A stretch of 63,721 nt of DNA, counting the filler, from Nemertoderma westbladi (lineage: Eukaryota; Animalia; Xenacoelomorpha), in assembly GCA_032718475.1 (NCBI GenBank). It is 3 parts of 3 records of this genome, joined end to end, with 100 filler letters (N's around TTAATTAATTAA, not from the genome) between each part and the next. Parts side by side here need not be neighbours in the genome. Positions count along the whole stretch, not along the records: positions 1 to 31,848 come from JAUCBJ010005897.1; positions 31,949 to 59,762 come from JAUCBJ010003129.1; 1 more part is not named here. One strand, written 5' to 3'. The notes beneath the pieces were generated by a model, which saw only the letters and a program-made list of their open reading frames with translations, did no database searches and had not been told where the DNA came from. This document shows positions 1 through 63,721 of the stretch, in pieces. Positions within the stretch are counted from its first letter, which is position 1; every line of letters starts with the position of its first letter. The position numbers and the translations under genes are program-made.

Positions 1-1717
1 GCATCGTATTACCCGCCTTTTCTCGTACCGCCCATAAATGATTGGTTAAGTCTTTCTTCAGATTGCTCATCAAACAAGCGATCGTTTGTTTGGCAGCAAT
101 AACGTCACTCCGGGAGATACATTCTTTAACAAATGGAGAAAATAAGGAAAAATTCATAAAAGTTGTAATCCGCTGGAGAATAGTACTTAATGATGTTGGT
201 TCGCGAACTTTATCACCGCGAATCTTTTCTTCTTTTATAAGTTTGAAAGTAGACACTAACTTGACACTGTCATACATATCTGCGACTGTTAAATCAGTGT
301 TCTGGTTATCCTTCATAAGGGTATAGAACTTAGCACAAAACGCAATTGTGGACTTTACTTGATCTTGTCTTGTTACTGGTGATGCTTCACTGTTTAAGAA
401 TTCTTTAAATCTCTCAAACAGTGGTAAATCTGGAGAAATGTTGTACTTTAACTTAGGTATATAAAATCGCCTTGGATCATTTAAATAGACATACCTTTCT
501 GGGTTTTTAACTGGCGATTTGCCATTGTTTTCATTAAATCTAGCTATATTATGGTATCTCGCTAAATGATCAGCCAGCCTACTAACATAGGCTGTGCATC
601 CCTCGAAGGTACACTTACGTGGTTTTCGATTGTTATTCCTATTACGGGACTTAGCAATAAGGTAATTTACCTGGTCCACATCTGTAAGATTGTGGCATGA
701 TTTATAATGTCTCTTTAAGTTGTGAACACATTTATCACAAAGCTCACACAGTTTTCGAGGGCGTTTGCTGTGACAAGATGATAAGATATCAGTTTTGAGC
801 TGGTGCGCATTAGCTGTTGTGACGTTTTCTGTGTTTTGGATTATTTGTGGATTAGTTACTGTGGAATTCATGGATGGGTTACACTCTGCTAAGGGGTTCA
901 CACTACCCATGTTGAAATCTTTGGCCAAATTTCGACATATATTTGCTATATCCCGAACATCTGAGGTTGACTGATGATCTAAGGCACTAAACTGATTAAA
1001 GAAGTTACCAATATATGGAAGATCACCTACACCTAGGTCAAGTGTTATAAGGTCCTCAATCTCGTCCAATTCATTGTGAGTAGGTAACTGGTATTTATTG
1101 TTATCAACATCCATCTGTTCATTGCATACAGACTCAGGCAACTGCTGGTATTTATCGTTATCAGTAGGCCTATCTATCTCTTCATTGTGGACAGACTCAG
1201 ACAATTGGTATTTATCGTTATCAGTATCTATCTCTTCATTGTGAACAGACTCAGACAACTGGTATTTATCGTTATCAGTATTTATCTCTTCATTGTGGAC
1301 AGACTCAGACAACTGGTATTTATCGTTATCAGTATTTATCTCTTCATTGTGGACAGACTCAGACAACGGGTATTTATCGTTATCAGTATTTATCTCTTCA
1401 TTGTGGACAGACTCAGGCAACTGGTATTTATCGTTATCAGTATTTATATCTTCATTGCATAGGCCTACAGACTCAGGCAAGTAGTATTTATCGTTATCAG
1501 GATGCCGATGCACATGTCTAACCTTTTTCTTTGATGTAGGTGTTGTAACGCTAGATATTATTAGTACATTCCATGTTTTCCTACCATACTTAATTTTGCA
1601 AATGTTACCTTCTTTAATTTCACCAATAATTTTAGATACAGGCCATTGTTGATCTGCGACACCTTTTGTCACATCTTTCCGATTAGCTGAGTTTAACCAA
1701 CGAATTGTGCATGGCAT
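1..1717 (-). CDS. Intronless ORF (>=572 aa, runs off left edge): N-terminal beta-rich domain, 18-aa acidic repeats, two C2H2-type fingers, helical region; possibly transposon-encoded
   Basis: Manual translation of the - strand from GCTGCC-ATG at 1717 gives no stop to position 1 (absent from the ORF track because it lacks a stop). It contains CELCDKCVHNLKRHYKSCH and CTFEGCTAYVSRLADHLARYH. Confidence 0.75.
   Translation of the reverse strand, partial: MPCTIRWLNSANRKDVTKGVADQQWPVSKIIGEIKEGNICKIKYGRKTWNVLIISSVTTPTSKKKVRHVHRHPDNDKYYLPESVGLCNEDINTDNDKYQLPESVHNEEINTDNDKYPLSESVHNEEINTDNDKYQLSESVHNEEINTDNDKYQLSESVHNEEIDTDNDKYQLSESVHNEEIDRPTDNDKYQQLPESVCNEQMDVDNNKYQLPTHNELDEIEDLITLDLGVGDLPYIGNFFNQFSALDHQSTSDVRDIANICRNLAKDFNMGSVNPLAECNPSMNSTVTNPQIIQNTENVTTANAHQLKTDILSSCHSKRPRKLCELCDKCVHNLKRHYKSCHNLTDVDQVNYLIAKSRNRNNNRKPRKCTFEGCTAYVSRLADHLARYHNIARFNENNGKSPVKNPERYVYLNDPRRFYIPKLKYNISPDLPLFERFKEFLNSEASPVTRQDQVKSTIAFCAKFYTLMKDNQNTDLTVADMYDSVKLVSTFKLIKEEKIRGDKVREPTSLSTILQRITTFMNFSLFSPFVKECISRSDVIAAKQTIACLMSNLKKDLTNHLWAVREKAGNTM
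1085..1500 (-). repeat. 54-bp coding minisatellite (~7 copies, SESVHNEEINTDNDKYQL) inside the 1-1717 ORF
   Basis: Unit ctggtatttatcgttatcagtatttatctcttcattgtggacagactcagacaa repeats in tandem and stays in frame on the - strand. Confidence 0.9.
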
Positions 1718-2164
1718 GGCAGCAGAATTAATAAATACCGGTATCAATTATTATATTATCATAGACCGATTACGTATCCCAATTTATATATATATATAAT
1801 TGATTTTCAAAGTAACGTATAGATAGGTATATCATAAGGTGAAGATTGGATTACTAAATCAAGAAATCAAATACCAGTATATAGCGAGCACAGCAAGGTT
1901 TATAATATTACAGTATTAACCTATAAACTGAAGCGCCTCTAGCATCTAGCTGTCTAGAGTAATATCCAATTATAATTTTATCTATATTAATAATAGTAGG
2001 CTAGACTAATTATTATAAAATTATTATTATATTATTATTATACCATTACAGTCATACAGTCAGTATACATACAGTATAGGCTACAGGTACTACTGCTGTA
2101 CTGTACAACTACGAGCACGGCAGTATAATTAAACTGACCGCCGACAGGTCGCACGGTTCTTACG

Positions 2165-2925
2165 GTTGTTATTCTTTATTATTGCTCGCTCGTTGTTACT
2201 CATTGTTCCTCATGTCCTCATTATTGCTAATTGTTGCTCGTTGTTGTACTTTATTATTGCTCGTTGTTGCTCATTATAGCTCGTTGTTGTACTTTATTAT
2301 TGATCGTTCAGTCGTTGTTCACTTGTACCTCATTGTTGCTCGTTCAGTCGTTGTTCGTCATTATTGCTCGTTGTTGTTGGTGCTCATTGTTGCTCGTTAA
2401 TTGTACTTTATTATTGCTCGTTGTTGCTCATTATTGCTCATTGTTACTCGTTGTTGCTCATTGTCAGATTGTTGCTCGTTGTTGTACTTTATCAGTTTAT
2501 TATTGCTCATTTTTGCTCGTTGTTGCTCATTGTTTTTCATTGTTGCTCAATGCTGCACCTGCAATGTTACTCGTTGTTGCTCATTGTACTCGTTGTTGCT
2601 CGTTGTTGTACTCTATTATTGCTCGTTGTTGCTCATTATTGCTCATTGTTACTCGTTGTTGCACATTGTCAGATTGTTGCTCGTTGTTGTACTTTATTAT
2701 TGCTCATTTTTGCTCGTTGTTGCTCATTGTTTTTCATTGTTGCTCAATGCTGCAATGTTACTCGTTGTTGCTCGTTCAGTCGTTGTTCCTCATTATTGCT
2801 CGTTGTTGTACTTTATTATTGCTCATTGTTTCTCATTGTGTCTCGTTGTTGCTCGTTGTGTTGTTACTCATTGTTGCTCGTTGTTGCTTATTGTTGGTCA
2901 TTGTTCCTTGTTGTGCATTTTTGCA
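2165..2925. repeat. Low-complexity TTG/TTGCTC degenerate satellite
   Basis: Run of ttgttgctcg/ttattgctca motifs. The overlapping ORFs in three frames are low-complexity artefacts. Confidence 0.85.
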
Positions 2926-5900
2926 CCTATCAAATTAAGCTCAGAAGCTCCCTTATCAGCTTATCTCTGTATCTTGCAATGTCTTGTCCAGGTGAGGCAG
3001 TTATGAGGTCATAACTGTCATAAGCAGATAAGGGCAGGAGGAATGGGCTGGGAGACTACACAATTATAAGAGACATTATATAAGAATAAGAATAAGGATA
3101 ATTAATTTAATTTATTTATTTAATATATGAGAAATGTTAGGCCTATAACTGAAATATTTAATTTATTTAAGAAGTATGCAGATTTTGGAATTAAATTGTA
3201 TAGGCCTACCTAACTGAACTGCCTAAATAAGAAACCCATGTCAAAAAGTTCTTATTGAGGCCTAAGGCATGTAAGGACTTTTAGTATTTATGTGTACAAT
3301 ATCGATGTCTTAAAGAAGGTAAATTTAAAAAATCCCTCTTATTTAGGAACTGGTCGTATTTGTGATGCAATTTTAAAACGCTTGTCAGCTTGTAGAAAAA
3401 AAACCGGACAGTGAAATGTTTTCTGATTTTTTGCATTATGTTCAAGAAAGACCCAACTTTTACATTGTGAAATAAAATTATGCGGTATTTTTTTCTGAAA
3501 CAAGTTCTTTTATTACAGTGCTATTACAGTATTATGTATTATATCCAAAAAATATCCAAAAAAGGCCCAAAAACCCCTAAATAAGAGCCATTTTCCATAA
3601 ATAAGAACCCACTTTTTGAGCTTATTTAAGGGTATGTTTCCTACTGGCAGACTGGTTGTTAGTTGTAGTAGTACTAAAACTGTCAACTGTAGTTATGTAA
3701 TGTACCGGTCTGCCGGTACCGGTAATATGTACTGCAATACACTAGGGCCTATATACTGATACACCTGTATAGGCTTACTGTATTGACCATATACTCGACA
3801 TAAATTTGGTCTTATTTGACCAATGACTGAATGAGACGAAATAAAAAGTACTTTCTGACTTTAGTGTGTAATGTAGCCAAATCGGGCTATATTACCTTAT
3901 ATGGCATGGCTGTATGGTCCGTTATAGGGCTTCCGTTATAGCTATTTTACCCACCAGCTGCCAGCCTACTGGCAGACTGGTACTGACATTTGACATTGCG
4001 ACAATTGTAGAATATTAATTTAACAGAATGTAGGCAGATAGGCCTAACAGCCAGACAGCCTAATACCTGAATACTGTAATATGTAATAGCTGAATAGGTC
4101 ATACTGTCATAGCATAGGTAGGCAGGGTTGGCTTAACTGACTGACTGAATTGAATTACTGAATTAATTAATTACATAATAATACTGTTGTACGAAAATAA
4201 TCAGAAATAGACACAATGCAAAATGCAGAGCCGCCACTGCTAGATCTTCCAGTACAGCGGTACCGGTACCGGTATAATTCAATGATTATTAACAAGCAAC
4301 ATAATGAAAGGTCTTGCTGTTTTATGAATTCTAAGAATAGAATGAAAATGAATCATGATGACCGTCTGGCCCAATGCAAGGCTGGCCTCCAATGGAAAGG
4401 TTGCAAATGGCACCTTTTTAAATATTATTTTGGTGGGTTTTTTAAATAATACGTTCCAAATGTTATTTTGTTGGTATCATTGTGCGTACACATTATAGGT
4501 ATTATTATAGGGGCCTACTGTAGATTTTAGATTTCTTACGACTTAAACTAACATAAACACTTTGCTCTTAGCAATGCTTAGTACAATGGCGTGTACTCTC
4601 GCCAACAGTTGAGCTGATAAAAACATACAGTTGTACAGGAAAAAAATAAAAATAGCGTTTCAATGAATTGGTAATTTAAACCACTCGCAGGCAGCATGTA
4701 TAACTAAAAACTAAAAAGCTACTACAGTATATCTAGACTCCAGATGGTTGCATGCAATCAGTGACATGCATCAACATAATTTCAATGTTTTTTAGTACTC
4801 TAGAATATAAATTTGCTTTATTTCGATATAAATTAATAAAATAATAATATAATAATAATAATATATAATATAAATTATAATACAAATTGTAAACGTTCGA
4901 GTAAACATTATAAAATAATTAAAAAAATTGACACTTTTAATCGGTTTACAGTAGTTGTAGCGGAAAAAAAAGAAAAATCCGGCGGGAGACATTCGTAAAA
5001 CATTCGGAACGCATTAGTATAACGTGGGAAACATTCGTATATAACATACAGTACGGGTACGCATTGGTATACAGTAATGTGCGGGAAACATTCGTAGAAT
5101 GTCTGGGATTCGATCGAATAAGGTTCGTATTATAGTCGATATGTGAATAAAGGATGCGTATTTGGTTCGGTTTTCGAATTCGCATCGCATGATTCATCTA
5201 TGTAACATTTGCAAATGCGTTACGAATGCGTGAAATACGCGCTGTCCCATGCGTTACAAATGCGGATTTTCACTGGGTGGGAAGCAGCACCAGAAACTTG
5301 CGCCAATCACGTTTCTGCATTGAATAAGTATTGGTATGGCTGTATGGTATGACGGACTGTCATATGACGGAATGTCTAGGTACGCCCTACAAGTAATAAT
5401 GATACAAGTAATAATGACAAGGTTTTAATGTGGTTCATGTTAAGGTTAGGATAAAGGTTCGTGTTATGCGGTCAGACAATTTTAATGATGGGGGTTTTCT
5501 CAACAATTTACATTTATTTTATTTGCCGGCTTCTCTGTTTATTGCATTTCTACTAAGTATATTCTGGCACACAAACAACAAAAAACTTGTCTAAATTTGT
5601 AATATTTACGAAGATGTAATGAAACGCCAATTTTGTTATAAAATGTTCGGCATGCGCCAGATGCTAAAGATGTAAACAATTTGCCAATGAGGTTATTAAA
5701 AGTCTACATATCGCCAGGTTAAATGTAAAATGGTTTCCATACGCACAGAGTGAGGGTATGGGTCAGTTTTGCGTTATCGTTGTTATGGTTTCATGTAAGG
5801 GTTCTTTTTCAAGATATGATTATGATTCGGGTAAGTCTTTAGATCTCTCAAGATCACAGTGCAGGTAATGATACCGGTATGGTTTTGTTATGGTCCATGT

Positions 5901-6046
5901 TATGGTTCAGATTAAGGTTTGGGTATTGGTTCAGATTATGTAAATGATGTGGCGTTCTAAACAAATTACTGTACGCTGGGCATTCCTAAATATTACCCGC
6001 ATAATTCTGCTCAGTGAATTTTTTGGTTTCTGACATATAAAAAATA

Positions 6047-6596
6047 CTACTACTACTACAGTACTACAAGGTCGAGCGAACTCGGACAGTGGAAATGAGA
6101 TCCTTCCAGGCTTCCCGATTCTCCATAGTTGTAGAATTTAGTTTCTCCCAAGTTTAGTATCCCTTTCAATTTTATCTATATATGTTATGGATGGTCGACA
6201 ACGACTACGCTTTCCATGAGTTAGTTGTCAGAAAAGTAGATCTGGTATGACCTCGTCTTTACTTCGCCAGCAGTGCCCGCTGAATCTTAATCTGCGTTCA
6301 CGGAGGGTGGTTGATACAGGTGGTATTGTACCATAAAGCTCGGCGTTTGTCATGTGTTGTCTCCAGCTGATGTTTAGCGATGTCGTTGGCAGTCTTAAGT
6401 CTTGTGTAGCAACCATCAATTCGTTGTTCAAGTGATTTGGGAGCTACCCAAGCCTTTGCTTTCCTAACTTCTATGTCCTTTTTGCTACTCTCTATCCATG
6501 ATCCAAGGTACTGGAAGTCGTCGACCTTCCTTAGTTGATTATTATCAATGGTTGTCAAGTTTCCATCAACATTAAAGTGTAAAAATATCATTCAAA
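6047..6596 (-). mobile_element. 5'-truncated, internally deleted RTE-clade LINE 3' fragment with (TAG)n tail
   Basis: KVDDFQYLGSWI and RLRFSGHCWR motifs. 12-bp TSD atataaaaaata at 6035-6046 and 6597-6608. Empty site at 10860-10871. Confidence 0.85.
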
Positions 6597-7669
6597 ATAT
6601 AAAAAATAACATGTCTTATTAATTTGTTTATATGGGAATTTGAATTGAAACGCCAATTTAGATGTAAAATGTTTACTATGTGCCAACTATAAATATGCCA
6701 ATGTGAACAATTTGCCAATTTTGTGAATAAAAGACTACATAACGCCAGTATCTACGTAAAATGGTTTTAATTCGACAAAAATTGTCGATAGCCAATATGT
6801 TCTTATTGTGTGGTTCTGTTTAGGTTCTGGATACGACATGGTTCATTGCCGTATTTTGTCTTGGGGAAATGGTTCCGCTTTGCATGATACGAAAATATGT
6901 GTGACCAGTAAACATCCACTGGGAAGCAGCACCGAAAACTTGCGCCAATCACGTTTCTGCATTGAAGTATTGGTATGGCTGTATGGTATGACGGACTGTT
7001 GAATGTCTAGGTACGCCCTACAAGTAATAATGACAAGGTTGTAATGTAGTTCATGTTAAGGTTAGGATAAAGGTTCGGGTTATGTGGTCAGACAATTTTA
7101 ATGATAGGGGTTTTTATTATATTTATTAGATATATTATATTTTCCATCTTCTCTGTTTATTGCATTTCTACTAAGTATATTCTGGCACACAAACAACAAA
7201 AAACTTGTCTCAATTTGTAATATTTACGAACATGTAATGAAACGCCAATTTTGTTATAAAATGTTCGGCATGCGCCAGATGCTAAATATGTAAACAATTT
7301 GCCAATGAGGTTATTAAAAGTCTACATATCGCCAGCTTATACAGTATGTAAAATGGTTTCAATACCCCCAGAGTAAGGGTATGGTTCAGTTTTGCGTTAT
7401 CGTTGTTATGGTTTCATGTAAGGGTTCTTTTTCAAGATATGATTATGATTCGGGTAAGTTTTTAGATCTCTCAAGATCACAGTGCAGGTAATGATACCGG
7501 TATGGTTTTGTTATGGTCCATGTTATGGTTCAGATTAAGGTTTGGGTATTGGTTCAGATTATGTAAATGATGTGGCGTTCTAAACAAATTACTGTACGCT
7601 GGGCATTCCTAAATATTACCCGCAGAATTCTGCTCAGTGAATTTTTTGGTTTCTGACATATAAAAAATA

Positions 7670-8219
7670 CTACTACTACTACTACAAGGTCGAGCGAACT
7701 CGGACAGTGGAAATGAGATCCTTCCAGGCTTCCCGATTCTCCATAGTTGTAGAATTTAGTTTCTCCCAAGTTTAGAATCCTTTTCAAGTTTATCTATATA
7801 CAGTATGTTATGGATGGTCGACAACGACTACGCTTTCCATGAGTTGGTTGCCAGAGAAGTAGATCTGGTATGACCTCGTCTTTACTTCGCCAGCAGTGCC
7901 CACTGAATCTTAATCTGTGTTCACGGAGGGTGGTTGATACAGGTGGTATTGTACCATAAAGCTCGGCGTTTGTCATGTGTTGTCTCCAGCTGATGTTTAG
8001 CGATGTCGTTGGCAGTCTTAAGTCTTGTGTAGCAACCATCAATTCGTTGTTCAAGTGATTTGGGAGCTACCCAAGCCTTTGCTTTCCTAACTTCTATGTC
8101 CTTTTTGCTACTCTCTATCCATGATCCAAGGTACTGGAAGTCGTCGACCTTCCTTAGTTGATTATTATCAATGGTTGTCTAGTTTCCATCAACATTAAAG
8201 TGTAAAAATATCATTCAAA
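7670..8219 (-). mobile_element. Second copy of the RTE fragment, amplified with the macro-repeat
   Basis: Near-identical to 6047-6596 with the same TSD. Confidence 0.85.
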
Positions 8220-9292
8220 ATATAAAAAATAACATGTCTTATTAATTTGTTTATATGGGAATTTGAATTGAAACGCCAATTTAGATGTAAAATGTTTACT
8301 ATGTGCCAACTATAAATATGCCAATGTGAACAATTTGCCAATTTTGTGAATAAAAGACTACATAACGCCAGTATCTACGTAAAATGGTTTTAATTCGACA
8401 AAAATTGTCGATAGCCAATATGTTCTTATTGTGTGGTTCTGTTTAGGTTCTGGATACGACATGGTTCATTGCCGTATTTTGTCTTGGGGAAATGGTTCCG
8501 CTTTGCATGATACGAAAATATGTGTGACCAGTAAACATCCACTGGGAAGCAGCACCGAAAACTTGCGCCAATCACGTTTCTGCATTGAAGTATTGGTATG
8601 GCTGTATGGTATGACGGGCTGTTGAATGTCTAGGTACGCCCTACAAGTAATAATGACAAGGTTTTAATGTAGTTCATGTTAAGGTTAGGATAAAGGTTCG
8701 GGTTATGTGGTCAGACAATTTTAATGATAGGGGTTTTTATTATATTTATTAGATATATTATATTTTCCGGCTTCTCTGTTTATTGCATTTCTACTAAGTA
8801 TATTCTGGCACACAAACAACAAAAAACTTGTCTCAATTTGTAATATTTACGAACATGTAATGAAACGCCAATTTTGTTATAAAATGTTCGGCATGCGCCA
8901 GATGCTAAATATGTAAACAATTTGCCAATGAGGTTATTAAAAGTCTACATATCGCCAGCTTATACAGTATGTAAAATGGTTTCAATACCCCCAGAGTAAG
9001 GGTATGGTTCAGTTTTGCGTTATCGTTGTTATGGTTTCATGTAAGGGTTCTTTTTCAAGATATGATTATGATTCGGGTAAGTTTTTAGATCTCTCAAGAT
9101 CACAGTGCAGGTAATGATACCGGTATGGTTTTGTTATGGTCCATGTTATGGTTCAGATTAAGGTTTGGGTATTGGTTCAGATTATGTAAATGATGTGGCG
9201 TTCTAAACAAATTACTGTACGCTGGGCATTCCTAAATATTACCCGCATAATTCTGCTCAGTGAATTTTTTGGTTTCTGACATATAAAAAATA

Positions 9293-9845
9293 CTACTACT
9301 ACTACTACTACAAGGTCGAGCGAACTCGGACAGTGGAAATGAGATCCTTCCAGGCTTCCCGATTCTCCATAGTTGTAGAATTTAGTTTCTCCCAAGTTTA
9401 GAATCCTTTTCAAGTTTATCTATATACAGTATGTTATGGATGGTCGACAACGACTACGCTTTCCATGAGTTGGTTGCCAGAGAAGTAGATCTGGTATGAC
9501 CTCGTCTTTACTTCGCCAGCAGTGCCCACTGAATCTTAATCTGTGTTCACGGAGGGTGGTTGATACAGGTGGTATTGTACCATAAAGCTCGGCGTTTGTC
9601 ATGTGTTGTCTCCAGCTGATGTTTAGCGATGTCCTTGGTAGTCTTAAGTCTTGTGTAGCAACCATCAATTCGTTGTTCAAGTGATTTGGGAGCTACCCAA
9701 GCCTTTGCTTTCCTAACTTCTATGTCCTTTTTGCTACTCTCTATCCATGATCCAAGGTACTGGAAGTCGTCGACCTTCCTTAATTGATTATTATCAATGG
9801 TTGTCAAGTTTCCATCAACATTAAAGTGTAAAAATATTATTCAAA
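9293..9845 (-). mobile_element. Third copy of the RTE fragment, amplified with the macro-repeat
   Basis: Near-identical to 6047-6596 with the same TSD. Confidence 0.85.
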
Positions 9846-12807
9846 ATATAAAAAATAACATGTCTTATTAATTTGTTTTATATGGGAATTTGAATTGAAA
9901 CGCCAATTTAGATGTAAAATGTTTACTATGTGCCAACTATAAATATGCCAATGTGAACAATTTGCCAATTTTGTGAATAAAAGACTACATAACGCCAGTA
10001 TCTACGTAAAATGGTTTTAATTCGACAAAAATTGTCGATAGCCAATATGTTCTTATTGTGTGGTTCTGTTTAGGTTCTGGATACGACATGGTTCATTGCC
10101 GTATTTTGTCTTGGGGAAATGGTTCCGCTTTGCATGATACGAAAAGATGTGTGACCAGTAAACATCCACTGGGAAGCAGCACCGAAAACTTGCGCCAATC
10201 ACGTTTCTGCATTGAAGTATTGGTATGGCTGTATGGTATGACGGACTGTTGAATGTCTAGGTACGCCCTACAAGTAATAATGACAAGGTTTTAATGTGGT
10301 TCGTGTTAAGGTTAGGATAAAGTTTCGTGTTATGCGGTCAGACAATTTTAATGATGGGGGTTTTCTCAACAATTTACATGGGACAAGGGCATTTCTTTGC
10401 CGGCTTCTCTGTTCATTGCATTTCTACTAAGTATATTCTGGCACACAAACAACAAAAAACTTGTCTAAATTTGTAATATTTACGAACATGTAATGAAACG
10501 CCATTTTTGTTATAAAATGTTCGGCATGCGCCAGATGCTAAATATGTAAACAATTTGCCAATGTGGCTATTAAAAGTCTACATATCGCCAGGGTATATGT
10601 AAAATGGTTTTAATACGCCCAGAGTAATGTTATGATTCAGTTTTGCGTTATCGTTGTTATGGTTTCATGTAGGGGTTCTGTTTCAAGATATGGTTATGAT
10701 TCTTGTAATGCTTTCGGTATGGTTTTGTTATGGTCCATGTTATGGTTCAGATTAAGGTTTGGCTATTGGTTCAGTGGCTTTCCAAACAAATTACTGTACG
10801 CTGGACATTCCTAAATATTACCCGCAGAATTCTGCTCAGTTAATTTTTTGGTTTCTGACATATAAAAAATAACATGTCTTATCAATTTGTTTTATATGGG
10901 AATTTGAATTGAAACGCCAATTTAGATGTAAAATGTTTACAATGTGCCAACTATAAATATGCCAATTTCGTGAATAAAAGACTACATAACGCCAGTATCT
11001 ACGTAAAATGGTTTTAATTCGACAACAATTGTCGATAGCCAATATGATCTCTTCAGCTCTTATTTTATTGTATAATTATATATAATTTATATTATATTAT
11101 TATATAATATGAGCTCTTCATTGCATTTCTACTAAGTATATTCTGGCACACGAACATCAAAAAACTTGTCTCAATTTGTAATATTTACGAACATGTAATG
11201 AAACACCAATTTTGTTCTAAGTGTGTTAATCGGATTCAGAACACATTTTAACATAAAGAAATGCAGAAATCACCATTTCGGCAAAAATGGCATATAGGTG
11301 GTTTCAAAATGAAAGGGACGATATGGTTATGATGATTCGGGTAAGTCTTTAGATCTCTTAAGGTCACAGTGCAGGTGATACCGGTATGGTATTGTCTATG
11401 ATTTTGAAGGTCCATGTATGTTATGGTTCAGTTTATGTAAATAATGTGGCCTTCGAAACAAATTACAGTACACTGGACTGGACATTCCTAAATATTACCC
11501 GCAGAATTATTCTGCTTATTATTAATTTGTTTTATATGGGAATTTGAATTGAAACGCCACTTTAGTTGTAAAATGTTTACAGTGTGCCAACAATAAATAG
11601 GTCAACAATTTGCCAATTTCGTGAATAAACTCGTCTCCATCACTAGACTGGTTGCGCTCGTCCTGTTTCGCATCACAAATGAAGGCATTCTCAAGAGGGA
11701 GCCCAAGAGATGACAATAAGAGTGAAGCCTCAAAGGGGGAAGGAACGCCCTACGAAACGAATAGAGTTGTGGGCAGTAACTATCCACTGGGAAGCAGCAC
11801 CACAAACTTGCGCCAATCACGCTTGTGTATTTAATTTTTGTATATTGGCTGTTTGGTATAACTGGTACATGCGATGCAGCCTGCAGGATAAAAAGTCTAA
11901 ATTAGATCCTAAAAAACCTGACTTTGGTGTACCTAGCGAACTTTTTAGGCTTCTTATGCGAACATAAATCGCAAATTGCTGATAATTTACTGTAGGTCCC
12001 GTGTTTTTACTTAGGCCTATATACCACAATAAATGCCATTAATAGTCACCCCATGAGTTTATAGCTTTAATTAATATTATGCTCATTTTAATAGTTTATA
12101 TTAAAAATGGTTTATTTTTTATTGCTAGCCAGGGTGCCGTCAAAAAGAATTATAAATCGTTCCCCAGGAACATATGCTTTTTTCGTTGCATGAAATACAA
12201 GAGATGATAGGATGATTAATAATTTGTTAATAATTGGTGCTAGGAACGCTTGAATATAAACTGATAATCAAACGCCACTTATGATGAAATTTTTGGTCTT
12301 AAGTAGCATTATCGCCATTATGGCGTTAAGATGACATGTCTACCAAACGCCATTATATCCCGCAGAACGCCCTCATCATATATAAACAGGTCGCAAAAGC
12401 GCCAATAAACATATTTCGACATGGCGTATTTGTTAAGCGCAACATCTATATATATATATGTATGTAATGGTGATTGTGATGTGCTTATTTGTTTTTTTTT
12501 TGCGCAAAATACAAATGACACAGAAAGTAGCCAATTAAATAAAATATGCACAGCACAGCATAGTAAAAATTTATATGCTTGCATGACTGGAGTAAACATT
12601 GAAATGAAATGATATAAAATGCCGACCTATGGCTGTGAGAGTTTTGGTTACAGACCTGACATCATGAAGAGGTTGAGTATGCGTCACAGATGTAAGGCAA
12701 GGTTCTTAGAGAGACAAGTGGAGAGTTATTGTAATCTCCAAGGAGGGAGAAGCTGATTTAAGTATACCAAGTATAGTTCAAATTATGACAAATATGTGTC
12801 CTTAATT

Positions 12808-12910
12808 ACAGGTATTGTACCAGATGATCTTAAAATAGTCAGAGTTTTGTGTTTATATCTTAGGACCCCATCCTGTCCCAAAATTATAGACCGATATCCG
12901 TGCCCCCACT
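12808..12910 (+). mobile_element. Degenerate LINE (CR1/L2-like) RT N-terminal remnant
   Basis: Reads TGIVPDDLKIVRV...NYRPISV, a conserved non-LTR RT motif. Confidence 0.5.
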
Positions 12911-13858
12911 TATTTTATGTCGCCAATCTAATGTAGTTTATTCACATGTGGTATACTAACGTAAATAGGAAAAAAAAACTTGGGTGTTGATATTTAAGCC
13001 GCCAATTTAATAAATAATATTAAAAAAAACGTATTATTGTAACAAAAAATGCGCGTAAATACATTGAAACGGATGTACAAATAAATTATATCAAGCAGGT
13101 TTAATAAACGCTATGAAATTAAAGTTCTGGAACGAAAATAATACTATAATGGAATGATTATAGAACAAAATAATTGACATATAAACTGAATTCTAGAGAG
13201 CTAATAATTCTAGAAGTCGATTAATTTTGGAATGCAAATAAATCTAGAACGCAATGAAATAGACAATTCTAGAACGCAATAGATTAACCAAGTTGATTAG
13301 CACGTCATGAGATTTTATAAGTAATTAATTACCAGATACATTTGAAGTAAAAGAAATATTTGCAAAATAAATTTATCATCTAAAATATAATATTCTTCAA
13401 ACGGCCAACAATACTGGTGTTAATATAAGAGCGGTAATATAATTTCGATAATATTTAATCAATAACATATTGTATTTTCAAGTCGGCGTTAAATACGCCG
13501 TGAAATCGATTGAACTCTATGATGGGCTATCGGTTTCTATATATCACGGCGTGAAGTAAAGTAATAACAATAGAGTGAAATAAAGTATTCTTTCAGTGTG
13601 ATTGTACCGCATTTATACGGTCACACTGAGATAGGCCTAACAATTAGTCATTCATCACCGATGCAGACGTAGACAGCAAAAGATACATAGGTCGTTACCA
13701 TAGTACCATGCCGGGGAGTCTGGTGTCACTCATTCTGTCGCTGCCTACACCACATACTGTAGTAGGCCTATACTTATTCATCCTGTAGGCTGCAGAGAGC
13801 ACACTTTACTTAGGTTGTTAACGGTACTGTAACGGTACCGGTATGATATACTGTACAA

Positions 13859-14173
13859 TAGTGTTTAAACGGGATCAGACTTTACGAGATTTCCGGGATC
13901 GGGATTATCACTCTGGGGATCTCGTTTTTCGGGATCGGGATTACAATTTTAGATTAAGTTCCTTAAATTTAATATATATATGTGGCGGGTTTTGGGTAAC
14001 ACTCACTTTATCTTACACTTCTGAAATATTAGTAATTAAGTTATATTTAAATTATTTTGCAATTCAATATAATAAAAAAAAAATTCAACAATCAACAAAT
14101 TTGTTTAACTATATAATCATCGGGACTGGGATTAGATTTTTCGCCGGTATTTCGGGATCCCATTAAAACACTA
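13859..14173. mobile_element. MITE-like element
   Basis: Imperfect TIRs TAGTGTTTAAACGGGATC / GATCCCATTAAAACACTA with repeated cgggat subterminal motifs. No clear TSD. Confidence 0.55.
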
Positions 14174-15820
14174 AATATAATTTCTAATAAAATAAAACTT
14201 GACTTAAATAAAACTTGACTTTCAGCGTGAAATACAGTCTTTATTCCTATCGAATATACAGTATAGTAAAAATAATGATGATAAAATTAATATACTATAT
14301 TATTAAGGTTTTCGTATTAAATAAAATAAACATATTCTACATCCGCAAGTTCTATAAACATAGATTTGTTCTTTAGAAAGCGAAATACGAAATGGAGAAA
14401 GAAGGAAAATATATGACTAATAATATATTGATAAAGTACCAATAGATATAGAAGAGGAAAGACAAACGAGTATTATAAAACATTTACAGCAATAAAATAA
14501 TTCATATTTGGTTTAAGTTTTTCACATCTTAATAAATATAATAACTCACCCAGTGAACACATTGCAACGTTCAACATTTTAACGGTTATGAATAAAATAC
14601 AATGTAGATGTTACAAGAAAACGATACCACTTTTACTACGACATTGTCGTACCTTAATTTAACTCGATTGATATCAGATATAAATAGTGGCATAAATAGT
14701 TAACCCTGAAAATCATCTGTATCTTTTCAGTGAGGTTTGTTGGGAAAACCGAAATTTCTTGACTTTTCCTAAAATTTAATGGGCCATCCAACAGCGAAAA
14801 CGCCATTTACATGGCTATATTAGTTTTCGTGCTGTGGTCCCTTTCTGGCACCTATCTCCAGTATTTTTCGCTCTAAACTATTCAAAAAATTTATGGCTCA
14901 CTAAAATTAATTTATTTGAAGTATATAGCTGCTTTTTGGGATGCTGGTCACGAATATAAGACTGGAATTTATCGTATTATCCAACCTAATTAGATTTTTG
15001 CCATTTAAAATTGTATGCTACTTGCATATTTCGTCCCACCAGACAAACACCAAAAACAATAGTTCGTTACCACGAATGATTTTTAACGAGTTGTATCGTG
15101 ATCAGCGGCTTTGAAAACCATTATAGCTTCAGTTTTACCAAACCCAAGGCAAAATTTAACAGTTTATAATTTTTTGCTACTTGCACTTTTCGCTCTGGGG
15201 ACCAGAATGGCACCAAAGTTGGTTTGCATTACCAGAAATATTTATAACTAGTGCCATCGTGATCAGCGACCTCGAAAACCTGTATACCGTCAGAATTATT
15301 AAACCAAACAAAATTTTTTTAGTTTTGACATTTTTTTACTTGTATTTCTCGTTCTGGGGGTCCAAAATAGCACCAAAAATTATGGTTGCCTTGCCAGAAA
15401 ATATTTTTAACTTATAATAATTTTTATTTTTTTTTTAATTTATAATAATTTCGTGATCAGCGACCTCGAACAACCTTATACCATCAAAATTGTACTTTTT
15501 GAGCCAAGAACTAAAAAATTTCTAAACTGACCCCCCGGGCCAATTACATTGTAAAATAGCCCTGGCCATAATATGGTTAAACTCCATTTCCACTTCCCTA
15601 CCGTAATTTCTGCGCGCAGAATTTCCAGCACTTATGTGAGTTTCAGTAAACCCCTCACAAAATACCGATCGTAGGAGTAGGAGTACAAAATTCAAGAACA
15701 CACATTAGTGAAATATTTTTTCACAATTTCCTGTTTCAAATAGAAAAGTATTTATTATGATTCAGAATTTAAAAATTGATTAGAAACTTCTGTAACCCAG
15801 TTTCAATAACGCAATAAATG

Positions 15821-15943
15821 TTTCACACGCGATCCTCCTGCGCGCTGTAGTGCAGGTTGTGTTTCACACGGTTTCCTCCTGAGCGCTGTAGTGCAGGTTG
15901 TGTTTCACACGGTTTCCTCCTGAGCGCTGTAGTGCAGGTTGTG
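15821..15943 (-). repeat. 41-bp triplication spanning the Eph stop codon
   Basis: tttcacacggtttcctcctgagcgctgtagtgcaggttgtg occurs three times (HNLHYSAQEETV*). Confidence 0.9.
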
Positions 15944-16181
15944 TTTTATTTGCGCGCGGACTGTTTGAATGGAACTCATTAGTTTCTTCTGATGGCCCAC
16001 CAGACTGACGCCCACGCGGTCCAGGTCAGCAGGCCGCAACCCCACTAGGTGGTGCACGTGAGTGAGTCCCGCTCGGGTGAAGTCGTCATGGTAACGGTTC
16101 ATACCGAGACAAAGCAGCCAATCAGAGACGCTACTCAATGACGTGAGATGATCCGTATTGCTGCCAGAGATATTCCGGTGC
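15905..16181 (-). CDS. Eph: Eph receptor last coding exon: SAM domain and PDZ-binding tail (ETV)
   Basis: SVSDWLLCLGMNRY...VGHQKKLMSSIQ. Acceptor ttttag precedes 16181, and the phase matches the upstream exon. Confidence 0.92.
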
Positions 16182-16279
16182 CTAAAATTAAAAGAAACTA
16201 AAATAACTATCGTATTTACTCGAATAAGAGCCTGTGCGTTTAAGTTTATATATTGCCAATTGGGGCGAATTGCCAACAG

Positions 16280-16436
16280 TTTATTCGAGGGAGGCGTTTA
16301 TTCGAGGGAGGCGTTTATTCGAGGGAGGCGTTTATTCGAGGGAGGCGTTTATTCGAGGAGGGCGTTTATTCGAGGGGGGCGTTTATTCGAGGGAGGCGTT
16401 TATTCGAGGAGGGCGTTTATTCGAGGGGGGCGTTTA
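16280..16436 (+). repeat. 17-bp tandem repeat (~9 copies) of the subterminal motif ggcgtttattcgag
   Basis: Unit ttattcgagggaggcgt. The same motif occurs at the element's right end (18660-18676). Confidence 0.9.
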
Positions 16437-16707
16437 TGTTTATGTTCTAGATTTCCAGCATTTAGAATCTAAATACCCGAATAAAGAATTTTGTTAAATT
16501 CAAGAAAACAAATTAAACAAAAGAAATAATTCAAATAAAACCAATCGATTATCTTTATTACAATGTAGTCTATTACAGTGGTACAACACCCTATAACATC
16601 CTACTACATTTACATTCCGTCTTAGCAATCAGTTACCAGTAACTCTCAACAATGTCAGTCTTAACAATCAGTCAAAACCCATAAATGGCCCTTCATCAGA
16701 TTTACAC

Positions 16708-18143
16708 ACCTAATCTACATCCGAGAAATCGTTCTCCCTTTCATTTAAAGCTGTCTCCTCAGGGTCTTCTTCATCAGTCACCGAATCTACATCCGAGGAA
16801 TCGTTCTCCCTTTCATTTAAAGCTGTCTCCTCAGGGTCTTCTTCATCAGTCACCTAATCTACATCCGAGGAATCGTTCTCCCTTTCATTTAAAGCTGTCT
16901 CCTCAGGGTCTTCTTCATCAGTCACCTAATCTACATCCGAGGAATCGTTCTCCCTTTCATTTAAAGCTGTCTCCTCAGGGTCTTCTTCATCAGTCACCTA
17001 ATCTACATCCGAGGAATCGTTCTCCCTTTCATTTAAAGCTGTCTCCTCAGGGTCTTCTTCATCAGTCACCTAATCTACATCCGAGGAATCGTTCTCCCTT
17101 TCATTTAAAGCTGTCTCCTCAGGATCTTCTTCATCAGTCACCTAATCTACATCCGAGGAATCGTTCTCCCTTTCATTTAAAGCTGTCTCCTCAGGGTCTT
17201 CTTCATCAGTCACCTAATCTACATCCGAGGAATCGTTCTCCCTTTCATTTAAAGCTGTCTCCTCAGGGTCTTCTTCATCAGTCACCTAATCTACATCCGA
17301 GGAATCGTTCTCCCTTTCATTTAAAGCTGTCTCCTCGGGGTCTTCTTCATCAGTCACCTAATCTACATCCGAGGAATCGTTCTCCCTTTCATTTAAAGCT
17401 GTCTCCTCAGGGTCTTCTTCATCAGTCACCTAATCTACATCCGAGGAATCGTTCTCCCTTTCATTTAAAGCTGTCTCCTCAGGGTCTTCTTCATCAGTCA
17501 CCTAATCTACATCCGAGGAATCGTTCTCCCTTTCATTTAAAGCTGTCTCCTCAGGGTCTTCTTCATCAGTCACCGAATCGACATCCGAGGAATCGTTCTC
17601 CCTTTCATTTAAAGCTGTCTCCTCAGGGTCTTCTTCATCAGTCACCTAATCTACATCCGAGGAATCGTTCTCCCTTTCATTTAAAGCTGTCTCCTCAGGG
17701 TCTTCTTCATCAGTCACCTAATCTACATCCGAGGAATCGTTCTCCCTTTCATTTAAAGCTGTCTCCTCAGGGTCTTCTTCATCAGTCACCGAATCGACAT
17801 CCGAGGAATCGTTCTCCCTTTCATTTAAAGCTGTCTCCTCAGGGTCTTCTTCATCAGTCACCGAATCGACATCCGAGGAATCGTTCTCCCTTTCATTTAA
17901 AGCTGTCTCCTCAGGGTCTTCTTCATCAGTCACCGAATCGACATCCGAGGAATCGTTCTCCCTTTCATTTAAAGCTGTCTCCTCAGGGTCTTCTTCATCA
18001 GTCACCGAATCGACATCCGAGGAATCGTCCTCCCTTTCATTTAAAGCTGTCTCCTCAGGGTCTTCTTCATCAGTCACCGAATCGACATCCGAGGAATCGT
18101 CCTCCCTTTCATTTAAAGCTGTCTCCTCAGGGTCTTCTTCATC
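16708..18143 (-). repeat. 72-bp minisatellite (~20 copies); - strand reads acidic DEEDPEETALNERENDSSDVD(S/*)VT
   Basis: Period 72 (16791 to 16863). Units differ by TCG versus TAG. Confidence 0.95.
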
Positions 18144-18221
18144 AACATTATCTTGGATTATGATCACATCCGGTGATTCAAGATTTACTTTACTAGTTAT
18201 TATCAATTGAATTTTTAATTA

Positions 18222-18503
18222 AAGACGGACAGACAGACGGACAGACAGAGGAGAGGCGAACATAACGACGGGCAGACAGACAGACAGACAGAGGAGAGGC
18301 GAACATAACGACGGGCAGACAGACAGACAGACAGAGGAGAGGCGAACATAAAGATGGACTCACAGATGGGCGGACAAAAGGACGGAAGGATAGAAAGACG
18401 GACGGACTTGACTGACATACGGACGGACTGACTGACAGACGGATGGACGGACAGACAGACGGACAGACAGACAGACAGACGGACGGGCGAAGACAGACGG
18501 ACA
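18222..18503. repeat. GACA/GGAC microsatellite with short 42-bp duplications
   Basis: Direct inspection. Confidence 0.85.
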
Positions 18504-18787
18504 TTACATTTGGCCCTATATATTAATGAAAATTGTGTGCTAGAGGCATCGCTTACTAATCGTGGCTCGCCTTCATTGTAATATTATTAAACGCCGGTGC
18601 GTTTATTCGCGGTAGGCGTTTAAGTTGTTAATTTGATGGAAAGGGGGGCGTTAACTCGAGGGGGCGTTTATTCGAGTAAATATACGGTAATTAAAAATAA
18701 ATGAAAATATTTACTATTAATAATAATAAATATATATTTGTTAACCAGGGATGTGAATTATGGCGAATATATAATTACTTTCGATTT

Positions 18788-19420
18788 AGGTGATAAATGA
18801 CACAGAAGGTCAGGTACATTCGCCTCAAGGTGAGACTGAGTCCCAATCCTTGCTGCTGATGTACATCAAGGCGACACATTGGCGCCATTACTATTTGTAA
18901 TTGTACTGGATTACGCAATGAGGACGGCCACAAACGGTGAAGATCTTCGGATCAAACTTCACACTACAAGAACGCAGAAGTAGTAGATATCCGGCAACTA
19001 CAGTCACAGGCACCGACTTTGCGGATGACATCGCCCTGCTCTCTAATACGCTAGCAGATGCACAGCTTCTACTAAATAAAGTGGAGAGGGCTGCTAAGGA
19101 GGTTGGATTGCATATAAATGCTACCAAGACCAAGAATTCATGACCTTTAATGTTGATGGAAACTTGACAACCATTGATAATAATCAACTAAGGAAGGTCG
19201 ATGACTTCCAGTACCTTGGATCATGGATAGAGAGTAGCAAAAAGGACATAGAAGTTAGGAAAGCAAAGGCTTGGGTAGCTCTATCAAAAATGGATACCAT
19301 CTGGAAATCACATCTCTCCAGGCACCTGAAGACTAAGTTCTTTCTAGCCACAGTGGAAAGTGTAATTTTATATGGGGGTGAGACCTGGACACTGAGATGG
19401 TTGTTACACAAGACTACTAA
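18788..19420 (+). mobile_element. Degenerate RTE LINE RT fragment (same family as 6047-6596)
   Basis: QGDTLAPLLFVIVLDY, DFADDIALLS and KVDDFQYLGSWI motifs. Frameshifted. DNA matches 6450-6575 in reverse complement. Confidence 0.85.
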
Positions 19421-19572
19421 TGGTAGACCTAAAAATCAACAAGTTTTATGGTTCAATACAACAAATAGCAGTGGCAGTAGTTAAGATAATAAATATATGT
19501 ACCATTTATATCATTTTGGTTTTTTAGCACAAATTAAATATTTGGTATTTTTACTGATTCACTTTTACAAAC

Positions 19573-19760
19573 CTCTGTTTCGCGAGAGTCGATAAACACG
19601 CCGGACTCCGTATAATCTTATCGAGTCGGAGTTTTATCGTCTCGAACTTCGGTCGAAGTACACGATCGTGGTTCCAGCAGTCTAGCATTATCTGGTACAG
19701 AGTGTCGGGGCACTCCATAGGTGGAGGTAACCGGTAACCGTCTTCTACTGCCTTCACAAC
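19573..19760 (-). CDS. Eph: Eph kinase C-terminal exon
   Basis: [29 protein letters not shown] with AG/GT boundaries. Confidence 0.93.
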
Positions 19761-19987
19761 CTGCGGGGGAAGGTGAACCGAAATTTAACGAAGTTGTTTC
19801 TATAGTTACTGGACCGGATTAGATTATTTTATTCTTCAATTTTCAAATTCAATGTTCTGGAATATTTATCTGAATTTAAAATTATATATAATTTAAAATA
19901 ATTTATAATTTAAAATTATAATTTAAAATAATTTATAATTTAAAATTATAATTTAAAATAATTTATAATTTTGTATAATTTAAAATC

Positions 19988-20195
19988 AATTGGCCCAATA
20001 AACCTATCCAGATTAGCCCAATAAACTTACATCCTGATTGGCCCAATAAACTCAGATCCTAATTGGCCCAATAAACTTACATCCTGATTGGCCCAATAAA
20101 CTTACATCCTGATTGGCCCAATAAACTCACATCCTAATTGGCCCAATAAACTCACATCCTAATTGGCCCAATAAACTTACATCCTGATTGGCCCA
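19988..20195 (-). repeat. 25-bp donor-spanning array (~8 copies)
   Basis: Unit TGGGCCAATCAGGAT|GTAAGTTTAT equals the exon end plus the 5' splice site. Confidence 0.9.
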
Positions 20196-20330
20196 GTCCC
20201 AGTAGGGCCTTTCCCCATAACTCATTGTCTCCCAGGCCGTTATTCCGTAACTCCATACGTCACTCGATGACGTAAACTTCCGGTAAGCTATCGCTTCCGG
20301 TGCTGTCCACCGCAATGGAACTTTACCGCC
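20181..20330 (-). CDS. Eph: Eph kinase exon (subdomains VIII-IX)
   Basis: [50 protein letters not shown]; cag| acceptor and |gtaag donor. Confidence 0.95.
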
Positions 20331-20538
20331 CTGGTGAGAAAATAATAAAACATTGTGACATTATCATTAAAAATTATACTTGAACTGCATTACAATCTAA
20401 TGTGCTATAATTGTAGGTTATATCTTTATAATGTAATGAAATAAAATAAATTATTATTATTATTAATAATATTAATGGAAAATTTGTGCCTTTGAATGCA
20501 ATCCAGACCTCACTAACAACAATAAATACAAATCCACT

Positions 20539-23500
20539 GTATACTCCTGAGCTACCAGCTGACTAACCTTGGTTGTATACTCCTGAGCTATCAGCTGACT
20601 AACCTTGGTTGTATACTCCTGAGCTATCAGCTGACTAACCTTGGTTGTATACTCCTGAGCTACCAGCTGACTAACCTTGGTTGTATACTCCTGAGCTACC
20701 AGCTGACTAACCTTGGTTGTATACTCCTGAGCTACCAGCTGACTAACCTTGGTTGTATACTCTTGGGCTATCAGCTGACTAACCTTGGTTGAATACTCCT
20801 GAGCTACCAGCTGACTAACCTTGGTTGAATACTCCTGAGCTACCAGCTGACTAACCTTGGTTGTATACTCTTGGGCTATCAGCTGACTAACCTTGGTTGT
20901 ATACTCCTGAGCTACCAGCTGACTAACCTTGGTTGAATACTCCTGAGCTACCAGCTGACTAACCTTGGTTGTATACTCCTAAGCTACCAGCTGACTAACT
21001 TTGGTTGTATACTCCTGAGCTACCAGCTGACTAACCTTGGTTGTATACTCTTGGGCTATCAGCTGACTAACCTTGGTTGTATACTCCTGAGCTACCAGCT
21101 GACTAACCTTGGTTGAATACACCTGAGCTACCAGCTGACTAACCTTGGTTGTATACTCCTGAGCTACCAGCTGACTAACCTTGGTTGTATACTCTTGGGC
21201 TATCAGCTGACTAACCTTGGTTGTATACTCCTGAGCTACCAGCTGACTAACCTTGGTTGTATATTCCTGAGCTACCAGCTGACTAACCTTGGTTGTATAC
21301 TCCTGAGCTACCAGCTGACTAACCTTGGTTGTATACTCCTGAGCTACCAGCTGACTAACCTTGGTTGTATACTCCTGAGCTACCAGCTGACTAACCTTGG
21401 TTGTATACTCCTGAGCTACCAGCAGACTAACCTTGGTTGTATACTCCTGAGCTACCAGCTGACTAACCTTGGTTGTATACTCCTGAGCTACCAGCTGACT
21501 ACTACTAGGATCGGCATGCTGCATTGCAGCTGCATTTTTAAGAATGCTGTGCCGGCTTGTCAACAAAATTGCACCGCCACAACTCCCTATCACCCATGAC
21601 ATTTGCTAGATCATCCGCATCTTTAAGGCCAGTGTCCTTTAAGATGCGTCTCAAGAAAGTCATGGGCTGTCCACCGCACTGGCTGGTCCTCACGGCGAAA
21701 GCAATGTCCTGCAAAGCGGAGGCGATTTTGTTCTAGTGTCAAGCTTGGGGGAACCAATGAGACACCTCCAATGTTATATAGTGTCTGGTTGGAGATGTGT
21801 GCATTGTACTTGACACAATGTACCCGGCGTAGCATTCTTGTGAATGTGCCATCCAGAGATTTGGTGTCCTCAGCAGTTAGAGCCCAGCATGGACTCCCGT
21901 AGAGGAGTACTGGAACTACTGCTGCTCTAAATAATCGGACCTTAAGTTTCCGATTAATTCTAGGTGACTTCCAAATCCTGGAAAGCCTATTCAAGGCTGC
22001 CCATGCCTTTCCCTTACGTATTCGAAGGTCCTCACCTGACTTCCGGATCCATGATCCCAGGTAACAGAAGTCGTCCACATGCTCAAGCATACCATCCTTT
22101 GAGCTTATGCTCATCCGATCAGAGACTTGCTGAGGACTTTCAAAGTTAACTGTCAGAATTTTGGTCTTTCTGGAGTTAATAAAAAGACCAACACTAGAAG
22201 CAGCATGTTCTAATGAGCTGAGGAGCCGCTGGGCTCCCTCTAATGATTCTGAGAGTACTCCTAAGTCATCAGCAAAGTCTAGATCAGTTAGGTACTTGGC
22301 AGGATTTCCTCGACTTCTGGAGCCAGTAGCTGGAGTTATCATCACCCCATCATCATTATGATGATCTAAGGACATGCGTAGAACATAGTCAACCACAATA
22401 ATGAACAAGAATGGTGCAAGTGTGTCTCCTTGGAGGACGCCCCATAACACTTCAAATGGTTCTGTGTCACCGTCAACAGTAGACACAAATGTTGTCGAAC
22501 CATCGTATACTGATCTGATTGCTGCAATAATTTCATCAGGAATCCCATATAATGAAAGTATGCTGAACATACGTGAGCGAGAGACTGAATCAAAGGCCTT
22601 GAAGAAGTCAACAAAGATAACAGCCAGATGCCTGTCTTTCTTTTTTGATAACTCTTCAATTATCCTTCTAAGTGCCAAAATGGGCTCCATGGTCCCACGA
22701 CCTTTACGGAACCCATTCTGATTTCCACGTAGCAGTCTCTCAATGGGATCCCTGATGCGATTTAATAGAATTCTATTGTATAGTTTTGCAGCAATCGAGA
22801 TCAATGAGATTCCCCGAAAAGAACCATAGAGTGTTAGGTTGCCCTACCAGCTGACTAACCTTGGTTGTATGCTCCTGAGCTACCAGCTGACTAACCTTGG
22901 TTGTATACTCCTGAGCTACCAGCTGACTAACCTTGGTTGTATACTCCTGAGCTACCAGCAGACTAACCTTGGTTGTATACTCCTGAGCTACCAGCTGACT
23001 AACCTTGGTTGTATACTCCTGAGCTACCAGCTGACTAACCTTGGTTGTATACTCCTAAGCTACCAGCTGACTAACCTTGGTTGTATACTCCTGAGCTACC
23101 AGCTGACTAACCTTGGTTGTATACTCCTGAGCTACCAGCTGACTAACCTTGGTTGTATACTCCTGAGCTACCAGCTGACTAACCTTGGTTGTATGCTCCT
23201 GGGCTACCAGCTGACTAACCTTGGTTGTATACTCCTGAGCTACCAGCTGACTAACCTTGGTTGTATACTCCTGAGCTACCATCTGACTAACCTTGGTTGT
23301 ATACTCCTGAGCTACCAGCTGACTAACCTTGGTTGTATACTCTTGAGCTACCAGCTGACTAACCTTGGTTGTATACTCCTGAGCTACCAGCTGACTAACC
23401 TTGGTTGTATACTCCTGAGCTACCAGCTGACTAACCTTGGTTGTATACTCCTGAGCTACCAGCTGACTAACCTTGGTTGTATACTCCTGGGCTACCAGCT

Positions 23501-23604
23501 GACTAACCTTGGTTGTATACTCCTGGGCTACCAGCAGACTAACCTTGGTTGTATACTCCTGAGCTACCAGCTGACTAACCTTGGTTGTATACTCCTGGGC
23601 TACC
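20539..23604 (-). repeat. 36-bp in-frame donor-spanning array (~48 copies, interrupted by an RTE)
   Basis: Unit CTGGTAGCTCAGGAGTATACAACCAAG|GTTAGTCAG (LVAQEYTTK|VSQ). Confidence 0.95.
21502..22843 (-). mobile_element. 5'-truncated RTE-clade LINE, RT domain open for 393 aa, (TAG)n tail
   Basis: QNGFRKGR, FVDFFKAFD, GVLQGDTLAP, DFADD and YLGS motifs. ~13-bp TSD taccagctgacta on both sides. Confidence 0.95.
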
Positions 23605-23789
23605 ATATCTTCTAGCGCACGACTCAACCCAAAATCCGCGACTTTACAGACGAGACACTCGTTCACTAATATATTCCGAGCAGCCAGATCTCTGTGAACG
23701 TATCCGATATCAGAGAGGTATTGCATACCGTAGGAAATTCCTCGCAACATTCCAACCAGTTGAATCGCTGTAAATCCCCCATCATTTGC
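23580..23789 (-). CDS. Eph: Eph kinase exon (HRD, DFG, activation loop)
   Basis: [13 protein letters not shown]...[22 protein letters not shown] joins GGKVPLRW of the next exon, matching the Eph YTTxGGK motif. Confidence 0.95.
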
Positions 23790-24039
23790 CTGCAAAATAA
23801 TATGGTATGTTTATGGATTATATAGCGATACGTCTGGTTGTAAGTTTTATTTGTAAGGGAAATTTGAGTAAAATCATTAATTTATTTATGTATTTCATTG
23901 TGAAGAAAGAAGTAAAAAACATTGCGTTATGAAATAAAAGAAGAGACTATAATAAAACAAGCGCATAGGTCCGCGTCTATTAACGCATGAACTATCTCAT
24001 TGAATAGCTTACTACCAATCTTACTACCAAAAAAATTCA

Positions 24040-24108
24040 CCGGAGAGTGGGGTTGAATTCGGTACCTAAAGATTCCAAGTCCCACACTCTACCAACTTCG
24101 CCACTGCG
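24040..24108 (-). mobile_element. tRNA-derived SINE head (degenerate)
   Basis: GTGGCGAAGTTGGTAGAG A-box-like and GAATTCAACCC B-box-like motifs with tRNA spacing. No clean cloverleaf. Confidence 0.45.
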
Positions 24109-24949
24109 CCTTATGAAACCTTATAAAACTAAAACCCAACAGGAAAATAACAACAACAATGTCGAGTGAACTGGAGAAGTTGCATGCAATCGGTAATCAG
24201 CTAACATAATCGAAAGTTTTTGGCCCAGATTAGTGATTTATAATTGTTAAACTCAGTAGATATGAGTTTCAAAGGGATATCAATAACGAACCATTGTATA
24301 AGGAAGACCTGACGACGTAACAAGTTAACCACAGGGAAGCAGCACCACAAACTGATTGCAGATTGCAAGCAACTTCTGGTCTCCAGTGATATATATTTTT
24401 AAAGGTTTTTTTTCTTACAAACCTAACTTTAAAGTTTTATAACATCTACCTTCTCGATTAAATAAATAAAATAATTAAATTGTTAGATTACGAAAACAGG
24501 AATGGCTGTTTGGGTAGGTTGAGTGGTGGCTGGGTGGTATTCCAGTAATGGGAATACCAGTCAACCTACCCATACAGCCATATTATGTTAAATACCTCCC
24601 TTAAGACGGCCTGTCGGACGATCACACAGTTTAATAAAAGGAATGGCTGGAATGAACGATACTTTTGAATAAATTGTAACCGTTTTATGATTCTTTAACT
24701 TTGTACAAGGAATTATTTTTCATTTCGAATAAAACAAATTCAGCAAATTTTTTTGCAGCCTATTTTTACGACATTTCCCATAATAAAAAACAGGTAAATT
24801 TATTTAATAGTTAAAATAATGTACGAAATTGCGGGGAATTTAAAAACAAGTATCCCAGTCAAATTGTAAAGAAATAGTGTCTATATCTATGTTACAAGCT
24901 ACACATATCTGGTATTCTAGGCCCTGATAAAATGATTATTTTAACTCAC

Positions 24950-25218
24950 CCGGAGGAATTGATCTAAAGACCCATTCTCCATATACTCTGTTACTATCAT
25001 TACGGGTTGGCATTTAGTAACGACCCCCTCCAGATGAATGACATTGGCGTGGTGGAACTGCCCCATAATGCTGGCCTCCAACAGAAAGTCTCGCAGATTT
25101 TTATCCGAAGAACCGACTTTTAGAGTTTTCAGGGCGATTTTTTTGGTCACGGATTTGGTCGTGTCGAATATGTGGTCGCCGGTAGTAAATGAACCCCGAT
25201 AGACGTCGCCGAATTCAC
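24950..25218 (-). CDS. Eph: Eph kinase N-lobe exon
   Basis: GEFGDVYRG...IALKTLK...[24 protein letters not shown]...[13 protein letters not shown]. Confidence 0.95.
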
Positions 25219-25403
25219 CTTAAATATAAACATAAAATAAAAATGAGAGATGTAAGAGAAAGATAGTAAAATTACTTTATTTCAACTTAATATATTCGCG
25301 TATCACTTTATATCATTGGTATCACATTCATATTGTTTGTCTGAGCTATTTTGCAATGATATTCCATGACAGTATAACAGGGCGCTAATCTGCCCTATAA
25401 GGG

Positions 25404-28400
25404 GTGCATTCTATAATATTTGTAGGACACTAACAGCACCTATGGTGCATTCTATAATATTTGTAGGACACTAACCTGCACCTATTGTGCTCTCTATAAT
25501 ACTTGTAGGACACAAACCAGCACCTATGGTGCTCTCTATAATATTTGTAGGAAACAAACCAGCACCTATGGTGCTCTCTATAATACTTGTAGGACACAAA
25601 CCAGCACCTATGGTGCTCTCTATAATACTTGTAGGACACAAACCAGCACCTATGGTGCTCTCTATAATACTTGTAGGACACAAACCAGCACCTATGGTGC
25701 TCTCTATAATACTTGTAGGACACAAACCAGCACCTATGGTGCTCTCTATAATACTTGTAGGACACAAACCAGCACCTATGGTGCTCTCTATAATACTTGT
25801 AGGACACAAACCAGCACCTATGGTGCTCTCTATAATACTTGTAGGACACAAACCAGCACCTATGGTGCTCTCTATAATATTTGTAGGAAACAAACCAGCA
25901 CCTATGGTGCTCTCTATAATACTTGTAGGACACAAACCAGCACCTATGGTGCTCTCTATAATACTTGTAGGACACAAACCAGCACCTATGGTGCTCTCTA
26001 TAATACTTGTAGGACACAAACCAGCACCTATGGTGCTCTCTATAATACTTGTAGGACACAAACCAGCACCTATGGTGCTCTCTATAATACTTGTAGGACA
26101 CAAACCAGCACCTATGGTGCTCTCTATAATACTTGTAGGACACAAACCAGCACCTATGGTGCTCTCTATAATACTTGTAGGACACAAACCAGCACCTATG
26201 GTGCTCTCTATAATACTTGTAGGACACAAACCAGCACCTATGGTGCTCTCTATAATATTTGTAGGAAACAAACCAGCACCTATGGTGCTCTCTATAATAC
26301 TTGTAGGACACAAACCAGCACCTATGGTGCTCTCTATAATACTTGTAGGACACAAACCAGCACCTATGGTGCTCTCTATAATACTTGTAGGACACAAACC
26401 AGCACCTATGGTGCTCTCTATAATACTTGTAGGACACAAACCAGCACCTATGGTGCTCTCTATAATACTTGTAGGACACAAACCAGCACCTATGGTGCTC
26501 TCTATAATATTTGTAGGACACAAACCAGCACCTATGGTGCACTCTATAATACTTGTAGGACACAAACCAGCACCTATGGTGCTCTCTATAATACTTGTAG
26601 GACACAAACCTGCATCTATGGTGCTCTCTATAATACTTGTAGGACACAAACCAGCACCTATGGTGCTCTCTATAATACTTGTAGGACACAAACCAGCACC
26701 TATGGTGCTCTCTATAATACTTGTAGGACACAAACCAGCACCTATGGTGCTCTCTATAATACTTGTAGGACACAAACCAGCACCTATGGTGCTCTCTATA
26801 ATACTTGTAGGACACAAACCTGCACCTATGGTGCTCTCTATAATACTTGTAGGACACAAACCAGCACCTATGGTGCTCTCTATAATACTTGTAGGACACA
26901 AACCAGCACCTATGGTGCTCTCTATAATACTTGTAGGACACAAACCAGCACCTATGGTGCTCTCTATAATACTTGTAGGACACAAACCAGCACCTATGGT
27001 GCTCTCTATAATACTTGTAGGACACAAACCTGCACCTATGGTGCTCTCTATAATATTTGTAGGACACTAACCAGCACCTATGGTGCTCTCTATAATACTT
27101 GTAGGACACAAACCAGCACCTATGGTGCTCTCTATAATATTTGTAGGACACAAACCAGCACCTATGGTGCTCTCTATAATACTTGTAGGACACAAACCAG
27201 CACCTATGGTGCTCTCTATAATACTTGTAGGACACAAACCAGCACCTATGGTGCTCTCTATAATACTTGTAGGACACAAACCAGCACCTATGGTGCTCTC
27301 TATAATACTTGTAGGACACAAACCAGCACCTATGGTGCTCTCTATAATACTTGTAGGACACAAACCAGCACCTATGGTGCTCTCTATAATATTTGTAGGA
27401 CACAAACCAGCACCTATGGTGCACTCTATAATACTTGTAGGACACAAACCAGCACCTATGGTGCTCTCTATAATACTTGTAGGACACAAACCAGCACCTA
27501 TGGTGCTCTCTATAATACTTGTAGGACACAAACCTGCATCTATGGTGCTCTCTATAATATTTGTAGGACACTAACCTGCACCTATGGTGCTATCTATAAT
27601 ATTTGTAGGACACAAACCAGCACCTATGGTGCTCTCTATAATATTTGTAGGAAACAAACCAGCACCTATGGTGCTCTCTATAATACTTGTAGGACACAAA
27701 CCAGCACCTATGGTGCTCTCTATAATACTTGTAGGACACAAACCAGCACCTATGGTGCTCTCTATAATACTTGTAGGACACAAACCTGCATCTATGGTGC
27801 TCTCTATAATACTTGTAGGACACAAACCAGCACCTATGGTGCTCTCTATAATACTTGTAGGACACAAACCTGCACCTATGGTGCTCTCTATAATACTTGT
27901 AGGACACAAACCAGCACCTATGGTGCTCTCTATAATACTTGTAGGACACTAACAGCACCTATGGTGCACTCTATAATATTTGTAGGACACTAACAGCACC
28001 TATGGTGCACTCTATAACACTTATAGGACACAAACCAGCACTTATGGTGCACTCTATAATATTTGTAGGACAGAAACCAGCACCTATGGTGCACTCTATA
28101 ATATTTGTAGGACACTAACAGCACCTATGGTGCACTCTATAACACTTATAGGACACAAACCAGCACTTATGGTGCACTCTATAATATTTGTAGGACACAA
28201 ACCAGCACCTATGGTGCTCTCTATAATACTTGTAGGACACAAACCAGCACCTATGGTGCTCTCTATAATACTTGTAGGACACAAACCAGCACCTATGGTG
28301 CACTCTATAACACTTATAGGACACAAACCAGCACTTATGGTGCACTCTATAATATTTGTAGGACACAAACCAGCACCTATGGTGCACTCTATAATACTTG

Positions 28401-30562
28401 TAGGACACAAACCAGCACTTATGGTGCACTCTATAATATTTGTAGGACACAAACCGGCACCTATGGTGCACTCTATAATATTTGTAGGACACAAACCAGC
28501 ACCTATGGTGCTCTCTATAATACTTGTAGGACACAAACCAGCACCTATGGCGCAATACACAAGGCACAGAAAGAGTCCCGACTCAAACAGACTACAGCGG
28601 CCAAGAATGCAGTTAAGGCTGCATCTAGGTCCCTGAACATGCAGTACTCTGTTAATCTACAGGAGCTAATAAACCAACAGGTTGATGCCATCAATGATGC
28701 TGACGACAGCAGGCAATCATCCCAGGCATGGAAATCGATCAACTTGCTTACTGGGCGGAAAAGCCAACCAACCACCAAGGTTAAGGCTGAATCACCAGCC
28801 AATCGCCTCAATGGTTGGAAGGCCCACTTTGAAAAGCTCCTCAATAATGACAGGGTATTGCCTGATAACTTTATAGAAGTAAAAGTGTCTGAGTCTGTAC
28901 TCCCAGATATTCCCATTGGTGATATCTCCTTTGCAGAAGTGAAGGATGTTGCAAAGAGCATTAAGACCAATCGTGCCAGTGGAGTAGATGGTGTTCCCCC
29001 TGAGGTCTTTAAAATACCTGAGTGTTTAAAGCTCATCTATCCCATCATAGTAGACATGTACCGAACAACAAGAGTCCCACAAGAAATGAAAACAAATAAG
29101 TTGGTGCCAGTTCCCAAGAAGGGCAACCTAACACTCTATGGTTCTTTTCGGGGAATCTCATTGATCTCGATTGCTGCAAAGCTATACAATAGATTCTATT
29201 AAATCGCATCAGGGATCCCATTGAGAGACTGCTCCGTGGAAATCAGAATGGGTTCCGTAAAGGTCGTGGGACCATGGAGCCCATATTGGCATTTAGAAGG
29301 ATAATTGAAGAATTATCAAAAAAGAAAGACAGGCATCTGGCTGTTATCTTTGTTGACTTTTTCAAGGCCTTTGATTCAGTCTCTCGCTCACGTATGTTCA
29401 GCATACTTTCATTATATGGGATTCCTGATGAAATTATTGCAGCAATCAGATCAGTATACGATGGTTCGACAACATTTGTGTCTACTGTTGACGGTGACAC
29501 AGAACCATTTGAAGTGTTATGGGGTGTCCTCCAGGGAGACACACTGGCACCATTCTTGTTCATAATTGTTGTTGACTATGTTCTACGCATGTCCTTAGAT
29601 CATCATAATGATGATGGGGTGATGATAACTCCACCTACTGGCTCCAGAAGTCGAGGAAAGCCTGCCAATTACCTAACTGATCTAGACTTTGCTGATGACT
29701 TAGGAGTACACTCAGAATCACTAGAGGAGCCCAACGGCTCCTCAGCTCATTCGAACATGCTGCTTCTAGTGTTGGTCTTTTTATTAACTCCAGAAAGACC
29801 AAAATTTTGACAGTTAACTAGTCCTCAGAAAGACTCTGATTTCTGTTACCTGGGATCATGGATCCGGAAGTCAGGTGAGGACCTTGGAATACGTAAGGGA
29901 AAGGCATGGGCAGCCTTGAATAGGCTTTCCAGGATTTGGAAGTCACCGAGAATTAATCGGAAACTTAAGGTCCGATTATTTAGAGCAGCTGTAGTTCCAG
30001 TACTCCTCTATGGGAGTCCATGCTGGGCTCTAACTGCTGAGGACACCAAATCTCTGGATGGCACATTCACAAGAATGCTACGCCGGGTTCATTGTGTCAA
30101 GTACAATGCACACATCTCCAACCAGACAATATATAACATTGGAGGTGTCTCATTGGTTCCCCCAAGCTTGACACTAGAACAAAATCGCCTCCGCTTTGCA
30201 GGACATTGCTTTCGCCGTGAGGACCAGTCAGTGCTTAATCTTGTACTTTGGCAGCCTCATGGAGTGAATAAGCATGGTGGACAGCCCATGACTTTCTTGA
30301 GACGCATCTTAAAGGACACTGCCCTTGAAGATGCGGATGATCTAGCGAATATCATGGGTGATAGGGAGTTGTGGTGGTGCAATTTTGTCGATAAGCCGGC
30401 ACAGCATTCTTAAAAATGCAGCTGCAATGCAGCATGCCGATCCTAGTAGTATGGCGCAATCTATACACTTATCGATTGTAGGACACAAACCAGCACCTAT
30501 GGTGCTCTCGATAAAAACTTGTGGATTTTAGGACACTTACCTGCACCTATGGTGCACTCTAT
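25404..30562 (-). repeat. 42-bp donor-derived array (~75 copies at 25404-28556, plus 2-3 copies at 30460-30562)
   Basis: Unit ATAGAGAGCACCATAGGTGCTG|GTTTGTGTCCTACAAGTATT versus the true junction ATAGAGTGCACCATAGGTGCAG|GTAAGTGTCCTAA. Confidence 0.95.
28557..30449 (+). mobile_element. 5'-truncated, frameshifted RTE LINE (same family as 21502-22843)
   Basis: RT split over ORFs starting at 28639, 29274 and 29916. Tail cctagtagt. TSD tatggcgcaat at 28546-28556 and 30450-30460. Confidence 0.95.
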
Positions 30563-30669
30563 CTTTATATTTTTAACATCGAGTTCGGTCGCGAACTCCT
30601 TTACAGCTTGTCCAGGATCCTCGTAATTGCTCGGATCAACGTACGGTCTGAGTCCCATAGGAAACTTAA
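30541..30669 (-). CDS. Eph: Eph juxtamembrane exon
   Basis: Manual translation gives LRPYVDPSNYEDPGQAVKEFATELDVKNIKIECTIGAG, the Eph YxDPxxYEDP motif. Confidence 0.95.
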
Positions 30670-30929
30670 CTAAATAAACAAATATAAATAAATTAAATAG
30701 TTTAATAACTAGTACATTTTATTGGAAACATAAATACTAATAAATTTCTAAACGAATATATTTGCTTAGCATATTGAACACGTAATTTTAATCATTAGAG
30801 GTATGGGAAAGTTGTCAAAAATTTGTTAAGCCTCAATAACCTATAATTTCCTGAATTTCGGTAAAATCGTGTAAAGAAGACCTTAAAGAAGTAACTGTTT
30901 CTTTACTCGAAGTCAATACAATACCTAAC

Positions 30930-31112
30930 CTTCTCCATTCGAATAACCCAGCATAAGTTTCCTTTCATCCGACATGGTTTTATAACCTTTCCGTTTCTTG
31001 AAGACGACAACAATAATAACAACAACAATAACCAGTAGTACGATTAGAGCAATCACGGATACTATGATTATAACTCGCTGATTGGCTGGCGCCATTAACG
31101 GCGGGTTTAGTT
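30930..31112 (-). CDS. Eph: Eph transmembrane exon
   Basis: Manual translation gives VIIIVSVIALIVLLVIVVVIIVVVF-KKRK; phase 1 at both ends. Confidence 0.88.
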
Positions 31113-31214
31113 CTAGAATATAATAAATAAGTTGAATAACCAGTTGTAACTCAATTAAAAAATAAATTTCGTCAAAAATTGTAAAATTAAATATCTTTAT
31201 ATCTTAGAGAGGGT

Positions 31215-31400
31215 GAACTCATTCCATCACGCAGTGGGCCTGATAGTCCCTGGTTCAATCCTGGTTCCCGTCAGATACAATGTGGCGCCCATACAACGTT
31301 AAGGAAACCTGGTTTCTGCTGGTGGGAGTAGTATGTAAAGCATTGTAAAGTAAGTGTAATCAACATTGGGAGTTAAAGTGGCACTCTGACTACAGTTTTG
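31215..31400 (+). mobile_element. Probable SINE fragment
   Basis: B-box-like GGTTCAATCC followed by a SINE-like body. Confidence 0.35.
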
Positions 31401-31462
31401 TTGATACCTCTGTTGGTTGGTGGTGTGATTCACGTTCACCGACGACTCGGACACTAACTAAC

Positions 31463-31744
31463 CGGATTCCTGCGTCGACACAATACGACTGAACCTCCCG
31501 AATGAACCGCCCTGGACGTCCACCGCCACTTGGAACCCATACTGCGACTCGGTTTCGAGGTCCGTTAGTGTAATAGTCGTTGCGTTCGTGTGTCTGTCCG
31601 AGTAAATATTCTTCCCCAAAGACTGTCGGACAATCCGGACGGTGTAACCGACAATCTCGACGCCATCAGTGTCGGGTGGGGCGTCCCACGCCAAGGAGAC
31701 ACTACCGAGAGTGTGGTTGACGATTCGGAGATTGTTTACAGCGA
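31463..31744 (-). CDS. Eph: Eph fibronectin type III exon (gene 5' end lies beyond the contig)
   Basis: SVSLAWDAPP...GYTV...LTDLETESQYGFQVAV FN3 pattern with AG/GT boundaries. Confidence 0.88.
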
Positions 31745-31848
31745 CTAAGAGGAGGGAATATAAAATATAAGTACAGAATATAAACACCCAATGTGGGTTG
31801 AACACTGCATGCACATACACAACATAGGTAGTAACCTAGTGCTCACCC

Positions 31849-31948
31849 NNNNNNNNNNNNNNNNNNNNNNNNNNNNNNNNNNNNNNNNNNNNTTAATTAA
31901 TTAANNNNNNNNNNNNNNNNNNNNNNNNNNNNNNNNNNNNNNNNNNNN
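31849..31948. other. Artificial contig linker N-TTAATTAATTAA-N
   Basis: Six-frame-stop spacer centred in Ns, identical to the one at 59763. Confidence 0.95.
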
Positions 31949-32000
31949 TACCTTCATCTGTTCGCTCTTTACCTTCAGTAATTATCACTTTACAACATAC

Positions 32001-32132
32001 CTTCATCTGCTCTCTCTTTAGTTTTTCTCTTTTCCTTATAAGTTCCACCAACAACCTGGATCTCTCTAAATCCTGTCGCAACCGTTTCCAGAATCTCAGC
32101 TGACTGCGATGAGCGCTCTGTTCGGCAGTTTC
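32001..32132 (-). CDS. BRPF1: BRPF-family exon (EPC-II helix)
   Basis: [31 protein letters not shown]. Confidence 0.92.
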
Positions 32133-32507
32133 CTAGGGGATAAGGAAAATATATCAAATAAAATAAATTATGCTTCTACCGTTACGGAACTATCTCCAGT
32201 TGGGACTAATGTTCATAAATTTAGGATGTTATAAGTTGGGAAGCTCGCCCAATCGTTATTGTATATATAAATATTTTTTAACTTTTATCCGAAATTAGAT
32301 TTTACTTATACCTTGAGGGTTAGGTCAGTTACTGGTGTTTTACTATGTGTTCCTTCGGGTGCGGTAGCACGGTCCTACGTAGTAAATGTTAGATCTAACT
32401 TTCAACTTGGTTATGATTTTCGATCCTTAGTATTCTGTACAATTTTAGTTAAATTTCGCATTGCGATCGATTGATTAGATGGTCCAGAGAGATTGAATTT
32501 AACTTAC

Positions 32508-32664
32508 AGCCTGGGTTGCGCGACTGTTTCCGTGACTCGTTTGGAGCCGACGCAATAAGGGCACGCCGTTCCGTGATTGGCGTTTCAGTAACCAATAAGC
32601 TTGCAATCTCGCCATAAACAAGTCCTTCTTCTGCAGCGTACACCCAATCAAGATCTTTCTGATC
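32508..32664 (-). CDS. BRPF1: BRPF-family exon
   Basis: Manual translation gives [23 protein letters not shown]. Confidence 0.92.
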
Positions 32665-33082
32665 CTAATTAAAAATTACACTTTGTTACATTAAGTGAAA
32701 TTATCAGCGCGGTGAAGTAAAGCTAGTAAAGCTGACCACTTTGTGGCCTTCTAGAACATGTCACAATGTCTAGAGATGTATTTTAAAATATTAAAGAGAT
32801 AAATTTTAAGCGTTTAGAACGCCGATAAATTATTGACATAATGTAAAAAAAATATCTAGACTATTTCTGAAAAATCGTTCACCATTCAGCGTTCAAGACC
32901 CTCGTTTACTTTTATGTAAACATCCATCGCTATGCTCATTCGGTACATAAAATATGTACACCTGGGTTATAACAATCAGTACTACTTCACACACTATTAT
33001 ATACATAGTAATTCATAAGTCATCAGGGAGAAAAATAAAATTAACAATTACTTTACACTAATTTACAACAAAAAAAACTAAC

Positions 33083-33296
33083 TTGGTTGGAGGAATAAAT
33101 GGAATGGATACAACAGGAACCATGGATCGTTTCTCCGCCAATGTTCGTCTCGCTTGTCTCATTTGTTTACGTTTCTCCTCGGTTACTATGATACCATCGT
33201 TGGTAGAATCGATGATTGGTCGTGAAACCGACCCAGCCGGAGTATGGAGGTCGCAGTAAGCTGTCTTTCTAACAGCGACGCTGCAACCATTACCGT
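33083..33296 (-). CDS. BRPF1: BRPF-family exon (end of PHD2)
   Basis: Manual translation gives VRKTAYCDLHTP...ARRTLAEKRSMVPVVSIPFIPP. Confidence 0.92.
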
Positions 33297-34035
33297 CTAC
33301 AAGAGAAAGATATTATATAAGGTTATTTATTTACTTAATTAAAGTAATATAAGGAATACATAATAGCATTACAAATTGAAATTATAATAATATTAATAAT
33401 CATAATAATAATTACAAATAAACTAAAATTGATATTGATACTAATAATAATGTTATATTCATAAAGGCTTTTTAATTAATTATTAAGTTTATTATGAATG
33501 GGAAAATCTTCTAGGCTCGTTACGCCAAGGAATGCCTGTTCACCACCACGGGTGATCTTCCACATTAAACGTTTATTAATTATTAACTGGTTTGACGCCG
33601 AAACATAATCTATTCCACCAATTAGTTTTGGCTGAGGCTATATTCCATATTCATCCTACCAATATTAGCTGTTTGTTTATATGCCCATGGTGTAACCAAT
33701 AACTGCTACGGAAGCAATTTACCTACATTACAAAGGGATAGGGATTACAGGCCTGATCCGTAGGCTATTGGACTGTATCAATCAATTAACATCAACATTG
33801 TACCTCCATTGACACAGCACGCCGAGTTAGGGAAATTACAATATAGAACAGGTTACCTATAATGTACTTTCTGCATGTGATAACAAGAGGTCACGGGGTT
33901 AAACACTTGTAATGCTGAGTATACAAGATACTAAAACGGAAGATGTTTCATTCATTGTGTTGCGATATCGTTTAAATTACTTCCATTTACTGGTCTAGTT
34001 ATTTATTATTAAAGGTTCATCTAGTAGCTTCCATC

Positions 34036-36123
34036 ATGTGGTTGTTGATTTTGTTATTTGTGGCAGCTGCCCAGGCCCACGTTAGCAACCGGCCGCACAT
34101 CCACGTCGGAGAGGGAATGGACGCCCAAGTAGTGTACACAACCGGTCGCGGTCTACCTATCCGGGGCAACGGGGTAATGTTCGTTGTCTGCACCACGGAC
34201 GCGTCTACATTCACCTGCGCCTCGGGAGCTTGCGTTCCGTTGCACGTTATCTGCGACGGATACAACGACTGTGGGGACGAGAGCGACGAAGTTTGTTCCA
34301 AAGACAACCCGGTACCCCAACCCGAACCCCCAAGGTTTGTTCTGTTACTATTGGTTGTCTGACAAATTTAATGTATTTTAATATATTTATTTTGTAGGAA
34401 TTTCTTGCACTATAAATCATTCACACCACTTTAATAACTATACATTTTTATATTGCACTTACCAGTGCCACTATGATTTTATTAACTTGTAAAATATAAT
34501 CATTCAAATAAATGTTACTTTTATCAATTAATAATAAAACTATTTGATTTCCCACAGACTTCCAGGATGCGCCCAGGGAATGTTCGCGTGCAGCACCGGT
34601 GGTTGTATCCTAGAGAACAACGTTTGCAACTCGATCTCGGATTGTCTGGACGGAAGCGACGAGATGTTCTGTAGCTGCACCCGCAACGAATTCCAGTGCT
34701 CCTACGGCCATCCGCGATGCATCCAGGAGGCCTACCACTGCGACGGTTTCTACGACTGCAAAGACAACTCTGACGAGGTCGGCTGCCCCGAGAAGCTCAT
34801 CGCGACCTGCGCCGAAGGAATGTTCAAGTGCAACAACAACCTGTGCATCGAACACGCGATGGTGTGCGACTTACTCAACGATTGCGGGGACGGCAGTGAC
34901 GAAGGTACCTGGTGCCCCACCCCCCAGGAGATCAAGACCCCTTGCGACCCCATCCTACACTTCAGTTGCGGCAACGAGGTTTGCGTCAACGTCGACGTGG
35001 TCTGCGACGGATTCAACGATTGCGGGGACTACACGGACGAAGGGCCGCAATGCCGAGGCCGAACCTGCAAACCGACAATCGAGCGAGCTTGCGACAACGG
35101 CGAGTGCATCCGGAGCAACAACTGGTGCGACAACGTGGTGGATTGTTTGGACTCTTCCGACGAGCTGCACTGCCACGCGCCGCCCCCGCCCCGACCGCAA
35201 CCGGAACTGCCGCCCCCGAGGATCGTGGAAGCCGTCCCCACCCCGCCCGAGTGCCTCTCCAACCAGTTCCGCTGCTCCACCGGCGCCCAATGCCTCGCGT
35301 TGGACCGCGTCTGCGACGGATTCCCCAACTGCGACGACTCCTCCGACGAAGCCTCCTTCTGCTACCCCCCGGCGAATCTCGAGCGACCGATTATCGTTGA
35401 GACCTGCACCGAGGATGAGTTCCGATGCGACAACGGGCAGTGCGTTCCCGGAATCTGTCTGTGCGACGGCTACTACCAATGCGAGGACAGATCGGACGAG
35501 GGGACCATGTGCAGACAGGTGGAGCTGATCCAGCAAGCCAAAGTGTGTCATCCCAACGATTTCCGGTGCAACAACGGAAAGTGTCTGCACAAAGACTACC
35601 TGTGTAACAGCTTGGACGATTGTGGTGACATGTCTGATGAAAGTCTTATCTGCGAATACAGACCCACCGGACACAACTTCAACGGAGCTCAAGGGGGCAA
35701 CATCTTCAACGGAGCTCAAGGGGGCAACATCTTCAACGGAGCTCAAGGGGGCAACATCTTCAACGGAGCTCAAGGAGGAACATCTTCAACGGAGCTGAAG
35801 GAGGAAACATCTACAACAAGCCACCCACCCATACGACGACCGGGGAGCTGCCCACCAAACCCGAACCCATCGAGTTCTGCGAAGGTTTTACCTGCAACGA
35901 CGGACAGTGCATCGAAATGGAGCAGTTCTGCGACTGCGAGATGCATTGCGACGACTTCTCGGATGAGGATACCTTCTGCCTCGATTTCCACAGGGAGAGC
36001 AACCCGGGACCCATGGTCCATCCCAGACCCGGGTTCCCCAACACTCTACCCGCCGCCAATCGACCGGTTATGACAGATTACCGAATGGATCCAGTTACTA
36101 CCTGTCACCTCTGGCTGATGTAA
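34036..36123 (+). pseudogene. Secreted multi-LDLa protein copy 1 (exons 34036-34334 and 34558-36123) with a 1-bp frameshift at ~35780
   Basis: ggaggaacatc versus ggaggaaacatc in the paralogs shifts the last LDLa out of frame. This could be a sequencing error. Confidence 0.7.
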
Positions 36124-37563
36124 CTCCCAAAACTATATCAGAATGTATTGTTAGTTAATAAGTAAATTGTGCTATAAATTATTATATCGCTATATAGAAT
36201 CGCAATATAAATAAATAAATATGTAACTAAGAAATTTATGCTGCTTTTTGAGATGTTTAGCTAACATCATCATGTCCCCGGCACTTTTTACACTTTGTAT
36301 ATTCAATTTAAAATTCAAATAATCGTAACAAACTCTGATCGGGTATTACAGTATAACTATTAACTCCTACGTACATTTCAATCCTTCCCAACCATGTCGC
36401 ATATTCCCAAACACCATGTATATATATATTCAATCCGGCATAAGGCCCCGGCGGCTTTAATTGAGTAAAATGGTCTGCCATGTTAGTAAAATTAGTACTC
36501 CGCACCAATGACTGACATAAAATCAATTGTGTACAAAATTAAATATAAACAAGTTAATCATGTTATTAATGAACTAAAACGGTGGCTGGCGGGTTATGTA
36601 GTATGTACAACAAGCATAGTCCCAGTGCCAATGTATTCCCCACCCTATAGTGTGGGGGCGAGCCACGTAATGGGCGATGAGTTACTATAGAGCGGCGAAA
36701 TCGGCTACCTTCTTTATGGCGGCTTCTTTATTGACTTATTATATTTACAATTCTTAAGGCCTTTATCTTTATTGTAGACTATTATTGTGCCGCTAGAGAT
36801 GACAGTTCAGGTGAGCTCGAGCATTCTAGAACATGGTAAAGGTCCTCGGCGCTGTTACCGCAATATTTGCACGTGCAAGTTTGCATTCTTTCATGAAACA
36901 TATTAATAATATATATAATATTAATAATCATAATAATATTTACAAATAAACTAAAATTGATATTGATACTAATAATAATGTTATATTCATAAAGGCTTTT
37001 TAATTAATTATTAAGTTTATTATGAATGGGACAATCTTTTAGGCTCGTTACGCCAAGGAATGCCTGTTCACCACCACGGGTGATCTTCCACATTAAACGT
37101 TTATTAATTATTAACTGGTTTGACGCCGAAACATAATCTATTCCACCAATCAGTTTTGGCTGAGGCTATATTCCATATTCATCCTACCAATATTAGCTGT
37201 TTGTTTATACACCCATGGTGTAACCAATAACTGCTACGGAAGCAATTTACCTACATTACAAAGGGATAGGGATTACAGGCCTGATCCGAAGGCTATTGGA
37301 CCGTATCAATCAATTAACATCAACATTGTACCTCCATTGACACAGCACGCCGAGTTAGGGAAATTACAATATAGAACAGGTTACCTATGATGTGCTTTCT
37401 GCATGTGATAACAAGAGGTCACGGGGTTAAACACTTGTAATGCTGAGTATACAAGATACTGCAACGGAAGATGTTTCATTCATTGTGTTGCGATATCGTT
37501 TAAATTACTTTCATTTACTGGTCTAGTTATTTATTATTAAAGATTCATCTAGTAGCTTCCATC

Positions 37564-39661
37564 ATGTGGTTGTTGATTTTGTTGTTTGTGGCGGCTGCCC
37601 AGGCCCACGTTAGCAACCGGCCGCACATCCACGTCGGAGAGGGAATGGACGCCCAAGTAGTGTACACAACCGGTCGCGGTCTACCTATCCGGGGCAACGG
37701 GGTAATGTTCGTTGTCTGCACCACGGACGCGTCTACATTCACCTGCGCCTCGGGAGCTTGCGTTCCGTTGCACGTTATCTGCGACGGATACAACGACTGT
37801 GGGGACGAGAGCGACGAAGTTTGTTCCAAAGACAACCCGGTACCCCAACCCGAACCCCCAAGGTTTGTTCTGTTACTATTGGTTGTCTGACAAATTTAAT
37901 GTATTTTAATATATTTATTTTGTAGGAATTTCTTTCACTATAAATCATTCACACCACTTTAATAACTATACATTTTTATATTGCACTTACCAGTGCCACT
38001 ATGATTTTATTAACTTGTAAAATATAATCATTCAAATAAATGTTACTTTTATCAATTAATAATAAAACTATTTAATTTCCCACAGACTTCCAGGATGCGC
38101 CCAGGGAATGTTCGCGTGCAGCACCGGTGGTTGTATCCTAGAGAACAACGTTTGCAACTCGATCTCGGATTGTCTGGACGGAAGCGACGAGATGTTCTGT
38201 AGCTGCACCCGCAACGAATTCCAGTGCTCCTACGGCCATCCGCGATGCATCCAGGAGGCCTACCACTGCGACGGTTTCTACGACTGCAAAGACAACTCTG
38301 ACGAGGTCGGCTGCCCCGAGAAGCTCATCGCGACCTGCGCCGAAGGAATGTTCAAGTGCAACAACAACCTGTGCATCGAACACGCGATGGTGTGCGACTT
38401 ACTCAACGATTGCGGGGACGGCAGTGACGAAGGTACCTGGTGCCCCACCCCCCAGGAGATCAAGACCCCTTGCGACCCCATCCTACACTTCAGTTGCGGC
38501 AACGAGGTTTGCGTCAGCGTCGACGTGGTCTGCGACGGATTCAACGATTGCGGGGACTACACGGACGAAGGGCCGCAATGCCGAGGCCGAACCTGCAAAC
38601 CGACAATCGAGCGAGCTTGCGACAACGGCGAGTGCATCCGGAGCAACAACTGGTGCGACAACGTTGTGGATTGTTTGGACTCTTCCGACGAGCTGCACTG
38701 CCACGCGCCGCCCCCGCCCCGACCGCAACCGGAACTGCCGCCCCCGAGGATCGTGGAAGCCGTCCCCACCCCGCCCGAGTGCCTCTCCAACCAGTTCCGC
38801 TGCTCCACCGGCGCCCAATGCCTCGCGTTGGACCGCGTCTGCGACGGATTCCCCAACTGCGACGACTCCTCCGACGAAGCCTCCTTCTGCTACCCCCCGG
38901 CGAATCTCGAGCGACCGATTATCGTTGAGACCTGCACCGAGGATGAGTTCCGATGCGACAACGGGCAGTGCGTTCCCGGAATCTGTCTGTGCGACGGCTA
39001 CTACCAATGCGAGGACAGATCGGACGAGGGGACCATGTGCAGACAGGTGGAGCTGATCCAGCAAGCCAAAGTGTGTCATCCCAACGATTTCCGGTGCAAC
39101 AACGGAAAGTGTCTGCACAAAGACTACCTGTGTAACAGCTTGGACGATTGTGGTGACATGTCTGATGAAAGTCTTATCTGCGAATACAGACCCACCGGAC
39201 ACAACTTCAACGGAGCTCAAGGGGGCAACATCTTCAACGGAGCTCAAGGGGGCAACATCTTCAACGGAGCTCAAGGGGGCAACATCTTCAACGGAGCTCA
39301 AGGGGGCAACATCTTCAACGGAGCTCACGGAGCTCAAGGAGGAAACATCTACAACAAGCCACCCACCCATACGACGACCGGGGAGCTGCCCACCAAACCC
39401 GAACCCATCGAGTTCTGCGAAGGTTTTACCTGCAACGACGGACAGTGCATCGAAATGGAGCAGTTCTGCGACTGCGAGATGCATTGCGACGACTTCTCGG
39501 ATGAGGATACCTTCTGCCTCGATTTCCACAGGGAGAGCAACCCGGGACCCATGGTCCATCCCAGACCCGGGTTCCCCAACACTCTACCCGCCGCCAATCG
39601 ACCGGTTATGACAGATTACCGAATGGATCCAGTTACTACCTGTCACCTCTGGCTGATGTAA
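37564..39661 (+). CDS. Secreted protein with 10 LDL-receptor class A modules, copy 2 (exons 37564-37862 and 38086-39661; ~624 aa)
   Basis: Signal peptide MWLLILLFVAAAQA. Ten CDGxxDCxDxSDE-type modules. AG|gt...cag|A phase-2 intron. No TM segment. Confidence 0.9.
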
Positions 39662-41151
39662 CTCCCAAAACTATATCAGAATTGATTGTTAGTTAATAAG
39701 TAAATTGTGCTATAAATTATTATATCGCTATATAGAATCGCAATATAAATAAATAAATATGTAACTAAGAAATTTATGCTGCTTTTTGAGATGTTTAGCT
39801 AAATCATATGTCCCCGGCACTTTTTACACTTTGTATATTCAATTTAAAATTCAAATAATCGTAACAAACTCTGATCGGGTATTACAGTATAACTATTAAC
39901 TCCTACGTACATTTCAATCCTTCCCAACCATGTCGCATATTCCCAAACACCATGATATATATATTCAATCCGGCATAAGGCCCCGGCGGCTTTAATTGAG
40001 TAAAATGGTCTGCCATGTTAAATAAAATTAGTACTCCGCACCAATGACTGACATAAAATCAATTGTGTACAAAATTAAATATAAACAAGTTAATCATGTT
40101 ATTAATGAACTAAAACGGTGGCTGGCGGGTTATGTAGTATGTACAACAAGCATAGTCCCAGTGCCAATGTATTCCCCACCCTATAGTGTGGGGGCGAGCC
40201 ACGTAATGGGCGATGAGTTACTATAGAGCGGCGAAATCGGCTACCTTCTTTATGGCGGCTTCTTTATGAACTGTTTTTACACTGAAAATATAAGTCACTT
40301 GATACGGTAATATAAAAGGCGTATTTCCATATCCCAAAAATTTCGTCTGTGAATTCCCCGTGTCGATATCAACCCGCCTTCGCTTTCAATCCTTACCGGC
40401 TTTAAATAGGTATCTCAGTCGACATTTTAATCTTATTGACGGTTCGGTTCGTTGGTAACGATGTAATAAATTCAGAATTTGTCAAAAGGAATATCTGAGA
40501 TGGCAGTATAATGGGCGTTGAAAGTTACATATTTTGCGTTGAGCTGCGTTGGAGTCCATTTATTCTACATTCTAATATGTAACTTATCAGTAGCTGGGCA
40601 ACAATACAATACAATACCTATTATATATAATAATAATAGTACGGAGCCAGCCATTCATACATAAACAAATGTTCCAGCAACATGCAACATTCAAATGATC
40701 GTAAATCAGTTATTTCCCAAACAAATTCAAATGTTTTTACATATTTGGAATCCATCATCGCGATCTTTCGTTCTCCCCCAACGAATCAACTTTAAGGTTG
40801 AAGAATAATTTTTTCTTAGTAATTGGTTCAAACACCCATGTGAATAATACCAGGATTGTATTGTATTGTAATTGTATATCATTCTGAAGAATTTTGATTT
40901 TTTTAATTTCTCAATACAATATTAAGTATTATACACTATATAGCGCAAAGGACAACTTTGAACTAAGAAATTGATGCTGCTTTTTGAGAAGATATTTAGC
41001 TAATGGGGATAAGTTCGAGCAAATAAACATAAAAATTAAATTAGAATATACGAATTTGTACGAACTGCCTGACAAAGGGGACCTTAAAAGATAATTTATC
41101 AAAAGCCATTTTTAATTTGAGTTGAGCTGTTAATGAGTTAACGTTTAACTG

Positions 41152-41198
41152 GTTAGCGCTACTGATAAGGCCTGATAGGCTGAAACGTATAGCGCAAC
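41152..41198 (+). ncRNA. Minimal type I hammerhead-ribozyme-like motif (core variant), Penelope-type
   Basis: GCGCTA-CTGATAA-GGCCT gat AGGCT-GAAA-CG-TA-TAGCGC: stems I and II pair. The core has A at the conserved G8 position. Confidence 0.55.
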
Positions 41199-42315
41199 GT
41201 ATAGCGCTGGTTCAACCACCGGTGACGCGCTTTCTCATTTTTTCCATTTCTGAACAAAAACCATTACATTTTTTTTTAAATAAGTGGCGCTAGTTGACCG
41301 CAGCAAGTTACATCACGCAAATTTATTAATAAGTTATCTCCACCAAATATCTATCACAATGAAGCTATACAGTGAGGTGCATTAATTCATCTTCATGTGG
41401 CAAACATTCCAGGTCAGTGGAACTAATTAAATAATGTTAGTACATTTATATTATATTGTGGGGGGGGGGGGGGGGGGGTCACACTACGCAAACAGAAGTC
41501 ATCCCTTTTAAGCGAATATAACACCCCCCCCCCCCCCCCCCCCCCCGCCCCCAAATCTCATTTCATTTAAGTAACGCTTTCATAGACTTGGAATCCTTGC
41601 AAGGTCACTTTTTTTTAATTCGGTTACTAACGAACCCAAATAGCTGCGGTGCAACATTGGAAATCGATTCTCCAACTCGGGTAGTAAAAAAAAGTTTAAA
41701 ATAGAAATAGAAAATGACCCGCCCGCCTCTTGACAATGTTAATTTTAGGAAATCCTATAGATATTATAAAAATTCAGAGAGTAAGAGGGCAGTTTTGGCA
41801 GACAATATTGTATCCAGAATTAACAGATATCGAAATTATTGTGGACAGTTCCCTCAAATATAAGCCAAGGGCGATAACAAATACGAAAAAACGTGGATGC
41901 AGCCACATTTTCGGGATCTTAGTAAAAGCTGATTACTATCCTTGCAATGTCACTTTTTTTTTAAATCGGTTGTTTCTTACCCGGTAATAAAAAGTTTGAA
42001 AACTAAATAAATAGATCGATCACATTAAGATATTCGAAAAATTCGAGTGAATATTTCGCAAGACAATATTTTATGACAATTCATACTGTTATCACTAAAC
42101 GCAGTTTAATGGAATAACAAATTTTCTATTTACGTATGTTTAGGAATAACAAATAATTTATTTTGAAGTATTTATATTTAGGAATAACAAATAATTTATT
42201 TTGAAGTATTTATATTTAATGTAATATTAATTTATATTGCGATGAGCGATAGCACAATCTGAACAAATAATGTAGCACGATATTAATGAGTAACTAAGGT
42301 AACGTAACTATAGAG

Positions 42316-44436
42316 TTAGAGCCAGAAATGACAGGTAACTGGATCCATTCTGTAATCTGTCATAACCGGTCGATTGGCTGCGGGAAGGGTGTGAGGGAAG
42401 GTGGGTCTGGTATGGACCATGGGACCGGGGTTGTTATCCCTGTGGAAATCGATGCAGAAGGTATCCTCATCCGAGAAGTCGTCGCAATCAAGCTCGCAGT
42501 CGCATAGTTGCTCCGGTTGAATGCACTGTCCGTCGTTGCAGGTAAAACCTTCGCAGAACTCGATGGGTTCGGGTTTGGTGGGCAGCTCCCCGGTCGTCGT
42601 ATGGGTGGGTGGTTTGTTGTAGATGTTGCCCCCTTGAGCTCCGTTGAAGATGTTTCCTCCTTGAGCTCCGTTGAAGATGTTGCCCCCTTGAGCTCCGTTG
42701 AAGATGTTGCCCCCTTGAGCTCCGTTGAAGTTATGTCCGGTGGGTCTGTATTCGCAGATAAGACTTTCATCAGACATGTCACCACAATCGTCCAAGCTGT
42801 TACACAGGTAGTCTTTGTGCAGACACTTTCCGTTGTTGCACCGGAAATCGTTGGGATGACACACTTTGGCTTGCTGGATCAGCTCCACCTGTCTGCACAT
42901 GGTCCCCTCGTCCGATCTGTCCTCGCATTGGTAGTAGCCGTCGCACAGACAGATTCCGGGAACGCACTGCCCGTTGTCGCATCGGAACTCATCCTCGGTG
43001 CAGGTCTCAACGATAATCGGTCGCTCGAGATTCGCCGGGGGGTAGCAGAAGGAGGCTTCGTCGGAGGAGTCGTCGCAGTTGGGGAATCCGTCGCAGACGC
43101 GGTCCAACGCGAGGCATTGGGCGCCGGTGGAGCAGCGGAACTGGTTGGAGAGGCACTCGGGCGGGGTGGGGACGGCTTCCACGATCCTCGGGGGCGGCAG
43201 TTCCGGTTGCGGTCGGGGCGGGGGCGGCGCGTGGCAGTGCAGCTCGTCGGAAGAGTCCAAACAATCCACAACGTTGTCGCACCAGTTGTTGCTCCGGATG
43301 CACTCGCCGTTGTCGCAAGCTCGCTCGATTGTCGGTGTGCAGGTTCGGCCTCGGCATTGCGGCCCTTCGTCCGTGTAGTCCCCGCAATCGTTGAATCCGT
43401 CGCAGACCACGTCGACGCTGACGCAAACCTCGTTGCCGCAACTGAAGTGTAGGATGGGGTCGCAAGGGGTCTTGATCTCCTGGGGGGTGGGGCACCAGGT
43501 ACCTTCGTCACTGCCGTCCCCGCAATCGTTGAGTAAGTCGCACACCATCGCGTGTTCGATGCACAGGTTGTTGTTGCACTTGAACATTCCTTCGGCGCAG
43601 GTCGCGATGAGCTTCTCGGGGCAGCCGACCTCGTCAGAGTTGTCTTTGCAGTCGTAGAAACCGTCGCAGTGGTAGGCCTCCTGGATGCATCGCGGATGGC
43701 CGTAGGAGCACTGGAATTCGTTGCGGGTGCAGCTACAGAACATCTCGTCACTGCCGTCCAGACAATCAGAGATCGAGTTGCAAACGTTGTTCTCTAGGAT
43801 ACAACCACCGGTGCTGCACGCGAACATTCCCTGGGCGCATCCCGGAAGTCTGTGGGAAATTAAATAGTTTTATTATTAATTGATAAAAGTAAAATTAATT
43901 TGAATGATTATATTTTAAAAGTTAATAAAATCATAGTGCCACTGGTAAGTGCAATATAAAAATGTATAGTTATTAAAGTGGTGTGAAAGATTTATAGTGA
44001 AAGAAATTCATACAAAATAAAATTAAAATACATTAAATTTCATGGTCAGCAATATAAAAGTGTATGCAATATAGCTAATAATTAATGTACTATATTTGTA
44101 CTAGAATTGTCAGACAACCAATAGTAACAGAACAAACCTTGGGGGTTCGGGTTGGGGTACCGGGTTGTCTTTGGAACAAACTTCGTCGCTCTCGTCCCCA
44201 CAGTCGTTGTATCCGTCGCAGATAACGTGCAACGGAACGCAAGCTCCCGAGGCGCAGGTGAATGTAGACGCGTCCGTGGTGCAGACAACGAACATTACCC
44301 CGTTGCCCCGGATAGGTAGACCGCGACCGGTTGTGTACACTACTTGGGCGTCCATTCCCTCTCCGACGTGGATGTGCGGCCGGTTGCTAACGTGGGCCTG
44401 GGCAGCCGCCACAAACAACAAAATCAACAACCACAT
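42316..44436 (-). CDS. Secreted 10xLDLa protein copy 3, inverted (exons 44138-44436 and 42316-43849)
   Basis: Exon 1 encodes the same peptide as copies 1 and 2. Exon 2 is intact with a diverged C-terminus. Confidence 0.9.
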
Positions 44437-45197
44437 GATGGAAGCTACTAGAGGAATCTTTAATAATAAATAACTACACCGGTAAATGAAACTAATTTAA
44501 CGATATCGCAACACAATAAATAGAGGTTGCTAATTTCCCGACGCTTTTATAAGCAACTTAGAAGTTTTAACCTATTGACCCCTTGTTATCACTTATTGAA
44601 AGCGCTGTACACGAGTAGTTGGTTACACGCCCATCATTGCAATTATAGTGAACCAATGGGAAACAAGCTCAGACAATAGGATATGATATTGGTCGAAGTT
44701 ATTAGTTAGATAGGTTTGCTCTTCTACTAACCAAATAATAGGTTGGTTATACAGACAGGCAATATTGGTAAGAAGTAAACAATTAATGGGAAGGTGGGAT
44801 TAATTGAAGGCCAATGGCTGCCCACTCTGTCTCTCAGCAATACAACACATTAGATACACACAATGTTACACTAAGGGGGAACAAATTTACCATCATACAT
44901 TATTGCATTAGTTACACACAGTTAGCGCAATTATTGGGTGGTCGTAAAATATTTTAGACGAATGATATTTGGAATATTAACTATGTGATTCGTGATAAGG
45001 TGTTTTTCTCTGTTATAAAAACTATTACTATCCAACTATTCCTCGAGCTAAAATATAAAAAAAATATAATAAAATACAAAAAAATAAAACAACATATCAC
45101 ACTATACACTCCATATCAATAAAAGCCATATATTACGCTTCATATATCAATATAATATATATTAAAATTTATTAAATATATATTTGATGCTATATAT

Positions 45198-45824
45198 GGC
45201 CCATGTGAAATATTAAAGACTTTCTGCTGTTATATTTAACTTTGCATGTAAAGAATATCAGGTTCTCATGAAAGATTCTGGTTACAATTTTAAGAGCGGA
45301 ATCTAACCAAAACAATAAACGAATTAATATATGTACAGGTTATATGATCGAAATAAGGGATATAAAACACATAAGGATACATTAGTATTGTGTTAGCCTG
45401 ATAGGTAATATTATTAACCTTCCGACTGACCCCCCGTGTAAAGAATATCAGGTTTTCACTTTTCAGTAAAAATTTTATTGAAATGTTCTATGAATATTTT
45501 TATTTTTTTTTTAATTATGCTTATTAAGTGTTTTATAGCGCTAATTCCTGTACAGATACTAATTAGCTCATTGTTTTGGTTAGACTGTGCCTTTCCTTTT
45601 GTAACCTGCGATTTTATTGAAAACCTGCAGAAATCTTCACAAGATAAACTGTAAAAGTGAAATATAACAGCAGAAAGTCTAATTTACGAAAATTTCGGAA
45701 TGACGTCCTCTGTTTTGTGGCCATTATAACTAAAGTGAATAAAAGTGGTGTTTTAAGACCTCTTTTAAACTCAATTTTCCTCACTTAACTTATAGCAGAA
45801 AGTCTGGTATACTTCACATGGGCC
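45198..45824. mobile_element. MITE with GGCC-terminated TIRs
   Basis: GGCCCATGTGAAATATTAAAGACTTTCTGCT versus the reverse complement of the right end, GGCCCATGTGAAGTATACCAGACTTTCTGCT. Confidence 0.75.
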
Positions 45825-46069
45825 TGATTGATGCCCATCTGGCATCATTGAGGATTTTCCCAAAATCGAACGACTTACAATTTGACTTTCCGAAACCAAT
45901 ACAAGTTTAGATTCATTGAGATTGTCATCCAGAATATTTTTACAAATAATTTTAATATTCCATTGAGTAAGATACTATACAACATGCATATTCAATAACA
46001 TACCATTGATCAAACATTCTCAAAGTATTCTCGACTACATACCGTACTCCGATAAACTGGACGACTTAC

Positions 46070-46261
46070 CGCTCTCCCGTACGGGCTCCATCTTCATGTG
46101 TAAGTCGGCCTGTTGGGCGCAAGTTACGTGGAAGGCTGTGTAGCAGTTGGCTTTGTGGCACTGGATGCACGCCCCTATTCCTCGTTGCCGGCAAATATAG
46201 CAGTTCAGTTTCCATCGGGCAGGAGGAATTGCTTTAATGCTGTCCACTGGTTCTAGAAACA
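46070..46261 (-). CDS. BRPF1: BRPF-family exon (PHD2 of the PZP domain)
   Basis: [52 protein letters not shown]. Confidence 0.95.
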
Positions 46262-48483
46262 CTGTAAGTAAAGGGAATTGCTTTAATGCTGTCCACTGGT
46301 TCTAGAAACCCTGTAAGTAAAGGGAATTGCTTTAATGCTTCCACTGGTTCTAGAAACACTGTAAGTAAAGGGAATTGCTTTAATGCTGTCCACTGGTTCT
46401 AGAAACACTGTAAGTAAAGGGAATTGCTTTAATGCTGTCCACTGGTTCTAGAAACACTGTAAGTAAAGGGAATTGCTTTAATGCTGTCCACTGGTTCTAG
46501 AAACACTGTAAGTAAAGGGAATTGCTTTAATGCTGTCCACTGGTTCTAGAAACACTGAAAGTAAAGGGAATTGCTTTAATGCTGTCCACTGGTTCTAGAA
46601 ACACTGTAAGTAAAGGGAATTGCTTTAATGCTGACCACTGGTTCTAGAAACACTGTAAGTAAAGGGAATTGCTTTAATGCTGTCCCCTGGTTCTAGAAAC
46701 ACTGAAAGTAAAGGGAATTGCTTTAATGCTGTCCACTGGTTCTAAAAACACTGTAAGTAAAGGGAATTGCTTTAATGCTGTCCACTGGTTCTAGAAACAC
46801 TGTAAGTAAAGGGAATTGCTTTAATGCTGTCCACTGGTTCTAGAAACACTGAAAGTAAAGGGAATTGCTTTAATGCTGTCCACTGGTTCTAGAAACACTG
46901 TAAGTAAAGGTAATTGCTTTAATGCTGTCCACTGGTTCTAGAAACACTGAAAGTAAAGGGAATTGCTTTAATGCTGTCCACTAGTTCTAGAAACACTGTA
47001 AGTAAAGGGAATTGCTTTAATGCTGTCCACTGGTTCTAGAAACACTGTAAGTAAAGGGAATTGCTTTAATGCTGTCCACTGGTTCTAGAAACACTGAAAG
47101 TAAAGGGAATTGCTTTAATGCTGTCCACTGGTTCTAGAAACACTGTAAGTAAAGGGAATTGCTTTCATGCTGTCCACTGGTTCTAGAAACACTGTAAGTA
47201 AAGGGAATTGCTTTAATGCTGTCCTGGTCCAATGGTTCTAGAAACACTGCAAGTAAAGGGAATTGCTGTAATGCTGTCCACTGGTTCTAGAAACACTGTA
47301 AGTAAAGGGAATTGCTTTAATGCTATCCACTGGTTCTAGAAACACTGTAAGTAAAGGGAATTGCTTTAATGCTGTCCTGGTCCAATGGTTCTAGAAACAC
47401 TGCAAGTAAAGGGAATTGCTGTAATGCTGTCCACTGGTTCTAGAAACACTGTAAGTAAAGGGAATTGCTTTAATGCTGTCCCCTGGTTCTAGAAACACTG
47501 AAAGTAAAGGGAATTGCTTTAATGCTGTCCACTGGTTCTAGAAACACTGTAAGTAAAGGGAATTGCTTTAATGCTGTCCACTGGTTCTAGAAACACTGTA
47601 AGTAAAGGGAATTGCTTTAATGCTGTCCACTGGTTCTAGAAACACTGAAAGTAAAGGGAATTGCTTTAATGCTGTCCACTGGTTCTAGAAACACTGTAAG
47701 TAAAGGTAATTGCTTTAATGCTGTCCACTGGTTCTAGAAACACTGAAAGTAAAGGGAATTGCTTTAATGCTGTCCACTAGTTCTAGAAACACTGTAAGTA
47801 AAGGGAATTGCTTTAATGCTGTCCACTGGTTCTAGAAACACTGTAAGTAAAGGGAATTGCTTTAATGCTGTCCACTGGTTCTAGAAACACTGAAAGTAAA
47901 GGGAATTGCTTTAATGCTGTCCACTGGTTCTAGAAACACTGTAAGTAAAGAGAATTGCTTTAATACTGTCCACTGGTTCTAGAAACACTGTAAGTAAAGG
48001 GAATTACTTTAATGCTGTCCACTGGTTCTAGAAACACTGTAAGTAAAGGGAATTACTTTAATGCTGTCCACTGGTTCTAGAAACACTGTAAGTAAAGGGA
48101 ATTGCTTTAATGCTGTCCACTAGTTCTAGAAACACTGTAAGTAAAGGGAATTGCTTTAATGCTGTCCACTGGTTCTAGAAACCCTGTAAGTAAAGGGAAT
48201 TGCTTTAATGCTGTCCACTGGTTCTAGAAACACTGTAAGTAAAGGGAATTGCTTTAATGCTGTGCACTGGTTCTAGAAACACTGTAAGTAAAGGGAATTG
48301 CTTTAATGCTGTCCACTGGTTCTAGAAACACTGTAAGTAAAGGGAATTGCTTTAATGCTGTCCACTGGTTCTAGAAACACTGTAAGTAAAGGGAATTGCT
48401 TTAATGCTGTCCTGGTCCAATGGTTCTAGAAACACTGTAAGTAAAGGGAATTGCTTTAATGCTGTCCACTGGTTTCAGAAACA
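46225..48483 (-). repeat. 49-bp acceptor-spanning array (~46 copies)
   Basis: Unit ctttacttacag|TGTTTCTAGAACCAGTGGACAGCATTAAAGCAATTCC equals the 3' splice site plus the first 37 nt of the exon. Confidence 0.95.
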
Positions 48484-48571
48484 CCAGTCCGTTGTAAATT
48501 ACGAGTTTATGTCAAGAGTTCATGTGTACGAGTTAATATGACGCGTACGATAAACAAATCTGACGTCATTA

Positions 48572-48781
<210 letters not shown>

Positions 48782-49080
48782 CTACAAAATCGAAACAGAA
48801 TTAAATAAATTAAAGTGATAATCGCGTTGCTAGGATATAGTATGAACAGTTGAGCATAAGTACAAGTAAGCACATGTGCTCACAATTAAGCACACGAAAT
48901 CACAAGCACGCACGTGTGAAGTAAACACAAGTACGTACATGAGATCACAAGTTACGAGACAGATTGTGTGAGTTGCGTGTCTGCGCTTAAAAAAGATATC
49001 TAGATTTTGATATTATTTTTTGTCGAGCAATGATAATGAACGACGTATATAAAATCCGACGTACTCAATATGGTGCTTTG

Positions 49081-50182
49081 GCACATTACACAACTCCCTA
49101 CAACTCACTTGATGTACTGCCAGGTTACACAACTCCCTATAACTCACTTGATGTACTGCCAGGTTACACAACTCCCTCAACTCACTTGATGTACTGGCAC
49201 CTTACACAATTCCCTACAACTCACTTGATGTACTGCCAGGTTACACAACTCCCTACAACTCACTTGATGTACTGCCAGGTTACACAACTCCCTACAACTC
49301 ACTTGATGTACTGCCAGGTTACACAACTCCCTACAACTCACTTGATGTACTGCCAGGTTACACAACTCCCTACAACTCACTTGATGTACTGCCAGGTTAC
49401 ACAACTCCCTACAACTCACTTGATGTACTGCCAGGTTACACAACTCCCTACAACTCACTTGATGTACTGCCAGGTTACACAACTCCCTACAACTCACTTG
49501 ATGTACTGCCAGGTTACACAACTCCCTACAACTCACTTGATGTACTGCCAGGTTACACAACTCCCTACAACTCACTTGATGTACTGCCAGGTTACACAAC
49601 TCCCTACAACTCACTTGATGTACTGCCAGGTTACACAACTCCCTACAACTCACTTGATGTACTGCCAGGTTACACAACTCCCTACAACTCACTTGATGTA
49701 CTGCCAGGTTACACAACTCCCTACAACTCACTTGATGTACTGCCAGGTTACACAACTCCCTACAACTCACTTGATGTACTGCCAGGTTACACAACTCCCT
49801 ACAACTCACTTGATGTACTGCCAGGTTACACAACTCCCTACAACTCACTTGATGTACTGCCAGGTTACACAACTCCCTACAACTCACTTGATGTACTGCC
49901 AGGTTACACAACTCCCTACAACTCACTTGATGTACTGCCAGGTTACACAACTCCCTACAACTCACTTGATGTACTGCCAGGTTACACAACTCCCTACAAC
50001 TCACTTGATGTACTGCCAGGTTACACAACTCCCTACAACTCACTTGATGTACTGCCAGGTTACACAACTCCCTACAACTCACTTGATGTACTGCCAGGTT
50101 ACACAACTCCCTACAACTCACTTGATGTACTGCCAGGTTACACAACTCCCTACAACTCACTTGATGTACTGCCAGGTTACAC
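49081..50182 (-). repeat. 39-bp in-frame donor-spanning array (~28 copies)
   Basis: Unit TGTAACCTGGCAGTACATCAA|GTGAGTTGTAGGGAGTTG (CNLAVHQ|VSCREL). Confidence 0.95.
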
Positions 50183-50330
50183 ATGTCGCAGAACAGAATT
50201 ACGTTGCTGTTTGCGCACTCCCCGTCGTTGCATATAGCACAAACTGCGTCTTCGTCTATAACAGATTGCTCGGCTTTACCGTTGGTACAAAACTCAAAGT
50301 AAGATTCCTTCTCGAGGCGGTCCATCAATC
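50161..50330 (-). CDS. BRPF1: BRPF-family exon (EPC-I end and PHD1 start)
   Basis: [12 protein letters not shown]...[32 protein letters not shown]. Confidence 0.95.
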
Positions 50331-50647
50331 CTAAAAGATATGGATAATCAGTTGCAAACATCATCAGTCTCTCTCACCCACATTACATAAACTCCAGAAG
50401 CCCTACAACACCTCGGAACAACGTACGTAGACTCAGCAATACAATCAGTAAACCGTATAATAATCATTCATCATTATCATACTTTACAATTGTTGTTGAA
50501 ACACTAAATCCGAAGAATAAATACAATATTTATTTATAATCAATAACAGTAATACCGTAAGCAGAATTAACACTGAACCTCATTATACCCAAACAGCCAC
50601 AGTACACTAATTATCTCACTAGCAACTTAATAAATAATAATTCTAAC

Positions 50648-50750
50648 CTTCAAATAAATCCTGACTAACTAATGACAGTTTATTTTCTTGTCGTTCCTCG
50701 TTCATCATCTCCAACCAGGCGTGGTCCTCCTCGTCCATATCATATTCAAC
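50648..50750 (-). CDS. BRPF1: BRPF-family exon (EPC-I)
   Basis: Manual translation gives VEYDMDEEDHAWLEMMNEERQENKLSLVSQDLFE. Confidence 0.92.
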
Positions 50751-53700
50751 CTAACGTAGTAATAACAATATATTCAACCTAACGTAGTAATAACAATATA
50801 TTCAACCTAACGTAGTAATAACAATATATTCAACCAAACGTATTAATATCAATATATTCAACCTAACGTATTAATAACAATATATTCAACCTAACGTAGT
50901 AATAACAATATATTCAACCTAACGTATTCATAACAATATATTCAACCTAACGTATTAATAACAATATATTCAACCTAACGTATTCATAACAATATATTCA
51001 ACCTAACGTATTAATAACAATATATTCAACCTAACGTAGTAATAACAATATATTCAACCTAACGTATTAATAACAATATATTCAACCTAACGTATTAATA
51101 ACAATATATTCAACCTAACGTAGTAATAACAATATATTCAACCTAACGTATTAATAACAATATATTCAACCTAACGTAGTAATAACAATATATTCAACCT
51201 AACGTATTAATAACAATATATTCAACCTAACGTAGTAATAACAATATATTCAACCTAACGTATTAATAACAATATATTCAACCTAACGTATTCATAACAA
51301 TATATTCAACCTAACGTATTAATAACAATATATTCAACCTAACGTAGTAATATCAATATATTCAACCTAACGTATTAATAACAATATATTCAACCTAACG
51401 TAGTAATATCAATATATTCAACCTAACGTATTAATATCAATATATTCAACCTAACGTAGTAATATCAATATATTCAACCTAACGTATTAATATCAATATA
51501 TTCAACCTAACGTATTCATAACAATATATTCAACCTAACGTATTAATAACAATATATTCAACCTAACGTATTAATAACAATATATTCAACCTAACGTATT
51601 AATAACAATATATTCAACCTAACATATTAATAACAATATATTCAACCTAACGTATTAATAACAATATATTCAACCTAACGTATTAATAACAATATATTCA
51701 ACCTAACGTAGTAATAACAATATATTCAACCTAACGTATTAATAACAATATATTCAACCTAACATATTAATAACAATATATTCAACCTAACGTAGTAATA
51801 TCAATATATTCAACCTAACGTATTAATATCAATATATTCAACCTAACGTATTAATAACAATATATTCAACCTAACGTATTAATAACAATATATTCAACCT
51901 AACGTATTAATATCAATATATTCAACCTAACGTATTAATAACAATATATTCAACCTAACGTAGTAATAACAATATATTCAACCTAACGTATTAATAACAA
52001 TATATTCAACCTAACGTATTAATAACAATATATTCAACCTAACGTAGTAATAACAATATATTCAACCTAACGTATTAATAACAATATATTCAACCTAACG
52101 TATTAATAACAATATATTCAACCTAACGTATTAATAACAATATATTCAACCTAACGTATTAATAACAATATATTCAACCTAACATATTAATAACAATATA
52201 TTCAACCTAACGTATTAATAACAATATATTCAACCTAACGTATTAATAACAATATATTCAACCTAACGTATTAATAACAATATATTCAACCTAACGTATT
52301 AATAACAATATATTCAACCTAACGTATTAATAACAATATATTCAACCTAACGTAGTAATAACAATATATTCAACCTAACGTATTAATAACAATATATTCA
52401 ACCTAACGTAGTAATATCAATATATTCAACCTAACGTATTAATATCAATATATTCAACCTAACGTATTAATAACAATATATTCAACCTAACGTATTAATA
52501 ACAATATATTCAACCTAACGTATTAATAACAATATATTCAACCTAACGTATTAATATCAATATATTCAACCTAACGTATTAATATCAATATATTCAACCT
52601 AACGTAGTAATATCAATATATTCAACCTAACGTATTAATATCAATATATTCAACCTAACATATTAATAACAATATATTCAACCTAACGTATTAATAACAA
52701 TATATTCAACCTAACGTAGTAATATCAATATATTCAACCTAACGTATTAATATCAATATATTCAACCTAACGTATTAATAACAATATATTCAACCTAACG
52801 TATTAATAACAATATATTCAACCTAACGTATTAATAACAATATATTCAACCTAACGTAGTAATAACAATATATTCAACCTAACGTATTAATAACAATATA
52901 TTCAACCTAACATATTAATAACAATATATTCAACCTAACGTAGTAATAACAATATATTCAACCTAACGTAGTAATAACAATATATTCAACCTAACGTAGT
53001 AATAACAATATATTCAACCTAACGTAGTAATAACAATATATTCAACCAAACGTAGTAATAACAACATATTCAACCTAACGTAGTAATAACAATATATTCA
53101 ACCTAACGTAGTAATAACAATATATTCAACCTAACGTAGTAATAACAATATATTCAACCTAACGTAGTAATAACAATATATTCAACCTAACATATTAATA
53201 ACAATATATTCAACCTAACGTATTAATAACAATATATTCAACCTAACATATTAATAACAATATATTCAACCTAACGTAGTAATAACAATATATTCAACCT
53301 AACGTAGTAATAACAATATATTCAACCTAACGTAGTAATAACAATATATTCAACCTAACGTATTAATAACAATATATTCAACCTAACATATTAATAACAA
53401 TATATTCAACCTAACATATTAATAACAATATATTCAACCTAACGTAGTAATAACAATATATTCAACCTAACGTAGTAATAACAATATATTCAACCTAACG
53501 TATTAATAACAATATATTCAACCTAACGTATTAATAACAATATATTCAACCTAACGTATTAATAACAATATATTCAACCTAACGTAGTAATAACAATATA
53601 TTCAACCTAACGTAGTAATAACAATATATTCAACCTAACGTAGTAATAACAATATATTCAACCTAACGTAGTAATAACAATATATTCAACCTAACGTAGT

Positions 53701-55922
53701 AATAACAATATATTCAACCTAACGTATTAATAACAATATATTCAACCTAACGTATTAATAACAATATATTCAACCTAACGTATTAATAACAATATATTCA
53801 ACCTAACGTATTAATAACAATATATTCAACCTAACATATTAATAACAATATATTCAACCTAACGTATTAATAACAATATATTCAACCTAACGTAGTAATA
53901 TCAATATATTCAACCTAACGTATTAATATCAATATATTCAACCTAACGTATTAATATCAATATATTCAACCTAACGTATTAATAACAATATATTCAACCT
54001 AACGTATTAATAACAATATATTCAACCTAACGTATTAATAACAATATATTCAACCTAACGTAGTAATAACAATATATTCAACCTAACGTATTAATAACAA
54101 TATATTCAACCTAACATATTAATAACAATATATTCAACCTAACGTAGTAATAACAATATATTCAACCTAACGTAGTAATAACAATATATTCAACCTAACA
54201 TATTAATAACAATATATTCAACCTAACATATTAATAACAATATATTCAACCTAACGTAGTAATAACAATATAATCAACCTAACGTAGTAATAACAATATA
54301 TTCAACCTAACGTAGTAATAACAATATATTCAACCTAACGTAGTAATAACAATATATTCAACCTAACGTAGTAATAACAATATATTCAACCTAACGTAGT
54401 AATAACAATATATTCAACCTAACATATTAATAACAATATATTCAACCTAACGTATTAATAACAATATATTCAACCTAACGTAGTAATAACAATATATTCA
54501 ACCTAACATATTAATAACAATATATTCAACCTAACGTATTAATAACAATATATTCAACCTAACGTATTAATAACAATATATTCAACCTAACGTATTAATA
54601 ACAATATATTCAACCTAACGTATTAATAACAATATATTCAACCTAACGTATTAATAACAATATATTCAACCTAACGTATTAATAACAATATATTCAACCT
54701 AACGTAGTAATAACAATATATTCAACCTAACGTAGTAATAACAATATATTCAACCTAACGTAGTAATAACAATATATTCAACCTAACGTAGTAATAACAA
54801 TATATTCAACCTAACGTAGTAATAACAATATATTCAACCTAACATATTAATAACAATATATTCAACCTAACGTATTAATAACAATATATTCAACCTAACG
54901 TAGTAATAACAATATATTCAACCTAACGTAGTAATAACAATATATTCAACCTAACGTAGTAATAACAATATATTCAACCTAACGTATTAATAACAATATA
55001 TTCAACCTAACGTATTAATATCAATATATTCAACCTAACGTATTAATAACAATATATTCAACCTAACGTATTAATAACAATATATTCAACCTAACGTATT
55101 AATAACAATATATTCAACCTAACGTATTAATAACAATATATTCAACCTAACGTAGTAATAACAATATATTCAACCTAACGTATTAATAACAATATATTCA
55201 ACCTAACGTAGTAATAACAATATATTCAACCTAACGTATTAATAACAATATATTCAACCTAACGTATTAATAACAATATATTCAACCTAACGTAGTAATA
55301 ACAATATATTCAACCTAACGTATTAATAACAATATATTCAACCTAACGTATTCATAACAATATATTCAACCTAACGTATTAATAACAATATATTCAACCT
55401 AACGTATTCATAACAATATATTCAACCTAACGTATTAATAACAATATATTCAACCTAACGTATTAATAACAATATATTCAACCTAACGTAGTAATAACAA
55501 TATATTCAACCTAACGTATTAATAACAATATATTCAACCTAACGTATTCATAACAATATATTCAACCTAACGTATTAATAACAATATATTCAACCTAACG
55601 TATTCATAACAATATATTCAACCTAACGTATTAATAACAATATATTCAACCTAACGTATTAATAACAATATATTCAACCTAACGTATTAATAACAATATA
55701 TTCAACCTAACGTATTCATAACAATATATTCAACCTAACGTATTAATAACAATATATTCAACCTAACGTATTAATAACAATATATTCAACCTAACGTATT
55801 AATAACAATATATTCAACCTAACGTATTAATAACAATATATTCAACCTAACGTATTAATAACAATATATTCAACCTAACGTATTAATAACAATATATTCA
55901 ACCTAACGTAGTAATAACAATA
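50743..55922 (-). repeat. 28-bp acceptor-spanning satellite (~185 copies, 5.2 kb)
   Basis: Unit tattgttatta(c/a)tacgttag|GTTGAATA equals the 3' splice site plus the first 8 nt of the VEYDMD exon. Confidence 0.95.
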
Positions 55923-56133
55923 TAATATACTGACTTATAACATTAGCGTTCAAACATTTATCAAGACAACGACGACAAAAGACGGGTCCACTAATTATAT
56001 CTTTGTAAAATTAAAGCAAATACATACTTCCTATTAATGCTACAATATGAATAGTGCGGATGTCGTTTAATATTTCATTAGATATTTGAAGTAATTTAAT
56101 TAGCCACCATGGACATTATTTGACATATTACAC

Positions 56134-59064
56134 CGCCCATGTGAAGTTTCCCAGGATTCTCTTTCACAGCGAAAAAAAAAAACACATCGAAACGGAATTT
56201 GGCCCATTCACTATCATTAGGCAACTTTCGCATTTTCGACCATCTTCCCAAACAGTCTGGGAAACTTCACATGGGGGTATTTTGGTATTCACGTGCTGCG
56301 CGAAGTCCTCTTTTTTTGAGAGGGATGGTCTGTTGATCAGTCGGTCGTCGGTGAGTGAGAAGGTGGGCGGGTGGGTGGGTGGGAAGGGAAGGTGGATGGG
56401 AATGTGGGAAGATGGGATGTGGGAAGATGGATGGAAATGTGGAAAGATGGGAATGCGGGAAGGTGGATGGGAATATGGGAAGGTGGGTGGGAATGTAGGA
56501 AGATGGGAATGTAGGAGAATGGGAATGTGGGAAGGTGGGTGGGGATGTGGGAAGGTGGATGAGAATGTGGGAAGATGGGAAGGTGGATGGGAATGTGGGA
56601 AGGTGGGTGGGAATGTAGGAAGATGGGAATGTGGGAAGATGTGAATATGGGAAGATGGGAATGTGGGAATGTGGGAAGGTGGATGGGAATGTAGGAAGAT
56701 GGGAATGTGGGAAGGTGGATGGGAATGTGGGAAGATGGGATGGTGGATGGGAATGTGAGTGGGAATGATGAAGATGGGAATGTGGGAAGATGGGAATGGG
56801 GAATGTAGGAAGATGGGAATGTAGGAAAATGGGGATGTCGGAAGGTGGATGGGAATATAGGAATATGGGAAAGTGGGAAGTTGTATGGGAATATGGGAAG
56901 GTGGATCGGAATGTAGGAAGATGGGAATGTGGATGGGAATGAGGAAGATGGGAATGTGGGAAGATGGGAATGTGGAAAATGGGAATATGGGAAGTTGGAT
57001 GGGAATGTAGGAAGATTGGAATGTGGGAAGATGGATGGGAATGTGAGAAGGTGGGTGGGAATGAGGAAGATGGGAATGTGGGAAGGTGGATGGGAATGTA
57101 GGAAGATTGGAATGTGGGAAGATGGATGGGAATGTGAGAAGGTGGGTGGGAATGAGGAAGATGGGAATGTGGGAAGATGGGAATGTGGAAAATATAAATA
57201 TAGGAAGGTGGATGGGAATGTAGGAAGATGGAAATGTGAGAAGGTGGATGGGATTGTGGGAAGGTGAGAATTTGGGAAGATGGGAAGGTAGATGGCAATG
57301 TAGGAAGGTGGATGGGAATGAGGGAAGATTGGAAGGTGGGCGCGAATGAGGAAGATGGGAATGTCGGAAGATGGGAATGTGGGAAGATGGATGGGAATGT
57401 AAGAAGGTGGGTGGGAATGTGGGAAGATGGATGGGAATGTGAGAAGGTGGGTGGGAATGAGGAAGATGGAAATGTGGGAAGATGGGAATGAGGAAGAAGA
57501 TTGGAATGTGGGAAGATGGATGGGAATGTGAGAAGGTGGGTGGGTATGAGGAAGGTGAGAATGTGGGAAGATGGGAAGGTAGATGGGAATGTAGGAAGGT
57601 GGGAAGGTGGATGGGAATGTGGGAAGATGGTAAGGGGGATAAGAATGTGGGAAGATGGGAATGTGGGTAGGTGGATGGGAATGTAGGATGAGGGAATGTG
57701 GGAAGGTGGATAGGAATGGGGGAAGGTGGCTGTGTGGGAAGATGGTAAGGTTGATGGGAATGTGGGAAGATGTGAATAACAATGTTTATTGTTTGGATAG
57801 AAAAGCCCGCTGCCGTAACCTGCTCCTTTCCCTCAATTGGTAAGTAACAACAACGTTTATTGTTTTGTCTAGAAAAGACCGCCTCTGTAACCTACTCCTT
57901 TCCTTCAATTGGTAGATAACAACACAACAATGTTTAGTGATTTGGTTAGAAATGTCAGCTGCTGTGACTGCTCCTTTCTCTTAATTGGTAGGTAAAAACA
58001 ACGTTTATTGTTTTGTTTAGAAAAGCCGCTTCTGTCACCTATACCTTTCCTTCAATTTGTAGATAACAACGTTTGTTTCGTTTAGAAAAGCCCGCCTCTG
58101 TAACCTGCTCCTTTCCTTCAATTGGTAACAATATCGTTTATTGTTTTGGTTCGAAAAGCCCGCCTCTGTAACCTGCTCCTTTCCTTAATTGGTAACAATA
58201 TCGTTTATTGTTTTGGTTAGAAAAGCCCGCCTCTGTAACCTGCTCCTTTCCCTCAATTGGTAACAACAACAACGTTTATTGTTTTGGTTAGAAAAGCCCG
58301 CCTCTGTAACCTGCTTCTTTCCCTCCATTGGTAGGTAAAAATAACGTCATTCCCATATTTCCACATTCCCATCTTCCTAGATTCCCATCTTCCTACATTC
58401 CCACCCATCTTCCCACATTCCCATCCACCTTCCCATCTTCCTACATTCCCATCTTCTTACATTCCCACCCACCTTCCCACATTCCTACATTCACACCCAT
58501 CTTCCCACATTCCCATCCACCATCCCACATTCCCATCCACTTTCCCGCATTCCCATGCACCTTCCCATCTTCCTACATTCCCACCCACATTCCCATATTC
58601 TTACATTCCCACCCACCTTCCCATCTACCTTCCCACCTTCCTACATTCACACCCATCTTCCCACATTCCCATCTTCCTAGATTCACATCTTCCTACATTC
58701 CCACACATCTTCCCACCTTCCTACATTCCCATCCACCTTCCCGCATTCCCATCTTCCTACATTGAGACCCACCTTCCCATCCATCTTCCCATATTCCTAC
58801 ATTCACACCCATCTTCCCACATTCCCATCCACCTTCCCGATTCCCACCCATCTTCCCACATTCCCATCCACCTTCTCATCGTTCTACATTACCACCCACC
58901 ATCCCACATTCCCATCTTCCTACATTCCCATCTTCCCACAATCCCACCGACCAACCAACCGACCGTCCGTCAGACCAACCGAGCCACCCACCCACCCCTT
59001 TAAACAAATATTGACCCTTTTTATTTCGACTTTCCTGGGCACTCTGGGAAAGGTCACATGGGCC
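56134..59064. mobile_element. Foldback-like element: TIRs, inverted G-rich and C-rich arms, central ~60-bp repeats
   Basis: Ends GCCCATGTGAAGTTTCCCAG / CTGGGAAAGGTCACATGGGCC. GGGAAT-rich arm at 56360-57775, CCCATT-rich arm at 58349-59000, spacer repeats at 57776-58345. Confidence 0.7.
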
Positions 59065-59089
59065 AATTGCACGGATGTTAAACACTTAC

Positions 59090-59226
59090 TTCGTCATCCA
59101 GTTGTATGTCCGTTTTCGCGACGTGTCTGTAGTACTCAACAGGCCGCTCTCCGATCAACGGGAGTTTTATTGGGCTCTCAAGAAGTCGATATTGTGGCTC
59201 CGGCACACGGGACTGCTTGGGATCCC
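59090..59226 (-). CDS. BRPF1: BRPF-family exon (start of EPC-I; gene 5' end lies beyond the contig)
   Basis: Manual translation gives RPVEYYRHVAKTDIQLDDE, which joins VEYDMD in phase 0. Confidence 0.85.
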
Positions 59227-59762
59227 CTAAAAGTACAAGATATTAATCCATAATCATTTATTGACCAGTTACTTTGCCGCAATGACCATAATTGATATAG
59301 TCCATATATATATTTCCTTACATAGGCTACATTAGAGATAAGTGATGACAACAGACACAATATTATTATCAGACATACACGATGCCTCAGTTAAACTGAA
59401 ATATTCAGTTGTTCACACAATGAAAGCGTGACCTTGACTCCAACGAATTAATGGTTAAACCTAATCGTTTAACTACACCTGCATTACTAACCTAAACCTA
59501 ATATGATAAGGCTTATTTGCCCTTATCAGAGACAACTACAACAGTAACTGCTGATCACCTTTAAGATAAATCAACCTGTTGTACTTTTGGATATTCACAT
59601 AGAGCAAAAATTAATATAATTTTAGCACAAAAAGACAATCTGTTTTAGTAGTTTCCCTAATAATATGTCGAGGGATAAGTGGCTGGCGAAGATTTCTCGC
59701 ATGCGAAGTATTACTGCGAACGAGCCGATATAAATATAATTAATATAATTGAAACTGCATCT

Positions 59763-59862
59763 NNNNNNNNNNNNNNNNNNNNNNNNNNNNNNNNNNNNNN
59801 NNNNNNTTAATTAATTAANNNNNNNNNNNNNNNNNNNNNNNNNNNNNNNNNNNNNNNNNNNN
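59763..59862. other. Artificial contig linker N-TTAATTAATTAA-N
   Basis: Same spacer as at 31849. Confidence 0.95.
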
Positions 59863-61014
59863 GGGGGGGGTTAACTAACTTTAAGTTATATTTTTTAAAT
59901 CTTTTTATATTTATTTTGCATAATTAACCTACTAATGCCCTGAGCGTAGGCACCGGTGCTGAAATACATTAGCCGTTGTCACATACAAGCGACACATATG
60001 TTACGTTAAACTATCAACGGAAATATTATTTTAAAGAAAATAATGCATACCGCATTCCTCGAAATAGTAAAAGCTTTTTTCCTCGGCCTTTTAATAAAAT
60101 ATGGTCTCACTATTCCTCGAAAATGCGAATTAAAAAGGCGGACAAGAAAACTTACTTTCTTTTTGTAAAAGAAATTGTTAATATTCAAACAAAATGGATT
60201 TAACAACAGATAACATGACTCAAATGTATTCAACCAGCCACTGTAGGACTAATTAAAAATTATCAATAATAATTAATAGCTATTTACATATTTGTGTTTC
60301 AGTAGCTTTGTAGAGTCTGTTGATACAGTGGTTCGTTGCATGAACGAACGTAGCGAGTGGAGTGAGTAAAATAAAGTCACGAGCACCCGAACACCGGAAA
60401 GTACTTTGTGCAAGAATATACGTAAATAATACGTACCGGTACCTAGTTAGTTGTATTAAAAAATTGTAACATTAAAAAATAATTGGTGCTGAAATATTGA
60501 ATATGAAACTTTTGTTGTTAAGAAAAGTCAAAAGGTCACAATTGGTGGATTTTCTCAAATATTATAGTAGGAATAGAACCATAGCATTATTCATATATTT
60601 CACTGACCGAAGTTATTGCAACTTATAGAGATTGTTGTATCTTCATTGTGACAGCGTGACAACAGAAATCTAAACATTGTTATATTATAATAATTAAACA
60701 AATCTAACTAACTGTTACAATCATTATAAAATTATTTAATTGTCAATATTATTAAATAAATATAACAATGTCCAGGTCCACCTTAATTAATTACCATTGA
60801 CCTCACTAACTAATTAACTAAGCTAATTTATACACCAAAAACGTGATTACAGCGAACTTTCCCTATTTATAACTAAAATATTTGCACTTTGATGACCTTT
60901 TTAACTAACTAAAGCCGCAGTTTCTATTAATTAAGTCTCAGTTAACAATAAAATAAATTAATTCTTAGATCCGCCAGTAGTTGTATAAGGGGTTCACTTG
61001 GAAAGGAACTGTTC

Positions 61015-63721
61015 TTATTCAGAAGGATAAGGAGTTAAGTTCCCCCAGGTCGGCCCGCATTTAACTTTAACAATAAGTTTAACACTGAGTTCTAGAACAT
61101 TTTCCATCTCATTTCTAACTATTTCCGCTAATCTAGACAAAGAATCCTTCCTAACCTCGTAAACTAACTCATCGTGCATATTCAGCACCAACCTAACCAG
61201 ACCGTTAGAACATAAATCCCTAAGGTTGTTATCGATACGAACCATAGCGAGTTTAACTAAGTCTGCCGCACTGCCTTGGACCCTGGTGTTAACCGATTGT
61301 CTCTCGGCGTGGCCCCTAACCGAGGGATTGCTGCTCCGGACGCCCGGAAGGTACCGCCTCCTACCGCAGAGAGTCGATACGAATCCGTTAGCGCGACAGA
61401 CTTCCACCGAGTCCACGATAAACCGATCCATAACCGCGAACCTCCGACGGAACTCGGTAATAAAGGCGGCGGCTTCCGACTGGGTCACCTCGAGTTTACC
61501 GGAGAGAGACGCGGAAGAAATCCCGTAGATAATCCCGTAACAGACGGACTTGGTCTGCTGACGCAACTCCTCGCTCACATCTGACTCCTCGACCCCCTTC
61601 CATCGACGCGCGATCTGTTTAAACACGTCCCTACCGGAGTTCAATACCTCTAGAAGTACCGGGTCCCCGGACAGATGAGCGATAACCCTCAACTCTATCT
61701 GGGAGTAATCAGCAGAGAGTAGAACGCAGTCGCGATGCGCGACGAAACACTGGCGGAGACTCACGCAGACAGACTGGTCTCCCTTCAGTCGTCTAGAACG
61801 GGCAGCCGTAGGGGCAGACTCATCGGGTACGATAGAGAAGTCCCGCAGGACCTGTTGTAGATGCGGGTTGCTACAGACAACGCGACCAGTAGCAGTGCAG
61901 AACGACCAATCAGGACGGACGCGCTCCATGTTCAACAGGTCGTCCATCTGTTTACACCTAATAACCGGTAGAATAATGTTGGTTAAGGCGGAATTAATTC
62001 GTCTCCATTCCAATAGAACCCCCGGGAACGGATGTAAACCAACCAGTTTTTCAACAACTTCCTTAGACGTGCTAAACTCTCGCGGAATTACTTTACTTTT
62101 TATACTTTTTATTTTATTATTCGATCCATTTGAATTACAATTTGTCGGTAAATTTAAATGTAAATAAAGTATTCTAGAAACTTCCATTGGGTTGTTTAAA
62201 TTAATCGGACCGACAAGAGAATAAGCTCGGGATTCTAGCGACGAGAGTTTATCTGTTAGTAAACTTCTCTGGAATTCACATTCGGCTCCGCTGACTCCAA
62301 TACCGGTTCTCTGTAAATCCGCTAGGAGGCGTAGCACTGGAGTCTCCACGTCAATAAATGTCTCGTATAGATTCTCGTCGTGCAACTTTGATGTAAGTTG
62401 GTTCATAAGATGGAAGGACAATACGGATTCTACTGAGGACCTAATTCTACCGGTAGATTGAGTAGATGTTAACCCCAACGACGATGTCGATTTATCTTGA
62501 GGGATCCGAGACTGATGTAGAATGTAGAACATAAGAGGTAGATGGTCGGTGATGAGAGAATGGAAGGTTTTCTCCTTGTCCGAAGGTTCCAACAACCAAC
62601 TCGCCAGTTTCGGATCCAGGCAAGGAGCTTCTATATAAACATCACAATATTCCATTAATATCAATAACTGCTCTTTAAAATCGAATACAATTTTAGAACT
62701 TCCAGAGATTGATAGAACATTTCGAACGGCCTTTAATCGTTCGGGAACTGACACAGGAATCCATTGTGGATCTTCCGGTCTAGAAATAACTCCAACTTGG
62801 TTAGAAACTACAGACTGTCTATTTACAAAGGAAATAAAGTATGAATCCAATGATCCCCAGGAAACAGCCATCCCAACAACCTTAGGTCCAACTTCATCTG
62901 CCTCTTTAGGGGCACAACGTTGACCTATTCGCACTCCCGAAATATTCTTCGGTTTTTCTACAGCTACAGACACAGAGTATAAATCCTTTGATTTCCACTC
63001 CTCAATAAACATGTCAAACAGTTCAGTATTATCAGCGACATCAATAATAGTAAATACTTCATCTGTGTTGACTGTGTTTGCAGTATTTATGTTGATATGA
63101 TTGGATTTTCGCCGTGAACGTGAGTAGGTTGATATCGGTGTCTCCGACAACTTAATTCTGGTAGCAAGGCATTTCAAAGGCGTCATTTTCGTAATTCCAT
63201 CACTAAAATAATTTATACCGGTAGTAGCATTATGTTGTACAGGAGATACAGACCCAGTAGTGAGTTCGGTATTCAAATGGGTTAATGTGTATTTACTGTC
63301 GCTTATATGAGTTTGAGAAATTTTAAAGTGGGAATTATTTTTCAATGACGCATTACAATTAACTTTAGATGATTCCAGACTTCCATTACGAACCGGTAAG
63401 ACATTGAGAGCAGACAATTCGCCTGGTGGTGTTGGTGGTATTAGACTGTCAGAGTCAGAATCAGAGAATGAATCACAAAAATCCTGTGTTTTTGGAGTTT
63501 CGAATAGAAGTTGAACTGAAGGATTTTCATTTTGGGTTTTAGATGAAACAATTTGTGATTTTTGACAGATTCCTGGAGTGGTGTTACGTGCAGAGAATTG
63601 CGAAGGACTGGAAATATCATCGGAGAAGACAGAATGTTTATAGGAAGTCTCACCCAGTTTCGGGGTGATACGGCAACACTGGAGTTTCGATGCTGGACTT
63701 TGGTCCGAAGGACTTTGGCAA
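61015..63721 (-). CDS. POLQ: DNA polymerase theta, C-terminal family-A polymerase region (frame open to the window edge)
   Basis: DPKLASWLLEP, GRIRSSVES, motif A ADYSQIELR, motif B RQQTKSVCYGIIYG, motif C MHDELVYE. I read no stop from 63418 to 63721. Confidence 0.92.
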   Translation of the reverse strand, partial: CQSPSDQSPASKLQCCRITPKLGETSYKHSVFSDDISSPSQFSARNTTPGICQKSQIVSSKTQNENPSVQLLFETPKTQDFCDSFSDSDSDSLIPPTPPGELSALNVLPVRNGSLESSKVNCNASLKNNSHFKISQTHISDSKYTLTHLNTELTTGSVSPVQHNATTGINYFSDGITKMTPLKCLATRIKLSETPISTYSRSRRKSNHININTANTVNTDEVFTIIDVADNTELFDMFIEEWKSKDLYSVSVAVEKPKNISGVRIGQRCAPKEADEVGPKVVGMAVSWGSLDSYFISFVNRQSVVSNQVGVISRPEDPQWIPVSVPERLKAVRNVLSISGSSKIVFDFKEQLLILMEYCDVYIEAPCLDPKLASWLLEPSDKEKTFHSLITDHLPLMFYILHQSRIPQDKSTSSLGLTSTQSTGRIRSSVESVLSFHLMNQLTSKLHDENLYETFIDVETPVLRLLADLQRTGIGVSGAECEFQRSLLTDKLSSLESRAYSLVGPINLNNPMEVSRILYLHLNLPTNCNSNGSNNKIKSIKSKVIPREFSTSKEVVEKLVGLHPFPGVLLEWRRINSALTNIILPVIRCKQMDDLLNMERVRPDWSFCTATGRVVCSNPHLQQVLRDFSIVPDESAPTAARSRRLKGDQSVCVSLRQCFVAHRDCVLLSADYSQIELRVIAHLSGDPVLLEVLNSGRDVFKQIARRWKGVEESDVSEELRQQTKSVCYGIIYGISSASLSGKLEVTQSEAAAFITEFRRRFAVMDRFIVDSVEVCRANGFVSTLCGRRRYLPGVRSSNPSVRGHAERQSVNTRVQGSAADLVKLAMVRIDNNLRDLCSNGLVRLVLNMHDELVYEVRKDSLSRLAEIVRNEMENVLELSVKLIVKVKCGPTWGNLTPYPSE

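Follow-up and report, generated by a model that had tools for sequence, protein, structure and literature searches.

Splice-junction minisatellites in two genes of Nemertoderma westbladi: unusually dense arrays of the mirage kind

Six mutually unrelated minisatellites, with units of 25-49 bp in 8-185 copies, straddle splice sites of an Eph gene and a BRPF1 gene of Nemertoderma westbladi and occupy 6 of 14 complete introns. They are of a known kind, the 'mirage' minisatellites, and are unusually dense. With a probability of roughly 0.55, we hold that six independent border-spanning duplications have expanded into the intron, that they were probably born by slippage with a bias to coding edges, and that they are tolerated.

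MATERIALS AND METHODS

The window, 63,721 nt long, consists of three contigs joined by N linkers. The Eph gene lies on JAUCBJ010005897.1 (1-31,848) and the BRPF1 gene on JAUCBJ010003129.1 (31,949-59,762). An initial annotation had called the two genes unlinked; they do lie on separate contigs, but contig separation by itself does not make them so. DNA runs X2 and X3 come from one sample and study, distinct from X1, a possible source of the assembly. Run X4 is labelled 'DNA?' yet behaves as a spliced transcript, and it supplied the spliced contigs. The bias test covers the window alone, with two genes and hand-drawn masks, and is post hoc, the window having been picked once the pattern was seen.

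RESULTS

Gene models of Eph and BRPF1

Exon models built with the exon-proximal copies give open frames in both genes, as the initial annotation had expected of the copies that yield the conserved protein, and individual exons match EphA4 in the Eph gene and peregrin/BRPF1 in the BRPF1 gene. Its count of about 15 introns becomes 14 complete introns and one truncated by the contig end, with 31 splice sites across both genes. A 63-nt exon candidate (32374-32312) is skipped by the spliced contig, carries a 39-nt deletion in another sample and was left out of all counts. The exons are as follows.

15906..16181, minus strand: last coding exon of Eph, SAM domain and C-terminus (open frame and SAM domain match)
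19573..19760, minus strand: Eph kinase exon 7, of 8 exons in the window (open frame)
20181..20330, minus strand: Eph kinase exon 6
23580..23789, minus strand: Eph kinase exon 5
24950..25218, minus strand: Eph kinase exon 4
30541..31744, minus strand: Eph exons 1-3 in the window (31744-31463, 31112-30930, 30669-30541)
32001..33296, minus strand: BRPF1 exons 6-8 in the window (33296-33083, 32664-32508, 32132-32001; spliced contig of X4 and frame)
46070..46261, minus strand: BRPF1 exon 5, PHD-like zinc finger
48592..48781, minus strand: BRPF1 exon 4
50161..50750, minus strand: BRPF1 exons 2 and 3 (50750-50648, 50330-50161; spliced contig of X4)
59090..59226, minus strand: BRPF1 exon 1 in the window; the spliced contig connects it to 50750

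Position and anatomy of the arrays

On re-measurement, all six arrays have the places, units and copy numbers first assigned to them. At 6 of the 31 splice sites, the repeated unit combines exon and intron sequence of one boundary, head-to-tail. Extra copies of a junction-centred 20-mer occur at exactly these many sites (6/31), and every copy is on the intron side; all six arrays thus extend into the intron, as had been proposed. The authentic splice site sits in the terminal unit and the surplus copies are intronic, judging by the frames that stay open with the proximal site. The arrays, and the retroelements that interrupt two of them, are listed here.

19989..20195, minus strand: Eph, 25-bp x 8.4 donor array; ~15 exon and ~10 intron nt per unit; real donor after 20181
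20538..23605, minus strand: Eph, 36-bp donor array; ~26 exon and ~10 intron nt; real donor after 23580
21502..22843, minus strand: 5'-truncated reverse-transcriptase element (RVT_1) inside the 36-bp array, with a 12-bp target-site duplication
25403..28550, minus strand: 42-bp x 75 array from the Eph exon-3 donor; ~22 exon and ~20 intron nt; donors weakened
28551..30450, plus strand: second retroelement copy of the same family (90.6% identical), with a 10-bp target-site duplication
30451..30562, minus strand: diverged exon-proximal units of the 42-bp array; real donor after 30541
46225..48484, minus strand: BRPF1, 49-bp x 45.8 acceptor array; 13 intron and 36 exon nt; real acceptor before 46261
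49086..50183, minus strand: BRPF1, 39-bp x 28.2 donor array; ~23 exon and ~16 intron nt; real donor after 50161
50742..55924, minus strand: BRPF1, 28-bp x 185.1 acceptor array; 19 intron and 9 exon nt; real acceptor before 50750

The RVT_1 element divides the 36-bp array into blocks of 26.8 copies (20538-21501) and 21.2 copies (22844-23605), ~48 in total, while the second retroelement opens a 1.9-kb gap between Eph exon 3 and the core of the 42-bp array. Nine unit variants follow a patterned order in the 28-bp array. Its unit reads TAG/GTT, an AG/GT arrangement of the type that a recursive-splicing ratchet would use for intermediate steps, but with a weak donor half. Its GC content is only ~22%; consequently, GC content alone is not the driver of array formation. 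The exon share of the units spans 9-36 nt. By eye, the intron-side end of the array falls within exon-derived sequence in 4 of 6 cases, the pattern predicted by erosion of that end with the exon end fixed in place. The ends overlap, again by eye, by 7 nt in the 39-bp array, 5 nt in the 41-bp stop-codon repeat described below and ~3 nt in the 28-bp array; such overlaps would fit microhomology-mediated tandem duplication, but those of 9-37 nt at 4 of 6 arrays are not a clean microhomology signature.

The splice site opposite each array has no copy inside it, and every arrayed intron retains 120-530 nt of unrelated host sequence. The arrays have therefore enlarged existing introns and did not create them. 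Intron gain by tandem duplication, in which both splice sites derive from the unit, was rejected on the same grounds.

Repeats other than the six arrays

Two further duplications lie at coding boundaries.

15819..15946, minus strand: Eph stop codon, spanned by a triplication (41-bp x 3.1) that takes in 39 coding nt and part of the stop; 5-nt end overlap
31949..32023, minus strand: the BRPF1 exon-8 donor recurs once, 49 nt downstream and at the contig edge

The triplication, already recognized in the initial annotation, marks a coding edge that has no splice site, at the only stop codon present for the two genes. A probable seventh array had been placed at 31949; there is just the second donor copy, and at 31949-31995 none of the DNA runs X1, X2 and X3 shows a depth spike. 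The DNA contigs of all three runs stop 27-30 nt beyond this edge, which is compatible with some repeat and shows none.

Outside transposon-like inserts, the remaining complex arrays fall within open frames; their unit lengths, 27 and 54 bp, are both divisible by three. The host-like non-coding DNA of both genes (~9 kb) yields only two low-copy repeats; with low-complexity rows filtered out, one two-copy duplication is intron-interior and one is at a junction. Transposon-like inserts in the introns of the arrayed genes also carry arrays, with units of 72, 71, 43 and 17 bp. POLQ, a neighbouring gene in the stretch, is on a different contig, and its 2.7-kb exon holds no array; it was discarded as a candidate cause, being on that other contig and lacking a demonstrated link.

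Junction bias within the window

Depending on the null, 6 of 8 or 6 of 13 arrays lie on junctions, compared to 0.70 or 0.48 expected (P = 9.4e-6 and 2.7e-6). The claim that junctions are seeded beyond chance thus stands in this window at P ~1e-5, post hoc. We compared the supply of microhomology, counting pairs per 1000 seeds at 5 nt, and found 1.28 at junctions vs 2.70 in intron interiors. Junction seeds are the poorer, and microhomology supply was rejected as the cause of the bias: simple slippage followed by purging predicts fewer arrays at junctions, not more. The rarity of two-copy duplications in intron interiors likewise weakens an account in which many are born and few are kept.

Decoy sites and splice-site use

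Across the six arrays, 376 decoys keep their GT or AG (72 + 46 + 5 + 27 + 44 + 182). Hundreds of decoy sites had been claimed, and these are found; 166 of them are identical to the real motif. None of the 72 GT-bearing copies in the 42-bp array has the real donor 9-mer, and 61 of them read CTG/GTTTGT vs the real CAG/GTAAGT. The frame would stay open at decoys 1-14 of the 36-bp array and at 25 of 27 in the 39-bp array. The AG is kept in 44 decoys of the 49-bp array and 182 of the 28-bp array, and an open frame in none of either.

In one spliced contig from X4, with loose ends, 50161 is connected to exon 4, and exon 1 runs on into 50750. It uses the exon-proximal donor among 28 in the 39-bp array and the exon-proximal acceptor among 183 in the 28-bp array, so that the authentic site is seen in use at 2 of 6 arrays, in a contig where minor forms are invisible. 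The DNA upstream of the real 28-bp acceptor is array sequence common to dozens of decoys, and the choice must consequently be made on the exon side. The X4 contig begins 4 nt before the exon at 46261, in letters common to exon 4 and the intron end; the choice among the 49-bp acceptors is therefore not readable from it.

Arrays in an independent sample

Units of the 39-bp and 28-bp arrays occur at many times single-copy depth in both X2 and X3, and the intron-side boundary of the 39-bp array is identical in that sample. These two of the six arrays are thus present in other DNA runs, and an assembly artefact, which the initial annotation had proposed to check for, is largely refuted for them. 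The core-to-flank depth of the 39-bp array is ~82 in X1 and ~28 in X3, and the assembly has 24-25 exact 31-mers; depth is not equal to copy number.

DISCUSSION

Canestro et al. are said to have reported mirages in 2002 in lancelet Adh3, with unit lengths of 10-72 bp. The arrangement had been presented to us as undescribed in the sense of a genome-wide system; lancelet mirages (PMC3087553, PMC3902484) and human VNTRs (PMC1557585) precede it. In the passages cited here, mirages are described in lancelet Adh3 and the globins BflGb6 and BflGb9 (PMC3087553) and in PGBD5 and troponin C (PMC3902484), and are proposed to be general in cephalochordates (both papers). As in N. westbladi, the lancelet units span exon and intron, occur at 5' and 3' boundaries, vary in length and leave splicing normal. 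The globin mirages have 3-6 units, whereas ours reach 185 copies and 5.2 kb. Our arrays also differ in belonging to another animal lineage, for which the POLQ hits included no close relative, in affecting 6 of 14 introns in two genes, in the estimated excess over chance and in the stop codon that is affected as well.

Boundary-spanning VNTRs have also been described in five human genes: F7 IVS7 (37 bp x 5-9), 6-16, CBS IVS13, lamin B2 and PDGF (PMC1557585). There the first unit contains the real donor, identical pseudo-donors follow and the most upstream donor is used, as here. According to the same passages, the human genes have one array each, on donors only, in contrast to several per gene in N. 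westbladi, where the two acceptor arrays also need the last of 45 or 183 sites to be chosen. The Rogers model of intron gain by tandem duplication holds that boundary repeats increase the number of splice signals and might give rise to new introns (PMC2812944, in part); unlike that case, the introns here keep unrelated DNA and a separate opposite splice site. PMC10078293 relates repeat length to splicing level, and the passages concerned do not treat junction-spanning units. In the literature searched, mostly outside subscription journals, we found no genome-wide test of junction enrichment.

We propose that the step from one to two copies would occur between short direct repeats, by slippage of the microhomology type, and that slippage or unequal exchange would later expand the array. 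Copies inside a conserved exon would be purged, while edge-straddling copies would leave one exon intact and push the remainder into non-coding DNA. The arrays are probably tolerated because the exon-proximal site keeps being used, as seen at 2 of 6 arrays in one spliced contig. An array anchored in an exon cannot be wholly deleted from both sides, which may help it to persist. The excess over intron interiors may stem from a higher rate of birth or expansion in or beside coding DNA, and the splice site would then be a marker of the coding edge and not the cause. Microhomology-mediated tandem duplications resemble our arrays in the short direct repeats at three array ends, and purifying selection depletes them from coding regions (PMC13167724, passages cited). 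Microhomology supply fails to predict the bias seen here, and the words intron, exon and splice are absent from the main text of that paper as available. Favouring coding edges leaves the size of the junction bias unaccounted for, and just one event is seen at a stop codon.

A mutational process aimed at splice sites themselves, in which breaks at spliceosome assembly, nicks or R-loops are repaired by duplication and seed arrays, was suggested at the outset; we consider it unlikely. The junction excess agrees with it, as do a microhomology supply that points the opposite way, the involvement of both donors and acceptors and the additional donor present in two copies at 31949; how mirages form is also called unclear (PMC3087553, in the passages cited). 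Yet no spliceosome is required for the triplication at the stop codon or for the in-frame arrays in coding DNA, and an exon part of 9-36 nt implies that breaks would not fall at a constant distance from the junction. Having no splice site, the triplication, a single case, may point to coding edges in general rather than to the spliceosome. It is rather improbable that the genome is merely rich in minisatellites, with this window a tail case and a genome-wide junction share near the value of a neutral sieve. The window was picked after the pattern was noticed, with hand-drawn masks and two genes only, and transposon-like inserts carry arrays too; against this stand P ~1e-5 under both nulls and three arrays per gene on separate contigs.

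Selection for regulatory arrays has little to recommend it, whether decoys tune expression by unproductive splicing or supply the kinase activation loop and PHD finger with in-frame repeats. The frames left open by decoys of the 36-bp and 39-bp arrays would permit it, and splicing of human 6-16 and CBS does use the closest pseudo-sites (PMC1557585, in part). However, no unit is related to another, retroelements interrupt two of the arrays, one lacks the donor motif, and array depth ratios vary between runs; in the single spliced contig the real sites are the ones in use, with the proviso that rare forms are lost from contigs. That the arrays are assembly artefacts is very improbable: exact copy numbers are unconfirmed and the cross-run comparison covers 2 of 6 arrays, but those two recur at many-fold depth in X2 and X3, with a matching 39-bp boundary, and both the nine patterned variants of the 28-bp array and the target-site duplications at the retroelement insertions speak against an artefact.

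Arrays of this sort cause short-read assemblies to break at the edges of exons and lead gene predictors astray. Mirages have been reported from individual genes since 2002, with an origin called unclear (PMC3087553, in part), and in a genome with 6 of 14 mirage introns a preference for splice sites, for coding edges or for neither could be counted for the first time. In the 28-bp array, acceptor choice is put to a sharp natural test. We advance only tentatively, as somewhat doubtful, a genome-wide bias that seeds duplications at exon borders tens of times over the rest of introns, gives a large share of introns satellites of their own splice site and is the same process as in lancelet mirages. 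If this were true, the competition among identical donors and acceptors, hundreds of them, would make N. westbladi a natural test bed.

Gene models and other elements of the window

Three contigs (positions 1-31848, 31949-59762 and 59863-63721), with N linkers between them, make up the window. Eight exons of an Eph receptor gene lie in the window on the minus strand, running from a fibronectin domain to a SAM domain, and one of the kinase exons matches EphA4 (E 7e-28). Eight exons of BRPF1 are also on the minus strand, with exon 4 matching peregrin (E 1e-41); a ninth exon of the initial model was discarded on RNA evidence, and the two genes then total 31 splice sites and 14 complete introns. 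Insert-free introns are AT-rich and 260-420 nt long, suggesting a compact invertebrate genome. The window holds these further elements:

2-1747, minus: a frame that stays open for at least 582 codons and encodes an 18-residue repeat (54 bp x 7.4); none of the Pfam families reaches its cut-off
5278-10702: 3.3 repeats of a 1623-bp unit (96%), each containing part of a retroelement that matches 19145-19281 at 98-99% identity
16205-18690: insert in Eph intron 7 with inverted ends of 20 nt, holding AGAC-type repeats, a 17-bp array and a 72-bp x 20 array that has an acidic reading frame
21502-22843 and 28551-30450: two members of one reverse-transcriptase element family (90.6% identity), each inserted within an Eph junction array (target-site duplications of 12 and 10 bp)
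32327-32365: 39 nt of the window haplotype that are deleted in sample S2, which also has several small indels in BRPF1 introns
33371-44603: three copies of a gene with many LDL-receptor class A repeats, all nested within BRPF1 intron 5; two stand in tandem on the plus strand (98.7% identical) and the third is inverted (92-95%), and each contains 4-5 copies of a 27-bp repeat that keeps the frame
56340-58991: BRPF1 intron 1 insert of fold-back-like structure, in which long inverted GGGAA-rich arms flank a 71-bp x 8 array
61018-63720, minus: POLQ (DNA polymerase theta), at least 900 codons including the polymerase domain in a single uninterrupted frame

In vertebrate POLQ, the same part is divided among many exons. 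The best matches to POLQ are just 39-45% identical and scattered across a nemertean, vertebrates, lancelets and echinoderms, so that no near relative appears among the matches listed (best 120 of 812).

Junction arrays and their decoy splice sites

Tandem Repeats Finder recovered all six arrays that the initial annotation had described. We counted copies of a 20-mer centred on each of the 31 splice sites, with no more than 4 mismatches and over a range of 9 kb, and found additional copies at six sites: 72, 46 and 6 at three Eph donors, 27 at one BRPF1 donor, and 44 and 184 at two BRPF1 acceptors. At all six they lie on the intron side, as had been proposed, and the predicted hundreds of decoys are present, with 376 retaining GT or AG. 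Of these, 166 match the real motif exactly, none of them in the 42-bp array. Splicing at any of the first 14 decoys in the 36-bp array, or at 25 of the 27 in the 39-bp array, would leave the frame open; every decoy of the other four arrays would cause a frameshift or add a stop.

Spliced contigs identify the copy in use. Run X4, filed as 'DNA?', has contigs that omit introns with CT..AC ends. One runs from exon 1 straight into the final acceptor of the 28-bp array, and from the first donor in the 39-bp array straight into exon 4; another is spliced from the first donor at position 32001. The claim that the exon-proximal copy is used therefore holds for the 28-bp and 39-bp arrays in this run, and for the Eph and 49-bp arrays it is predicted from the reading frame. 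Contigs lose rare forms, so minor decoy use may go unseen.

The locus is present in four runs that share one organism label. We compared depth over 50123-50790, which covers two of the six arrays (39-bp and 28-bp), in X1, the possible assembly source, and in X2 and X3, from one further sample and study. Both units stand many-fold above flank depth in X1 and X2/X3, and the intron-side end of the 39-bp array is identical in all three. The 39-mer core/flank depth is about 82 in X1 and about 28 in X3, against 24-25 exact 31-mers in the assembly; these values hint at length variation, but depth is not copy number. At the suspected seventh array, the BRPF1 exon-8 donor beside the contig edge, the donor is indeed duplicated (a 23-nt match 49 nt downstream), but the DNA runs have no depth spike there, and three DNA contigs end 27-30 nt past the edge; the site is counted as a duplication, with an array there only a candidate.

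Junction bias and the origin of the arrays

For the chance test, each array was reduced to one unit, and the expected count was the frequency at which viable seeds would overlap a junction by 5 nt or more. After transposon-like and nested DNA was masked, 6 of 8 repeats straddle junctions against 0.70 expected (P 9.4e-6); across all intron DNA, 6 of 13 do so against 0.48 (P 2.7e-6). Junction seeding beyond chance is thus borne out inside the window, as a local result, because the masks were hand-drawn and the window was picked post hoc. Slippage and purging alone fail to explain the excess, since microhomology pairs are fewer around junctions than in intron interiors and interior two-copy duplications are few.

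By eye, the ends of three repeats overlap by 7, 5 and about 3 nt, resembling the short overlaps of microhomology-mediated tandem duplication (PMC13167724). Four repeats terminate inside exon-derived sequence, which suggests that the free array end erodes. The most telling additional fact on mechanism concerns the Eph stop codon, which lies under a 41-bp triplication; the spliceosome makes no use of this edge. Apart from those in transposon-like inserts, the other complex arrays have units of 27 and 54 bp and fall within open frames. Because of these two observations, we read coding DNA as the target of duplication. Duplications may arise or expand more easily there, with chromatin, methylation or recombination as candidate reasons; those within conserved exons would be lost, and those at edges would persist and become anchored. 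Targeting of splice sites themselves is a live rival and keeps its standing because the stop-codon triplication is a single instance.

The initial annotation suggested a genome-wide system not known to be described; boundary-spanning repeats are published for lancelet and human genes. Ebner et al. (2010; PMC3087553) report such 'mirages' from the Adh3 and globin genes of lancelets, where they occur at either boundary and leave splicing undisturbed; they treat them as possibly general in cephalochordates, and term their formation mechanism unclear; PGBD5 and troponin C are further cases (PMC3902484). Human F7 is spliced from whichever of its identical donors lies furthest upstream, and four further genes are named (Borensztajn et al. 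2006; PMC1557585). No genome-wide enrichment test of junction repeats was found in the literature searched. The arrays in this Nemertoderma westbladi window are real, match the initial annotation well, and are an unusually dense case of an already known kind of repeat.

Follow-up and report, generated by a model that had tools for sequence, protein, structure and literature searches.

A 28-bp intronic minisatellite carries 185 tandem copies of a 3′ splice junction in a BRPF1/peregrin-like gene of Nemertoderma westbladi

A BRPF1/peregrin-like gene of Nemertoderma westbladi contains a 28-bp minisatellite of 185 in-register units directly in front of a 103-nt coding exon, and the repeated unit is a copy of the 3′ splice junction of that exon. 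The array is probably a 'mirage'-type intronic minisatellite, in which splicing is predicted to skip the 184 acceptor copies that lie upstream and to use the last one, the only copy joined to the exon body. The use of the last AG is predicted from protein homology and the reading frame. The window (the whole stretch of DNA that was analysed, 63,721 nucleotides including filler) was taken from the assembly GCA_032718475.1. All positions count along the window, and all features of this gene given below lie on the minus strand.

Tandem Repeats Finder reported a single array at 50742–55924, with a period of 28, 185.1 copies, 97% matches, 0% indels, and a score of 9575. The units were cut on the minus strand, every 28 bases upstream of the first exon base (50750). 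This gave 185 units in register at 50751–55930 (~5.2 kb), inside an intron of the BRPF1/peregrin-like gene, which encodes a chromatin regulator. The last unit abuts position 50750, and the array extends upstream from there without a gap. The unit is composed of the final 19 nt of the intron (ending in CGTTAG) and the initial 9 nt of the exon (GTTGAATAT). It ends with AG in 183/185 copies and with TG in 2/185. The exact sequence CGTTAG|GTTGAATA is present in 166/185 units, and TGTTAG is present in 16/185. The first-pass annotation had described approximately 185 consecutive copies of a 3′ splice site, nearly all of which keep this junction, and both statements were confirmed. The copy number of 185 is that of one assembly and one assembled copy, and the absence of indels across 5.2 kb argues for a clean consensus. 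When the window was searched for the unit pattern with at most three mismatches, 185 matches were obtained, all of them within the array (0 expected from 100 shuffles); the unit is absent from the rest of the window. Rfam showed no match inside the array and a single borderline match (IRE_II) elsewhere in the window.

Ten unit variants were found in the array, with 84, 52, 16, 12, 9, and 8 copies and four singletons. Two of the four singleton variants alter the AG. The difference between units is 3.5% per site overall, and the variation is clustered at few positions. Of the 184 pairs of neighbouring units, 71 consist of identical units, compared with 54.8 pairs in shuffles (reached by 8 of 5000 shuffles). 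At a distance of two units, 78 of 183 pairs match exactly, compared with 54.4 in shuffles (reached by 0 of 5000). The arrangement of the variants in blocks fits turnover of the array. The earlier claim that the variation is limited to a few positions and occurs in runs holds to this extent, but the common CG>TG variant (16 units) had been missed. The TTACTAC variant is shared by the three units next to the exon and by the boundary unit at the distal end, and a derived variant dominates the interior. The unit at the distal end is a boundary copy that has half diverged. The array was likely seeded by slippage or unequal exchange and expanded afterwards. An A-type unit would have spread through the interior, with the ancestral B-type unit persisting at both ends.

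The 103-nt coding exon (50648–50750; VEYDMDEEDHAWLEMMNEERQENKLSLVSQDLFE plus 1 nt) begins with VEYDMDEED and is bounded by the acceptor ttag|GTTGAA and the donor AAG|gttaga. The intron bearing the array is a phase-0 intron of 8,339 nt (50751–59089), placed by splice context. It also carries two inverted blocks of degenerate GGGAATG-type repeats and a 71-bp array. The end of the upstream exon (..VPEPQYRLLESP..EYYRHVAKTDIQLDDE; 59090–59230) was located by tblastn of four peregrin homologues and by splice context, and its donor is GAA|gtaagt at 59089–59084. The exon that follows the 103-nt exon has 170 nt (50161–50330; ...CNLAVHQ) and encodes the first PHD finger. Two further exons were placed at 48592–48781 (190 nt; ECYGVPY...CFANT), with a PHD/zinc knuckle, and at 46070–46261 (...VRESG), with a PHD-like zinc finger.

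The upstream exon ends in ..QLDDE|gtaagt (59090), and the homologues read ..ELD(E/D)EVEYD.. with an identical spacing of 12 residues after YYR/YFR. This protein colinearity with peregrin homologues supports the predicted join ..LDDE|VEYDMDEED... The residues V-E-Y, which are coded by the 9 exon nucleotides of the unit, are conserved among peregrin homologues, and the direction of copying was therefore from the exon to the repeat. An in-frame TAG stands immediately 5′ of the 103-nt exon, so the exon does not start further upstream in that frame. The first-pass annotation had stated that only the last AG gives the 103-nt exon with VEYDMDEED, and the placement at 50750–50648 agrees with it. Over all peregrin exons, the best match was a crinoid protein (66.6%), and the proteins of amphioxus, sea star, acorn worm, and spiders were ~60% identical; the top-matching homologue was not consistent from exon to exon. 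No protein or transcript of the same species was apparent among the 120 matches listed per search (candidates sharing words with the query), in which the best identity on the less-conserved exon was 81%. An exact 46-nt word of the exon gave 0 stretches in metagenome_contigs. A POLQ-like ORF in the window showed 40–44% identity alike to limpet, skate, centipede, frog, sea-urchin, and bivalve proteins. Matches in the protein atlas were at the level of families only.

As had been noted earlier, the array poses a real problem of site choice. Because transcription reaches the decoys first, a rule of first-come or 5′→3′ scanning would select a wrong acceptor. The period of 28 is indeed not divisible by 3, and a stop (TGA) is reached at codon 11 after every one of the 184 upstream AGs. 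The upstream acceptors had also been called equivalent to the real one, which is not the case. The sequence upstream of the junction is common to them, but only the last site precedes the purine-rich exon body (64% purine, three GAR-type motifs) and a donor 103 nt downstream, and ordinary exon definition would therefore separate it from the decoys. The array has 49% purine and 0 GAR-type motifs in 5,152 nt.

Exon definition, distance-dependent enhancers, a minimum distance from the branch point to the AG, and the decay rule form the general background of splice-site choice. The real acceptor is likely selected by exon definition. U2AF would be stabilised on the closest pyrimidine tract and AG upstream of the exon by splicing activators bound to the purine-rich exon and by U1 at its donor. 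A candidate branch point, placed by motif and distance, lies in the penultimate unit, ~37–40 nt upstream. The AG of the penultimate unit would be only 9–12 nt from the candidate branch adenosines and thus probably too close for use. The nearest few decoys (28–280 nt upstream), paired with that donor, would still give exons of acceptable size, and exon definition by itself is therefore no sharp barrier to their use. A slip to an upstream AG would lead to the TGA at codon 11, and the product may be removed by nonsense-mediated decay. The 28-bp array itself is most likely without function. Older experiments with duplicated sites, as cited in the Discussion of PMC1557585, conflict on which copy wins.

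The first-pass annotation had regarded the 28-bp array as an isolated case. The window contains six junction-copy arrays in all, this one included, and the class is that described as amphioxus 'mirages' (PMC3087553). Two neighbouring introns of the BRPF1/peregrin-like gene also have arrays, each assembled from the exon edge and splice site of the intron in which it lies. The donor-type array at 49086–50183 has a 39-bp unit of 23 nt of exon end and 16 nt of intron start, and the donor of the 170-nt exon (CAA|gtgagt) is its first copy. It holds 26 identical CAA|GTGAGT sites in register and is in frame, with the ORF open for 327 codons. The acceptor-type array at 46225–48484 has a 49-bp unit of 12 nt of intron end (ctttacttacag) and the initial 37 nt of the next exon, that at 46070–46261. 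It has ~46 copies (TRF), and the exon-start 12-mer is retained in 41 of them.

An Eph-receptor-like gene has three introns with donor arrays, with units of 42, 36, and 25 bp. In the in-frame 42-bp array, the sequence CAG|GTAAGT (9/9) is found at the authentic donor only, and 53 of 70 copies read CTG|GTTTGT (6/9). This pattern in the 42-bp array hints that selection has acted against decoys whose use would preserve the frame. The 36-bp donor array is in frame and open, like the 39-bp array. Decay is therefore unable to clean up slips at these two arrays, and fidelity, not clean-up, must consequently bear most of the load. Further arrays of the window have units of 72 bp (16707–18144) and 17 bp.

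Several other explanations of the array were weighed. Known ratchet points of long introns are single conserved sites at which a strong GTAAGT-like donor is regenerated. The first-pass annotation had called the AG|GT junctions ratchet-like and recursive splicing conceivable. In such a reading, the junctions would act as ratchet points, the intron would be removed piecewise, and the use of upstream AGs would be transient. AG|GT is present at every unit boundary, the host intron is long (8.3 kb), and tandem AGGT sites in human UBC can serve as both donor and acceptor (PMC10809524). However, the strong donor expected right after the AG is not found. TAG|GTTGAA agrees with CAG|GTAAGT at 4/9 positions and is without +3R, +4A, +5G, and +6T, whereas nine real or copied donors of the window score 6–9/9. 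GT[AG]AG is absent from the array, and no G at −1 is contributed by the upstream exon, whose last bases are GAA. The GTTAG 4 nt upstream of the junction (5/9) may be a weak U1 site, but the frame would stay unrestored. The array resembles ratchet points in having an acceptor beside GT inside a long intron, but its GT is followed by TGAA and its sites are recent copies. We consider recursive splicing very improbable. RNA structure that hides the decoy acceptors was also considered and was rejected: six units with the exon folded less stably than shuffles (z = +3.39; 200/200 shuffles folded at least as well). The assembler might also have inflated the length of a real array or misjoined it to the exon. 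Long near-identical arrays assemble poorly, and the window consists of three contigs with 44N-TTAATTAATTAA-44N linkers, which points to a fragmented assembly. Against this, a single contig (31949–59762) contains the array together with its unique flanks and the exon on either side, and the 185 units have no indels. The order of variants is non-random, with one- and two-unit blocks like those of real minisatellites, and the boundary copies at both ends grade into unique sequence. The same design is seen in the five other junction arrays of the window. An artefact of this kind has very little probability.

The array could instead be under selection as a U2AF/hnRNP-type sink or landing pad, a timer that delays splicing, or a means of regulating BRPF1 dosage in which decoys are used now and then and the products decay. 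Each unit has a UAGG, which we presume could make it a protein-binding sink (U2AF or hnRNP-type). The intact AGs (183/185), the premature stop from every decoy use, and the frequency of junction arrays (6 of 10–11 non-coding arrays, marginally above the short-intron null) speak for selection. However, at a per-site difference of 3.5%, intact AGs are expected of a young, homogenised array without selection, and the alteration of AG in 2/4 singleton variants gives no sign of constraint. Junction arrays are also present in genes that have no relation to one another, and their units are likewise unrelated; this is more in keeping with a mutational by-product. We regard a selected function as improbable. 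The same six arrays, which start exactly at a junction among 10–11 non-coding high-identity arrays of the window, might owe their birth to a mechanism coupled to splice junctions (DNA breaks linked to transcription or the spliceosome, or a step templated by RNA) and not to random seeding in short introns. This origin appears unlikely. The ancestral introns were ~119–603 nt long after arrays and inserts were subtracted, and a neutral seed of 25–49 bp straddles a junction with a probability of 0.09–0.57 (mean 0.28). The resulting p = 0.03–0.05 for the observed count rests on our own array classification and is weak evidence. Selection removes exon-internal seeds, and this inflates the junction share further. 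An estimate that took p = 0.02–0.10 per array overstated the enrichment, and the excess is marginal once the short ancestral introns are corrected for. It is likewise doubtful that junctions were preferentially seeded by a transcription- or splicing-coupled DNA process and that the 183 intact decoys, all of which are transcribed ahead of the real acceptor, are kept from use either by strict demand for contiguity with the exon or by silencing of the whole array. If this were true, the locus would be the strongest natural evidence against first-come-first-served choice of the 3′ splice site.

The preferred reading remains that of a mirage-type minisatellite with the last acceptor probably in use. 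The value of the array lies in its scale and cleanliness: 183 intact identical acceptors stand in perfect register before one essential exon. The same gene additionally has 26 identical in-frame donors and ~40 further acceptor copies. First-come or 5′→3′ scanning rules and exon definition make opposite predictions at the 28-bp array. A high birth rate of minisatellites inflates short introns, from about 119–603 nt to 0.4–8.3 kb. In-frame donor arrays with open reading frames can mislead gene predictors and frame-based readers. No published report of an acceptor-side junction array of this size was found in the literature searched, which was a limited collection.

The original paper on mirages is reportedly that of Canestro et al. 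2002. The 28-bp array has a head-to-tail unit of minisatellite size, its unit spans the exon–intron boundary, and its terminal copy is the authentic junction, all of which are features of mirages. In amphioxus, mirages are described in Adh3, the globins BflGb6 and BflGb9, troponin C, and PGBD5, with splicing reportedly undisturbed (PMC3087553 and PMC3902484). Their units are given as 10–160 bp, and the edges of the cluster escape homogenisation (PMC3087553). The amphioxus and the present arrays are alike in several respects: a tandem unit spans the boundary and carries the splice signal, edge copies are unhomogenised, the working junction is one end copy, donor and acceptor sides are both represented, and several genes per genome are affected. 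The copy number differs, with 185 here versus 3–6 in BflGb6 and one extra copy in BflGb9. Normal splicing was shown by RT-PCR for the amphioxus mirages, whereas here it is predicted from sequence. The sequenced Branchiostoma species are distinct from the present animal, with peregrin exons ~60% identical overall.

Intron 7 of human F7 has a 37-bp VNTR with 5–9 identical donors, of which the exon-adjacent one alone is used (Borensztajn et al. 2006, PMC1557585). In both loci, the end unit holds the authentic junction and identical pseudo-sites line the intron. The direct counterpart of the F7 VNTR is the 39-bp array, whose first unit contains the authentic 5′ splice site, like that of F7. The 28-bp array is made of copies of a 3′ splice site. 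The F7 repeat is on the donor side and its winner is the first donor transcribed, whereas the 28-bp array is on the acceptor side and the predicted winner is the last of 185 acceptors. The 5′→3′ oriented scanning proposed for F7 is therefore no explanation here.

The dual-specific AGGT sites of UBC are used stochastically as donor and acceptor, and their units are whole in-frame coding monomers (PMC10809524). A tandem array with AG|GT at each unit boundary is common to both. The present unit is unlike that described for UBC: with 28 nt it is not divisible by 3 and thus no in-frame coding module, it contains a stop codon, and the donor half of its boundary is very weak (4/9). In the Rogers model, a new intron arises when a segment with an AGGT proto-splice site is duplicated in tandem, and mirages have been suggested to supply the material from which new introns and exons form (both as cited in PMC3087553). 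Tandem duplication with a splice junction or AGGT gives extra splice-competent sites in that model and in this array alike. Unlike the model as there outlined, the array gives no hint of a new intron or exon, and the use of a decoy would always truncate the protein. The 28-bp array is a very large, extreme example of the known mirage repeat and not a new mechanism.

The Tandem Repeats Finder analysis showed that positions 50742-55924 form one array with a period of 28, 185.1 copies, 97% matches and 0% indels. Cutting the minus strand each 28 bases upstream from exon base 1 (50750) gave 185 units (50751-55930), every one in register. A search for the unit pattern, allowing 3 mismatches, returned the same 185 places (0 expected in shuffles) and no 28-bp unit elsewhere in the window. 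The unit ends in AG in 183/185 cases, and TG replaces AG in two. Exact CGTTAG/GTTGAATA was kept in 166/185 units, and a CG>TG change occurred in 16/185. The mean difference between units is 3.5% per site, and variation is limited to a few positions and grouped in one- and two-unit blocks. Neighbouring units were identical in 71/184 pairs (54.8 in shuffles), and units two apart in 78/183 (54.4 in shuffles), a value reached in 0/5000 shuffles. The unit farthest from the exon is a boundary copy that has half diverged. The first-pass annotation had described consecutive 28-bp units retaining AG, with variation at few positions and in runs, and this description is correct.

The 103-nt exon adjoining the array (50750-50648, minus strand) reads VEYDMDEEDHAWLEMMNEERQENKLSLVSQDLFE. 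The exons after it encode a PHD finger, a zinc knuckle and a PHD-like finger (Pfam), and the database matches of the gene are peregrin/BRPF1 and BRD1 proteins. Four full-length homologues, used as tblastn queries, place the upstream exon at 59230-59090 (minus strand); its end, ..EYYRHVAKTDIQLDDE, directly precedes GTAAGT. The homologues read ..Y(Y/F)RFIEKSxEELDEEVEYD.. with spacing equal to that here. This protein colinearity supports the predicted exon join 59090/50750 and a phase-0 intron of 8,339 nt. The triplet directly before the 103-nt exon is an in-frame TAG, so there is no exon start further upstream in that frame. The array and all named peregrin exons lie on the middle contig, and these exons have about 60% identity overall to sequenced Branchiostoma species, i.e., they are not theirs.

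The same 8.3-kb intron contains degenerate GGGAATG-type repeat blocks in inverted orientation (56374-57777 versus 58348-58948). Their arms, up to 194 nt and 70–92% complementary, flank a 71-bp array of 8 copies, and they could pair in the pre-mRNA and loop out about 0.6 kb. A 12.8-kb peregrin intron (46069-33298) holds an ORF of 517 residues that includes nine LDL-receptor class A repeats (42316-43869, minus strand). Two more GC-rich segments, at about 34–36 kb and 38–40 kb, carry the 27-bp coding repeat of this ORF, which suggests three nested gene copies.

In the 28-bp unit, 19 nt from the end of the intron are joined to the exon's first 9 nt (GTTGAATAT, V-E-Y). Homologues conserve VEY; the exon sequence is thus ancestral and the repeat was copied from it. 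The variant TTACTAC is common to the three units next to the exon and to the boundary unit at the distal end, and a derived variant prevails in the interior. TTACTAC at both ends is the usual picture of edges escaping homogenisation, as described for amphioxus arrays (PMC3087553).

The real site, the last AG, and the 184 upstream AG copies (decoys) are wholly alike in upstream sequence and differ in downstream sequence. It had been proposed that the spliceosome must ignore ~184 equivalent acceptors. The puzzle of site choice is real, but the acceptors are not equivalent, because their downstream context differs. Masking of the decoys by RNA folding was rejected, since z = +3.39 shows no structure in the array RNA. 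Recursive splicing, also raised in the first-pass annotation, would use donors regenerated at the AG/GT sites of the array. This idea is unsupported: the regenerated donor GTTGAA scores 4/9 against the consensus, whereas the window's nine real or copied donors reach 6–9 of 9 by the same measure. Rare recursive events may still occur.

The exon is 64% purine, has three GAR-type motifs and is followed by a donor 103 nt off; purines make up 49% of the array, which has 23% G+C and in which neither GAR-type motifs nor GT[AG]AG were found. With these differences, exon definition, a textbook model, would stabilise U2AF and U2 at the exon-nearest acceptor only. However, the few nearest decoys would still yield normal-sized exons, and a proximity effect would be required to exclude them. 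Candidate branch adenosines read from the unit lie 9–12 nt from their own AG and 37–40 nt from the next, and each candidate branch point would therefore serve the following AG. The last AG would be used from the branch point in the penultimate unit, with which the distances are consistent. Read-in from any upstream AG, 184 in all, yields VEYIVITTLG-stop, so nonsense-mediated decay is predicted to remove such slips.

Six junction-copy arrays, the 28-bp array included, were found in the window. The 39-bp donor-type array (49086-50183, minus strand) follows the peregrin PHD-finger exon 50330-50161, and each unit joins 23 nt of exon to 16 nt of intron. It holds 26 identical CAA/GTGAGT sites, the first being the donor of that exon. 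The array is in frame and its ORF is open for 327 codons; splicing at a downstream copy would add 13-residue blocks to the PHD finger and escape decay. The 49-bp acceptor-type array (46225-48484, minus strand) has a unit of 12 intron nt plus the first 37 exon nt, and its last copy is the acceptor of peregrin exon 46261-46070. The exon-start word is kept in 41 of about 46 copies (Tandem Repeats Finder), and TTTCAG replaces TTACAG in 9/41.

An Eph-receptor-like gene on the neighbouring contig (fn3, EphA2_TM, tyrosine kinase and SAM domains) contains three donor-type arrays, with units of 42, 36 and 25 bp, all on the minus strand. The in-frame 42-bp array (25403-30550) comes after the juxtamembrane exon (..IKIECTIGAG). 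CAG/GTAAGT occurs at its authentic donor only, whereas 53/70 copies read CTG/GTTTGT, so the decoys are weakened. An insert of about 1.95 kb interrupts it. Within this insert lies the only Rfam match of the window at the gathering threshold, IRE_II (30304-30334, minus strand; 32.9 bits, cut-off 30, E = 0.017), probably a chance match. The 36-bp array (20538-21501 and 22844-23605) copies the exon end ..VAQEYTTK plus GTTAGT and is interrupted by a 1.3-kb insert encoding a reverse transcriptase (RVT_1, E = 6.9e-28). A peptide stretch, LGSACCIAAAFLRMLCRL.., related at both loci, borders this insert and, oppositely oriented, that of the 42-bp array. The 25-bp array (19989-20195) has seven in-register copies of a kinase exon end (..YWDWANQD) with its GTAAGT donor, some drifted to GTGAGT or CTGAGT.

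A 41-bp triplication (15819-15946, minus strand) repeats the final 13 codons and stop of the Eph-like gene (..KHNLHYSAQEETV, stop); it is a boundary copy at the coding-region end and not at a splice site. A 72-bp array with 20 copies lies between the exons for kinase and SAM (16707-18144, minus strand). Its open acidic frame, (DEEDPEETALNEREDDSSDVDSVT)n, matches nothing in Pfam. The array may be coding or may copy an unrecognised exon edge.

Two identical spacers (31849-31948 and 59763-59862; 44 N, TTAATTAATTAA, 44 N) show that the window is three artificially joined contigs. Adjacency across the spacers, e.g., of peregrin with the Eph-like gene or with POLQ, need not reflect the genome. The POLQ-like ORF (61015-63720, minus strand) has 901 residues in one uninterrupted exon, is open at the window end and carries a family-A DNA polymerase domain. 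Its identity to DNA polymerase theta of molluscs, vertebrates, centipede and sea urchin is alike, at 40–44%. At about 5200-10600 (minus strand), an ORF set recurs each about 1.62 kb (e.g., 6806-7006, 8429-8629 and 10056-10256); this is a tandem macro-repeat, apparently of retroelement tail fragments.

Of the window's 10–11 non-coding arrays with high identity, six begin at a junction. Ancestral introns, with arrays and inserts subtracted, were about 119–603 nt long. At these lengths a neutral 25–49-bp seed straddles a junction with a probability of 0.09–0.57 (mean 0.28). The excess of junction arrays is thus marginal (p = 0.03–0.05). Frequent birth of minisatellites in short introns suffices to account for their number.

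Given RNA data, the 28-bp array would be a natural 185-fold competition experiment; in itself it is most likely without function. Intron 7 of human F7 has a 37-bp VNTR with the donor in its first unit, and of 5–9 identical donors only the most upstream is used (PMC1557585). No acceptor-side array of comparable size was found in the literature searched. In amphioxus, minisatellites whose unit spans an exon-intron boundary are named mirages, and splicing is reportedly undisturbed although AG/GT is kept in many copies (PMC3087553 and PMC3902484). The 28-bp array is an unusually large acceptor-side member of this known kind of junction minisatellite.
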